Made by a program: the position numbers and the translations under genes
The notes under the pieces: model-generated
The model's database searches: none
Seen by the model: only the letters and a program-made list of their open reading frames with translations
What the model was told of the DNA's origin: nothing
Part shown: positions 1 to 56,572 of the stretch, piece by piece
How positions within the stretch are numbered: position 1 is the stretch's first letter
Layout of the letters: the number at the start of each line of letters is the position of its first letter
From: a virus
Taxonomy: Duplodnaviria; Caudoviricetes
DNA length: 56,572 nucleotides
Strand: one strand, 5' to 3'
IMG/VR virus record: IMGVR_UViG_3300009506_000095
Span: 1-56,572 of that record

Positions 1-13
1 AAAGGGGTACAAA

Positions 14-442
14 ATGAAACCAAAAAAGAGGCAAACAAGAGCAGAATATGTTGAATCTCTAAAGGAAAGATACGGTGAGAGCATACTAGATGATTATGAT
101 ATGGTTCTTTCTGGTAAAGTAAATTTAACATATATATCTGATAAGTATGAAATATCTGGCCCATATGCTGGATTAATATTTAAAAAATTAAATGGTGAAA
201 GAAGTTATACTGAATTTAAGAAAAGGGGCTGGGTCAGAGATTATAGAGGAAAGAAAGTTGAATATAATCCAAAAGGGCCAAGTAAAAGTTTCATAGTCAC
301 TTTGCCTAATGAGGTTCACCATAGGCTTAAGAATTATTCTACAGAAATCGGTGTAAGTATGTCTTCAGTGGTAAAAGATGCTATTGTATCATACTTAAAT
401 AAAAAGATAATTCGTAAATATTTTCCATCTACAAGAAAATGA
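14..442 (+). CDS. DNA-binding protein with C-terminal ribbon-helix-helix (CopG/Arc-like) domain
   Basis: C-terminus SFIVTLPNEVHHRLKNYSTEIGVSMSSVVKDAIVSYL has the beta-strand/helix/helix RHH pattern; AAGGGG RBS upstream. Confidence 0.6.
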   Translation: MKPKKRQTRAEYVESLKERYGESILDDYDMVLSGKVNLTYISDKYEISGPYAGLIFKKLNGERSYTEFKKRGWVRDYRGKKVEYNPKGPSKSFIVTLPNEVHHRLKNYSTEIGVSMSSVVKDAIVSYLNKKIIRKYFPSTRK

Positions 443-496
443 TTTACTTTTCATAAATAACAGTATATTATTATGTTCATGTAGTGAACATAATAA
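443..496 (+). promoter_or_regulatory. Sigma70-like promoter overlapped by a 12-bp inverted repeat (candidate operator)
   Basis: TTTACT(443-448)-17 nt-TATTAT(466-471); inverted repeat TTATTATGTTCA-tgtag-TGAACATAATAA at 468-496, directly upstream of the terminase genes. Confidence 0.5.
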
Positions 497-504
497 ATAC
501 CTAA

Positions 505-1035
505 ATGGAATGGATATTTATTGTGACGCAGAAATCTAGAGAACATATAAAGATGCTTCGTAGGAAGATTGTTTCTTCTGCGAAAGCTCGTGGAATGTCT
601 GATGCAGACATTCTTATAATGCTTGAGGAAGAAGACATCCTCAACCCAGATACTGGTGAGCCGTATTCTCTTCAGACTATTGCCTCTGATTCAAGAGCAT
701 TAGAAGAACAGTGGCAAGATGAGATGATGGAGGATATTACTTTCCATAGAGCAAGAGTCTTAGCTGAGTTAAGAGAGCTGAAAGCTGCTGCTTGGGAAGC
801 AAATAAACTCTCAATAGTGTCTAGAGCAATAGATCAGGAAGTGGATCTATTAGGGCTGAATAAGCTTGAAAGGATGAGTCTTGAAATCGCTTTTGCTAAT
901 TTATTCAAGGGTATGCCTAAAGATGTAGCGAAAGAGCTTAAACAGCTTCTATCTGAGAAGGTGGCAAATCGAAAACGAAAGAAGCTTATGAATTCTACAG
1001 ATGATCTTCCAGAGACAATTGAGATAAATAAATAA
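505..1035 (+). CDS. Putative terminase small subunit
   Basis: Immediately upstream of TerL; HTH-like N-terminus (SLQTIASDSRAL), helical middle ending DLLGL; start could be the GTG at 523. Confidence 0.65.
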   Translation: MEWIFIVTQKSREHIKMLRRKIVSSAKARGMSDADILIMLEEEDILNPDTGEPYSLQTIASDSRALEEQWQDEMMEDITFHRARVLAELRELKAAAWEANKLSIVSRAIDQEVDLLGLNKLERMSLEIAFANLFKGMPKDVAKELKQLLSEKVANRKRKKLMNSTDDLPETIEINK

Positions 1036-2763
1036 ATGGAGAATATCCAACCGTCCCAGAAGAATGCTCTTGATATATTAGCTGATAATATCATCAATAA
1101 TTACAATCTCGATGATATTGAAGAACTCCTATCAGAAGTAGACTATTCAGATTACGAAAATGATCCTGTCGGATTCTGTGAAGATGTACTTAAGCAAAGT
1201 CTTACAGATGATGTAAAGGTGATGCTTAATTCTATTCTTACAAATAGATTGACTGTTGCTGTATCTGCTAATGCTACTGGAAAAACCCATGGTGCTGCTT
1301 GCGCAGCAATATGGTTTAAGAAATGTAGAAAAGAAGCGATTGTTATAACAGCAGCTGCTCCTCCAGCTGAAAGAAATCTAAAGTCAAAGCTTTGGGGTGA
1401 AATTAGGACTCAGATCAAGCTCAGCCCAAAAGTATTCGAAAAAGACCGCATAACCTCCCTAAAAATAGTTGATTCAGAATATCCAAGAAGCTACATCGAA
1501 GGTGTTAGCATACCCACCTCTGGTTCAGAGGATGAGCGTGAAGCTAAATTCTCTGGTATCCATGCCCCAAACCTCTTTTTCGTTTTAGATGAAGGCGATG
1601 CTATTCCTGATGAAATATATCGTGCTATAGAATCCTGTATGTCAGGTGGTTTTAACCGCATGCTTGTTATGTTCAACCCAAAAAGAAAATTAGGTGCGGT
1701 TTATAGAATGATTCGTGACGGAAGGTGCAACATTGTTACCATGAAAGCCTTTGATCACCCCAATGTATTAACTGGAGAAGAAATAATATTAGGAGCAGTA
1801 ACAAGAGAGCAAACTGTTGTACGTATAAATGAATGGACAGAACCTCTTGAAGAAGATGTTGATCCAGATGCCAGTTGTTACGAAGTACCAGACTTTCTTG
1901 TAGGGTGTGTAGCAAAAAATGACAGAGGTATTGAATATCCACCTCTAGAAGGTGGATGGAGAAGGATAAAAGGCGAACACCCTGAGTTCAATTATATGGT
2001 TTTAGGGCAATATCCTGCTCAATCAGCTTTTCAGCTAATAAGCTATGAATGGATAGAGAATGCCAGAACAAGATGGGATGCTTATGTAGCTGAATTTGGA
2101 AGAAAACCTCCTGTTGGTGTAGAGCCAATAATGGGTCTCGACTCAGCTGATCTTGGAGAGGACTTTAACTCATTATGTATACGTTATGGTGGATGGATAA
2201 AAGAGATAAGAGTCTGGAATGGTATAGATGTATATCGCACTGCTAATATTGCTGCTAATTATTACCATAAAGAGAAGGGTGTGGCTGTATTAGTAGATGC
2301 TACTGGTGTAGGAGCTGGTGTAGCCCCAAATATTAATGGAAAATACCGATTCGAGTGCGGGAAGTGCGAATATTTCGATCCAGAACCAGCAAAAGGATAT
2401 AAAGAGGAAATAAAGTGCCCAAAGTGCGAACACCCTCTTACACCAGTGTTTAGTAATGCTAAAAGGGTAATGGTAGCATCTAAACCTACTGAAAAGACTG
2501 AGCTAGGAGAGTTCTTCCAGCTGAGAGACCAACTATGGTGGAGTGTTAGGGAATGGTTGCGAACTGATTCAGGGGCTATGCTCCCTCCAGATGAAAAATT
2601 ATGTGAAGAATTAGCTGTCCCTGAATATGAGATAATGAATGGAAAAATCAAAATAATGCCTAAACCAAAGATGAGAGAAGAATTAGGCAGAAGCCCTGAT
2701 AGGGCAGATGCTCTTTGTCTTACTTTTGCTAGTAACTCTAGGCCACGTGTGAGGCTAATGTAA
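1036..2763 (+). CDS. terL: Terminase large subunit
   Basis: Walker A-like SANATGKT, Walker B FVLDEG, coupling motif FNP, RNase H-like nuclease motifs GLDSA, VDATGVGAGV and SPDRADAL. Confidence 0.93.
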   Translation: MENIQPSQKNALDILADNIINNYNLDDIEELLSEVDYSDYENDPVGFCEDVLKQSLTDDVKVMLNSILTNRLTVAVSANATGKTHGAACAAIWFKKCRKEAIVITAAAPPAERNLKSKLWGEIRTQIKLSPKVFEKDRITSLKIVDSEYPRSYIEGVSIPTSGSEDEREAKFSGIHAPNLFFVLDEGDAIPDEIYRAIESCMSGGFNRMLVMFNPKRKLGAVYRMIRDGRCNIVTMKAFDHPNVLTGEEIILGAVTREQTVVRINEWTEPLEEDVDPDASCYEVPDFLVGCVAKNDRGIEYPPLEGGWRRIKGEHPEFNYMVLGQYPAQSAFQLISYEWIENARTRWDAYVAEFGRKPPVGVEPIMGLDSADLGEDFNSLCIRYGGWIKEIRVWNGIDVYRTANIAANYYHKEKGVAVLVDATGVGAGVAPNINGKYRFECGKCEYFDPEPAKGYKEEIKCPKCEHPLTPVFSNAKRVMVASKPTEKTELGEFFQLRDQLWWSVREWLRTDSGAMLPPDEKLCEELAVPEYEIMNGKIKIMPKPKMREELGRSPDRADALCLTFASNSRPRVRLM

Positions 2764-4187
2764 TGAAACTATTTGGGTTCGAGATAAAAAGACCGAAAAA
2801 GACTGATACTAATAAAGTCGTTGGAAGCTTAGTGTATGGACAGAGATGGGATGATGCTATAATGCCTAATGCTGATTTTTATTCTATGCTGAAGGCAAAT
2901 AGGGGATGGATATATACGTGCTCATCTAAAAATGCTGTCTCTATAGCATCGACTCCAATAAGACTTTATGTTGGTAAGAAAAACAATAACAGCATTAGCA
3001 GTGTTAAGACTGCTAAAATAACAAAGAAAAAAGAAGCTTCATTAAGGAATAGGGCATCTCTTTCTAATTTGAGCAGGGTGAAAAAGGCTATCGGAATTGA
3101 GGAAGTATTAGAGCACCCTATGTTAGACCTTTTCAACACTGTTAATAATTTTATGAATAAATTCTATCTATTTGAGCTAACATCTTTGTATCAAGAGCTT
3201 TGCGGTAATGCCTATTGGTATATCTTAAACAATAGACTTGGAGTACCAATCGAGATATGGCCAGTACCACCACAGCATCTTGTTATCCTTCCAGATGAAA
3301 GGAAATTCATAAAAGGATATGAACTTAGAAAGGGGATGGATAGGATACCATTCAAAGAAGATGAAATTATCCATTTTAAATTCCCTTCTGTAACCTCAGT
3401 GTATTATGGGTGCAGTCCATTATCTGCTGTTACAGACTCCTATAATATCCACCAGAGTATGAATAGATATGAACTTGCTATATTCAAAAATATGGGTAGA
3501 CCGGAAGGAGCTTTTGAGACAGAGCAAGAACTTAGCCAGTATGAATTTGATAGATTGAAAGAGGAACTGAGCCAATCCTTTGGTGGACTTGATAATGTTG
3601 GTAAGTCACCTTTATTGGAAAAGGGTGTTACATTTAAGAATTATGGTTCACTACCTAGAGATCTGAGCTATCTTTCTGGAAGGTCAAAGATAAAAGAAGA
3701 AATTACAAATGCCTATGGGCAATCCATGGCATTGTGGGATAAAGATTCTACAAGAGCGAATGCTACTGTAGCGAATGAAAATTTTATGCGAGATGCTATC
3801 CGACCTAGGCTGATAAGGATGGAAGAAAAGCTTAATGAGAAATTGGCTCCAAGATATGATGAGAAATTATTCATAGCTTTCGATGATCCTACTCCTGAGG
3901 ATAGAGATTACAGACTGAAAGAGCGTGAGTCTAATATAAAGTCTGGATATTCGAGCATAAATATGGAAAGAGAATCAGACAATGAAGATCCAGTTGAATG
4001 GGGTGATTGGCCAATATTTAATCAGAGCATGGTAAGATATGATCCTGATAGAGAGCCAAGTAGTGGTGGTAATTGGAGCGGAGATGAAAACCCAGAGGAT
4101 AATGGTGATGGCAATATACCGCCGAAGTTTTTGGAATCCATTGCTGAAAGAATTACTAGAGACATTCTAGGAAAAATTAAACAATAA
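2763..4187 (+). CDS. Phage portal protein (HK97 family)
   Basis: Motifs LCGNAYWYI, EIWPVPP, EIIHFK...YYGCSPL, FKNMGRPEG, SINMERE; position after TerL. Confidence 0.93.
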   Translation: MKLFGFEIKRPKKTDTNKVVGSLVYGQRWDDAIMPNADFYSMLKANRGWIYTCSSKNAVSIASTPIRLYVGKKNNNSISSVKTAKITKKKEASLRNRASLSNLSRVKKAIGIEEVLEHPMLDLFNTVNNFMNKFYLFELTSLYQELCGNAYWYILNNRLGVPIEIWPVPPQHLVILPDERKFIKGYELRKGMDRIPFKEDEIIHFKFPSVTSVYYGCSPLSAVTDSYNIHQSMNRYELAIFKNMGRPEGAFETEQELSQYEFDRLKEELSQSFGGLDNVGKSPLLEKGVTFKNYGSLPRDLSYLSGRSKIKEEITNAYGQSMALWDKDSTRANATVANENFMRDAIRPRLIRMEEKLNEKLAPRYDEKLFIAFDDPTPEDRDYRLKERESNIKSGYSSINMERESDNEDPVEWGDWPIFNQSMVRYDPDREPSSGGNWSGDENPEDNGDGNIPPKFLESIAERITRDILGKIKQ

Positions 4188-4199
4188 GGAAGGTGCTGG

Positions 4200-7079
4200 A
4201 TGGCTGAGAAAAGACTGCCAAGGCAGAATGAAATCGTTACTAAGAGGATGAATCTTAATGATTCTGGGATTCCTATTTCAGAAGAAATACGGAAAAGCTT
4301 GAAAGATGCTGGTATTGAGAATCCAGAGTTAATTCGAAAAGGCATAGCAACGGATGAAAAAACTCAATATGATGAAGAGGAAAGAACTTCTGTTGACTAT
4401 ATTACCACTAAAACAGTAGATAGGGATGGTGATATAGTGGTTCCAGGTGGAGCTATGCTTGATCATTATCGTAAAAACCCTGTTGTACTTTTTGTCCATG
4501 ATTATAAAAGTGTCCCTGTAGGGAAAGCTCTGTGGATCAAATCTGATAAGCATGGCCTTATCTCCAAGACTAAATATGTATCGAAGGGAAAAGGGAATGA
4601 GATATGGGAGTACAGGAAAGAAGGATTCCCGATGGCTAAATCTATAGGCTTTATCCCTTTTAGTGTAATTGAGGAAAAGGATTTTGGTGATATAAGTGAT
4701 GAAGAGTTTAAGACTATGCAACTCACTAAAGATGACTTATCAGGAGCACAGCGTATATATCCTAAATGGCTTATGCTGGAGTATAGCGATGTTCCTGTAC
4801 CTTCTAATCCTGATGCGCTTCAGCTTGCGATTTCTAAGGGAATCATAAATAATGATGAGCTTCAAGATGCTGTAGATAATGATGCTTTTGTTATTGAGAT
4901 CGAAGATGCTAAGCATGTAGAGGTTGAAGAAGTTGAGACTGATGAAGTTGTAAATAAACCTGAAACTACTGATAACTACCACCACATCCCTGTTCGAGAT
5001 GCGGGAGAGTTTGTAGATGGTTCTTTCAGGACTATTAATATAACAGACGGGATTAAGGCTGTTATTGGAAAGCTGAAGTCTGATCCAGATGGCTCTACTA
5101 AAATCCAAAAATACCTGTTTGATATTAATAAATATACTATGGAAGAAGCTCAGACTTGGGTGAATGAGCATAAAGATCAAGAGCCAGAAGAGCAAAAGGC
5201 TATGGTTGAAGATCCAACTCCAGAACAGAATATGCTAAGTGAGCGGTATGGGAAAGAAGCTATTCTTGATATAAAAGTAGAGAAAGATCCAGAAGATCAG
5301 GAAATGCCTGAAGAAATAACGATGGTTAAGGAAGTGGGAGTTGTTGACGGTGTTAAACGGTTTGAAAGAATGAATATCTTTGATAATTATGCTGTTAAAG
5401 CTTTTAATTCGATTGATAATCCAGATGGATTATGGAATACAGACATTAAGAATTTTGAAATTCAGGGAGTTGATATTGCTCCAAGGAATTTGCTCTATGA
5501 TCTGGCCTCTAAATGGCTAAAGTGCCCTGTAAAGTCGATTTATATGAATGAGTTTGGAGTTCCTTCTGCTCTTATTGGAACTTTTCTTACTGGATTGGAG
5601 AAAACTCTTGAAGAATATGATCTTATTGATACAAGAAACTTCAGGAATTATGAGTCACCTCCAGTATATGATACTATCAGGCTTACAGCTGATAAGCAGG
5701 AAGATTTTCTCATCGAAGGAATACAGTTTTATGAGAAAGATGAGAAAAGAGTGATTATTTCTCGTAGCATGTCTTGGTCTGGGCTATATATTACTATTAT
5801 GTCTGATTCTTCTATCAGATCAGAGAGTAAAGAGATTATCAGTAAAACTTGGGAATGGACTAATGAGAATAATTTCCTGAAAGGCCAGAAATTCTCCCTT
5901 AGTGGTAAATTTCTTGAAACTGATGATGAAGATTGGGATTCGGTATTTCTGACTGATAAGAATTTCAAATCTGTTAAGTCTGCTTTTGATATAATTGAAA
6001 GTAAAGGGATTGATACACCTAATAGAGGGATAATGCTCGTTGGCCCTCCTGGGACTGGTAAAACTATGTCTTGTAGAATCACTATGAATAAGACAAATAA
6101 TACTTTCATCTGGGTTAGTGCTAGGGATTTTCGATATTCTTCGGCAGCTGGCGGGATGAGTTATGCTTTTTCACTTGCTAAAGACCTTGCTCCTACCATC
6201 CTTTGCATAGAGGATATTGATAACTGGTTGGATGGATATACTGTTGATATTCTTAAGTCTGAGATGGATGGTATAGTTAAATCCAAAGGTGTAGTGACTT
6301 TTCTTACTTCTAATTATCCAGAAAGGGTTCCAGAAGCTCTGATAGACAGACCTGGAAGATTCCATGATGTACTAAACTTCTCTTATCCAAGTCGTGATAC
6401 AAGAGTACGCATGCTTGAAGCTTGGTGTGATGTAAAGGTAGCTCTTGAAGACGGTGACCACTGGATATATGATATAGTCAAGGAAACAGAGAATTTCAGT
6501 GGAGCCCATATGTATGAATTGGTATCATTTGCTAAACGTCTTATGGAAGATGATGAAAATTTGACTATCGAAGATGCTGTAACTGATAGCCTTAATAAGA
6601 TCATCGACCAGAGGGCATTGATCAGAGAGCTTAGAGGTGAAAAAGATATTGATTGTGAAGCCTTGGTGAAGCTTGCTGAAGAAAATGTAAAAAAAGACTT
6701 TACTAATGAAAAAAATCAGGATATAATCAGTTCAGAAATTTCTTCAGATGAAGAAATTATTAAAGCTGGTAGGGTTCTTTCTAAGAACACTCGGCAAATA
6801 TTAGGTAAAACTCTTTTCAATCTTGAGCAATCTGTTAGTGCGCTCAAAGAGTTCATGGAGGCAGTAGATCAAGAAGAAAAGGATGAACCAGTAGTAGAAA
6901 TAGCAGAGGAAGATGTTGAAGAGGTTACTGAAGAAGAAGTGATAGAAATTACGCCTGAAAATCTTAAATCTGCTATACTGAATACTCTTGGTGAGTTTAT
7001 CTCTCAGGACAAATCAAGAGTAAATATTGACGAACTCGTTGTTGAGAGAGTCAATAAGGCAAAAGGGAAAATTTTTTAA
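4200..7079 (+). CDS. HK97-type prohead protease fused to an AAA+ ATPase domain, with acidic scaffold-like C-terminus
   Basis: N-terminal DRDGDIV..YRKNPVVLFVHD..PVGKA..SIGFIP..LEYSDVPVPSNPDAL; internal GPPGTGKT (Walker A), LCIEDID (Walker B), TSNYPE and ALIDRPGRF (SRH). Confidence 0.85.
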   Translation: MAEKRLPRQNEIVTKRMNLNDSGIPISEEIRKSLKDAGIENPELIRKGIATDEKTQYDEEERTSVDYITTKTVDRDGDIVVPGGAMLDHYRKNPVVLFVHDYKSVPVGKALWIKSDKHGLISKTKYVSKGKGNEIWEYRKEGFPMAKSIGFIPFSVIEEKDFGDISDEEFKTMQLTKDDLSGAQRIYPKWLMLEYSDVPVPSNPDALQLAISKGIINNDELQDAVDNDAFVIEIEDAKHVEVEEVETDEVVNKPETTDNYHHIPVRDAGEFVDGSFRTINITDGIKAVIGKLKSDPDGSTKIQKYLFDINKYTMEEAQTWVNEHKDQEPEEQKAMVEDPTPEQNMLSERYGKEAILDIKVEKDPEDQEMPEEITMVKEVGVVDGVKRFERMNIFDNYAVKAFNSIDNPDGLWNTDIKNFEIQGVDIAPRNLLYDLASKWLKCPVKSIYMNEFGVPSALIGTFLTGLEKTLEEYDLIDTRNFRNYESPPVYDTIRLTADKQEDFLIEGIQFYEKDEKRVIISRSMSWSGLYITIMSDSSIRSESKEIISKTWEWTNENNFLKGQKFSLSGKFLETDDEDWDSVFLTDKNFKSVKSAFDIIESKGIDTPNRGIMLVGPPGTGKTMSCRITMNKTNNTFIWVSARDFRYSSAAGGMSYAFSLAKDLAPTILCIEDIDNWLDGYTVDILKSEMDGIVKSKGVVTFLTSNYPERVPEALIDRPGRFHDVLNFSYPSRDTRVRMLEAWCDVKVALEDGDHWIYDIVKETENFSGAHMYELVSFAKRLMEDDENLTIEDAVTDSLNKIIDQRALIRELRGEKDIDCEALVKLAEENVKKDFTNEKNQDIISSEISSDEEIIKAGRVLSKNTRQILGKTLFNLEQSVSALKEFMEAVDQEEKDEPVVEIAEEDVEEVTEEEVIEITPENLKSAILNTLGEFISQDKSRVNIDELVVERVNKAKGKIF

Positions 7080-7177
7080 CTTATGCAATATCAGGCAGTT
7101 CTGCTTGAAGCTGACTATGAGCAGCTAGGCTACTGAACAGCTGGAGATGTTGGTGATAATATCAAGGAGATTTTAAA

Positions 7178-8440
7178 ATGTCTATGACTATGAATGAACT
7201 TACAAATGTCATCAAAACTGTTTTTGATGAATCTGTAAAGCCTGTTATTGATAATCAGAAGGCTGCTATGGACGAGATTCGTTCTGATATTGATGGCAAG
7301 ATCGCAGAAGTTGCTGGAACAGTAGATGATCTCCGTCCAAAAATCACTGTAGGTGAAGATCTTTTTAATGAAGATCAGAAGGGTGGTTTTAAGACACTTA
7401 GTCAGTTCGCCCAGCACGTTGCCAGAGCTGATAAGTCTCAGGGAAGGAATATCACCCCTGAGTTGGAGAGATGGGAAAAAGCTGCTAGTGCTTCTGGTTT
7501 GGTTGAAGGTGAGGATCAGTATGGTGGGTATCTTATTCCCCCAGAGTTTAGAAATCAGCTTATGCAAGCCATTACTGAGATGAACGAGATTATGCCTCGT
7601 TGTACATCCATTCCTATGGCCTCTACAACTGTGAAGATTCCTTATCTCAATGCCTTCGATGAAAGCGGTGGACTGGTGTACGGTGGGATTAAGTGGTACT
7701 GGCTTGATGAGCTTGCTCAGAAACAGGAAACCAGACCAAAATTCGGGCGCATCTCCCTGGAGCTGAAAAAGATTGCTGGGTTAGCCTATGCTTCTGATGA
7801 AGTTCTGGAGGATTCCCCGATTAGCATGGAAAATATTCTGCGTAATGGATTCCGTGATGGTCTTAATTTCACTATGAACAATGTTCTATTGAGAGGTACT
7901 GGTGCGGGTCAGCCTTTGGGTATTCTGAATGCTCCATGTCTGGTTACGCAAACTGCGGAAACTGGACAAGCTGCTGCGACCATCCTGTTCGAGAATATTA
8001 TAAATATGTATACAAGGATTTTTGATCTCTCAAGGGCTATTTGGGTGATCAATCCTAGTTGTCTGCCTCAGTTGGCTTCTATGTCGCTTAATGTTGGTAC
8101 TGGTGGGTCGCCTGTTTGGTTGCCTGCTAATGGTATCTCTGGGCGACCTTATGATACACTAATGGGCAAACCGATTGTATGGAGTAAGCATGCTTCTACT
8201 CTCGGAACAGTTGGTGACATAATCCTGTGTGATTGGTCTCAGTACCTTATTGGACAAAAAGCTGGTGGTGCTGGTGTTCAGTACGACACTTCTATCCACT
8301 TGAAATTCGATTACGACCAGACTTGTTTCCGGTTCGTTTTCCGAATTGATGGTCAGCCATGGTGGCCAACGTATTATACACCACCACAGGCTACTACTCT
8401 TACTCAGAGTCCATTTGTGGTTCTTGCGACCAGATCGTAA
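7178..8440 (+). CDS. Major capsid protein, HK97 fold
   Basis: GGYLIPPEF, SDEVLEDS, GTGAGQPLGILNA, TLMGKPIV, FRFVFRIDGQP; coiled-coil delta-domain N-terminus; AAGGAG RBS. Confidence 0.95.
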   Translation: MSMTMNELTNVIKTVFDESVKPVIDNQKAAMDEIRSDIDGKIAEVAGTVDDLRPKITVGEDLFNEDQKGGFKTLSQFAQHVARADKSQGRNITPELERWEKAASASGLVEGEDQYGGYLIPPEFRNQLMQAITEMNEIMPRCTSIPMASTTVKIPYLNAFDESGGLVYGGIKWYWLDELAQKQETRPKFGRISLELKKIAGLAYASDEVLEDSPISMENILRNGFRDGLNFTMNNVLLRGTGAGQPLGILNAPCLVTQTAETGQAAATILFENIINMYTRIFDLSRAIWVINPSCLPQLASMSLNVGTGGSPVWLPANGISGRPYDTLMGKPIVWSKHASTLGTVGDIILCDWSQYLIGQKAGGAGVQYDTSIHLKFDYDQTCFRFVFRIDGQPWWPTYYTPPQATTLTQSPFVVLATRS

Positions 8441-8456
8441 AATAGTTTATATTCAT

Positions 8457-8478
8457 GGGCACTCTTAATTGAGTGCCT
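8457..8478 (+). terminator. Stem-loop after the capsid gene (possible terminator or mRNA-stabilising hairpin)
   Basis: GGGCACTC-ttaatt-GAGTGCCT; no clear U-tract. Confidence 0.35.
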
Positions 8479-8501
8479 AGTGAATGTTTCGGAGGAAAAT
8501 T

Positions 8502-9011
8502 ATGCAGACTTTAGCTCAGAATTATGGCTTTTACAATCAAACTAAACCAGCAGACTTGAATGGATCTAGCTTGAGTAAGTCCAACTGCAAGTTTGTAAGT
8601 CTTAAGGGTTATAGCAAAGTTACTTTCATCGTACAGTGCGGTGCGGTAGGTGATGCTTCTTGGAAGCTGAAAGCTTATCAGGCCAAAACTGTTGCGGGTG
8701 GTTCTGTTAGCTCTACAGCTCTTACACTTACTCATTATTGGACTAATGCTTCTAAATCGAGTCTGAGTAGTACTTCGCTGCTAACAAGAAAGACCGCAAG
8801 CTCTGATACAGTTACTATTACTTCCACTAATAATACTGTATTTATACTTGAGTATGATGCGAAGCAGCTTAATGCTACAAGCCAGTATGACTGCATCGGT
8901 TTGGCTGTAACAAGTATTGGAACAGCGTCTACTTTTGCTGGGATTATGGCAATTCTACATCCAGCTAGGTACGCTGCGGATGGTATGCCGATTAATGCTC
9001 GTGCTAATTAA
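8502..9011 (+). CDS. Hypothetical capsid-associated (decoration-like) protein
   Basis: Directly after MCP; GGAGG RBS supports ATG 8502; small beta-rich Ser/Thr/Ala protein. Confidence 0.5.
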   Translation: MQTLAQNYGFYNQTKPADLNGSSLSKSNCKFVSLKGYSKVTFIVQCGAVGDASWKLKAYQAKTVAGGSVSSTALTLTHYWTNASKSSLSSTSLLTRKTASSDTVTITSTNNTVFILEYDAKQLNATSQYDCIGLAVTSIGTASTFAGIMAILHPARYAADGMPINARAN

Positions 9012-9038
9012 TCGTTGTTTTTGAAAGGGGCTTTTATT

Positions 9039-9899
9039 ATGGCAGAAGTACAGGAAACAAGCTATTATGAGGATGTTCGTGCTGGAGACATAATCGCAAA
9101 CTTCAGACCTTTGCTTATGAATGGAAGTTATAAGCTTAGAGAAGCTGATGGTAAGATTATGGTAAGTGATCCAGCGATGGCTTTTGATACTCCTTGGCAT
9201 CATGTTGCGCACGATGCCTTTTTGGATTGCCAGAAATGGCATTCTATTTTATTTGATTTGTTCAGTAGAGTTATGCCTGCTGGTAAAGCATTTGTTCCAA
9301 GCTCTTGCCAGCAGTGCTGGAAAGTGGTTGTTAGACCGCAGACTCTTATGGGGCTTTTCAATCTTCTGGAATTAGAGCTTGCTCTTAATAGACCTAGTAA
9401 ATGCGGAATAGAAGTCAGACCATATGTATTTGGTCTATATGGTGGGTACTTTTATAATCATTCGCTTGAAGAAGGTCTTGAGTGCTATAAAACTGTCAGA
9501 AAGCTTGTAGATGGTGAAGAGCACTTAGGTGAAGATATTCCAGTAATACTCAAACGATCTTGTACTGAGTATGAACAGCTAGTCAGAAATAGTATGGAAT
9601 GGGAAATAACCCCTGAACAAGTACAGATTGAGACTCTAATCAATAAATGGTTTGTCAGTGATGGTGTTATGAGGAAACAGTCTGATATTCAAATAAAGAG
9701 TGTTCACCGAAAGTGGATTGAATATGCCTATACAAATGGTGACGAAACATATAAGTTTTTCACCAATGGGAAGCCCCCTTCAGGACTTAATGTTGTTAGC
9801 TATGATACCTACCACCACTTAGCTGATGCGAGTGATGAAGAGGTTGAGCAAGCATTAGAGAAATATAAAAGGAGATACCCATATGGCTATGACCTTTAA
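9039..9899 (+). CDS. Hypothetical protein with several Cys (CQQCWKVVV, KCGIE, KRSCTE)
   Basis: Open frame; AAAGGGGC RBS before ATG 9039; family not recognised. Confidence 0.6.
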   Translation: MAEVQETSYYEDVRAGDIIANFRPLLMNGSYKLREADGKIMVSDPAMAFDTPWHHVAHDAFLDCQKWHSILFDLFSRVMPAGKAFVPSSCQQCWKVVVRPQTLMGLFNLLELELALNRPSKCGIEVRPYVFGLYGGYFYNHSLEEGLECYKTVRKLVDGEEHLGEDIPVILKRSCTEYEQLVRNSMEWEITPEQVQIETLINKWFVSDGVMRKQSDIQIKSVHRKWIEYAYTNGDETYKFFTNGKPPSGLNVVSYDTYHHLADASDEEVEQALEKYKRRYPYGYDL

Positions 9900-10092
9900 G
9901 ACTGTAAAGTTGAAAAGTCCATGGATGGATCATCCAAAAGGCTCTGTTTTGACTATTCGATCAGAAAAGGCTGATGAATTAGTCAGTAGAAAATCTGCTG
10001 TAATAAAAGAGGAAAAGATGGCTGATGGGCCACCAGTTAATAAGATGGTTGATGAGCCAAAAAGACGTAAATCCAAAACAAAAACCCCTTAA
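9883..10092 (+). CDS. Small hypothetical head-region protein
   Basis: AGGAG RBS; basic C-terminus typical of small proteins between capsid and neck genes. Confidence 0.5.
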   Translation: MAMTFKTVKLKSPWMDHPKGSVLTIRSEKADELVSRKSAVIKEEKMADGPPVNKMVDEPKRRKSKTKTP

Positions 10093-10127
10093 CAGTAGGT
10101 TAAAATCCTACATAAGGAGAATGAATT

Positions 10128-11072
10128 ATGCCTCTTACTGATTCTGCTCATTCTAGAGCACCCCTTTTTGGACGTATGCAAAAAGGTGGTATTTATCAAA
10201 TTGTTAATGAAACTCTGACCACTGGTAATATTTTCTTTGTTGACAGTGGATGCACAACTGGTGGAACTACTGCTTCTTATGGTAGGAATCCAGATGCTGC
10301 TTTTACAACTCTAGCCTCTGCGCTTTCTGCTTGCACAGCAAGTAATGGTGACATGATTTTTATTATGCCTGGTCATGCAGAAGCCCCAACCGCTACCATC
10401 ACTGTGAATAAGATTGGTGTTTCTATCATAGGAATGGGAGTTGGAAGAAATCGACCTGTATTCACTCCTGCTCATACTGTAGCGAGTGATGATACATTCG
10501 ATATTACTGCTGATGATGTTCTGATTAAGAATATTGTTATTGCTGCTGGAACTAACTCTGGTGGAAATAGTACTCAGCTTAATATCAATGCTGATGACTT
10601 TGCTATGGAAGATTGCCTTATTGAACAAGGTGGAGTTAATCTGGTTGGCGTGTCTGTCATTGGCGGAAAGAACCGAGCAAGATTTGAACGATGTGTATTT
10701 CGTGGTACTGCTGCGAACCCTGATGTTGCCATTGATCTGGAAGGTTCTGGAAAACACAATGATATAATAATCAAGGGCTGTCATTTTAATTATGATGGTT
10801 CTTCTGGATTGGATCTTGCTGGAGTTCGCTCAAGTAAGACTGATACTGGTGTATTGATTCAGGATTGTACATTCATAGGTCTGGATACTGCTATAGTTGA
10901 CTTTAATAGCTCAGCCACTGGCTTGGTTGTTAACTGTTATGCTGATAGTAATACTGCTACAGGTACAGTCGCTGAATTAGTTGATGGTGGATTGCTGACT
11001 TTTGTTAATATGAGAGTTGGTGAACCACAAAAATCTGGTGCTCTGATTCCAGCTACTACATCTACTGCGTAA
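10128..11072 (+). CDS. Parallel beta-helix (pectin lyase-like) virion protein
   Basis: FFVDS..G..P..AFTTL..AL...ASNGDMIFIMPGHAE N-cap; repeated I.DC.F/RC.F strands. Confidence 0.65.
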   Translation: MPLTDSAHSRAPLFGRMQKGGIYQIVNETLTTGNIFFVDSGCTTGGTTASYGRNPDAAFTTLASALSACTASNGDMIFIMPGHAEAPTATITVNKIGVSIIGMGVGRNRPVFTPAHTVASDDTFDITADDVLIKNIVIAAGTNSGGNSTQLNINADDFAMEDCLIEQGGVNLVGVSVIGGKNRARFERCVFRGTAANPDVAIDLEGSGKHNDIIIKGCHFNYDGSSGLDLAGVRSSKTDTGVLIQDCTFIGLDTAIVDFNSSATGLVVNCYADSNTATGTVAELVDGGLLTFVNMRVGEPQKSGALIPATTSTA

Positions 11073-11091
11073 TTTTAATTAAGGGGCAATT

Positions 11092-11871
11092 ATGAGTAGA
11101 AGAGATTTACCTTTCATACTAGGTATGAAGGTTGAAAGGTTGGCCATAGGCTACCCTTGGGTTTCACCATTTATCTGGCAAAAGCACCATCAAAATGTGC
11201 TAAATTTGGAAAGACCTTCAGGTTTAGACATAAGATGGTTTCAAGGTCAAGGTTGGTGCCCTGCCCGCAGACATATTCACTTGTGTGAACAAGCTGTAGA
11301 GTGGGGTGCCAGCCACATACTTATCCTAGGCTCTGACCAGATTTTTCCTGAAAATCTCATACCAAGGCTCATAGAGAGAGTCGAAGTTGATGGCTGCGAA
11401 GTTATAACAGCTATGGTTCCGACAAGAGGGCTTGTGCCTTGGGTAGATATGAAACCATTTCAACCTGTAGCTTATAGATTTAAAGATGGTATGAAGGCTA
11501 ATGAATATAAAGGTTGGGATGTTAGTTCTGATATGATAGATATTATCATGCCTGATGAAAGTCCAGAGCTAGTTAGAGTAGATTTCATAGGCTCAGGATG
11601 TATAATGTTCCCTGTAGATGACCTTCTAACAATACAGAAGCCCTGGTTTGATGAAACATTTACAGTAGATGAATATAAGCGTCATGCGTCCATGGATACC
11701 AGATTTATTTGGAAGCTCAAAGTTATCGCTGGCGCCCAAATTTGGGTGGATACAACAATTAAGATCGGGCATTTGAACGATATGATAATTGACGATTCAT
11801 ATCAGCACAGGTTCAGTCGTGATGACTGGCAGGAGCAGGGATATGGATCAGCACCAGCAAACATCAAGTAA
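11092..11871 (+). CDS. GT-A fold glycosyltransferase (GT2-like)
   Basis: HILILGSDQIFP, VDFIGSGCIM, KPWF, QIWVDTTIKIGHL; paralogous to the last domain of 31996-34869. Confidence 0.7.
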   Translation: MSRRDLPFILGMKVERLAIGYPWVSPFIWQKHHQNVLNLERPSGLDIRWFQGQGWCPARRHIHLCEQAVEWGASHILILGSDQIFPENLIPRLIERVEVDGCEVITAMVPTRGLVPWVDMKPFQPVAYRFKDGMKANEYKGWDVSSDMIDIIMPDESPELVRVDFIGSGCIMFPVDDLLTIQKPWFDETFTVDEYKRHASMDTRFIWKLKVIAGAQIWVDTTIKIGHLNDMIIDDSYQHRFSRDDWQEQGYGSAPANIK

Positions 11872-12262
11872 ATTCAGAATACTTGGTGATTTCTCCAATT
11901 TAAGCATTGGAGCTTGTGTAGAAATTGCTAGAGACCCATGGCCATTTTTTGATGTAACTGGTCGGGAGATAGTTCTAGGCAATTATGTTGTGATAAGCTC
12001 TGGTGTTTATATACATACCCATTCCCACCAATTTAATAAATCAAACTGGAGAAAACTCCCAAAAATAATTGATGACGAGCAGACTATAATCTGTGACTAT
12101 GCCTTTATTGGTGTGAACGCACAAATTATGCCTTCTTGTAAATATATAGGACTGCATTCAGTGGTTGCTGCTGGAGCAGTTGTAACTAAAGATATTCCTG
12201 ATTATGAAATATGGGCAGGAAATCCTGCTTTTAAAATTGGGGATGTTGAAAAAGGAGATTAA
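11843..12262 (+). CDS. Hexapeptide-repeat (LbH) O-acetyltransferase
   Basis: IGVNAQIMP..IGLHSVVAAGAVVTKDIPDYEIWAGNPA; ATG 11843 preceded by AGGAG. Confidence 0.85.
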   Translation: MDQHQQTSSKFRILGDFSNLSIGACVEIARDPWPFFDVTGREIVLGNYVVISSGVYIHTHSHQFNKSNWRKLPKIIDDEQTIICDYAFIGVNAQIMPSCKYIGLHSVVAAGAVVTKDIPDYEIWAGNPAFKIGDVEKGD

Positions 12263-12264
12263 AG

Positions 12265-12618
12265 ATGGCAGTAACTAATACAGCAATTAATTCAGAAACA
12301 GCTGGATGGAAAGTTAATTCTGTATCAGCAGACTATTCTGGTTGTGAGGAATTGAAGGCAGCGGTGGCTAGTAATAACCATTATATAGATCATATAACAG
12401 TTTCTACTGGATCTAATATAAATGTTACAATAGGTGCAGGAGAGACAGGTGGTGCTGTTACAGCTACCATACTTGGCCCATTGTATTTTCCAGCAAATGG
12501 CGGAACATATAAGCATACATTTAAACCAGCTATAAAAGTAGCAGCCAACACAGCAATTACAGCAGATGCAAGTGGTGCTGGCGCAACTACAATTTTTATA
12601 GAAGGACGGACAAAATAA
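12265..12618 (+). CDS. Small beta-rich hypothetical virion protein
   Basis: AAGGAG RBS; Ala/Thr/Gly-rich composition. Confidence 0.55.
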   Translation: MAVTNTAINSETAGWKVNSVSADYSGCEELKAAVASNNHYIDHITVSTGSNINVTIGAGETGGAVTATILGPLYFPANGGTYKHTFKPAIKVAANTAITADASGAGATTIFIEGRTK

Positions 12619-12746
12619 TGGGAAAAATTTGGCTTGAAACATCATACGGAAAGTTGATCCACCTCCCAGTGCGAGGGGATGATGTGAACTCCCCCGATGA
12701 CCCATTGGGACTTTCGACTGTAAAACTTCATTTAATGCGGGGATAA
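12618..12746 (+). CDS. Small ORF, 42 aa (MGKIWLETSYGKLIHLPVRG...)
   Basis: TAATG stop/start overlap with the upstream gene; fills the intergenic gap; below the ORF-track cutoff. Confidence 0.3.
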   Translation: MGKIWLETSYGKLIHLPVRGDDVNSPDDPLGLSTVKLHLMRG

Positions 12747-12769
12747 TCGGGGCTGGTAGGAGATATTGG

Positions 12770-13231
12770 ATGGCTAAACTGGTTTGCATACATGAAAATC
12801 TTGCGTTGGCAAAAGTGGCGAGGGGTGTTCGTGCATCGGTTGAAGAAGACCATGCTATTCAACCCGTTGGTGATATTGTTGGGGTGTTTGAGGATAGCCA
12901 TGTGTTTTCTCCACTTGAAGAATCTGAGTTTGAGATAATCGACATACAGGGCTTTACAAGGCAGGAACTGATAGATGCGCTACCCCTTCCACAAATGGGT
13001 GTTGATATAGATGGGAATGATGCGTGGCTGGATGCGTCTGACGGCCTATGGAAAAGACTCTCAAAAAGGCCGAAATTCAAACTGTCTAAGGCAAATATAA
13101 AAAGCAATGATATAAGTAAATTGGCATCATCGTCTATTTCTATAGCAGACAAAATCGCAATATTGCAGACGCTCAAAAACAGGATCGCTGACTATCCAGA
13201 AAACTTCATAACTGTTGTGGTACAGACATGA
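12770..13231 (+). CDS. Hypothetical protein, paralog of 41665-42159
   Basis: Shared D.VGVFED.H.FSPLE...F.I.D..GFT.QEL motif. Confidence 0.7.
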   Translation: MAKLVCIHENLALAKVARGVRASVEEDHAIQPVGDIVGVFEDSHVFSPLEESEFEIIDIQGFTRQELIDALPLPQMGVDIDGNDAWLDASDGLWKRLSKRPKFKLSKANIKSNDISKLASSSISIADKIAILQTLKNRIADYPENFITVVVQT

Positions 13232-13566
13232 AGCTGACAGTCGATTTGCCGGATTGGTGCGATGAAAGAAACGTCTATATTATGGCGGGTATAGAGTTGG
13301 CGGGATATAAACTTTATGGCAGAAACGAAGTGATGGTCAAGTCTGTCCGGTGCAATATGTGCGGTGAGTGCTGCATGAACCTCCCAAAGAGATACCCGGT
13401 TGATAAAACGGAAGACGGAAAGTGTATTCATTTCGATACAAAAACAAAGCTGTGTTTAATTCCCATAGAGCGGTCAAGACTTTGCGACAGGTGCGACCCG
13501 AACATGAATAGCGAACCAAAAGAATATTGTGCAATCAGATATAAGGTCGGTGGGAGTACTGAATAA
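13228..13566 (+). CDS. YkgJ-like cysteine-cluster (Zn/Fe-S) protein
   Basis: [22 protein letters not shown]...RSRLC pattern. Confidence 0.7.
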
Positions 13567-16469
13567 TGGCAACCTATTATCCGCAATTATTAGGGTCGAG
13601 ACTCCTCGCTGATAGCGACGGCAGTCCTCTTGCAGCCGTTGATGCCGATGTTTCTAATCATACCAAAACAGATAAAATAATTCTCGCCATACAGGTCGGG
13701 TATAACGGTAAGGATACTGCTGCGTCCGCCTATAAACTCCAGTATAGGGATGAAACGGACAATCCTGGCGGAGCAATGGGAGATGTCGGTGCTACTGGAG
13801 AAGTTAAGTATTCTGCAACATCCTCCACGCTGACTGACGGCGGTTCTGTTACGTCAAATATCTGCACTGACCAATCCGCCGATATGACATGGCAGAACGG
13901 ACTTGAGAATGTAAACGACAATGTTCTCCCCGATGCCGGGACATTTGACCTTGGGAGTGACTGCTATACAGAGTTCTGGTTTGCGCTCGATCTTTCTGAT
14001 GCAGAAGATGGTCATCAATATACATTTGGGCTTTATAATACCACAGAAGGTGCGAGTCTGGGTGCATGCGCCGCTCAAGTAACGATTGCCGCAGGACCAC
14101 CCACAGAGAATATATACGCAATATGTTCTGCTGCCGATTGGGGCAGTCCTCTGTATGCCGACAAAGGTAGCACTGGAGCGAGAGATGCGTACTACGCAGG
14201 GTATTATACCTCAGCACAAGCATGGGAAACTGCCCGTAATGGAGACCTGACTTCTGGAAATACAAAAGAGACAGCAGAGGCATGTGGTGATGACTGGAGC
14301 GGTAGTCCCGATGGAAATATAGGTTTTGGTGGGTGGATATGCAACAGGGATAACGACCAGATTATAACATTAAAGTCCGTCGGCTCTGCTAAAAATACCA
14401 CTGGTATTTGGGATGCTTCCAAATACGTTATGTACAGGGCCACTGATGATGTTTTTGATATTGCTATAAGTACAGATCGTTTTGATCTTGACGTGGAATA
14501 CATTCAGTTGCACGCTGCCGACCCTGCGGGAAATGAGAGTTTTAACTTTCGACAGCAGGCTGCTGGATCGGTTGTAAATGTAGGATATGCGCTTCTCTAC
14601 CATTCGGGTTCATCGGGGGTTGGATTTAGTAGTAATAGTGCAAATGCAACAACATTAAATATATATAATTCTTACATAACAAATAGCAATTATTACAGAC
14701 CGATACAGTGTATTGGGGCGAGCAGTACGATAAATGTTTATAATAGTACTATTTGCGGTTCTACTGAGCGTGGTATTCATGAAGCGGCTGGTACTATTAA
14801 TGTTTATAACTGCGCTGTTTTTGATAATGATTCTGCTGATATAAATGTAACCAATGGTACTGTAACTAATTGTGCATCCGATGGCGGCACAGGCACTAAT
14901 GCCCAGACTTTAGACAATACCAATAATTATGAGAATGAATTTGTAGATTATCCCGGTGGAGATCTCAGGCTTGTTTCAGGTTCTGTCTGTATAGAAAACG
15001 GGACTGACAATCCAGGTAGTGGCTTATATTCTGATGACTATTTGGGAACTGCCAGAAGCAGCACTTGGGATATTGGAGCGTTTGAGTATGTTGGGGGTGG
15101 GTCTTCAGAGTCTCCTTCTGAATCACCTTCAGAGTCTCCATCTGAATCACCAAGTGAGTCTCCAAGTTTATCTCCATCAGCTTCTGAATCTCCTTCTGAA
15201 TCTCCTTCTGAAAGTCCAAGCGAGTCTCCAAGCTTAAGCCCTTCAGCTTCTGAAAGCCCTTCAGAGTCTCCTTCTGAAAGCCCTTCAGAGTCTCCTTCTG
15301 AAAGCCCTTCAGAGTCTCCATCTGAGTCTCCAAGCTTAAGTCCTTCAGCTTCTGAGAGTCCTTCAGAGTCTCCATCTGAATCACCTTCAGAATCTCCATC
15401 TCTAAGCCCTTCAGCCTCTGAAAGCCCATCTGAGTCTCCATCTGAGTCTCCAAGCTTAAGTCCTTCAGCTTCAGAGTCTCCTTCTGAATCACCTTCAGAG
15501 TCACCATCTCTGAGTCCTTCAGCTTCTGAATCTCCATCTGAGTCTCCTTCTGAATCACCAAGTGAATCTCCTTCATTATCTCCTTCAGCTTCAGAGAGTC
15601 CATCAGAGTCTCCTTCTGAAAGCCCTTCTGAATCTCCAAGCTTAAGCCCTTCAGCTTCAGAGTCTCCTTCTGAAAGTCCTTCAGAGTCTCCTTCTGAATC
15701 TCCAAGCTTAAGCCCAAGTGCTTCAGAGTCTCATTCTGAAAGTCCATCTGAAAGCTCTTCAGAGTCTCCATCTCTAAGCCCAAGTGCTTCTGAGTCTCCT
15801 TCAGAGTCACCTTCAGAGAGTCCATCTGAATCTCCAAGCTTAAGTCCTTCAGCTTCTGAAAGTCCATCAATTTCTCCAAGTGAATCTCCATCTCTAAGCC
15901 CTTCAGCTTCTGAAAGCCCATCAGAGTCTCCTTCTGAATCACCTTCTGAATCACCTTCAGAGAGTCCATCTGAATCTCCAAGCTTATCTCCTTCAGCTTC
16001 TGAATCACCAAGCGAGTCTCCTTCTGAGTCTCCAAGCTTAAGCCCTTCAGCTTCTGAGTCTCCTTCAGAGTCTCCATCTCTAAGCCCTTCTGAATCACCT
16101 TCCGAATCCCCATCGCCATCTCCTGGATCACCATTGGAAGGAACAACTTGTTGGGGACATGTGACAGGAGTTGAAGAGCAAAACACAAGGCCATTCGCTA
16201 CTATATGGACTGGAACAGGAGAGATAAGTGGATCTGGAGATACTGAAATAATTACTTTAGATTCCAGCGAATCTATGGTAGGAGAAGTTGTATACATAGG
16301 TGCTAACACCGTCATTATAGAGGTGAACAAATATAGGTCAGGAACAGGAACCCCAACAGTATATTACAAAGATGGAGATTCCTATAATAATTGTATTGCT
16401 GATGATTGGAATCTTTATTCAGACCCATTCTTATCGACTGGGTATGTACAGATAATGGTAGAGAACTAA
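13566..16469 (+). CDS. Virion surface protein: beta-rich and beta-helix head, mucin-like (SPSE)n stalk, C-terminal anchor domain
   Basis: IYNS.I/VYNSTI/VYNCAV beta-helix repeats ending WDIGAFEY, then ~340 aa of [14 protein letters not shown] repeats, then a globular C-terminal domain. Confidence 0.75.
15102..16124 (+). repeat. Coding tandem repeat (SPSE)n punctuated by [10 protein letters not shown]
   Basis: 12-bp units such as TCTCCTTCTGAA/AGCCCTTCAGAG and recurring CCAAGCTTAAGCCCTTCAGCTTCTGA. Confidence 0.97.
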
Positions 16470-16863
16470 TATGACTGCGACCCTGAATGGCATAGTTTTG
16501 GATGCTCCAACAGTAGACCCACAGATAGCTGTTGATGAAAGCTTCACTATGACTATTTACGGCACTTATCAGGGTGCTGGAAGTGCAAATCCGCATAGTA
16601 TTTGGTTCGAGTGGGATCAGGGGATAGATTCTTGGCAGCAGATACCTGAAAGCAGTGGAAGTAATGGCTTATACACAACTGGTCAAAGTGATTACACTAA
16701 TTTAACAGTAGTGTATGATGATGCTAATAAGATTTCAATTACTGTATATGGTGATAATGCTGGCACATATAAAATAAGAGCGCACGGGTACAGTAATCCA
16801 AATAATTTTTATAACCCAAGTGCAGACCCATGGTTTACTGTTACTGTAAGCGTTGCTGAAGTT

Positions 16864-19292
16864 CCAAGTGAGTCTCCATCTGAATCTCCTTCAGAGTCTC
16901 CTTCTGAGAGTCCAAGCGAGTCTCCAAGCTTAAGCCCTTCAGCTTCAGAATCTCCTTCAGAGTCTCCATCTGAGTCTCCATCTGAGTCTCCAAGCTTAAG
17001 CCCTTCAGCTTCTGAAAGCCCTTCTGAATCACCTTCTGAAAGCCCTTCAGAGTCTCCATCTGAGTCTCCAAGCTTAAGCCCTTCAGCTTCTGAAAGCCCT
17101 TCTGAATCACCTTCTGAATCACCTTCAGAGAGTCCATCAGAGTCTCCTTCTGAATCACCTTCAGAGTCACCATCTCTGAGTCCTTCAGCTTCAGAGTCTC
17201 CATCTGAGTCTCCTTCTGAATCACCAAGTGAATCTCCTTCATTATCTCCTTCAGCTTCTGAAAGCCCATCAATTTCTCCTTCTCATTATCTCCTTCAGCT
17301 TCTGAAAGCCCATCAATTTCTCCTTCTGAAAGCCCTTCTGAATCTCCAAGCTTAAGCCCTTCAGCTTCTGAGTCTCCATCAGAAAGTCCATCTGAATCAC
17401 CTTCTGAGAGTCCATCAGAAAGCCCATCTGAGTCTCCAAGCTTAAGCCCAAGTGCTTCTGAAAGTCCATCTGAATCTCCAAGCTTAAGCCCTTCGGCACC
17501 ATCTACAATTATAATTGAAGATATAGTGATTACAATATCTGGTGTTTCACCTAGTCCATCTGAGTCTCCATCTGAGTCTCCTTCAGAGTCTCCAAGCTTA
17601 AGCCCTTCAGCTTCTGAAAGCCCTTCAGAGTCTCCTTCTGAAAGTCCATCAGAGTCTCCAAGCTTAAGCCCTTCAGCTTCTGAAAGCCCTTCAGAAAGCC
17701 CATCTGAGAGTCCATCAGAATCTCCATCTATAAGCCCTTCAGCTTCAGAGAGTCCATCAGAGTCTCCTTCTGAAAGCCCTTCTGAATCCCCAAGCTTAAG
17801 CCCTTCAGCTTCTGAGTCTCCATCAGAAAGCCCATCAGAAAGTCCATCTGAGTCTCCAAGCTTAAGCCCTTCAGCTTCTGAAAGCCCTTCAGAGTCTCCT
17901 TCTGAAAGTCCTTCAGAGTCTCCAAGCTTAAGCCCTTCAGCTTCTGAAAGCCCTTCAGAGTCTCCTTCTGAATCACCTTCAGAGTCACCATCTCTGAGTC
18001 CTTCAGCTTCTGAATCTCCATCTGAGTCTCCTTCTGAGTCTCCTTCTGAGAGTCCATCAGAAAGTCCTTCTGAATCACCATCATTATCTCCTTCAGCTTC
18101 TGAAAGCCCTTCAGAGTCTCCTTCTGAAAGCCCTTCAGAGTCTCCAAGCTTAAGCCCTTCAGCTTCTGAGTCTCCTTCTGAGTCTCCTTCAGAGTCTCCT
18201 TCTGAGAGTCCATCTGAGAGTCCATCTGAGTCTCCAAGCTTAAGCCCTTCAGCTTCTGAATCTCCTTCTGAATCACCTTCAGAGTCTCCATCTGAATCTC
18301 CAAGCTTAAGTCCTTCAGCTTCTGAAAGTCCATCTGAAAGTCCATCACTTCCTGGAAGCCCAAGCGAATCTCCTTCAGAATCTCCATCTGAATCTCCATC
18401 TGAGAGTCCATCTGAATCTCCAAGCTTAAGCCCAAGTGCATCTGAGTCTCCTTCTGAATCACCAAGTGAATCTCCTTCATTATCTCCTTCAGCTTCTGAA
18501 AGCCCATCTGAGTCTCCATCTGAGTCTCCTTCAGAAAGTCCATCTGAATCACCTTCAGAGTCTCCAAGCTTAAGTCCTTCAGCTTCTGAAAGCCCATCTG
18601 AGTCTCCAAGTGAATCTCCTTCAGAGTCTCCTTCTGAGAGTCCATCTGAATCTCCAAGCTTAAGCCCTTCAGCTTCTGAAAGCCATTCAGAAAGCCCTTC
18701 AGAGTCTCCATCTGAAAGTCCATCTGAAAGCCCTTCTGAGTCTCCAAGTTTAAGCCCTTCAGCTTCTGAAAGCCCTTCAGAGTCTCCTTCTGAGAGTCCA
18801 TCTGAGAGTCCGTCAATACCAGGTAGTCCATCTGAGAGTCCATCTGAATCACCTTCAGAGTCTCCAAGCTTAAGTCCTTCAGCTTCTGAAAGCCCTTCAG
18901 AAAGTCCATCTGAATCACCATCTGAGTCTCCAAGCCTAAGCCCTTCAGCTTCTGAAAGCCCATCTGAGTCTCCATCTGAGTCTCCAAGTTTAAGCCCTTC
19001 AGCTTCTGAAAGCCCTTCTGAATCACCTTCTGAATCACCATCTGAAAGTCCTTCAGAATCTCCAAGCTTAAGCCCAAGTGCTTCAGAGTCTCCTTCTGAA
19101 TCTCAATCTGAAAGTCCATCTGAGAGTCCATCAGAATCTCCAAGCTTATCTCCTTCAGCTTCTGAAAGCCCTTCTGAATCACCTTCTGAAAGTCCAAGCG
19201 AGTCTCCAAGCTTAAGCCCTTCAGCTTCTGAAAGCCCTTCTGAGTCTCCTTCAGAGTCTCCTTCAGAGTCTCCTTCAGAGAGTCCATCTGAG
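16864..19292 (+). repeat. Coding (SPSE)n tandem repeat, ~2.4 kb, briefly interrupted by [17 protein letters not shown]
   Basis: Same units as 15102-16124. Confidence 0.97.
17240..17327 (+). repeat. Exact 44-bp tandem duplication causing the frameshift
   Basis: CATTATCTCCTTCAGCTTCTGAAAGCCCATCAATTTCTCCTTCT x2. Confidence 0.9.
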
Positions 19293-19474
19293 CATGATTA
19301 TACATCTAATCTGATATACACTAATCCGTATGAATATACTTTCACTTCGAACATATTTAACTACACTTTTGATTCAAATAGTACAATAACTTATACCTTT
19401 AATAGCGATAAAAAATTGTTTGAAGGGTTCACATTCTACACAAATCCATACAATTTCACAAAAGAGGCCAAAAA

Positions 19475-20383
19475 ATGATAAGCATAATAATACCTGCAAG
19501 AGATGAGAAATATTTACAGACAACTATTGATGATATAAACAACAGAATATCTGGAGAATTTGAATATGAGATAATAGTTGCTCTTGATGGGTGTTGGCCT
19601 AATCCAAGTATAAATAGGGATAAAAATGTATCATTGGTACACTTTGGTGGGCCAAAAGGAATAAGATATATTGTTGAAGCAGCAATAAGAATTGCAAAGT
19701 ATGAGCACATAATGAAGTTAGATGCCCATTGCTCTTTAGCGAAAGATTTTGATAAGGTTCTGATAGCAGATACTGAGGATAATTGGATCTCAATACCAAG
19801 TAGATATAGCCTTAATGAGAAGAGCTGGAAGAAAACCAGAGGGCCAGTAGATTATATGATGATAACCTATCCATACGCTGATGATGATAAATATGGATGG
19901 GGAATCCATGGTAAGAAGTGGAGAGGTGAAAACGGACAAGATGGAAATTTCTGGCACCTTGAGAAAAAAAGAAAGAATATCCTAATAGATGATATAATCA
20001 TATTCCAAGGTTCATGCTGGTTTATGCACAAACAACACTTCTGGAATATTGGTGGATATGAAAAAAGCCATCCATATATAATGTTTCAAGAAGCTCCTGA
20101 GCTTTCTTTTAAAACCTGGTTATCTGGAGGGAGAGTTGTAAGGAATAAAAAGACTTGGTTTGCCCATATGCATAAGTCGAAAGAGCAAGAGAACACATCC
20201 AGCTATGGTCTATCTAAAAGAAAGAAATATGAGGCAGAGGACTGGTCAGCAGACTTTTGGATGAATGATAGATGGGATAAAAGCATACACAAATTCTCTT
20301 GGTTAATAGAGAAATTCTCTCCTATGTACGGGTGGGAGGATATTGATTGGAATCAAGAGTTTAAAATGAATAGAGGTGGATAA
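19475..20383 (+). CDS. Glycosyltransferase, GT-A fold, ppGalNAc-transferase (GT27)-like motifs
   Basis: [15 protein letters not shown] (DxH), [38 protein letters not shown]. Confidence 0.85.
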
Positions 20384-20385
20384 GC

Positions 20386-21087
20386 ATGAAATATATAATT
20401 CTTATTATATTCATCATTCTTATAGCATGTTCTCCAGCACCAGATGATTCTATAAACATTGCTGTAATAAGCCTACACGGTGGAGGATGGAGAAGGTCTG
20501 ATGGCTGTTTTGATAATATCCAATTTATGAATAAACTCACCGAGTATGATGTTATTATACCAGATTTCACACTCTCAAACGATCCAAATTTCGTAGACCC
20601 ATTCACCACAATAATGGATATAAAAAGTGTTGTTGATAGTGCTAAGCTAACTCATGATGAAGTTTTCTTATGTGGCAGATCATCTGGAGGTCATTTGGCT
20701 CTTTTCTATTCTATACTTAGACCATATGATATAAAAGGAGTGATAGACATAGCTGGGCCATCTGACCTCACCACTCTCGCAGATAGTGCTTGGGATGAGG
20801 ATACAATAGAGATTTTAAGAGGAATGGTTGCTGATTTCAGCATAATAGATGGAAGAGATTTAAGAAAAAGTTTCAGTATAAATGTAGACTCTGGAGTTCC
20901 ATCACTCCTAATATACAATACGCTCGATTCTACTGTTGATTATGATACTCAAGCAATTCCATTATTTGGTACTTTCCCTAATGCAGATATAAGGATATTC
21001 AACGACCCAACAGGGCATATTTTTGTCGATAGGCATGAAGATGAAATAATAAACAGTATTAGAGATTTTATAAAGAAGAATGAGTAA
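20386..21087 (+). CDS. Alpha/beta-hydrolase (esterase/lipase-like), probable lipoprotein
   Basis: HGGGW oxyanion motif, GRSSGG nucleophile elbow, D and GH catalytic candidates; hydrophobic signal ending LIAC. Confidence 0.8.
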   Translation: MKYIILIIFIILIACSPAPDDSINIAVISLHGGGWRRSDGCFDNIQFMNKLTEYDVIIPDFTLSNDPNFVDPFTTIMDIKSVVDSAKLTHDEVFLCGRSSGGHLALFYSILRPYDIKGVIDIAGPSDLTTLADSAWDEDTIEILRGMVADFSIIDGRDLRKSFSINVDSGVPSLLIYNTLDSTVDYDTQAIPLFGTFPNADIRIFNDPTGHIFVDRHEDEIINSIRDFIKKNE

Positions 21088-21748
21088 TATAACCCTCATA
21101 TACTATACAGCTAATAGGATTCATAAGTCATTTGCTCTGAAGATAAGAGAAAACTTACAGGAATTAGCTGATAGTATTGAGTCTGAAATAATAAGTGTGT
21201 CTTGGAAGCCTATTGATTTTGGTAGAAATATATGTGTCGGAGAGCTTGAGTTTTTGCCATACAATGTTTATAAGCAGATACTCATAGGCTCTAAGGCAGC
21301 AAATACAGAGTATATAGGATGCTGTGAGGATGATTCTCTTTATAACATAGAGCACTTCTCCTATAGAAGTGATTGTTTCTCATATAATGTTAATAGATGG
21401 AATGTAGATTCCAGAGGAATTTATTACTACAGAAGAAGATCTGGAATGTGCATGTGCGTAGTCCCAAAAGAATTATTGATTGAGACACTGGAGAAAAGAT
21501 TTGAGAAATATCCAAAGGTTGTAAATAGAGATGAAAGGCCATATTTTGGTGAGCCTGGAAGGTATGAAGAGATACTTGGGCTTCCAGAAGTAAAGATGGA
21601 GACATTCACAACGAATGATCCAACATTAACCTTTAACCATAGACCGAGCCTTGGCGGGAAAAGAAAGATACTGAAAAGGGATATTGTTAAAAAATCAATC
21701 CCGTTTTGGGGAGATGCCGAGACTCTTTGGAGGGAATACTATAAATGA
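21080..21748 (+). CDS. Putative glycosyltransferase-like domain protein
   Basis: YYTAN, CCEDDSLY, FGEPG and IPFWG motifs shared with the C-terminal domain of 24376-26085. Confidence 0.6.
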   Translation: MSNITLIYYTANRIHKSFALKIRENLQELADSIESEIISVSWKPIDFGRNICVGELEFLPYNVYKQILIGSKAANTEYIGCCEDDSLYNIEHFSYRSDCFSYNVNRWNVDSRGIYYYRRRSGMCMCVVPKELLIETLEKRFEKYPKVVNRDERPYFGEPGRYEEILGLPEVKMETFTTNDPTLTFNHRPSLGGKRKILKRDIVKKSIPFWGDAETLWREYYK

Positions 21749-22506
21749 TAATGCCAGAATTAGTAGACGGATGTAGAGTTAAATGTAAATTATGCTGGAA
21801 TAGTTATCGTTACCCACCGATGACCGAGATGCCTTTGGAGATAGTCGAGAAGGTTCTTGAACGCCATCATGGTGATAAAATAGAATGGTTCAATTGGGGA
21901 GATCCACTTTTACACAAAGATATATACAAAATATCTGAGATGGTTAGGTTTACAAACTCAAGAATAAGCTCTTCACTTTCTCTTATGATGGATGAAGAGA
22001 AATTCGCTGCTGTAAAGAATTTCAAGTCTATTATAGTCTCCATATCAGGAATGACTGGAAGTGTATATAATATCTATCATAGAGCAGGTCTTTTTTCTCT
22101 TGTAGTAAGCAATCTCCACCAGCTTATAAGAAGAGAGAATAATATCATTATCAGATGGCTAGGGCATAAATATAACCAGCATCAGTATGCCCAGTGTAAG
22201 CAATTCTGCGAGAAGCATGATCTTAGATTCGACCCCATATTACTAAATGCTACTGTGGAAGATATGATGAATGGTATAGAGGATGATCTGATTGGGGATA
22301 AACATTCTGATGCTGGAAAATGTCGACTCCTAAAATGGGTTCCAATCGGAGTCGATGGATCATATCTCTTGTGCTGCGCTTCGCATAATATAAAGACAGG
22401 ATACACGATATTCGATGATATAACACCAAAGCAACTACTTCAGAGAAAGCTTGAGATGCCGTTCTGTATAAAATGTAGGGAAAGAGAGTTATGGAGAAGA
22501 TTATAG
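21745..22506 (+). CDS. Radical SAM protein with SPASM/twitch-like C-terminus
   Basis: CRVKCKLC (CxxxCxxC), FNWGDPLLH, C-terminal C..IGVDGSYLLCC..CIKC. Confidence 0.8.
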   Translation: MIMPELVDGCRVKCKLCWNSYRYPPMTEMPLEIVEKVLERHHGDKIEWFNWGDPLLHKDIYKISEMVRFTNSRISSSLSLMMDEEKFAAVKNFKSIIVSISGMTGSVYNIYHRAGLFSLVVSNLHQLIRRENNIIIRWLGHKYNQHQYAQCKQFCEKHDLRFDPILLNATVEDMMNGIEDDLIGDKHSDAGKCRLLKWVPIGVDGSYLLCCASHNIKTGYTIFDDITPKQLLQRKLEMPFCIKCRERELWRRL

Positions 22507-23123
22507 AAGTATTAATAGTAGACATAGATCGTTCACGTTACACAGATCAGCTACTTGGAGATATATCTAAGCAGACTGTAGAGCCAGATGTATTCCTGTT
22601 CATACAAGACTCTCATGATATGGTAGGGCTGAATAGGATATGGAATGCTTTCTATGAGCAATCTGAATGTAAATACCTTTCTTTTCTGAACAATGATATT
22701 AGAATACCTAAAAATTTTATTGAAGATACGTTGGATATATTTGAAAAAGAGAGTGATGTTAGCATAGTAGTCCATTCTACAAATCATCCAGATTATACAG
22801 ATGTTACAGATCTTAATTATGTTATATATGATAGCGATCTTTGTCAGGGATGGGACTTCACTATAAGGAGAGAAGATTATGTTAGAATCCCTGATGATTT
22901 GGACACTTTTGGAGGTGATGATTTCTTATTCTATAATCAGTATAGAAATGGCAACAAGGTTGCTGTAGCAATATCATCGCCTATAATTCATTACCATGCT
23001 AAGAGTAGGCATTATTTCAGAGGAGACAGGCAGAAAGAGCGTGATAACCTTAGAAAATATGTCCCAGAACGGATGACATATTATTCTAGATATTCTAGGA
23101 GAGATCCATGCCAGATGGTTTAG
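22491..23123 (+). CDS. GT2-like glycosyltransferase
   Basis: WNAF, YLSFLNNDIRI, GWDFTIRR, FGGDDFL, IIHYH. Confidence 0.75.
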   Translation: MEKIIEVLIVDIDRSRYTDQLLGDISKQTVEPDVFLFIQDSHDMVGLNRIWNAFYEQSECKYLSFLNNDIRIPKNFIEDTLDIFEKESDVSIVVHSTNHPDYTDVTDLNYVIYDSDLCQGWDFTIRREDYVRIPDDLDTFGGDDFLFYNQYRNGNKVAVAISSPIIHYHAKSRHYFRGDRQKERDNLRKYVPERMTYYSRYSRRDPCQMV

Positions 23124-23776
23124 TCGTATCAGTACCAAAGAGTGGAAGGACTTGGTTGAGAGGATTCTTGATTCTATATGAGAAAGTATCTTCAGAGAAA
23201 ATTGATGTACTATACTCTCATAACTGGAGAAGCCTAAATGTAAAAAGAGTGCTTCTTGTAAGAGATCCACTAGATATACTTGTAAGTGACTATCACCATC
23301 TAAAATACAGAAGTAAGAAGAAAACTGGAAGGCTAAAGAATATAAAAGCTTTCATAAGAAGTGGATGGGGAGTGCGTAAAATAAATAGATACTGGAGTAA
23401 TTGGATTCATGAAATAGATGAAAAAGTCCTTGAAGTAAGATATGAAGATCTATTCAATAATGTATGGTGCGAGATTCTGGATTGGTTTGATATAAAGATA
23501 AATAATGATGTTGTTGAGGTAGTGGATAATATATGCAAATTCAAGAATATGAAAAACAATTTAAGCCTATTCAGAGATCACGAAGATGGCTGGAGATTTC
23601 TGCCTTCGGAGAATGGAAATATGGTGGATAACCCGACTGATAACAATGCTCATAAACTTAGGAGGGGAAAAGTTGGCGGTTATGTAGATTATCTTGACGA
23701 AGATGATATAAACTATGTAAGAAGTTCAATGCCAGTCGCTGGACGATGGTATGAGGAATATAAGGGGGCAAAATGA
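23108..23776 (+). CDS. PAPS-dependent sulfotransferase
   Basis: 5'-PSB SVPKSGRTWL, 3'-PB LVRDPLDILVS, RYEDL, C-terminal RRGKVGGYVDYL. Confidence 0.9.
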   Translation: MPDGLVVSVPKSGRTWLRGFLILYEKVSSEKIDVLYSHNWRSLNVKRVLLVRDPLDILVSDYHHLKYRSKKKTGRLKNIKAFIRSGWGVRKINRYWSNWIHEIDEKVLEVRYEDLFNNVWCEILDWFDIKINNDVVEVVDNICKFKNMKNNLSLFRDHEDGWRFLPSENGNMVDNPTDNNAHKLRRGKVGGYVDYLDEDDINYVRSSMPVAGRWYEEYKGAK

Positions 23777-24366
23777 GTAGGATAGATGAAGCAATAAAGG
23801 CAAAGTTCAGAATAAAGAGAGGTGATAACCTTCCATACACTGGGTGGGCAAATTGGGATAGAAATATGCTTGCCGAGCTATTCAAGGACGTTGGATTTAC
23901 GCTTGGTGCTGAAGTTGGTGTAAGAAAAGGTGAATATACAAGAATACTATGTGATGCTAATCCTGAATTAAAGATGTTCTGCATAGACCCATATACTGCC
24001 TACAATCGAGTGTCCAATGATAGACAGGCAAGATACTTTAGGAATGCGGAGCGTAGGCTGAGAGGATGTAATGTAGAATTTATAAAGAAAACGAGTATGG
24101 ATGCTCTTGAGGATATTCAAGACAGGACTCTTGATTTTGTATATATAGATGGAAGGCATGAATTCGATTTTATTATGCCTGATATTATCTTCTGGTCAAG
24201 AAAGGTTAAGCGTGGAGGGATAGTCTCAGGTCATGATTACTATTATTTCTATCAAGGCGGTGTGGTAGACGCAGTAAATGCTTATACTCGCACCCATAAT
24301 ATCCAAGAGTGGTATTTGACCCAAGAGCGTCATCCATCTTGGTTTTGGGTAAACAGATGGTCTTAG
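23773..24366 (+). CDS. Class I SAM methyltransferase (Methyltransf_24-like)
   Basis: GAEVGVRKG, CIDPY, LDFVYIDGRH, KRGGIVSGHDY. Confidence 0.88.
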   Translation: MSRIDEAIKAKFRIKRGDNLPYTGWANWDRNMLAELFKDVGFTLGAEVGVRKGEYTRILCDANPELKMFCIDPYTAYNRVSNDRQARYFRNAERRLRGCNVEFIKKTSMDALEDIQDRTLDFVYIDGRHEFDFIMPDIIFWSRKVKRGGIVSGHDYYYFYQGGVVDAVNAYTRTHNIQEWYLTQERHPSWFWVNRWS

Positions 24367-24375
24367 GGGGCTAAT

Positions 24376-26085
24376 ATGACAGATCTATCAATAATTATAC
24401 CAAGCAGAAATGAAGAATTTCTCACCAACACAATAGACAATATTCTTGAGAATATAAGAGGGAATACTGAAGTTATAGCCATCCTTGATGGCTATTTGCC
24501 TATGTTTCCGATTGCTCAGAATGAAAGAGTCAATGTAGTCCTACTCGAAGAATCCATAGGGCAGAGGGCTGCTACAAACTTGGGTGCTAAATTAAGCTCT
24601 TCTGAATTTATAATGAAGTGCGATGCCCATTGTGCTTTTGATGAAGGGTTTGATGTTAAGCTTATGGAAGATTGCGAGTATGATTGGACTGTTGTTCCAG
24701 CTATGTATAATCTCCATGCCTTCGATTGGCAATGTGATAGTTGCGGTGGAAGAGCTTATCAAGGAGTAAAGCCTACAAAGTGTATCGCATGCGGTAGCAA
24801 CTCTGGTAAATTCACTAAGAAGATTATATGGGAAGCAAAGAGTAATCCAAGATCAGAGTTCTATTACATAGACAGTGTTGATCTAAGATTCAAATACTGG
24901 AGACAGTTCAAGAAAAGGCCAGAAGCCCAACCAGACTTAGCACCTACTCTTGGAAATCTTGGGGCATGCTTCTTTATGCACCGTGATAGATTTTTCGATT
25001 TAGGTGGAATGGATGAAGAGCATGGCTCTTGGGGTCAATTCGGAACTGAGGTATCGCTTAAGGCTTGGTGCTCTGGGGGCAAACAGCTTACTAATAAAAA
25101 GACTTGGTTTGCCCATATGTTCAGAACTGGAGATGGCTTCGGTTTCCCTTACAAGTTATCTGGAAAGCAGGTGCGAGAAGCAAGAAGGTACTCAAATGAT
25201 TTCTGGAGGAATAATAAGTGGCCTTTAGCTGTAAGGACTCTAGATGATGTTATAGAGCAATTCAAACCAGTTCCTACTTGGCACGATGATGATGGAGAAA
25301 GGACTGTAGAGGCCAAAGAAGTCACAGAGCCCAAGAAGGAAAAGAAAATAAAGGTTGGAGAGACAAAAGGGTTGGTTTACTATACTGATAATCAGGCAGA
25401 AGAGAGAATACTTCTTGCTGCCAGGAATCAGATTGAAAGATCTAGAAATGGTCATGCTTTAGTCTCTGTTTCTCAATATCCTATTAAATTTGGTAAGAAT
25501 TTTGTCATGGGTCTTGAGAGATCTTCTCTTTCTATGTTTAAACAGATACTTAAGGGTATCCAAGAAATAGATGCAGACATTATTTTTCTTACCGAGCATG
25601 ATGTTCTTTATAATAGTTCTCATTTTGATTTTACTCCCAAGAGAAAAGATGTTTATTACTACAATAATAATGTATGGAAAGTAGATGCGAGTGATGGAAA
25701 AACTCTGCATCATAATAAGATTAAGCAGGTTTCTGCCTTGGTCGCCTATAAAAGCCTCCTCCTAGAACATTATGAGAGAAGGGTTGAGTACATAGAGAAG
25801 AATGGATGGAGGAGGAAGATTGGTTATGAGCCTGGGAAGAAAATGAGACATGGCGGTTTGGATGATTACAGATATAGATATTTCTCATCAGAATACCCTA
25901 TCATAGACATAAAGCATCCAAATACAAAAACAAAGGGCAGGTTCAACTTAGATGAATACCGATGTAAGGATAGCATAAAAGATTCTTGGGAAATATCAGA
26001 CTCAGTACCATTTTGGGGGGTCACTAAGGGTAGATTTAGTGAATTTCTTAGAGATGTAATAACTGGAGATATAAAGATTGGGTAG
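24376..26085 (+). CDS. Two-domain glycosyltransferase: GT27/ppGalNAc-T-like domain with Zn-ribbon insert plus a second GT-A-like domain
   Basis: SIIIPSRNE, KCDAHC, CDSC..CIAC insert, GGMDEEHGSWGQFGTEVSLKAWCSGG, WFAHMFR; C-terminal YYTDN..TEHDVLY..YEPG..VPFWG. Confidence 0.85.
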   Translation: MTDLSIIIPSRNEEFLTNTIDNILENIRGNTEVIAILDGYLPMFPIAQNERVNVVLLEESIGQRAATNLGAKLSSSEFIMKCDAHCAFDEGFDVKLMEDCEYDWTVVPAMYNLHAFDWQCDSCGGRAYQGVKPTKCIACGSNSGKFTKKIIWEAKSNPRSEFYYIDSVDLRFKYWRQFKKRPEAQPDLAPTLGNLGACFFMHRDRFFDLGGMDEEHGSWGQFGTEVSLKAWCSGGKQLTNKKTWFAHMFRTGDGFGFPYKLSGKQVREARRYSNDFWRNNKWPLAVRTLDDVIEQFKPVPTWHDDDGERTVEAKEVTEPKKEKKIKVGETKGLVYYTDNQAEERILLAARNQIERSRNGHALVSVSQYPIKFGKNFVMGLERSSLSMFKQILKGIQEIDADIIFLTEHDVLYNSSHFDFTPKRKDVYYYNNNVWKVDASDGKTLHHNKIKQVSALVAYKSLLLEHYERRVEYIEKNGWRRKIGYEPGKKMRHGGLDDYRYRYFSSEYPIIDIKHPNTKTKGRFNLDEYRCKDSIKDSWEISDSVPFWGVTKGRFSEFLRDVITGDIKIG

Positions 26086-26094
26086 GTATTACAT

Positions 26095-26337
26095 ATGGCA
26101 AAATTTATGAAGAAGAAACCTGTTCCAGAGAGAGTAATGCTTGATGGGAAACATGGTGGTGCAAATTCAATATGCCAAACTCTCAGGAATATGTATTTAA
26201 AAACCGATGATGAATATATGAAATATAATCTAAGACTAGTTATGGCTATGGCAAAGAGTATGAATAGAAGGCTAAAAGACAATAAGATAAAAATTGAAAA
26301 GTATGAGGAAGAACTAAATGTCATACAAAAGGCGTGA
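26095..26337 (+). CDS. Small helical hypothetical protein (tandem paralog 1)
   Basis: PVPERVML..ICQTLR..Y..T.DE....LRL.MAMAK.MN shared with the next gene. Confidence 0.65.
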   Translation: MAKFMKKKPVPERVMLDGKHGGANSICQTLRNMYLKTDDEYMKYNLRLVMAMAKSMNRRLKDNKIKIEKYEEELNVIQKA

Positions 26338-26533
26338 ACCTGTCCCAGAGAAAGTTATGCTTAATGAACGCTATCATGGCCACCATACAATATGTCAGAC
26401 ATTAAGAGATATATATGTTGAGACAGAGGATGAAGAGATAAAACTTAAGTTAAGACTTGCTATGGCAATGGCGAAAGCTATGAATGATAAGTTGAAAAAG
26501 TATAAAAAGATGTATGATGAAAAAAAAACATAG
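26318..26533 (+). CDS. Small helical hypothetical protein (tandem paralog 2)
   Basis: Clear similarity to 26095-26337; GAGG RBS. Confidence 0.65.
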   Translation: MSYKRREPVPEKVMLNERYHGHHTICQTLRDIYVETEDEEIKLKLRLAMAMAKAMNDKLKKYKKMYDEKKT

Positions 26534-26575
26534 ACTTTTACAGAAACATGGTATAAAATTTACTTAGTAAATTTT
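26531..26575 (+). promoter_or_regulatory. Candidate sigma70-like promoter with overlapping palindrome
   Basis: TAGACT-17 nt-TAAAAT; AAAATTTACT-t-AGTAAATTTT at 26555-26575. Confidence 0.35.
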
Positions 26576-26586
26576 TAGGAGTAGAT

Positions 26587-26943
26587 ATGGCAGATTTCCC
26601 AACATCAGTTATAGAGATAAGAGGTACTTCAGACAACTGGGGCCCATTTAATTTCGATATATCAAATAGGATGCCAAGTGGGGATACAGTAACAAGCTTT
26701 ACAACTAAAGCTTATGTAGGGACAGTACAACCGACAGATACGCTAACTAGTTTTACAGAAATATCTGCAAATCTGATAGAGTCTAACCCTGCTCCTTCCA
26801 ATACGGATACGATTTTAAGCATTTACATGAAGTACCCAGGCAATACATATAAAGGGGAAAGTATAACATTAGTCTTTGATGTTACATTTACTAATCATAG
26901 TGGTGTTCATCCGTATTATTTTCACCACGTAAAAATTCAATAA
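26587..26943 (+). CDS. Hypothetical beta-sandwich virion protein
   Basis: AGGAG RBS; beta-rich; precedes the neck genes. Confidence 0.5.
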   Translation: MADFPTSVIEIRGTSDNWGPFNFDISNRMPSGDTVTSFTTKAYVGTVQPTDTLTSFTEISANLIESNPAPSNTDTILSIYMKYPGNTYKGESITLVFDVTFTNHSGVHPYYFHHVKIQ

Positions 26944-26964
26944 TGGGGCAGAGGCAGATCTAAA

Positions 26965-27270
26965 ATGGTAAAAGATAAAAAGCTTGCTGATAATGGTATA
27001 TCTATTATTGATTTTAAAAACATGGAACAGGAAGATAAAGACTGGTACATGTACCAGAAGCTAAATAGTATATCAATAGCGATAGATAATTTAGCACAGA
27101 AGGTATGTGGGCAGGGTTTGGATTGTCCAGAAAGATTAAAGAGCTGTAATAAAAAGTTTAGATATGTTTTTATTGCGATTGGTGTTATCTTACTTCTTGT
27201 CATAACCAATGGAGCTACCGATGGTAAGCTCTTAGATTCGATTTCTACATTTATAAAAGTAATCCTATAA
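26965..27270 (+). CDS. Small membrane protein
   Basis: One hydrophobic segment YVFIAIGVILLLVI after a basic patch. Confidence 0.55.
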   Translation: MVKDKKLADNGISIIDFKNMEQEDKDWYMYQKLNSISIAIDNLAQKVCGQGLDCPERLKSCNKKFRYVFIAIGVILLLVITNGATDGKLLDSISTFIKVIL

Positions 27271-27271
27271 T

Positions 27272-27314
27272 AAGATATAGGGTAAAATTTTAAAGCCCTT
27301 CTAGGGGCTTGTCA
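27272..27314 (+). repeat. Dispersed bipartite repeat AAGATATAG-N20-CTAGGRGCYTGTCA, copy 1
   Basis: Same two blocks with identical spacing at 53699-53741. Confidence 0.55.
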
Positions 27315-27336
27315 GAGCGTTGTAGGGATATATAAA

Positions 27337-28509
27337 ATGGCAATTACTACCTTGGCAGAAAATCTATCCTTTTTAGGAATAGATAATCAGTATTTCGATA
27401 TTACTGGTGGGAATGATGAGTTAGTATTCACGAGTTCAAGGGCTGGCCCCAGAACTATTACCGTAACCCATGGGAGTTATGACTGTGAAGAATTAGCAGA
27501 CCAATTAGAATCAGACATGAATGATGATTCGACTCTTACTGGTAGTGGTGCTATAACCTTTTCTGTTTCCTATTCATCTACCACTTATAAGTTTACTATA
27601 GATGCTGGGGCAGGAGAAACTATAGCATATACACACTCTGGGAGTTCAGCAGGGTTCGAATTTGGTTTCGATGATGATCATTCTGCTGCCCAAACCATAA
27701 CCTCTGATAATCCTGTAGGTGACCCTACTACTATCATCTCCACTATAAAAGATGATGTTGAGGATTTTGTATCTAATTATTGTAACAGAACATTCGAATC
27801 AACATCATACTCACTAGAAGAATATAATGGAAGGGGCTATAATAAAATATTGCTAAAAAATTACCCTGTTACTACATTAGATAGGGTTTCCATAGGAACT
27901 AGGGATGCTATAAAGATCAGCAACTCGAACACAGGAACCAGTGCTACAGTTTCTGTTCTTTCTACAGGTCTGAGATTGGTTCTTGATGGATCAGCAGATG
28001 TTACAGTAACATTTGCTACCTACACAACAATATCTACTGTAGTGTCTGCGGTTAATGCTCTTGGTAATGGCTGGTCTGCTTCTGTATTAAGTTCCAGCCT
28101 CAGCTCTTTCAAATCAACTGAACTTTTACCAAGACAGGCTGCTAACTGCTTATCAAGTACTTGGATATATCTACAGATTCCTGATATAGCAGAATATGAT
28201 ATCCAAACTGACTTGAATGCTGGAATTTTAGTCCTTTCATATCCAGTTACTTCTGGTTTTAAGAATATATTTATAGACTATACAGCTGGATACTCAAGCA
28301 GCACCATGCCTGATGATTTAAAGCTTGCTATCTTTATACTTGTTCAATATGTATATGAGAAAGCTAAAAAATCAATGTTCGGTCTTGAAACATATAACAT
28401 AGGTACTGGTGGGACTACTGGTCTCCGTATGATATATGAGAAAGAAAAGAAAGATTTTCCAAGAGAAGCAATAAATATCCTAGGAAGATACAGAAGGTAT
28501 AAAGTATAA
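27337..28509 (+). CDS. Head-tail connector/adaptor (gp6/gp15-like) with inserted beta-rich domains
   Basis: VSNYCNRTF, LKNYPV, IDYTAGY...MPDDLKLAI, ILGRYRR. Confidence 0.8.
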   Translation: MAITTLAENLSFLGIDNQYFDITGGNDELVFTSSRAGPRTITVTHGSYDCEELADQLESDMNDDSTLTGSGAITFSVSYSSTTYKFTIDAGAGETIAYTHSGSSAGFEFGFDDDHSAAQTITSDNPVGDPTTIISTIKDDVEDFVSNYCNRTFESTSYSLEEYNGRGYNKILLKNYPVTTLDRVSIGTRDAIKISNSNTGTSATVSVLSTGLRLVLDGSADVTVTFATYTTISTVVSAVNALGNGWSASVLSSSLSSFKSTELLPRQAANCLSSTWIYLQIPDIAEYDIQTDLNAGILVLSYPVTSGFKNIFIDYTAGYSSSTMPDDLKLAIFILVQYVYEKAKKSMFGLETYNIGTGGTTGLRMIYEKEKKDFPREAINILGRYRRYKV

Positions 28510-28510
28510 A

Positions 28511-28834
28511 ATGATTGGCCCAACAATTGAGCTTGTCCTTGAAAGATATTCAAGTACAGATGATGGGGGCGGTAGCAGTACAAAATCTTGGACTAGCAAG
28601 AGAAGAATAAGAGGAATACTTGTATCAGTTCGTGGTGATACTATTGTATCAGAGGGCAGGGAGACTGTAAGGATAACCCATAAATTTTGGACAGATTATC
28701 AGAAAGGCATCGACATCAGCGAGAAGGATGAATTCTCAAGATCAGGATATAAAGAAAGATACAGAGTAGTGTATGTAGATGATACGCTTGCTATGGAGCA
28801 AATCCTTATAATCGAACTGATGAGAATTAAGTAA
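28511..28834 (+). CDS. Head-closure protein (SPP1 gp16-like)
   Basis: DDGGGS...W, THKFWTDY...I.EKD, YRVVYVD; size and synteny. Confidence 0.75.
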   Translation: MIGPTIELVLERYSSTDDGGGSSTKSWTSKRRIRGILVSVRGDTIVSEGRETVRITHKFWTDYQKGIDISEKDEFSRSGYKERYRVVYVDDTLAMEQILIIELMRIK

Positions 28835-29307
28835 TGGAGCTTAAATTTAATATAAATAAATACAGAGCTGCTATAATAAAAGATCTTGAATCTGCTCTTG
28901 TTAGAGTTGGTAAGAATCTTGTTGATGATGTTAGAGAGTCTATGACAGCAGGTTCTGGAAGAAAATACAATGTGGGCGGTAAATCTCACCAAGCATCTGC
29001 TGCGGGTGAGCCACCTTCTCCGATAACTGGAAGGCTGAGAGACTCTGTTATGTACACAACAAATTTCGGGAGAAAGTCTAGGATGGGTGGTGCTGCCTGG
29101 GCTTCTGATGAACTTCCTGAAATAATGAGTGGAAGTAGAACAGAACTTGTTCTTGTAGTTGGCTCTGGCGCTCCATATGCTCTCGATCTTGAGAAAGGTG
29201 TTAAAAAAGCAACAAGCAGAAGAAAGAAGATGCAACCAAGACCTTTCATGAGACCTGCTCTTATGAGAAGTAGAGAGATGATAAAAGCTGAGTTTGGGAT
29301 AAAATAA
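28834..29307 (+). CDS. HK97 gp10-like neck protein
   Basis: HQASAAGEPP..TGRLRDS, APYALDLEKG, MQPRPFMRPAL. Confidence 0.85.
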   Translation: MELKFNINKYRAAIIKDLESALVRVGKNLVDDVRESMTAGSGRKYNVGGKSHQASAAGEPPSPITGRLRDSVMYTTNFGRKSRMGGAAWASDELPEIMSGSRTELVLVVGSGAPYALDLEKGVKKATSRRKKMQPRPFMRPALMRSREMIKAEFGIK

Positions 29308-29717
29308 TGTCTGTAAATGCTATAAGAAAAGCAATATATGAAGCCTTCACAGATGATGATCTTTCAGAGCTTTATATGAATACTTCTGGAAGAATGTACT
29401 TCTATGAAGCTCCAGAAGAGACTGATAGACCATACTGCATATTCAAACTGTTTGATCAGAATTATGATTTTACTTTTGATCAAGACATTGAGTTTGAAGA
29501 GGTTATGATCCAATTTGAATATTATAGTACTACGGCAGAGGATTGTGATGATGGCATATCTTATATTTTAACTATGTATGATTTCGCTGACTTAGATATA
29601 ACTGGTTATACCTGCCTAAGAATGGAAAGGCAGACCGTACTCCACCCAGAGAGAATCGAGCCTGAAGGGGAATGGGTTGGAATAGTAAGCTATTCACTAT
29701 TAGTACAGGAAGAATAA
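29307..29717 (+). CDS. Tail terminator/completion protein (DUF3168-like)
   Basis: AIYEA, RMYFYEAPE...PYCIF, IQFEYY; synteny. Confidence 0.7.
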   Translation: MSVNAIRKAIYEAFTDDDLSELYMNTSGRMYFYEAPEETDRPYCIFKLFDQNYDFTFDQDIEFEEVMIQFEYYSTTAEDCDDGISYILTMYDFADLDITGYTCLRMERQTVLHPERIEPEGEWVGIVSYSLLVQEE

Positions 29718-30691
29718 TGGATTACAAGAAAGCAAGCTACTCAGCAGCAGATAGCCTACCTGTAAAGATTATACAAAGTTATGATATAGCAGAGTCGATA
29801 GAAAAGAATGGATGCCTTTTGCCTTTACATGTACAGTTTATGCCTACAAATCATTGTAATCTTAACTGTAGATTCTGTAGTTGTAGAGATGATGATAGAA
29901 CTACGGAAATGAGTTTCATAGAAGTCTGTGAGCTTTCATCTATTCTCTCTGAACTTGGTACAAAGGCTATGACAATAACAGGCGGTGGTGAGCCACTAAT
30001 GCATAGCCAGATAAATGATATCATAGATATATTCTATAACTCAGGGATAGAAATAGGGCTAGTCACTAATGGCTTAAGGCTATCAAGATTAGTGAATCCT
30101 GATAGAATAACTTGGTGTAGGATAAGTCATAGTGATGAAAGAAAGTTCACAAAAGAGTACAGAGACTATCTCAAGCATTATGTCCTTAATGGAAACGAAG
30201 TTGATTGGTCGTTTAGCTATGTACTAGGAAGGTATCCAGACTATGATAATCTTGAAGAAGTAATAAGATTTGCTAATGAGAATAACTTCACCCATGTAAG
30301 GATAGTCTCTGATATAATGCAACCAAGCAACATACCGAGTGCCACAGTTGAGGCTTACTTGAGGAAAAATGTCGATTGCTCTAATGTAATCTTCCAAGCG
30401 AGAAATAAGCCAACTCGTGGTGGCGATTGTTATATATGCTATTTGAAACCTGTAATCTCTGCTGATGGGAGAGTTTACACATGCTGTGGTGCTCAGTATG
30501 CTATAAATAGCAAGGATAAGAGAAGAATGGCTGATGAATTATGCTTAGGGCATTTCAGAGAATTGCCTGAGATAATAGACATGAGCAGTCTGCCGTTTGA
30601 TGGATCTATATGTGATGTATGCTATTACTCCCAATATAACAATCTATTAGGGATGATGCTTACAGATTTAGATCATGAAAATTTTGTATAA
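29717..30691 (+). CDS. Radical SAM/SPASM domain protein
   Basis: CNLNCRFC, TGGGEPL, GLVTNG, C..CY..PVISADGRVYTCC..CDVC; start at the TAATG overlap 29717. Confidence 0.88.
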   Translation: MDYKKASYSAADSLPVKIIQSYDIAESIEKNGCLLPLHVQFMPTNHCNLNCRFCSCRDDDRTTEMSFIEVCELSSILSELGTKAMTITGGGEPLMHSQINDIIDIFYNSGIEIGLVTNGLRLSRLVNPDRITWCRISHSDERKFTKEYRDYLKHYVLNGNEVDWSFSYVLGRYPDYDNLEEVIRFANENNFTHVRIVSDIMQPSNIPSATVEAYLRKNVDCSNVIFQARNKPTRGGDCYICYLKPVISADGRVYTCCGAQYAINSKDKRRMADELCLGHFRELPEIIDMSSLPFDGSICDVCYYSQYNNLLGMMLTDLDHENFV

Positions 30692-30700
30692 GGGGGCTAA

Positions 30701-31978
30701 ATGGATAGTTTGAAAATTTGCGTAGTTGGATCAGTGAGAAGCGGGACTAATTGGATAGCACATCTATTCTCTCCAATCGTTGATGAAGTTATAGCTGATG
30801 CTGATTATAATGGTGCTACTTGTAATGAGAGATACAGGAATATAGATAATAGAGATGAACTACTGGGAAAAGAAAGTTTTGTCTTCAAACAAAATGAAGA
30901 TCTTATGAACATGGAAAATCTCGACAAGATGATAGAGCTTTTCCCTGATATTAAGTTCATACTTGTTATAAGAGATCCAATAAAGATTGTGGAATCAATA
31001 TGCAAAGCATATCCTGACTCTATCCCGATGAGATTCTTTCCTGCTGTTAGTAAAATTCAAGATGATTTAGGCATATCTAGAGTTGAAGCATCAACAATAT
31101 TCGCATCAGGATATATTAACCAAATACCTAAGTTTATAAATAAATATAGTGACAGAGCTATAATAGTTAAATATGAAGATCTAGTTTACAATTTCGAAGA
31201 TACACTCTCAGGGCTTTATAATTACTTTGGGCATGAGATTAGTCAAAAGCAAATTGATGAAGTAGAAAGGCCAATTGGTGAGCATGGTGAAGGGCTTACT
31301 CCTGATGAAGTAAGCATAATTCTTGACAACACTGTTATCAGAGAAGCACTTGATAAATATGGATACTTTATAGGTGGTAGAACTACTGAGCCAACTGTAG
31401 AGCCTACTATAAAGCCTGATGAGAATGATAACATTGCTGTATCAGATTACATAGCAAGAAATTCAAAAACATATTACTCAAAGGGGAGTTCTGGGTTTAG
31501 AGATAAATTTGCATATGTTAGGGATTTTGTAGATGGCTGTGGTAAAATACTTGATGCTGGAAGTGGATCAGGAAATTATGCCAGAGAATTAATTTCTTCT
31601 GGTAAAGAAGTTTTCTGTATAGACCATAGCAAATATTGCTGTGATAATTTTCTAATAGATATTCCGCACGAGAATAAGAGCATAGTTGAATTCTGTGGAA
31701 AGACAAGAAGGAAATTCGATTGTGTTTATTGCATAGATGTTCTTGAGCATATCCCTTATGATGATATTTGTGATAACCTCAAAGCTTTGAGCAGAGTGTC
31801 TAATAAATTTCTATTTGGAATAGCTAACCATCCAGATGTACAGTTCGGATACCAACTCCATAAGATAATAGAAGGCAGAGACTGGTGGATTGAAAATTTA
31901 TCAGAATATTTCGATAATGTTGAGCATATAGCAAGTTTATTCTTAGGTCAATTTTTCTTCATCAAATGTGAAAACTAA
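30701..31978 (+). CDS. Sulfotransferase - class I methyltransferase fusion
   Basis: N-terminal GSVRSGTNW, IRDP, KYEDLV; linker TEPTVEPT; C-terminal ILDAGSGSG, FDCVYCIDVLEHI. Confidence 0.85.
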   Translation: MDSLKICVVGSVRSGTNWIAHLFSPIVDEVIADADYNGATCNERYRNIDNRDELLGKESFVFKQNEDLMNMENLDKMIELFPDIKFILVIRDPIKIVESICKAYPDSIPMRFFPAVSKIQDDLGISRVEASTIFASGYINQIPKFINKYSDRAIIVKYEDLVYNFEDTLSGLYNYFGHEISQKQIDEVERPIGEHGEGLTPDEVSIILDNTVIREALDKYGYFIGGRTTEPTVEPTIKPDENDNIAVSDYIARNSKTYYSKGSSGFRDKFAYVRDFVDGCGKILDAGSGSGNYARELISSGKEVFCIDHSKYCCDNFLIDIPHENKSIVEFCGKTRRKFDCVYCIDVLEHIPYDDICDNLKALSRVSNKFLFGIANHPDVQFGYQLHKIIEGRDWWIENLSEYFDNVEHIASLFLGQFFFIKCEN

Positions 31979-31995
31979 AAGGCAAAGGGGCTAAT

Positions 31996-34869
31996 ATGGA
32001 CATTACAGATCAGAAGGTGAGTATAATCTTACCAATCATAAGAGAAGAAGGGGCAAAGAAATGCATAGAAGCCATCAGCATGAATGCCGGAATACCATCT
32101 GAGAATTTTGAATTGATAGCTGGGCTTGATACAAAAAGAATTGGTTGCCCAAAGATGGTTAAGATTCTTGCTGAGAAGTCTAATTACGATCTTGTTATGT
32201 TCTTGGCTGATGATACAATACCTCAGAAAGACTTCCTGAAGAATGCACTAAAAGCTATGGCCACACTTCCTGATGGATGGGGATTAGTAGCACTAGATGA
32301 TGGCCTACAGAATCCTGGATTATTGGCTACTCACTGGCTTGCGAGTAAAAAGCTTTTGCCTCTTATTGGTGGAGAGTTTTTCTGCACTGAGTATAAGCAT
32401 AATTTCTGCGATCAAGAACTCACTATGAGGTGTAAGGATTTAGGAAGGTTCACTATTGCTTATGATTCAGTAGTAAAGCATAATCACCCCGCAGCAAATA
32501 GGATGTTCTTTGATAGAAATTATTTAGAATCTTCTAGTGAAAAGAGCATAATGGATGATAGGAATGTTTTCGATAGAAGGTTGAAGGAATACCTTAAGGC
32601 TAAAAATGTATGGAATCTGAAAAAAATACCAAAGATTCTACATCTATATTGGGGAAGAAATAAAAAACTTTCATTCATGAAATTCCTTACTCCATATTCA
32701 TTTGCTAAATTAAATCCAGATTGGAGAATAGTTGTCCACTACCAAGAGTATCCAAATGCTGATGAAGCAGATGTCGGTAGTGAGCAAAAGTCTTACAGCT
32801 ATAAGCATGAGGATTGGTTCTACAGGCTTATAGAGATAGACAATTTAGAACTAAGAATGGCAGAATTTGATCAAGACAAATATGATATAGAGAAAGTACC
32901 AGAGCTTTTCAGAAATGATCTTTATAGGATACAGATCATGCAAAGTATAGGTGGCTTCTGGTCTGATTTCGATGTTCTATTTGTAAGACCTATGTACCAC
33001 CTTGATATTAACAAACCAGAGAATGAGAATACAGACACTGTAACATGCTCTCACTATTCGATGAATAAGACTGCTTTTCTTGGAGGAGCACCAGGAGAAC
33101 CAAATTTCTATTCAGGCTTATATAATATATACAATAAATATAGGAAAAGAGGGATAGATGTTGTAGAGAGGCAAGCATATGGCGAGTCGATGTTCAATGA
33201 TTACTTTGCCTATACAGAAATTAATAAAAAAGCAATAAAGGCAGATATTGGTGTAGATGTTTCAAATATTGCAATGTCTGTGATTTATCCAGTTCTAAAA
33301 AATAAAGTCGAACATCTATATGGAAAAGATTTCAAGATAAGAAATGATACTATAGGATTTCATTGGTATTCTGGAGACCCAAAGACCTCTAAGTATGAGA
33401 ATGAAATAAATGAAGACAATATATCTGCTTTCGATGATAAAATGATATTTTCCATTATGAAAAGTATTTACTTATCTGAAAAATTCAGGTATAGTATTCT
33501 CATGCCTTATTATAAGAGGCACGAGCAACTTCATAACACTTTAGTATCTTTCACCTATCACTATGAGGATAGAAATGATTATGAAGTAGTGATAGTTGAA
33601 GATGGTAAGAACTACAAAGATGCAGATGAACACGAGAAGCTACTAAGTGTTATTTCAGGCTTTAGCGATAAAGTCAATATAAAACATATCGTGGCTGAGA
33701 ATATAATATCAAATAACCCTTCCCCATACTACAATATAGCTGCTGAGAACGCAGAAGGCAAAATACTCGTTATAACAAGCCCTGAGTGCCTACATGAGAA
33801 TAATGTACTAGACAGATTCGATGGGGTTATGGGGTTTAATGACTCGATATATGCTATATGTGCGTGTAGAAATGTTGGTCTGTATCCGAAAATGATAGAA
33901 AAATTTGAGGATTTCGATTATACTCACTTAGAATGGTATCAGCATAGTAAATTCAGGAATATGTCTTTTCATTTTTGCTCTGCTATATCAAAATATAATT
34001 ATCAACTAATAGGTGGATTTGATGATCGTTTCTCTCACGGTATAGATTATGATGATGTAGATTTTAGAGAGATGATAAAATCTGCTAAGATTGAGATAGT
34101 AAAGCTTGATGATGCTTATACGCTTCATCAAAAGCATTCAAAAGACCCAGATATTTTTACAGAAGAGAAGGGTGAGGATGAGGAAAGGAATAGGCAATTG
34201 TTCTACACTAAACGCAAGAAAGATTTTAGATTAGGCATAGGACTTCCTCATACAGATAAGACTGTGACCTCATATTTCTTTGACTCTTGGGTTACTATGG
34301 AGAAACCAGATTTTGTTTATATGCGTCCTCCCTATACTGGATACATAGGATTAGATAAGGCAAGAAACGCATTGGTTTTGGATGCCTTTACAGGTGGATG
34401 CACTCATCTTCTTATGATGGACACGGATCAAATATATCCTACTGATACAATTCCTAAACTGCTTAGTCATGGAAAGGCAGTTGTAGGTGGAGTTGTACAC
34501 AGGAGATATGCGCCATTTGATCCGATTTTATATAAAGGAACCATCGGGAATTATAGCCACATACCAGACGAACTAGCCTACTCAGGAGAGTTGGTGGAAG
34601 TTGATGCAACTGGCTGTGGATGTATACTCTATGATATGGAGGTTTTTAAAAAGGTACAACCACCATGGTTCGAGATCTATCAGTTGGAAACTGGCAAAGA
34701 CGTAGGAGAAGATATTGGCTTCTGCGCAAAACTGAGAGATGCTGGTTTTAGTATCTATGTAGATACATCAATAGAGATAGAGCATATGTCTGTGATGGGG
34801 GTAACTCGTACCATGTATGAATGGTACAAAAAAGTCCACCACTTCGGGTGGGCTGATAAGGGGGCTTAA
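31996..34869 (+). CDS. Multi-domain glycosyltransferase (about four GT-A domains, including a DXD/GT32-like domain)
   Basis: SIILP..FLADDT; IPKILHLYWG..GGFWSDFDV; SILMPYY..IGGFDDRF..DYDDVDF; LMMDTDQ..VDATGCGC..GEDIGFC. Confidence 0.88.
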   Translation: MDITDQKVSIILPIIREEGAKKCIEAISMNAGIPSENFELIAGLDTKRIGCPKMVKILAEKSNYDLVMFLADDTIPQKDFLKNALKAMATLPDGWGLVALDDGLQNPGLLATHWLASKKLLPLIGGEFFCTEYKHNFCDQELTMRCKDLGRFTIAYDSVVKHNHPAANRMFFDRNYLESSSEKSIMDDRNVFDRRLKEYLKAKNVWNLKKIPKILHLYWGRNKKLSFMKFLTPYSFAKLNPDWRIVVHYQEYPNADEADVGSEQKSYSYKHEDWFYRLIEIDNLELRMAEFDQDKYDIEKVPELFRNDLYRIQIMQSIGGFWSDFDVLFVRPMYHLDINKPENENTDTVTCSHYSMNKTAFLGGAPGEPNFYSGLYNIYNKYRKRGIDVVERQAYGESMFNDYFAYTEINKKAIKADIGVDVSNIAMSVIYPVLKNKVEHLYGKDFKIRNDTIGFHWYSGDPKTSKYENEINEDNISAFDDKMIFSIMKSIYLSEKFRYSILMPYYKRHEQLHNTLVSFTYHYEDRNDYEVVIVEDGKNYKDADEHEKLLSVISGFSDKVNIKHIVAENIISNNPSPYYNIAAENAEGKILVITSPECLHENNVLDRFDGVMGFNDSIYAICACRNVGLYPKMIEKFEDFDYTHLEWYQHSKFRNMSFHFCSAISKYNYQLIGGFDDRFSHGIDYDDVDFREMIKSAKIEIVKLDDAYTLHQKHSKDPDIFTEEKGEDEERNRQLFYTKRKKDFRLGIGLPHTDKTVTSYFFDSWVTMEKPDFVYMRPPYTGYIGLDKARNALVLDAFTGGCTHLLMMDTDQIYPTDTIPKLLSHGKAVVGGVVHRRYAPFDPILYKGTIGNYSHIPDELAYSGELVEVDATGCGCILYDMEVFKKVQPPWFEIYQLETGKDVGEDIGFCAKLRDAGFSIYVDTSIEIEHMSVMGVTRTMYEWYKKVHHFGWADKGA

Positions 34870-34895
34870 TATATAAACTGTAGGAGAGTGTTAAA

Positions 34896-35348
34896 ATGTC
34901 TGTTAAAGTTGGTTATAAAGCTAAAGTTTCTCTAGGTACCAGTACTATCGTTGGTATGGGCACTTGGAGTATGAGTGGTATCACAGCAGATCAGCTTGAC
35001 GCATCTGACTTCGGGGATAACTGGAAAGTATTCGAGTTTGGTATGAAGGATGGTGGTCAGGTGACTTTTAACGGTCTACTGGATCCAGACGATACAACTG
35101 GCCAACACGCTCTTATGAGAGCTAATGTTGAAAACACTGATCTTACTAGTCTAAGGCTTTATGTCGATCAGACTTCTTATTATGAACCGTGTCAAACAAC
35201 TGGTTGGTTCTCTCCATCTACCACCACGTTAAATGATACAGTACTTTCTTGGGTCAATATCACTTCGTTTGATATTAGCACAGACAAGTCTGGTCTTGCT
35301 CAAGTTTCCTTTACTGGAAAGGTCAGCGGTATGATGGTGCTGGTGTAA
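34896..35348 (+). CDS. Major tail (tube) protein
   Basis: WSMS..ADQLDASDFGDNWK....GMKDGGQVTFNG, QVSFTGKVSG; position before chaperones and TMP. Confidence 0.8.
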   Translation: MSVKVGYKAKVSLGTSTIVGMGTWSMSGITADQLDASDFGDNWKVFEFGMKDGGQVTFNGLLDPDDTTGQHALMRANVENTDLTSLRLYVDQTSYYEPCQTTGWFSPSTTTLNDTVLSWVNITSFDISTDKSGLAQVSFTGKVSGMMVLV

Positions 35349-35369
35349 TCTATTAACCTTAAAATTCAA

Positions 35370-35465
35370 AAGCGTGGGATAAGGCATTGCCGATGGTGGT
35401 TTGGCCCCTTCCACCGCTCCCACGCTTAAAAAACATAAGGGGCCATTGCCAAAGGAGAAGGGGCT
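35370..35465 (+). ncRNA. Candidate cis-regulatory pseudoknotted RNA upstream of the tail chaperone
   Basis: AAGCGTGGGA/TCCCACGCTT stem, inner GGTGG/CCACC hairpin whose loop TGGCCCCTT pairs with AAGGGGCCA (35437-35445) or with the RBS region GAAGGGGC. Confidence 0.5.
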
Positions 35466-35852
35466 ATGAAATTTGATCTTGATAATCTGAATCCTGGAAC
35501 ATTTTTTGAATTCGAAGATGATGATGGTGGTGTAACAATTCGTCTTGCTAATTCTGACGCTATGAGAGAAATTGATAAGGCTACTGTTAAGAAGAAAATT
35601 TCTTTTCATAGAGGTCAGCGGTATGAGGTAGATGTTGTTGATGAAGCATTAAGATCTAATATGATATGGGATTATATCATAATTGATTGGGAAAATGTGA
35701 CTGACAGCAATGGTGTCGATATTCCATGTACTTTTGAGAATAAAGCCAAACTTATGCGTGAGTCTGTTAAGTTTTCCAGCTTTATAGCAAGCTGTGTCGA
35801 ACAGCTGACTGACAATATGTCTCTTTATGAAGAGGAATTGGAAAAAAACTGA
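35466..35852 (+). CDS. Tail assembly chaperone (lambda gpG-like)
   Basis: IIIDWENVTD.NG.DIPCT.ENK motif; ends in slippery GAA AAA AAC TGA. Confidence 0.85.
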   Translation: MKFDLDNLNPGTFFEFEDDDGGVTIRLANSDAMREIDKATVKKKISFHRGQRYEVDVVDEALRSNMIWDYIIIDWENVTDSNGVDIPCTFENKAKLMRESVKFSSFIASCVEQLTDNMSLYEEELEKN

Positions 35853-36184
35853 TTGAAGTAGTCGAAAGACTACAGGAAAAACCCGATTGTGAACTATGCG
35901 AAGCGACTTGGGAGTTGTATGGAAAGGAGCCGAAATGCTCTGAGTGTATGCCTGAAATAATGCCTGAGAATCGAGATGTCATAGATGTCTATGCGAAGGT
36001 TAGAAGTCAGCATATAATGGGAATGAGTGGCCCAGTAGACATAAATATATTAGCCATCAAGGCAGTAATGGATTTACAAGGCATAGAAAATCAAAAGAGG
36101 GTTTTTGAAAAAGTATATAAGTTGTACAACCACATAATGTCGAGAATCAGAGATCAGCAAGAGGCAGAATCTAGGGCGACATAA
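35843..36184 (+). CDS. Tail chaperone extension (gpGT-like) made by programmed -1 frameshift
   Basis: A-AAA-AAC heptamer at 35843-35849; the -1 frame is open through to 36184 (includes track ORF 35915-36184). Confidence 0.8.
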   Translation, partial: KKLIEVVERLQEKPDCELCEATWELYGKEPKCSECMPEIMPENRDVIDVYAKVRSQHIMGMSGPVDINILAIKAVMDLQGIENQKRVFEKVYKLYNHIMSRIRDQQEAESRAT

Positions 36185-36186
36185 TA

Positions 36187-39100
36187 ATGAGAGTTGGAAC
36201 AGCTACTGTAGATGTAAGAGTCAATCTGAGTCAGTTAGAAGCTGGACTTAGAAGGATTGAAACCCTTGCTTCGAGATCAGCTAGGACTGTTGAGAATACC
36301 TTAAGCAATATTTCTGCCGGGACTACTGACTATGGTAGAGCTACTGCTGGTGCTTCAAAAGACGTTGATAAACTCACCCACTCTATAGAAAGACATAAGA
36401 GAGGGATGAGAGGGTTGCTCCCTCACGTTGCTCAAGTAACTGTTGCCTATATGGCTGCCAGAGCTGCTTGGCGGTCATTAATAACAGGTATAACAGTTGG
36501 TGCTGAGTTTGAGCACAAGATGGCTTTTGTCAAAGCCGTAACTCAAGATCTAGCTGTAGGGTTTAAAGATCTAACAGAACAATTCAATGCGCAGAAAGAA
36601 GCTGCTAAGAAGGCAGGTGAGACAACCAAGTGGACTGCCCAGGAAGCAGCTGAAGCCTTAAAATACCTATCTATGGCTGGGTTTGATGCTAAAGAAGGAA
36701 TAGAAGCATTGCCTGGCGTCTTACAGTTAGCCCTTGTAGGTGAATTAGAACTTGGAAGAGCTACTGATATTGTTACTGATACATTGAGGGCTATGGGTCT
36801 TCAAGCTAAAGACCTGACAAGGGTCAACGATGTATTTGTAGCAACTATTACCAGAACTAATACTGATATTGAGAAGATGGGTCAAGCGATGAAATTCGCT
36901 GCTCCTGTTGCTGGTGCCCTTGGATACCAAATTGAAGAAGTTGCTGCTATGATAGGACTTCTCTCCCAGTCTGGTGTTAAAGCTGGTATTGCTGGCCGTA
37001 ACATTCAGCAAGCTATGGTCAGATCTTCTCAAGCTGCTGCGGCATTCGGCTCTAAATCCTCCCATCTTATGGATGTTCTAAGTGCTCTTAATGAAAGACA
37101 AAAGGAATATGAGAAAACTCTTGGTAAAGTAAGAGCGAGAGAGATGATACTTACTGAGGCTCGGAAGGCTTTTGGCCTCATATCGCTGAAAAGTGTTCTC
37201 GTATTGAAAGAGAATATTGAAGGATATAAAAAGCTTGAAGAAGCTAATGTAAAAGCTACTGGAGAAATGAAGAAAGCAGCAGATATCATTGAAGGAACAA
37301 CCATAAACATGTTCAAGAAGCTTGCTGCTGCTGTATCAAGCATATCAATTGATATATGGGAAAAGTATCAAGATAGAATAAAGATGGCAATATTCAATGC
37401 TACTTATTATATCCTTGAACACAAAGATGAGGTCATCAAATTCTTTGATGATATGGTAAGAGCTGCTAAGAATATTGCTACATTTGCCCTTCCTACAATA
37501 TACTTTATCGGAGATGCTATAAAGGCTGTTTATAATGTTGTAAAGTTATTCCCTGAAGAAGTGACTGGAGCAGGTGGAATGGGTCTTATAGCATTCCTAT
37601 TCACTAGGAATGTTCCACTTTCAGCTCTGATAACTCTTTCCTCTATGCTCATAAAATTAGCTGATGATGCTAAGACTGCTCAGGACGCACTAAGCGAAAC
37701 TGGAAGTACCCAGATACTTGGTGAGAGTGATGAGTATGGTGCCTCTATAAAAACTCTTGAGACCCAGAATGCAGTTTATCAAGCTGCTATTGATAGCCTT
37801 GATAAACAAATAAAAAGATATGAAAGCAAGAAGGCTGAGGCTGATAAGGCAAAGGCTACGATTGAAGAATATAAAGAGAAAGGTATATATGAGGAAAGTA
37901 AGTATATCCTTGGCCCAACAGAAAAGCTTGCTGCTAAGGTTGATGATATTAATGATAAGCTTACTGAACTTGAGAATAGAAGGAAGAAAATTGCTGGTGA
38001 GCTAACAAATATAAAAGAAGCTGAAACAAAAGTCGCACCAAAAGATTCCACTAAGAAGATAGAGGAATCTACTGAGGATATGGCAAAAGCTCTTGAGGAG
38101 AGAGCTGCTAAAGTTGAAGATGCGATGAAGAAGTACAAGGAGAAGCTCAAAAGTATATGGGTGGGCGACAACAGTGAGCTTGATAAAGAGCTTATAGAAT
38201 TGTATGAGAAGGACTATGGCGATATACTTGCTTTAGATGACAGATTAGCTGAAGCTGTAGATAAATCAAGGTTTACAGAATCAATAAAAACACAACTTGA
38301 ATTTATAAAGAAAACTAGAAGTGCCTCAGCTGGTGAGTATGAGGCATTGGTATCAAGATTAACAAAAACGAGAGGTGAAGTAACTAGTATAATTGAAAAA
38401 GCAGCTGATAAAGAAGTAACTCTTGAGAGTAGTAAGTGGCAGGTGATGAGAAATGATCTCAATCTCTACATGAATATCCTTAAGCACATGTACCTAGAGA
38501 ATGATGAAATTCTTATCAAAGAAAAGAAAAGAGTTGAAAAGGCTATGACTGCCATCCAGAAGCTTGAAGATGCTGATAGAACAAAAGCGTTGAAGAAAGA
38601 GCTGGAGGAGCAGAGAAGGCTAAGAAAAAGAGAGCTATCAGCATTAAAGTCCATCTATAAAGATATGTCCAATCTTAGAGTAGATGATACAGATATAGCC
38701 TTAGAAATGCTCAAGATGGAATATGAGCAGCATGTGATTAATGGTGTAGACAAGCATCTTGCAGATCTTTGGTATGCTAATGAGCAGCAGAAGATATTTG
38801 ATAAGCAAACTGTAGAGCATGGCAAAATGATAGATGCCATGAATGTAGGTGTCAGAAGGTGGGCTGAGAATGTTGAAAACTATTCTCAAATGGCTGCCAG
38901 TTTTATGGAAGATTTTCTAAACGGTACTCAAAGTGATTTCTCTGATGCTTTTGCCAAAATGTATGATGGGCAGATGGATGGGTGGAAAGAATTTCTTGAT
39001 AATATGAGTAATAGGTTCAAGAAATTCTTATCAGACTTGGTAGCATATGCTGCTATGCAAAAAATATTTATCCCAATAGTGAATCAAGTTATCGGTGGAG

Positions 39101-41655
39101 AGTTCGGGCAAAAAATACTTGGTGGCAGTCTCAGTGATTCACTATCAAGTATTCTAAAAGGAGTCAGCCCAACAAGTCCTGGAATTGATTTCGGAGGTTT
39201 AGTAGGTGCCACCTCTAAAGGCAATGTATGGATGACAAGTACTAACGAAGAGATTCAGTCAGGAATAGATGCTCAATGGGCTGCTGCTCATCCATACGCA
39301 AATGCTAATCTAAGTGAATTAACTGCCGCAAGACCAGATCTATTTGGGTCTGGAGTAACTGGAGTAAGCCCTAGTGCTTTTGAAAGTGTTATGGGCAAAG
39401 TAGGTGGCTTCTTTAAGGATTTTGGAGGAATTGGAATATTAGCTGGACTTCCTAAACTTTTAAGTGGTGATATACTTGGTGCTGGAACTACTGGTTTAGG
39501 TGCTATGGGTGGTACAGCTCTTGGTACTATGGCTGGAAGTGCTCTGTCTGGCACAGCAATAGGCTCAACACTTGGGTCAATAATACCAGGAGTTGGAACG
39601 ATTATTGGAGGGTTCCTTGGTTCATTAGCTGGTGATTGGCTTGGAGATGTATTTGGAGGTGGACCACCTACAATAAGAGGTGGATTTGGTCTCCATATGT
39701 TTGAAGGTCAAGGCGGTGCTGATCAGACTAAATTCGATATTCTTAATAACCCGACAATATCTGGATGGTCATCTTTTAATTATGAAGATAAATGGCAAAC
39801 TGAAATGCAGGATAAAGTCAGTGGGCTTATAGAAGATACATTTAATCCAGTATTTGGCAAAATATCAGACACTCTTAACTCACTAATAGGTGAAGGGATA
39901 ATAACAGAGGATGATATTCCAGATGACTTCCTATCTTTTGATATGCATGATTTCGAAGTACAAGGATTGAAGCACACTAATGAAGAGTTTCAAGCATTCC
40001 TTAAAAGCACTATAGAGAATTGGGCGAATGATATAAGCAAAGAAACTGAAAAGCTATTTGGCGATATAAGCGTCAAGATCGTACAGAGGGGATTAGAAAA
40101 AGTTGATCTTGATTGGTTAGTTGATAATCACCCACTTATACAGTTAGCAGATAAGTTGAAAGAAGGTCTTGAAGCATATGGTGGTGATTATGATAAATAC
40201 TTAGCAGATGCTCAGGAATTTTTCAACACCACTAATACAATAATGGGGGCTATTGGTGAAATTCTTAGTCAAGCAAGAGACTTAGGCTCTGAGCCATTGG
40301 GAGATATAGAGAGTCAGCTTGCTAATATGAATAATCAATTCAACGATTTTAGCCTCACACTCCAATCCCTTGGTGCTTCAGTAAAGATAGTGACTGAAGT
40401 TGAGAATGAAAGAGCAAAAGCTTTGGCTAGAATAGCAAAGGCTCCATTTATGGAACTTGGTGGAAAGCTAGAAGGAAGAAAGCTTGATCAGGCTTTTGCA
40501 GGATTCGGCACAGAAGATTGGAAATATTGGTTCAACAATATACAAAATGAGTTCAATAGTCTTGATACAAGTAGTTCAGACTACTATGATAAGGCGATAA
40601 AATTGCTGAATGATCAATACGAAGTAGCATCTGCTATAGAGGGATTGAACAAAGATCAACTCCAGCAAATGTATGACTTTAGTGATCTTCTTGAATCATT
40701 TACTATGGGAGCCTTAGCACCAGTAGAAAGCTTTGAAGCATATCAGAGGAAATATGAAGATTTAGTTACTGCTGCTGCTGGGGGGGATAATGCTTCTGCT
40801 GAAGAGCTAAAATCATATGTCCCACAATATCTTGAGTTCATGAGGGATTATGGTGGAGATTATCAAGCACTTATTGATAGTGTTACACAAGATCTTAAAG
40901 ATCTCCAAGACATATCTGCTGAAAATGCTGGAACTGGTACTAATCCGGCAGATGAGCTTTTTGATATCATTTCTCAGAATGTGAATAGTGTTAATGATCT
41001 AATAGATGCCCAATATAATGTTATAGAGAATTTTGATGAAATATCGAAAGGTCTTGATTGGAACAAGCTTTATGAAGATTTCAAAGCTCAACTTGGTGAA
41101 GGTGGAGTTCTTGATTTTAGGCAGTATATAACTGCTGTTAATCTTAATGATTATGTTACACCAGTTGGTGAAGCTGAAACATTGGCAACAGAAACTGCTA
41201 CAGGTACAGAGGGTTTGGGCACTACAACAGGAACAGAGGGATTAACACCAGGAACTGGAAATGCTGGTGTTGAAGATATGTATGTTCTCTCTCAGGATGA
41301 GATAGATGCAATAGCCAGGAATGTAATGCCTCCAGAAGGATTGCGACCATTTCAGCATGGTGGTATGCTAACAAATCCAGGGGCATATTTCGGCGGTGAG
41401 CGTGGGCCATCTTGGCCAGAATATGTAGTGCCAACTAATCCATCAGATAGTTCCAGATTCCTCAGTTCTATAGGGATTAACACTGGAATGATTGCCAGAG
41501 AAATTTCCTCAAATATTAACCAAGGTGGCGGTGGAAATGGCTTGATAGAATTGAGAATCTATACAAACGATGAGTTTACAGAGCAGAAATTCATCAGCCT
41601 TATGAATAGTCCAGAAGTAATAGAAGTTGGTAGACAGAAATTTAACAGGAAGTAA
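36187..41655 (+). CDS. Tape measure protein (TP901-like core)
   Basis: TKWTAQEAAEALKYLSMAGF, ALPGVLQLA, MGQAMKFAAPVAGALG; long coiled coils; Gly-rich hydrophobic segment. Confidence 0.93.
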   Translation: MRVGTATVDVRVNLSQLEAGLRRIETLASRSARTVENTLSNISAGTTDYGRATAGASKDVDKLTHSIERHKRGMRGLLPHVAQVTVAYMAARAAWRSLITGITVGAEFEHKMAFVKAVTQDLAVGFKDLTEQFNAQKEAAKKAGETTKWTAQEAAEALKYLSMAGFDAKEGIEALPGVLQLALVGELELGRATDIVTDTLRAMGLQAKDLTRVNDVFVATITRTNTDIEKMGQAMKFAAPVAGALGYQIEEVAAMIGLLSQSGVKAGIAGRNIQQAMVRSSQAAAAFGSKSSHLMDVLSALNERQKEYEKTLGKVRAREMILTEARKAFGLISLKSVLVLKENIEGYKKLEEANVKATGEMKKAADIIEGTTINMFKKLAAAVSSISIDIWEKYQDRIKMAIFNATYYILEHKDEVIKFFDDMVRAAKNIATFALPTIYFIGDAIKAVYNVVKLFPEEVTGAGGMGLIAFLFTRNVPLSALITLSSMLIKLADDAKTAQDALSETGSTQILGESDEYGASIKTLETQNAVYQAAIDSLDKQIKRYESKKAEADKAKATIEEYKEKGIYEESKYILGPTEKLAAKVDDINDKLTELENRRKKIAGELTNIKEAETKVAPKDSTKKIEESTEDMAKALEERAAKVEDAMKKYKEKLKSIWVGDNSELDKELIELYEKDYGDILALDDRLAEAVDKSRFTESIKTQLEFIKKTRSASAGEYEALVSRLTKTRGEVTSIIEKAADKEVTLESSKWQVMRNDLNLYMNILKHMYLENDEILIKEKKRVEKAMTAIQKLEDADRTKALKKELEEQRRLRKRELSALKSIYKDMSNLRVDDTDIALEMLKMEYEQHVINGVDKHLADLWYANEQQKIFDKQTVEHGKMIDAMNVGVRRWAENVENYSQMAASFMEDFLNGTQSDFSDAFAKMYDGQMDGWKEFLDNMSNRFKKFLSDLVAYAAMQKIFIPIVNQVIGGEFGQKILGGSLSDSLSSILKGVSPTSPGIDFGGLVGATSKGNVWMTSTNEEIQSGIDAQWAAAHPYANANLSELTAARPDLFGSGVTGVSPSAFESVMGKVGGFFKDFGGIGILAGLPKLLSGDILGAGTTGLGAMGGTALGTMAGSALSGTAIGSTLGSIIPGVGTIIGGFLGSLAGDWLGDVFGGGPPTIRGGFGLHMFEGQGGADQTKFDILNNPTISGWSSFNYEDKWQTEMQDKVSGLIEDTFNPVFGKISDTLNSLIGEGIITEDDIPDDFLSFDMHDFEVQGLKHTNEEFQAFLKSTIENWANDISKETEKLFGDISVKIVQRGLEKVDLDWLVDNHPLIQLADKLKEGLEAYGGDYDKYLADAQEFFNTTNTIMGAIGEILSQARDLGSEPLGDIESQLANMNNQFNDFSLTLQSLGASVKIVTEVENERAKALARIAKAPFMELGGKLEGRKLDQAFAGFGTEDWKYWFNNIQNEFNSLDTSSSDYYDKAIKLLNDQYEVASAIEGLNKDQLQQMYDFSDLLESFTMGALAPVESFEAYQRKYEDLVTAAAGGDNASAEELKSYVPQYLEFMRDYGGDYQALIDSVTQDLKDLQDISAENAGTGTNPADELFDIISQNVNSVNDLIDAQYNVIENFDEISKGLDWNKLYEDFKAQLGEGGVLDFRQYITAVNLNDYVTPVGEAETLATETATGTEGLGTTTGTEGLTPGTGNAGVEDMYVLSQDEIDAIARNVMPPEGLRPFQHGGMLTNPGAYFGGERGPSWPEYVVPTNPSDSSRFLSSIGINTGMIAREISSNINQGGGGNGLIELRIYTNDEFTEQKFISLMNSPEVIEVGRQKFNRK

Positions 41656-41664
41656 GGGGGCTTT

Positions 41665-42159
41665 ATGGCAAGAATACTTTTAATAACTGACAAGCACGCT
41701 AATACTGGTGCTTATCAACAGGGCTTATGCTCTAAAGATGATTTGGTTGGCGTGTTTGAGGATGGTCATGAGTTCTCACCACTTGAGATAGCTCATTTTA
41801 AAATCGTTGATGTCCATGGCTTTACTAAGCAAGAGCTTAAAGACGAGTTGGATAAGAAGATTCCAAAGATCAAAGAGATTGTTGAAATAAATGGTGAATG
41901 GTATGAAGGTGATCTAGTTACATTGAATAAATTCAATCCAACTAGGATTAAGGAAGCATTCATTGATAATGACGAATGGTTCTTACTTGAAAAAAGAAGG
42001 AAACACCCTCTAAGCCTATCAGACCTTAGTAGTAATGACATTGCAGAGTTAGCATCTAAATCAACAACAAAAGATCACAAAAAGTCTATATTAGATAAAA
42101 TAAAATGCAAACATAATATCTACCAAGAAAACAAAACAAAAATAGATAAGATAAAATAA
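41665..42159 (+). CDS. Hypothetical protein, paralog of 12770-13231
   Basis: Shared VGVFED.H.FSPLE..GFT.QEL; again lies upstream of a beta-helix/SPSE gene. Confidence 0.7.
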   Translation: MARILLITDKHANTGAYQQGLCSKDDLVGVFEDGHEFSPLEIAHFKIVDVHGFTKQELKDELDKKIPKIKEIVEINGEWYEGDLVTLNKFNPTRIKEAFIDNDEWFLLEKRRKHPLSLSDLSSNDIAELASKSTTKDHKKSILDKIKCKHNIYQENKTKIDKIK

Positions 42160-44849
42160 TGGCCACAGTAAATAGATACGCAATATGCTCTACAGCTGAT
42201 TGGGGTTCCCCACTTTATGCTGATAAAGGTTCAGCTGCTGCTAGAGATGCGTACTATTTTGGTTATTATACATCTATACAAGCTTGGGAATCAGACCGGA
42301 ATGGCAATTTAACAACTGGTGGTGACAAAGAAGTTGCTGAACCATGCGGTGATGATTGGAGTGGAAATCCTGACGGTTCTCTTGTAATATCTGGTTGGAC
42401 ATGTAACAGAAGTAATGATGAGTACATTGTTATTGAAGCTGTCGGCTCAGCAAGAAATACAACAGGAATATGGGATACTACCAAGTATATTGTTTCAGCT
42501 AATTCAGGTACGGTGAATGCTTTATTATATTCCTCATCAGGCAATAGTAGACCAGATTCAGACATAATTGGAATACAATTTACACAGGAATATAACTCTG
42601 GTGTCCCTATAGTAAAAACATTGACTGGTTTGGGTGCTAATACAGATTTGCGGTTTGATTCATGCATTATCAAACCAACATATAGTACTAGTACAATTAT
42701 TGGCTTTCAAGCTTATCCACAGCTTTCCACAGAAAGGGTATATCTTTATAACTCAATAATAGATATGAGAAATGGTGGTGGTACAGGTTTAAGTGTACCT
42801 GGAAATGGATATTCCGGTTTAACATATGCGCTGAACTGTACTATATTTGGCTCTACTTATCAGTATCTCTATGGTGCCTATTCTTATTTATCTCCTTTGT
42901 ATCTTTATAATTGTGCTGTATTCTACAATTACGATGATTTTGATATCAACACTGGTTCAATTAATTATTGTGCGTCAGATGATGGTGATGGAAGTTTTGC
43001 TGAGACTCTTGATAATTCAAGTAATTATGGAAATGAATTCACAGATTTTTTGAGCGGTGATGTGACTCTTGTCTCTGGAAGTACATGTATAGGTCAAGGT
43101 ACTGATAATCCTGCAAGTCTTGGCATTTATACTGATGACTTTTTTGGAGATACAAGAACATCGACTTGGGACATTGGTATGGATGAATATGGTGCTTCAT
43201 CAGAGTCTCCTTCTGCTTCACCATCTGAGTCTCCAAGCCTAAGCCCTTCAGCTTCTGAAAGCCCTTCTGCTTCTCCAAGCATATCGCCTTCAGAATCTCC
43301 AAGCTTAAGCCCTTCAGCTTCTGAATCTCCAAGTATAAGCCCATCTGAGTCTCCTTCAGTTTCACCATCTGAGTCTCCAAGCTTAAGCCCTTCAGCTTCT
43401 GAAAGCCCTTCTGCTTCTCCAAGTGAATCACCATCTATTTCCCCATCAATTTCGCCTTCAGAATCTCCAAGCTTATCTCCTTCAGCTTCTGAAAGCCCAT
43501 CAGTTTCGCCTTCAGGTAGCCCATCTGAGAGTCCATCTGAATCTCCAAGCTTAAGCCCTTCAGCTTCTGAAAGCCCATCTGAGTCTCCTTCAGAGAGTCC
43601 ATCTGCAAGCAAGTCTCCATCACCATCTGAGTCACCATCAGCTAGCCCGACACAATCGCCAAGCATATCACCTTCTGAGTCTCCAAGCTTAAGCCCTTCA
43701 GCTTCTGAAAGCCCATCAGAGTCTCCTTCTGAATCACCTTCAGAATCTCCAAGCCTAAGCCCTTCAGCTTCTGAAAGCCCTTCTGAGAGTGCGAGTGAAT
43801 CACCATCACCATCACCATCTGAAAGCCCATCAATTTCACCTTCAGCATCGCCTTCTGAATCTCCAAGCTTAAGCCCAAGTGCTTCTGAATCTCCAAGCGA
43901 AAGTCCTTCATCCTCACCAAGCTTAAGCCCTTCAGCTTCTGAAAGCCCTTCTGCATCTCCATCAGAGCCACCTGCTCCACATGAAATGTATGATTATCTA
44001 AGTCCAGTTGAGGTAGATTATGACTACATATTAGACATAAAGCCACAGAAGGTTATACTTGAAAGCTCTACATTCGGGCAGGATAAATACCTAACAGATG
44101 ATATAAATTATTCTGTTTATGGTAAGTCTACAGCACCAAAATTTATAGCGACTCTTGAATTCAGTGTTAAAAGCTCTTACGAGATAAGTGTCATATATGA
44201 TCTTTACTCTGACAGTAATAAAGCGTATGGTATGTGTAAGACTTTCAAGTGGCAGCATTATGACAATGAAACAGGAAATGGGCATATTTATGCTGTAAGA
44301 TTCTGGGAAGATATTGAAAGGAGTATGATTTCAAGAAGCATCCAAGGAATGGCAAAAGTCAGACTTGCAATTATTGGCAATGCAGTAGATGAAGATCCAG
44401 CATCTGAAAGCCCAAGTATGTCTGATTTTGGAGTAGAAATGTATGATTATCTTCCAGGTACTGCCTCTCCAGATAGTGCATATACCCTTGATGTTAAGCC
44501 ACAGAAAACGATAGTTGAGGCAGTTACTTTTAAGCAAAGCAAGCTAATTATGGATGATATGACTCATAAAATAGCTTCTCCAAGTGATACACCACAATTC
44601 CTTGCTACTCTTTATTTTGATGTAAAGAGTAGAACTGATATTGGAGATATATATGATATATATAATAATACTGGAAAGGGGTATGGAATAAAACGATCAT
44701 TCAAGTGGGTACACCAAGATGCAGAAACTGGAGATGGTCATGCATATGTAGTAAGATTTTGGGATGATATAGAAAGAAGTCTAAAAACTAGAACAATACA
44801 AGGATTCACTAAAATTACATTGGCTATTATTGATAGGATTAATGATTAA
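42159..44849 (+). CDS. Tail-region protein: beta-helix head, (SPSE/SPSA)n stalk, duplicated C-terminal domain (possible distal tail protein)
   Basis: N-terminus nearly identical to an internal region of 13566 ([29 protein letters not shown]); two copies of EMYDYL..KPQK..FKW.H.D.ETG.GH.Y.VRFW.DIERS; located between TMP and tail hub. Confidence 0.75.
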   Translation: MATVNRYAICSTADWGSPLYADKGSAAARDAYYFGYYTSIQAWESDRNGNLTTGGDKEVAEPCGDDWSGNPDGSLVISGWTCNRSNDEYIVIEAVGSARNTTGIWDTTKYIVSANSGTVNALLYSSSGNSRPDSDIIGIQFTQEYNSGVPIVKTLTGLGANTDLRFDSCIIKPTYSTSTIIGFQAYPQLSTERVYLYNSIIDMRNGGGTGLSVPGNGYSGLTYALNCTIFGSTYQYLYGAYSYLSPLYLYNCAVFYNYDDFDINTGSINYCASDDGDGSFAETLDNSSNYGNEFTDFLSGDVTLVSGSTCIGQGTDNPASLGIYTDDFFGDTRTSTWDIGMDEYGASSESPSASPSESPSLSPSASESPSASPSISPSESPSLSPSASESPSISPSESPSVSPSESPSLSPSASESPSASPSESPSISPSISPSESPSLSPSASESPSVSPSGSPSESPSESPSLSPSASESPSESPSESPSASKSPSPSESPSASPTQSPSISPSESPSLSPSASESPSESPSESPSESPSLSPSASESPSESASESPSPSPSESPSISPSASPSESPSLSPSASESPSESPSSSPSLSPSASESPSASPSEPPAPHEMYDYLSPVEVDYDYILDIKPQKVILESSTFGQDKYLTDDINYSVYGKSTAPKFIATLEFSVKSSYEISVIYDLYSDSNKAYGMCKTFKWQHYDNETGNGHIYAVRFWEDIERSMISRSIQGMAKVRLAIIGNAVDEDPASESPSMSDFGVEMYDYLPGTASPDSAYTLDVKPQKTIVEAVTFKQSKLIMDDMTHKIASPSDTPQFLATLYFDVKSRTDIGDIYDIYNNTGKGYGIKRSFKWVHQDAETGDGHAYVVRFWDDIERSLKTRTIQGFTKITLAIIDRIND
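43197..43970 (+). repeat. Coding (SPSE/SPSA/SPSI)n repeat
   Basis: Same DNA units as the head-region repeats, with more variants. Confidence 0.95.
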
Positions 44850-47800
44850 TGATTACTTTTGATGCTAATCAGAATACTATAATTGGAAACGATTATATAA
44901 CATATTCTTGGTTATTTACTATAACACAAGGCGTTACAACATATCGTCTGTCCACTAAGGAATATAGTTATGGTGGGCAGACATATTTTGCCAGGATTAT
45001 AGCCAATCAATTCAATGGTGGACCACAGGAGCAGAGGATGGCTACCGAGGCAGGTTCTCTTTCTCCATTTAGGTACAGTTTTGCTATATCAAATACAACT
45101 GGTTCTTACTCTGCATCTTTCTTAGAGGGAGCAGAAGTACTTTTACGATTGGTTTGCTCTGATGGTACTCTTGAAGAAGTCATGCGCCAATGGAAGATGA
45201 CTATTCCTTCTGGTGGTGCTAAAGAGTTATATGATAAGATAGAGATTGAAGCTGTTAGTTATATTCAAGATGTAGCAAAAGGAGAATGGCCAAATAGACC
45301 TTTGGTAAAGGACATTTATCCATCATCTGATTCAAGGATAACTTGGTCGATGGTGACTGATAATATGTGTGTCCCAATAACTATCGGAACATCATATATT
45401 CCTGTTAGATCGGTTTATACTGGAGTCCTACATAGTGGAAGAAGATATTATCTTTTAGGTCTTAACTCTGGCACAGATACATATACTCTAACAGAGCTAA
45501 GAGCACCAAGAGGAAGGGGAGACTCTATATACTCAAGTGGCACATATAATTTTAATCAGTATGATGCTGGAAGCTACCGAGTGATGCAACCAATAATAGC
45601 TGATAGTGATTCAGATGGTGATGTGGATGCTTCTGGTATATGGTATGATTCTGGCAGTGGCACTTTGCTTGATCCACTCCTGAAATACAGAACTAATCGA
45701 ACAGGCTTTATAAATGGTAGCCAAGTTGGTACGGCTACAGCAACAGATGGTACAGGAGTAACCCTAACATATTCTGGCACTCAGCTTCCAGCTAATTCGG
45801 TAGCTGGATGCTATGTAGTAAATAGAACCACAAGTGCTTATGGTCTTATAACTTCAAATTCTGGAGCAGCCAAAACCATAACTTGTAGTGGTGGATTATC
45901 CTCTGGTGGATGGACATCAGGGAATACATATACTGTTGGTGGTCCAGCTTCTGTTATAAGATTCGTGCTTACAGATTCCACAGATGGAATGGGTGTAAGC
46001 ACTAGCAATATAGATGATGATCTATTTGGTGCTGCTGAAGTAACCTATGCTGGATGGGGGTTGATCTGGTATCATGGATTCTTCGTTAAACGCAATAGAG
46101 AAGAACTCATGACTGATCTTCTTTGTATGTGCCACAGCATATTCACAGTACGTGATAAGATTGGTCTGAAAGTATTATCAAAAACGTCACAAAAGACATT
46201 CACTAACTTCATAAAAGGTTCTTTCAATTACAATAAGCTTGAACCAAGTGCAAATGATTCTGCTTATTTTGCATTTATAGAATCTGGAGAACCAGCAGAT
46301 GTTTATATAAAGGCAATAGTACCAGCAGGTACTACATCGACATCTCCAGCTAGTGATGTTTTCGAGTGCTATCTTATTGAGGATTCTGATAATGCAAAGG
46401 AACTTGCCCATTTAAGATTACAAAGAAAATTCCTGAAGGATGCAAAGTATAATTTTAAGCATGATTATAGTTCTTTAGCTATTGAGCCAGGAGACATAAT
46501 AACAGTCAATAATGCTTATTATGGCGAATCATCATTCAATTGCATGATAGAGACTATGCACATAAACAAAGACCTTGTTATAGAATACTCTGGATATTCT
46601 TTTACAAGTTCTATAGATGATTTTGGTGATAAGGGGTATTCTGCTGTATCTGTATCTGATACAAGTGGAGAAACAGTAACTCCTTGGAAGGCTGTATATG
46701 CAGGAAGTGATGATGATAATGGTAATAATGTTATTCCTGGAAGATTAAGGCTTACTGGCTCTAATAACGATATAATTATAGATCCAGATGATCCAAGCAT
46801 CACTCTCAATGAATTAGTCGGTGAGACTACAAATGATGTTGTAAAAATTGGAAATATAAATGCTGGTGTAATAGGCATACATATCAAAAATTCAGCAGGG
46901 GACATCGTATTCATTGTAGATGATACACCTCAAGCTAATATAGCTGGATGGGAAATAACAACTACCAAACTTACTAGCGGTGATCTTGAATTAGATGCAG
47001 ACAATACTAAGATAGTCGCTGGAGCTGGAACCAATATCATCACAATAGATGCAGAAGATGAAACATATAGGCTTGCTATTGGTGATTCTGTATATGCTGA
47101 TGCTCCATTCAGAGTAACAAGAACTGGTGTTATGACTGCTATTGGGGCAGTTATTAATGGCACTATAACGATAACTGGCGGAACAGGTATAACTAATTTA
47201 GATGATGCTGGAGGACTTGCTACTGCTGATGATGTAGATTATGATACTCAAGTAACTGGAGATGAGAAGCCTGATAATAATGCCACAGTTGGGGCTGAAT
47301 TTGGTGTAAATATCTCTGGAGGTGGAGCTGGGGCAAATCAAGTAGGCAATGATGGTACTATTACTCAGATAAGTGGTGGGATTATAACAACTGGCACTCT
47401 GAATGCCTTACTCTGTAATGTAACTAATATCAACGCAACGAATATAAATGCTGGAACTCTCAATGTTGATAGGATTTCAGCAAATTCAATAGTCACAGAA
47501 AAACTTTCATTCAAAGACAATCCAAATCTTCTGAGAGATATATACTCCACTTTTGAACACTACCATGATGGTGATAACGTTGGAGCAGGAGTAGCTAACG
47601 GAACAGCTACATGCGATGGTGATAACTTCTATATCGGTAGCCGTTGCCTCAAGATGAATGCGACTTCTGCTGATAACTATGTCTATCTTGGACAAAGTAG
47701 TACGGATTATAACATACCTATCAAGCCATCTACAAGATACATAATCTCATTCTATGCAAAAGGGGCTTCTGGCAATGAAGAGATAGAATGCCTTTTGAGG

Positions 47801-48478
47801 CAGGATACAACTGTCCACAAATCGGTCACATTCACTAGCAATAATAATAGTGAGTCTGGTAACACTACAGCAGATGTGACAACAGCGTGGCTTAGATACT
47901 ATGGATATGTAAATACTGATGCAGGAATAACTGATTCAGGACTGATAAGATTTGATAACAATGATAATGGTGCTGTAGTAAGATTCGATGCTGTTATGAT
48001 CGAGGAAGTTGATGCTGCGAATACTCAACCAAGTCCATACTCTCAGGGTGTATCAATAGCGAACTCTATTACAACTACAAAGATCTTCAGCGTTTCTGAT
48101 GGTGATTATGTAATCTCATATTATGGAAAAGATGGGTCTGAGAGTCCGAGTGAATATCTGCAAACTGCTATGGTATATACAAAAATATTTGAGGTGAGAG
48201 TACCACTTGATGGGACATATACAACATATTTCAATCTTAAACGTCATGTTTCTGACTCAACAGCATATGGCAGGATATATGTGAATGGAGTCGCTGTTGG
48301 TACAGCACGCTCAACATCATCAACAAGTTATCAGTATTATGATGAGGATATAGTGAAGATTAATGCTGGTGATTTGGTGCAGTTATACACTTATTGCTTC
48401 GCTGGAGCAGGGGCTTATACAAATGTATTCAGAGTATCATGTGATACACCATTGGAAAGCATTTTTACAGAGTACTAG
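44849..48478 (+). CDS. Tail tip/hub and central fibre protein with a probable carbohydrate-binding module
   Basis: Hub-like AIEPGDIITV; fibre repeats ITTGTLNA/INAGTLNVDRI; NPNLL...PIKPSTRYIISFYAKG..WLRY..FDAVMIEE CBM-like pattern. Confidence 0.75.
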   Translation: MITFDANQNTIIGNDYITYSWLFTITQGVTTYRLSTKEYSYGGQTYFARIIANQFNGGPQEQRMATEAGSLSPFRYSFAISNTTGSYSASFLEGAEVLLRLVCSDGTLEEVMRQWKMTIPSGGAKELYDKIEIEAVSYIQDVAKGEWPNRPLVKDIYPSSDSRITWSMVTDNMCVPITIGTSYIPVRSVYTGVLHSGRRYYLLGLNSGTDTYTLTELRAPRGRGDSIYSSGTYNFNQYDAGSYRVMQPIIADSDSDGDVDASGIWYDSGSGTLLDPLLKYRTNRTGFINGSQVGTATATDGTGVTLTYSGTQLPANSVAGCYVVNRTTSAYGLITSNSGAAKTITCSGGLSSGGWTSGNTYTVGGPASVIRFVLTDSTDGMGVSTSNIDDDLFGAAEVTYAGWGLIWYHGFFVKRNREELMTDLLCMCHSIFTVRDKIGLKVLSKTSQKTFTNFIKGSFNYNKLEPSANDSAYFAFIESGEPADVYIKAIVPAGTTSTSPASDVFECYLIEDSDNAKELAHLRLQRKFLKDAKYNFKHDYSSLAIEPGDIITVNNAYYGESSFNCMIETMHINKDLVIEYSGYSFTSSIDDFGDKGYSAVSVSDTSGETVTPWKAVYAGSDDDNGNNVIPGRLRLTGSNNDIIIDPDDPSITLNELVGETTNDVVKIGNINAGVIGIHIKNSAGDIVFIVDDTPQANIAGWEITTTKLTSGDLELDADNTKIVAGAGTNIITIDAEDETYRLAIGDSVYADAPFRVTRTGVMTAIGAVINGTITITGGTGITNLDDAGGLATADDVDYDTQVTGDEKPDNNATVGAEFGVNISGGGAGANQVGNDGTITQISGGIITTGTLNALLCNVTNINATNINAGTLNVDRISANSIVTEKLSFKDNPNLLRDIYSTFEHYHDGDNVGAGVANGTATCDGDNFYIGSRCLKMNATSADNYVYLGQSSTDYNIPIKPSTRYIISFYAKGASGNEEIECLLRQDTTVHKSVTFTSNNNSESGNTTADVTTAWLRYYGYVNTDAGITDSGLIRFDNNDNGAVVRFDAVMIEEVDAANTQPSPYSQGVSIANSITTTKIFSVSDGDYVISYYGKDGSESPSEYLQTAMVYTKIFEVRVPLDGTYTTYFNLKRHVSDSTAYGRIYVNGVAVGTARSTSSTSYQYYDEDIVKINAGDLVQLYTYCFAGAGAYTNVFRVSCDTPLESIFTEY

Positions 48479-48831
48479 TGATGAGAAAAGAATTTTTTTA
48501 CAAAACTGAGGAAGAGAGACAAGGCATAATAGACAGCGATCCAGATCTTTTTGTTATTATTGAGAAGGATAAGGCTTCCACTGGTAAATCTATTATTATG
48601 GCTGATATAGATGAGTGGATTGAATTTGCTTTAAGACCAGATAGAAACTCTAATTTATACAGATCTGACCTTGAGATTCTTAAAGAGATAGAGAATATTA
48701 TGCCAGATATATTATCTGCCCTCAATATAAAAGCTGATAAGCTTTTAGCCTTGATTAATTACAGGCAAGGTCTAAGAGATATAACTAAGAATATTAGCAA
48801 ACCAGAAGATGTTAAATGGCCTGAAAAATGA
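48478..48831 (+). CDS. Tail fibre assembly-like protein
   Basis: RPDRNSNL..SD, YRQGLRDIT......DVKWPEK. Confidence 0.7.
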   Translation: MMRKEFFYKTEEERQGIIDSDPDLFVIIEKDKASTGKSIIMADIDEWIEFALRPDRNSNLYRSDLEILKEIENIMPDILSALNIKADKLLALINYRQGLRDITKNISKPEDVKWPEK

Positions 48832-49286
48832 AAGAAGTGAAAATAAAAAAGGCGAAAAATATTTGTGCTGCTGGGAGTAGCTGGCTTATAGGAAAAGGTG
48901 ATGTTACTCTTGGTGAGCTTGCAGCAGATGTCTTTGCAGAGGACAAGCAAGCTTTCAGAAAATGGTTCCTGATGAAATATTTCACGATTGGTGAAATAAA
49001 GACTCAGAGTACTTCAGCAGCTAACTTTCTGATAAATATACTTCATCTTGGCATAGGCCTTGATACAGATAGCAGAGAAGATGTTGAGGTGATGAGTATA
49101 AATGAATTTGCTAAGAATAGTGTACTATCTCATTATGATGTTATTGGGGCTGATAACATTAAAGAGTGTACAGAAAAATATCTCATATCAAGTCAATATG
49201 CGTATCAGGCAATTAGTGCTGGTCAAAAAACTGGTTTAACAAATTTCTTATTATCTGAATTATCTAAGATAATTAAAACGGATTAG
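48828..49286 (+). CDS. Hypothetical protein
   Basis: Overlapping ORF in the operon. Confidence 0.5.
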   Translation: MKEVKIKKAKNICAAGSSWLIGKGDVTLGELAADVFAEDKQAFRKWFLMKYFTIGEIKTQSTSAANFLINILHLGIGLDTDSREDVEVMSINEFAKNSVLSHYDVIGADNIKECTEKYLISSQYAYQAISAGQKTGLTNFLLSELSKIIKTD

Positions 49287-49294
49287 GTTATCAT

Positions 49295-49495
49295 ATGGCT
49301 GATGTTATAAATATAGGGAATGGTAGAGTTTGGTTCGCAGCATGCCCTAAATGTGAATGTGAGACATTCTATATAATAGTCGAGAGCATGAGCAATGGTA
49401 GTATGAAGAAAATAGTCTGTGCTAATGAATATTGTGACTTTTATTCAGACATAGATGGGCCAAACCTAGCTCCATTAAAAGAAAATGGTTCATAG
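49295..49495 (+). CDS. Small Zn-ribbon protein
   Basis: CPKC...CANEYC. Confidence 0.5.
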   Translation: MADVINIGNGRVWFAACPKCECETFYIIVESMSNGSMKKIVCANEYCDFYSDIDGPNLAPLKENGS

Positions 49496-49853
49496 GAATT
49501 ATTTCAAAGATAGTGAGTTCAACTGTAAGTGTGGTGAATGTGGTCTCGGAATAAAAGAGATGAACAAAACCACAATTATGAGATTGAATATAGCAAGGGG
49601 CATTTCTAATGTCCCTTATGTTTTAAATAGTGCTATGCGATGCCCATCGCATAATATTGTGGAAGGAGGGAGTCCAACAAGCTCTCATTTATTCGGATAC
49701 GCTGTAGACATAAGAGTTCTAAATGGAAGCTACAGATGGAAAATACTGAATGGATTATGGGAAGCAAAATTTAGAAGAATAGGGATTGGAAAAACATTTA
49801 TACATGCTGACGATGATCCAAATAAACCCGCAGGTGTAGTATGGCTTTATTAG
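49485..49853 (+). CDS. Peptidase M15A family endolysin-like protein
   Basis: YF..SEFNCKCG, NSAMRC..HN..EGG...SSHL.GYAVDI, RIGIGKTFIHAD. Confidence 0.88.
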   Translation: MVHRNYFKDSEFNCKCGECGLGIKEMNKTTIMRLNIARGISNVPYVLNSAMRCPSHNIVEGGSPTSSHLFGYAVDIRVLNGSYRWKILNGLWEAKFRRIGIGKTFIHADDDPNKPAGVVWLY

Positions 49854-49862
49854 GAGTCAATT

Positions 49863-50396
49863 ATGATGAAATATCCATTAATGAGAAGGGGTGATTTTTT
49901 TTGTAGTGCTAATATAGGTGGCAAAAGCAGTTTTCTCTCTAGAAATATAACAAGAGCAGAGCGATGGTGGGCAAAGGATAATGAAGCTTCTTATGGTCAC
50001 TCTGGAATCATACTTAATGATTCAGGTGATACCATGGAAGCTTTGCTTACTATTAAGAGACAGAATATTTTTGCTGACTATATGGACACTAGAGTTCTTA
50101 TAGGCAGACACATAGGGATGAATAAGCTTAGATTTGAAAGGGCTTATGCTGCAATCAGGAATTATGAAGGTAGATTGTACCCTGGTTGGAGATTAGCCTT
50201 TTTCTTATTTTGTCCACCTTTAGCAAAATTCATACATTTTGCTGGTATGCCTGTATGCTCCGAGTTCGCAGGTTACTTTGGGCATCTGGCAGAGCTTGAG
50301 GAGTTCAACACTTATTGGGGTCTTAATCCTGATGATTTAGCAGACATGATAAGGAAATGGGACTGCTTTGCTGTTGTCTTCGAAGGCATAATTTGA
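49863..50396 (+). CDS. Permuted papain-like (NlpC/P60, YiiX/YebB-like) enzyme
   Basis: RGDFF, YGHSGI (His first), later VCSEF (Cys), PDDLA. Confidence 0.7.
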   Translation: MMKYPLMRRGDFFCSANIGGKSSFLSRNITRAERWWAKDNEASYGHSGIILNDSGDTMEALLTIKRQNIFADYMDTRVLIGRHIGMNKLRFERAYAAIRNYEGRLYPGWRLAFFLFCPPLAKFIHFAGMPVCSEFAGYFGHLAELEEFNTYWGLNPDDLADMIRKWDCFAVVFEGII

Positions 50397-50420
50397 ACAG
50401 ATAACAAAGGAAGGTGTGCC

Positions 50421-51419
50421 ATAGCAAGATCAACCAAAAAGAGAACAGAACTGATAAAGGATACACTAAGAAGATTTGATAATCTCCCGATAAACACAAT
50501 AGCAAAATATCTCATACAAAAATACCCTGAGCTTTTTGATAGTAAAGAAGAAGCAAGATCAGCCTTAAGATATCACACAGGAAGGTCAGGACCAGGGAAT
50601 ATTAAAAAACTTAGTGATAAGTCACTTATAAGAACAGGTGATACAAAGCAAATAAAACTTCCAAGTACATGGAGACATGTAAGAGAGCCTTACTATTTAG
50701 ATCCAGGGCTATGGCTTATACTTAGTGATATACATGTTCCGTTTCACGAACCAAAGCCGATAGAGCAAGCGATAAAGTATGGTCAGAGTGAAGGAATATC
50801 TGGTGTATTGATAAACGGTGATCTTCATGACTGTGCTTCTATAAGTTATTGGCCAGTAAGTCATAGAGACTTCCCAAGAGAAACAGAACTAGTTATAGAT
50901 TTTTTAGACTTCTTGATACAAGAATTTCCTGGTAAGAAGATTGTCTGGAAACCAGGCAATCATGAACTAAGACTTCCAAGACTTTATATGAGTAAGGTTC
51001 CTGAGTTGGTTGAAATGCCTTATTTAGCTATGGAAGCTGCTCTGAATCTTGAAAAGAGAGGGATAGAATTTCTTGACTACTTCCAGCTCGTAATGGGCGG
51101 AAAATTGTACTTGCTCCATGGCCATGAGGTAAATAGGCTAGATGTAGCTGTAAACCCAGCAAGAGGTCTTTTTAGAAAGACGAATGGATCATCAGCTGGA
51201 TGCGGGCATACTCATCGCACTTCTGAGCATGTAGAAGTACGTATGGACGGAACTATGGTGACCTGTTGGTCTTTTGGGTGTCTATGCGATCTTTCTCCAG
51301 ACTACAGACCTTATGGTAATAGCTGGAATTGGGGATTCGCAACTATAAATGTTGAGAAGGATGGAAACTTCGAGCTTGTAAATAGAAGAATAGACAGTAA
51401 GAGTGGTAAGATTTTCTAA
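50421..51419 (+). CDS. Calcineurin-like metallophosphoesterase, probable AUA start
   Basis: LSDIHVPFH lies upstream of the track start 50808; also NGDLHD, PGNHE, LHGHE, CGHTHR; frame open from the stop at 50394-50396; ATA 50421 follows AAGGAAGG. Confidence 0.85.
   Translation: MARSTKKRTELIKDTLRRFDNLPINTIAKYLIQKYPELFDSKEEARSALRYHTGRSGPGNIKKLSDKSLIRTGDTKQIKLPSTWRHVREPYYLDPGLWLILSDIHVPFHEPKPIEQAIKYGQSEGISGVLINGDLHDCASISYWPVSHRDFPRETELVIDFLDFLIQEFPGKKIVWKPGNHELRLPRLYMSKVPELVEMPYLAMEAALNLEKRGIEFLDYFQLVMGGKLYLLHGHEVNRLDVAVNPARGLFRKTNGSSAGCGHTHRTSEHVEVRMDGTMVTCWSFGCLCDLSPDYRPYGNSWNWGFATINVEKDGNFELVNRRIDSKSGKIF

Positions 51420-56572: not shown

Follow-up and report, generated by a model that had tools for sequence, protein, structure and literature searches.

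The window analyzed here is the complete IMG/VR record, a single linear, siphovirus-like contig of 56.6 kb (CheckV completeness, 58%). All genes from 14 to 50396 lie on the + strand, and gene starts overlap preceding stops (e.g., the glycosyltransferase [GT] start at 19475 and the fiber stop at 19478). Three genes encoding long Ser/Pro-rich repeats are packed among six GT, two sulfotransferase, two methyltransferase, one acetyltransferase, one esterase, and two radical SAM genes, so the enzyme inventory given by the initial annotation was recovered. The annotation had also placed these genes inside a morphogenesis operon; by Pfam and PHROG the cassette does lie within the head and tail modules, as it does in 6/7 other phages examined, which have different capsid and portal families. 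The repeat genes and their companions, named below by start position, are as follows.

12770..13231, + strand: 153-aa companion protein, a paralogue of 41665..42159 by similarity of the translations; a homologue precedes a tract protein in locus L059
13228..13566, + strand: 112-aa Cys-rich protein (weak CxxCxxCC match) that precedes homologues of the 967-aa fiber, co-occurring with them in L002, L003, L028, and L034, and is fused to tract proteins in L111 and L028
13566..16469, + strand: 967-aa fiber-like protein (from ORF translation and tract composition) with a globular N-terminal part of ~500 aa, a Ser-Pro-Ser-Glu tract of ~340 aa (SPS motifs from aa 515 to 847), and a 120-aa C-domain; no Pfam or PHROG family match
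16471..19478, + strand: second fiber-like gene, now in two pieces, the ORFs 16471-17355 and 17526-19478, the later of which continues the earlier in another frame; N-domain of 130 aa, ~794-aa S/P/E tract, C-end of 60 aa
41665..42159, + strand: 164-aa companion protein, a paralogue of 12770..13231, just 3' of the tape measure gene
42159..44849, + strand: 896-aa tail-tip protein between the tape measure (PhageMin_Tail, 111 bits) and a Phage-tail_3 fiber protein; globular N-terminal part homologous to 13566, Ser/Pro tract of ~245 aa (from about aa 349 to 590), two tandem Dit/gpM-like C-domains

The four in-frame tract segments comprise 1307 codons (S, 649; P, 297; E, 224; A, 57; L, 51). A shifted frame adds ~73 repeat codons, for a total of ~1,380 residues of (S-E-S-P)n/S-L-S-P-S-A repeats in three genes, in good agreement with the ~1,400 first reported. 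The second gene is broken by a perfect 44-bp tandem duplication (two copies, 17239-17326); in silico removal of one copy yields one frame of 987 aa, in which S+P+E make up 90% of a 794-residue tract. The repeat lengths and this gene-breaking duplication may include assembly error. It is the peptide repeat, not the DNA, that is conserved, because the same peptides are written in many DNA versions: 221 SESP units are encoded by 35 different 12-mers, and 39 identical 18-aa units by 35 DNA versions with a mean nucleotide identity of 79%, their codons being scrambled.

The candidate glycan enzymes and adjoining genes are as follows.

10128..11072, + strand: beta-helix protein (Pfam Beta_helix, E 2.6e-5, under the cut-off), directly 3' of the head genes and forming a conserved trio with 11092 and 11789
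11092..11871, + strand: GT-A fold glycosyltransferase with no Pfam match (AF2 model, pLDDT 78); best Foldseek PDB matches COLGALT1, LH3, and ppGalNAc-Ts (E about 1e-6); a paralogue of the 31996 C-terminal domain (27% identity to the matching region, via L134)
11789..12262, + strand: hexapeptide-repeat acetyltransferase (Pfam Hexapep, E 2.5e-5, under the cut-off); sub-cut-off matches (E 1e-12 to 1e-11) to NCBIfam models for WbbJ, NeuD, and WcaF-type sugar O-acetyltransferases
19475..20383, + strand: 302-aa GT2 (Pfam, 32.8 bits), a divergent paralogue of the ppGalNAc-T-like domain that retains LDAHC (ppGalNAc-T10 match, E 1.6e-3)
20386..21087, + strand: alpha/beta-hydrolase esterase (Pfam BD-FAE, E 4.6e-10)
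21080..21748, + strand: 222-aa stand-alone GT-A domain, a paralogue of 24376 residues 330-569 by BLAST to GT loci; no Pfam match, TM 0.72 to GT2 domains in an Atlas structure search
21745..22506, + strand: radical SAM protein (Pfam Radical_SAM, 34.9 bits) with weak peptide-maturase-type NCBIfam matches
22491..23123, + strand: 210-aa GT2-like protein (Pfam, 22.8 bits, just under the cut-off of 23.3)
23108..23776, + strand: sulfotransferase (Pfam Sulfotransfer_1, 65.9 bits, E 4.7e-18) with cytosolic sulfotransferases as PDB relatives
23773..24366, + strand: Methyltransf_24 SAM methyltransferase (Pfam, 62.4 bits, E 8.8e-17)
24376..26085, + strand: 569-aa two-domain glycosyltransferase (Pfam GT2, 39.5 bits)
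26095..26530, + strand: tandem pair of small paralogous ORFs (79 and 70 aa) that is conserved immediately 3' of the GT in 10/80 viral loci
29672..30691, + strand: radical SAM protein (Pfam Radical_SAM, 45.1 bits), flanked by the tail terminator and the enzyme genes that follow
30701..31978, + strand: sulfotransferase-methyltransferase fusion by Pfam (Sulfotransfer_3, E 1.5e-12, residues 57-179; Methyltransf_23/25/11, residues 281-375)
31996..34869, + strand: 957-aa multi-GT protein whose gene immediately precedes that of the major tail protein

About ten GT-like domains had been proposed for this set. Six are well supported and four are weak; ten is a fair upper count, because 31996 contains one above-threshold GT2 match (36.1 bits, residues 500-596) as well as three GT-like stretches that match more weakly. 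In the same protein, residues 60-188 and 756-949 are covered by PHROG glycosyltransferase families, and there are weak Gly_transf_sug and Anp1 matches. A hydrophobicity scan found no hydrophobic segment in the GTs, sulfotransferases, or methyltransferases of the window.

The lead enzyme, 24376, consists of a ppGalNAc-T-like N-domain, with a DxH motif and a Cys4 insertion, followed by a second GT-A domain. A profile built from 30 family members matches ppGalNAc-T1 and -T2 (E 6e-11 to 5e-9), with LDAHC, WG..E, and H-x-F-R aligned and with D83 and H85 invariant across the 30 members. When the AF2 model (pLDDT 88.5) was searched against the PDB with Foldseek, the ~40 top matches listed were all ppGalNAc-Ts (E about 1e-14) except for one K4CP chain. 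Sequence motifs and fold thus bear out the earlier description of 19475 and 24376 as ppGalNAc-T-like. Because the lead enzyme most resembles the enzymes that initiate mucin-type glycosylation in animals, the phage probably sugar-coats its own fibers; the "mucin-type" (GalNAc) label itself denotes a resemblance rather than a finding. Two features count against this reading: 24376 lacks the ricin-type lectin domain of ppGalNAc-Ts, and sulfotransferases occur in 0/80 other GT loci, their nearest solved relatives being enzymes that sulfate small molecules.

The acceptor sequence points the same way. The GalNAc-T sequon is given as T/S-P-x-P, with a proline pocket for position +3 and a preference for Pro at -1, in the accessible part of a preprint (bioRxiv 10.1101/2020.06.25.171371). 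In P-S-x-S-P, the prolines stand at -1 and +3 relative to one serine, and a proline follows the other at +1. Because (S-x-S-P)n offers exactly the proline spacings described there, this fit was counted in favor of glycosylated tracts.

That the GTs instead modify phage DNA, producing glycosylated hypermodified bases, seems very improbable. The window does carry a PurA-like gene, hinting at non-standard DNA, and phage GTs that act on DNA are known, as reviewed in the accessible part of PMC12619734. Nevertheless, neither Pfam nor PHROG revealed a hydroxymethylase or other base-modification gene adjoining the GTs in the window, both fold and motifs match peptide GalNAc-transferases, and the cassette sits in the structural operon and tracks Ser/Pro tracts. 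We know of no part played by sulfotransferases or multi-GT proteins in DNA glycosylation.

Across viral contigs, co-occurrence of GT and repeat genes was strongly positive in both directions, in the test that the initial annotation had called for. A Ser/Pro/Thr tract of at least 40 aa was present in 63/80 GT-bearing IMG/VR loci, always on the GT strand, and in 36/38 of those spanning at least 18 kb; it was likewise present in 44/71 GT loci from MAGs. The fetched DNA lacked a tract in the remaining 17/80 viral and 27/71 MAG loci, many of which are short. As controls, we used 80 loci centered on relatives of the capsid gene. Tracts occurred in 8 of the 79 controls without a GT (tracts of at least 100 aa in only 2/79), and the sole control with a GT carried a 297-aa tract (Fisher p for the association, 2e-19 to 3e-22). 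In the reverse direction, an exact 18-residue repeat pattern was found on 23 distinct contigs, with GT and methyltransferase within 10 kb in 8/23. The base rate is 372 GT stretches per 2.9 million contigs. Similarly, in a 916-kb CPR chromosome, tracts of at least 100 aa fell in 1/40 windows of 20 kb, namely, the GT window. A homologue of the Methyltransf_24 enzyme accompanies the GT in 61/80 viral and 48/71 MAG loci, and the conserved core of the system is 24376 plus this methyltransferase. A search of 50,697 GenBank phage records gave no match to the family; no cultured relative and no paper describing such a system was found.

Proteins bearing tracts have only the tract in common: 117 flanking segments from 118 tract proteins formed 82 BLAST clusters, 64 of them singletons. 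This result bears on two further explanations. Co-occurrence is linkage and not proof of the acceptor, and the tracts could be plain linkers inherited with a glycan cassette. On this account, they are unmodified, extended fiber linkers that travel with the enzymes only as parts of a mobile "surface" module, while the products of the GT, methyltransferase, and sulfotransferase genes build or modify some other glycan, which could be a free polysaccharide or, for receptor masking or superinfection exclusion, a polysaccharide of the host envelope or an intermediate linked to lipid. Such a division of roles would accommodate an esterase with a lipoprotein-type leader and hence cell-surface action, an acetyltransferase resembling LPS and capsule O-acetyltransferases, and the 17/80 viral loci without a visible tract; lipid-linked sugars at the inner face of the membrane are likewise substrates of soluble GT-A enzymes. 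We nonetheless regard it as unlikely. The lead GT's closest relatives in sequence and fold are peptide-directed enzymes, not polysaccharide synthases; by Pfam and hydrophobicity analysis, the window has neither a flippase or polymerase nor an Und-P priming transferase or membrane GT; the cassette lies within late structural operons, not near lysogeny genes; and it is the tract itself that stays linked, through 82 clusters of unrelated flanking domains.

Somewhat less probable still is glycosylation of virion proteins at other sites, such as fiber globular domains, capsid, or tail-tube subunits, with the tracts as mere spacers. Non-tract domains are not conserved between GT-bearing loci and therefore cannot explain the GT-tract association, and neither the capsid protein (420 aa) nor the tail-tube protein (150 aa) of the window has a Ser/Thr-rich extension. 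There is precedent for such sites in mycobacteriophages, whose capsid and tail-tube subunits carry glycans on their C termini according to the accessible part of PMC12619734. Moreover, the 11092 GT, the beta-helix protein, and the acetyltransferase have homologues adjoining the capsid gene in relatives, with no tract seen in the fetched stretch.

We therefore return to glycosylation of the fiber stalks themselves, in the cytoplasm and by a phage-encoded system, which we favor with moderate confidence. Gene anatomy, enzyme families, fold, motifs, and co-occurrence are what the analysis shows; we infer the acceptor, donor, order of steps, modifications, and function as follows. Late in infection, fibers and enzymes would be coexpressed from one tightly packed, codirectional morphogenesis operon. 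The soluble ppGalNAc-T-like domain of 24376, perhaps sharing this step with its paralogue 19475, would attach the first sugar to serines of the repeating P-S-x-S-P, with the metal bound by DxH and a host-made UDP-sugar, possibly HexNAc, as the donor. As had been stated, the window yielded no gene for nucleotide-sugar synthesis; such genes adjoin the GT in relatives L165, L156, and L102. The second GT-A domain of 24376, stand-alone 21080, and 22491, 11092, and 31996 may then extend the glycan, and 23773 may methylate it.

Sulfate and acetyl groups would perhaps be added, in the window phage only, by the two sulfotransferases and the acetyltransferase. In the 80 other viral loci with a GT, there is no counterpart to the sulfotransferases, the esterase, or most of the tailoring genes. 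Since no relative of the window's sulfotransferase was retrievable in IMG/VR either, the "sulfated" coat proposed initially is a reading of this window, in which both enzymes are present. The esterase had been counted among the virion-tailoring enzymes and does not fit that cytoplasmic role: its lipoprotein-like hydrophobic leader, ending in L-I-A-C (maximum KD, 2.14), suggests that it is probably exported and acts outside the cytoplasm, not on assembling virions.

The products would be long, stiff, negatively charged stalks that hold globular N-terminal domains off the particle, the longest reaching up to ~240 nm if its 794-residue tract is fully extended. One stalk may be anchored in the tail tip through Dit-like domains and the other two on the head or neck. 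Of the head-and-tail brush envisaged at the outset, the tail portion gained support at lead level, from Atlas structure matches of the 42159 C terminus to DUF2460 and Phage_min_tail clusters (TM 0.48 to 0.62); head attachment of 13566 and 16471 is suggested by gene position. Taken together, the original observation is confirmed and its interpretation is partly supported.

The closest known system is that of the eukaryotic ppGalNAc-Ts (CAZy GT27; PDB entries 1XHB, 2FFU, 4D0T, and 6S22), the initiators of mucin-type O-glycosylation and the best structural matches to 24376 in the whole PDB among the ~40 top matches listed. Both share a GT-A catalytic domain, the DxH metal motif, where LDAHC aligns without a mismatch, the WG..E "Gal/GalNAc-T" stretch, and a distal His in H-x-F-R, at about 18% identity over the aligned fold. 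The presumed phage acceptor is a tandem Ser/Pro-rich repeat whose prolines, at +3, +1, and -1, resemble those of the GalNAc-T sequon described in the preprint. In contrast to the ppGalNAc-Ts, which are Golgi type II membrane proteins, 24376 is predicted to be soluble and cytoplasmic, has a second GT-A domain in place of the lectin domain, and contains the Cys4 insertion (C120, C123, C136, and C139).

Virion glycosylation in mycobacteriophages (Che8, Corndog, and Myrna) was reportedly described by Freeman et al. in Cell Host Microbe in 2023. There, too, as far as the accessible sources go, GTs encoded by the phage probably modify proteins of its own particle inside the host cytoplasm. Those glycans are placed by the same sources on short C-terminal ends of capsid or tail-tube subunits, ends that the window proteins lack, whereas the presumed acceptors here are dedicated fibers with tracts of 245 to 794 residues. 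The enzyme family also differs, the enzyme genes here are embedded in the structural operon, and sulfotransferases are present.

Gram-positive serine-rich repeat adhesins (GspB, Fap1, and PsrP) are O-glycosylated in the cytoplasm by GtfA/GtfB, soluble enzymes encoded beside the substrate gene, after which further GTs extend the glycan. Their initiator is a GT-B (GT4) pair, while that proposed for the phage is a GT27-like GT-A enzyme; their repeats have no fixed proline, unlike the phage tracts; and they use accessory Sec export and LPXTG anchoring, neither of which is found in the phage window. What the adhesins and the phage proteins share is a very long tract in which every second residue is serine, and in the phage, too, this tract would be glycosylated by soluble cytoplasmic enzymes to make a stalk displaying a globular binding domain.

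The IMG/VR record is linear, with a CheckV completeness estimate of 58%, and every gene from 14 to 50396 lies on the + strand. Gene order and Pfam/PHROG matches mark its morphogenesis operon as siphovirus-type. The structural genes and the three fibre-like genes with Ser-Pro-Ser-Glu repeats (referred to here as tracts) are as follows.

1036-2763, +, large terminase
2763-4187, +, portal (Phage_portal)
4200-7079, +, protease-like/AAA fusion of 959 aa, flanked by the portal and capsid genes (phrog_617, phrog_11321; Pfam AAA, E 1e-17)
7178-8440, +, HK97-type capsid protein (Phage_capsid)
13566-16469, +, fibre-like gene of 967 aa with repeats
16471-19478, +, fibre-like gene with repeats, read as two ORFs, frame shifted by duplication
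27337-29717, +, head-tail adaptor, head completion, neck, and tail terminator
34896-35348, +, major tail protein, followed by the tail assembly chaperone
36187-41655, +, tape measure (PhageMin_Tail, 111 bits)
42159-44849, +, fibre-like gene of 896 aa with repeats
central fibre of 1209 aa, + (weak Phage-tail_3 and CBM matches)

The capsid protein shared <60% identity with all 170 matching records of GenBank phages (24-39% among the matches listed). Distant homologues occurred in 3/401 Patescibacteria genomes (28-38% identity) and in 0/5 GT-bearing metagenome-assembled genomes (MAGs), counts that give no pointer to the host. The gene at 4200-7079 joins a prohead-protease/major-head-like N-part to an AAA ATPase domain, a fusion that is unusual in head modules. 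Outside the operon, an adenylosuccinate-synthetase-like gene at 51416-52672 (-) matches Pfam Adenylsucc_synt (E 2e-44); such PurA homologues (PurZ) mark phages in which 2-aminoadenine replaces adenine in DNA. The neighboring ORF 50808-51419 has a weak metallophosphatase match, and a tRNA-His gene (GTG) at 53574-53650 (-) overlaps ORF 52682-53653 at its 5' end as annotated. Promoter-like and terminator-like sites were not enriched in 9000-28000, with 51 versus 52 expected and 18 versus 12.9 expected, respectively (chance level).

The frame shift in the second fibre-like gene is caused by a perfect 44-bp tandem duplication (17239-17326). With one copy removed in silico, the gene reads as one frame of 987 aa, in which a tract of 794 residues is 90% Ser+Pro+Glu. 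Interrupting the longest of the fibre genes, the duplication may reflect an artefact of assembly, a genuine mutation that inactivates the gene, or a switch of variable length. Counted in frame, the tracts comprise four pieces with a total of 1307 codons (S 649, P 297, E 224, A 57, L 51), and the shifted frame holds ~73 further repeat codons. Each repeat consists of (S-E-S-P)3-7 and then S-L-S-P-S-A. The 221 SESP units are spelled by 35 different 12-mers, and 39 identical 18-residue units occur in 35 DNA versions with a mean identity of 79%; the repeat is conserved at the peptide level and not at the DNA level. Because AGC and AGT make up 188/649 of the tract serine codons, the tRNA-Ser gene (anticodon ACT) at 56413-56486 (-) may serve tract translation. 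The position of the 896-aa fibre-like gene, between the tape measure and central fibre genes, fits the order expected of Dit, and in an Atlas structure search its two C-terminal domains, arranged in tandem, gave TM 0.62 and 0.48 to DUF2460 and Phage_min_tail clusters. This assignment is a lead only, since the Atlas model is of low confidence (pLDDT 0.52). The Dit-like part had no Pfam, PHROG, or phage database match, and neither it nor the fibre N-domain had a match among cultured phages.

The initial annotation likened the glycosyltransferases (GTs) encoded among these genes to polypeptide GalNAc-transferases (ppGalNAc-Ts). The lead two-domain GT, 24376 (genes are named by start coordinate), is a 569-aa protein whose family is large and well conserved. 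Among 8000 candidates scored, at least 4077 proteins matched it at E ≤0.001, and the best 120 matches had full-length coverage at E <1e-183. The family had 577 representatives at E ≤1e-30 in a library of 1.84 billion proteins and 372 confirmed stretches in IMG/VR; 24376 had no match among 50,697 deposited GenBank phage genomes. In the alignment of its N-domain, D83 and H85 are invariant in 30/30 family members, as are four cysteines (120, 123, 136, and 139). By profile, its best solved relatives are ppGalNAc-T1 and -T2 (E 6e-11 to 5e-9). On T1, the profile aligns over 5-107 and 163-277 (E 6e-11 for the whole protein), pairing LDAHC with LDAHC, WG..E with WGGENLE, and fsHlFR with vgHvFR. Both the GT-A catalytic domain of GT27 (GT1 motif plus Gal/GalNAc-T motif) and its DxH metal-binding motif with a distal histidine are present. 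When the AF2 model (pLDDT 88.5) was compared with the PDB by Foldseek, the ~40 top matches listed were all ppGalNAc-Ts (E ~1e-14), except for a single chain of chondroitin polymerase, which extends over both domains of 24376. A BFVD search matched only unnamed or generic GT-A proteins of phages and giant viruses. Thus, in profile motifs and in fold, the likeness to ppGalNAc-Ts is sound as a resemblance.

Two further features of GT27 are absent from 24376. Pfam found no ricin-type (beta-trefoil) lectin domain, residues 330-569 being a second GT-A domain, and there is no type II membrane anchor (maximum KD19 0.90, no hydrophobic segment). Because the lectin domain and anchor are missing, membership in GT27 is not established. 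The second domain has a stand-alone copy in 21080, and 19475 encodes a more divergent, shortened version of the first domain in which LDAHC is retained. As for the acceptor, bioRxiv 10.1101/2020.06.25.171371 describes a GalNAc-T sequon, T/S-P-x-P, with a pocket for Pro at +3 and with Pro at -1 favored. In an (S-x-S-P)n repeat, Pro stands at -1 and +3 of one serine and at +1 of the other, a spacing that matches this sequon. The putative peptide acceptor of 24376 rests on this spacing and on gene neighborhood. A complex prediction for residues 1-320 with a 45-residue tract peptide, run without controls, scored 0.01 and carries no weight either way. In a highly improbable rival reading, the GTs glycosylate DNA; the ppGalNAc-T-like motifs and fold of 24376 speak against it.

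The other enzymes predicted alongside the GTs were borne out by Pfam, as listed here.

11789, +, hexapeptide acetyltransferase
20386-21087, +, BD-FAE esterase
21745 and 29672, +, radical SAM
23108, +, sulfotransferase
23773, +, Methyltransf_24
30701, +, sulfotransferase-methyltransferase fusion

Glycos_transf_2 (PF00535, threshold 23.3) was assigned to 19475 (32.8), 24376 (39.5), and 31996 (36.1), with 22491 just under the threshold (22.8). In the 957-aa product of 31996, one GT-like stretch is firm and three are weak. By structure, two genes that Pfam did not match are GT-A: 11092 (AF2 pLDDT 78), with COLGALT1, LH3, and ppGalNAc-Ts as its best PDB matches (~1e-6), and 21080, with a TM of 0.72 to GT2 domains in an Atlas structure search. 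PDB sequence searches returned no match for 30701 or 23773, and no relative of sulfotransferase 23108 was retrievable in IMG/VR. The initial annotation was therefore correct in placing the repeat genes amid GT and tailoring genes and in listing GT2, sulfotransferase, methyltransferase, radical SAM, esterase, and acetyltransferase enzymes. Its assignment of the esterase to glycan tailoring fared less well. At its N-terminus, the esterase has a hydrophobic leader that runs to L-I-A-C, with S-P next, and it looks like a lipoprotein; we take L-I-A-C to be a lipobox. This leader argues against a role in tailoring a cytoplasmic glycan, and no other enzyme of the block is predicted to be exported from the cytoplasm. 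No hydrophobic segment was found in any GT, sulfotransferase, or methyltransferase of the window; these enzymes therefore would work in the cytoplasm, the site of virion assembly. Immediately after 24376 lie two tandem paralogous small ORFs of 79 and 70 aa (26095-26334 and 26318-26530, both +), which share the motif ..PVPE.VML....H....ICQTLR..Y... and have no family match.

The proposed pairing of GTs with repeat proteins implies genomic co-occurrence, which was examined in both directions. Throughout, a tract was defined as an ORF with ≥40 residues in 40-residue windows of ≥60% S+P+T and ≥6 Pro. A single-sequence search gave 22/32 viral GT loci with a tract. Of the best 80 viral GT loci from a profile search, 63 had one, always on the GT strand, and 58 had one of ≥100 residues. 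The control comprised 80 loci of the same collection and flank centered on capsid-gene relatives, chosen because a TerL query gave only 8 loci, which were too few and too closely related. One control locus holds a GT and methyltransferase, along with a tract of 297 residues. In the remaining 79, any tract was found in 8 (most of 40-59 residues and on the opposite strand) and a tract of ≥100 residues in 2. Fisher tests gave 2e-19 for any tract, 3e-22 for ≥100 aa, and 5e-10 for loci ≥18 kb. The last comparison, in which 36/38 viral GT loci had a tract, is the fairest, since control loci were shorter on average. In the reverse direction, a peptide query with [12 protein letters not shown] patterns matched at least 619 stretches, only 2 of them confirmed under the low-complexity filter of tblastn; the exact DNA pattern, used instead, matched 26 stretches on 23 distinct contigs. 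A GT and methyltransferase lay within 10 kb of the pattern in 8/23 contigs, compared with a base rate of ~372 per 2.9 million; among the 15 without a nearby GT, three were giant-virus bins. The expected co-occurrence was thus found from either starting point.

The tract proteins have, as far as their sequences indicate, nothing but the tract in common. From 118 proteins with tracts of ≥100 residues, 117 flanking segments of ≥80 residues fell into 82 BLAST clusters, 64 of them singletons. The commonest layout is a globular N-domain, the tract, and a short C-end (69/118). Within the tract, S and P are fixed, and the residue at position four is variable (V 482, E 386, A 301, I 264, L 216). The median distance from the GT to the nearest tract gene is 1.6 kb. 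These observations bear on the most serious rival explanation, in which the tracts are plain linkers and the cassette is aimed at the host envelope. We disfavor it because the GT fold is of the peptide type, no membrane or lipid-carrier enzyme is present, and the association is with the tract itself. Another rival is virion glycosylation at sites other than the tracts. In this phage, the capsid and tail-tube translations have no Ser/Thr-rich tails, and the tract screen flagged only the four fibre ORFs.

Presence counts over the 80 viral GT loci define a core. The second GT-A domain was found in 76/80 and a Methyltransf_24 gene in 61/80, a small ORF downstream of the GT was kept in the same place in 10/80, and the sulfotransferases, esterase, and 957-aa protein were found in 0/80. 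The conserved system is therefore a GT27-like GT joined to a second GT-A domain, a methyltransferase, and tract proteins. Radical SAM genes lay near the GT in 2/7 PHROG-annotated loci. Sulfation and acetylation would be additions specific to this phage, tied to the glycan by gene position only. Its enzyme genes occupy two gaps, one between head and neck (11092-26085) and one between the tail terminator and major tail protein (29672-34869), and gene starts overlap preceding stops (19475/19478, 21080/21087, and 23773/23776). Cassette and tract genes also lie inside structural modules in 6/7 other annotated phages (L-numbers denote fetched loci). They are found between the portal and protease/capsid genes (L148, L152, and L172), behind the tape measure, Dit, and tail fibre (L156), behind the capsid gene (L165), or behind an internal virion protein that is tape-measure-like (L141). 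The capsid and portal families of these phages differ. Directly downstream of the capsid genes of the window, a beta-helix protein, GT-A 11092, and the hexapeptide acetyltransferase form a trio (10128-12262, +). The trio is kept in the close relatives L134 and L209-L215 at 46-56% identity, even without a tract in the fetched stretch, and may be a separate head-associated glycan module.

The system is also found in MAGs. While a single-sequence scan of genome contigs for the GT found nothing, a profile scan retrieved 71 MAG loci from many phyla, several on long contigs with cellular neighbors, and 44/71 had a tract. In L102, L106, and L085, tract proteins of 560-910 residues are encoded beside the GT, additional GTs, and several Methyltransf_24 genes, with TatC, ribonucleotide reductase, or Mg-chelatase-like genes as neighbors. 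In the 916-kb CPR chromosome (L102), only 1/40 windows of 20 kb (800 kb) had tracts of ≥100 residues, namely, the GT window; 8 further windows had shorter tracts (40-91 aa). Upstream of the L102 cassette (1885-6656) are a Polysacc_synt_2, UDP-GlcNAc 2-epimerase (Epimerase_2), and Polysacc_synt_C trio, which we take to resemble UDP-L-FucNAc synthesis, and a carbamoyltransferase, together suggesting a modified HexNAc donor in the cellular version. Phage loci have nucleotide-sugar genes beside the GT in L165 (epimerase and UDP-glucose dehydrogenase-like) and L156 (aminotransferase), which hint at a UDP-HexNAc-type donor. These genes fit the earlier remark that donors for the present phage would come from elsewhere. 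On three MAG contigs, tract proteins (L102 14639-16225, L087 13080-16403, and L111 11320-14907) share the C-terminal motif IPSWN..GRPK..KKGTFGFN....LE(Y/F)WNG..W, which could be an anchoring or assembly module.

Taken together, the evidence best supports a reading in which the tract serines are O-glycosylated in the cytoplasm. The GT27-like domain would begin the glycan, the remaining GT-A domains would lengthen it, and methylation would follow, with sulfation and acetylation as possible additions in this phage. The product may act as a stiff charged stalk, in protease resistance, or in adhesion or shielding. The mucin-type interpretation of the initial annotation is partly supported, by the ppGalNAc-T-like fold and motifs and the co-occurrence, and loses the esterase from cytoplasmic tailoring. 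A broader proposal, which we offer tentatively and consider somewhat improbable, is that soluble GT27-like enzymes reading P-S-x-S-P constitute a widespread, undescribed O-glycosylation system of many unrelated tailed phages and of ultra-small (CPR) bacteria and archaea. Such a system would be a prokaryotic/viral sister or source of eukaryotic mucin-type glycosylation, here building sulfated, methylated, and acetylated glycoprotein hairs of up to ~0.2 micrometres at the tail tip and on the head. The glycan would then be the first sulfated one made by a phage.

If the system works as in the best-supported reading, it would be much larger and older than the virion glycosylation of mycobacteriophages (577 representatives, 372 IMG/VR stretches), would share its catalytic design with animal mucin initiation, with a simple repeat as a built-in acceptor, and would bear on the origin of GT27. 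It would account for the frequent Ser/Pro "low-complexity" fibres of environmental phages and change models of the phage surface (charge, protease resistance, and adhesion to the host or mucus-like matrices). The sulfotransferases of the window would bring sulfation into the known chemistry of phage particles, and testable sequon-enzyme pairs would become available for bacterial glyco-engineering. The window contributes the richest tailoring set, including two sulfotransferases, as well as a phage tRNA-Ser and a candidate Dit-like protein of the tail tip that carries a tract.

Finally, we compared the system with those already known. The open-access literature searched contained no description of Ser/Pro repeat fibres coupled with a GT27-like enzyme in a phage. 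To our knowledge, the only phages shown so far to glycosylate virions with their own enzymes are a few mycobacteriophages. The idea is the same here, whereas the enzymes and acceptor sites differ from those reported for mycobacteriophages; the mycobacteriophage-type acceptor (C-terminal extensions of capsid/tail-tube subunits) is absent in this phage. GT27 enzymes share the catalytic design of the phage system but differ from it in architecture, location, and evidence. Serine-rich repeat adhesins with GtfA/GtfB follow the same logic with unrelated enzymes. Pfam, PHROG, and NCBIfam found no GT4 (GT-B) GtfA/GtfB pair, accessory SecA2/SecY2, or LPXTG anchor in the window. The presumed initiating enzyme of this phage is a GT-A by fold, in contrast to the GT-B GtfA/GtfB of the serine-rich repeat systems.
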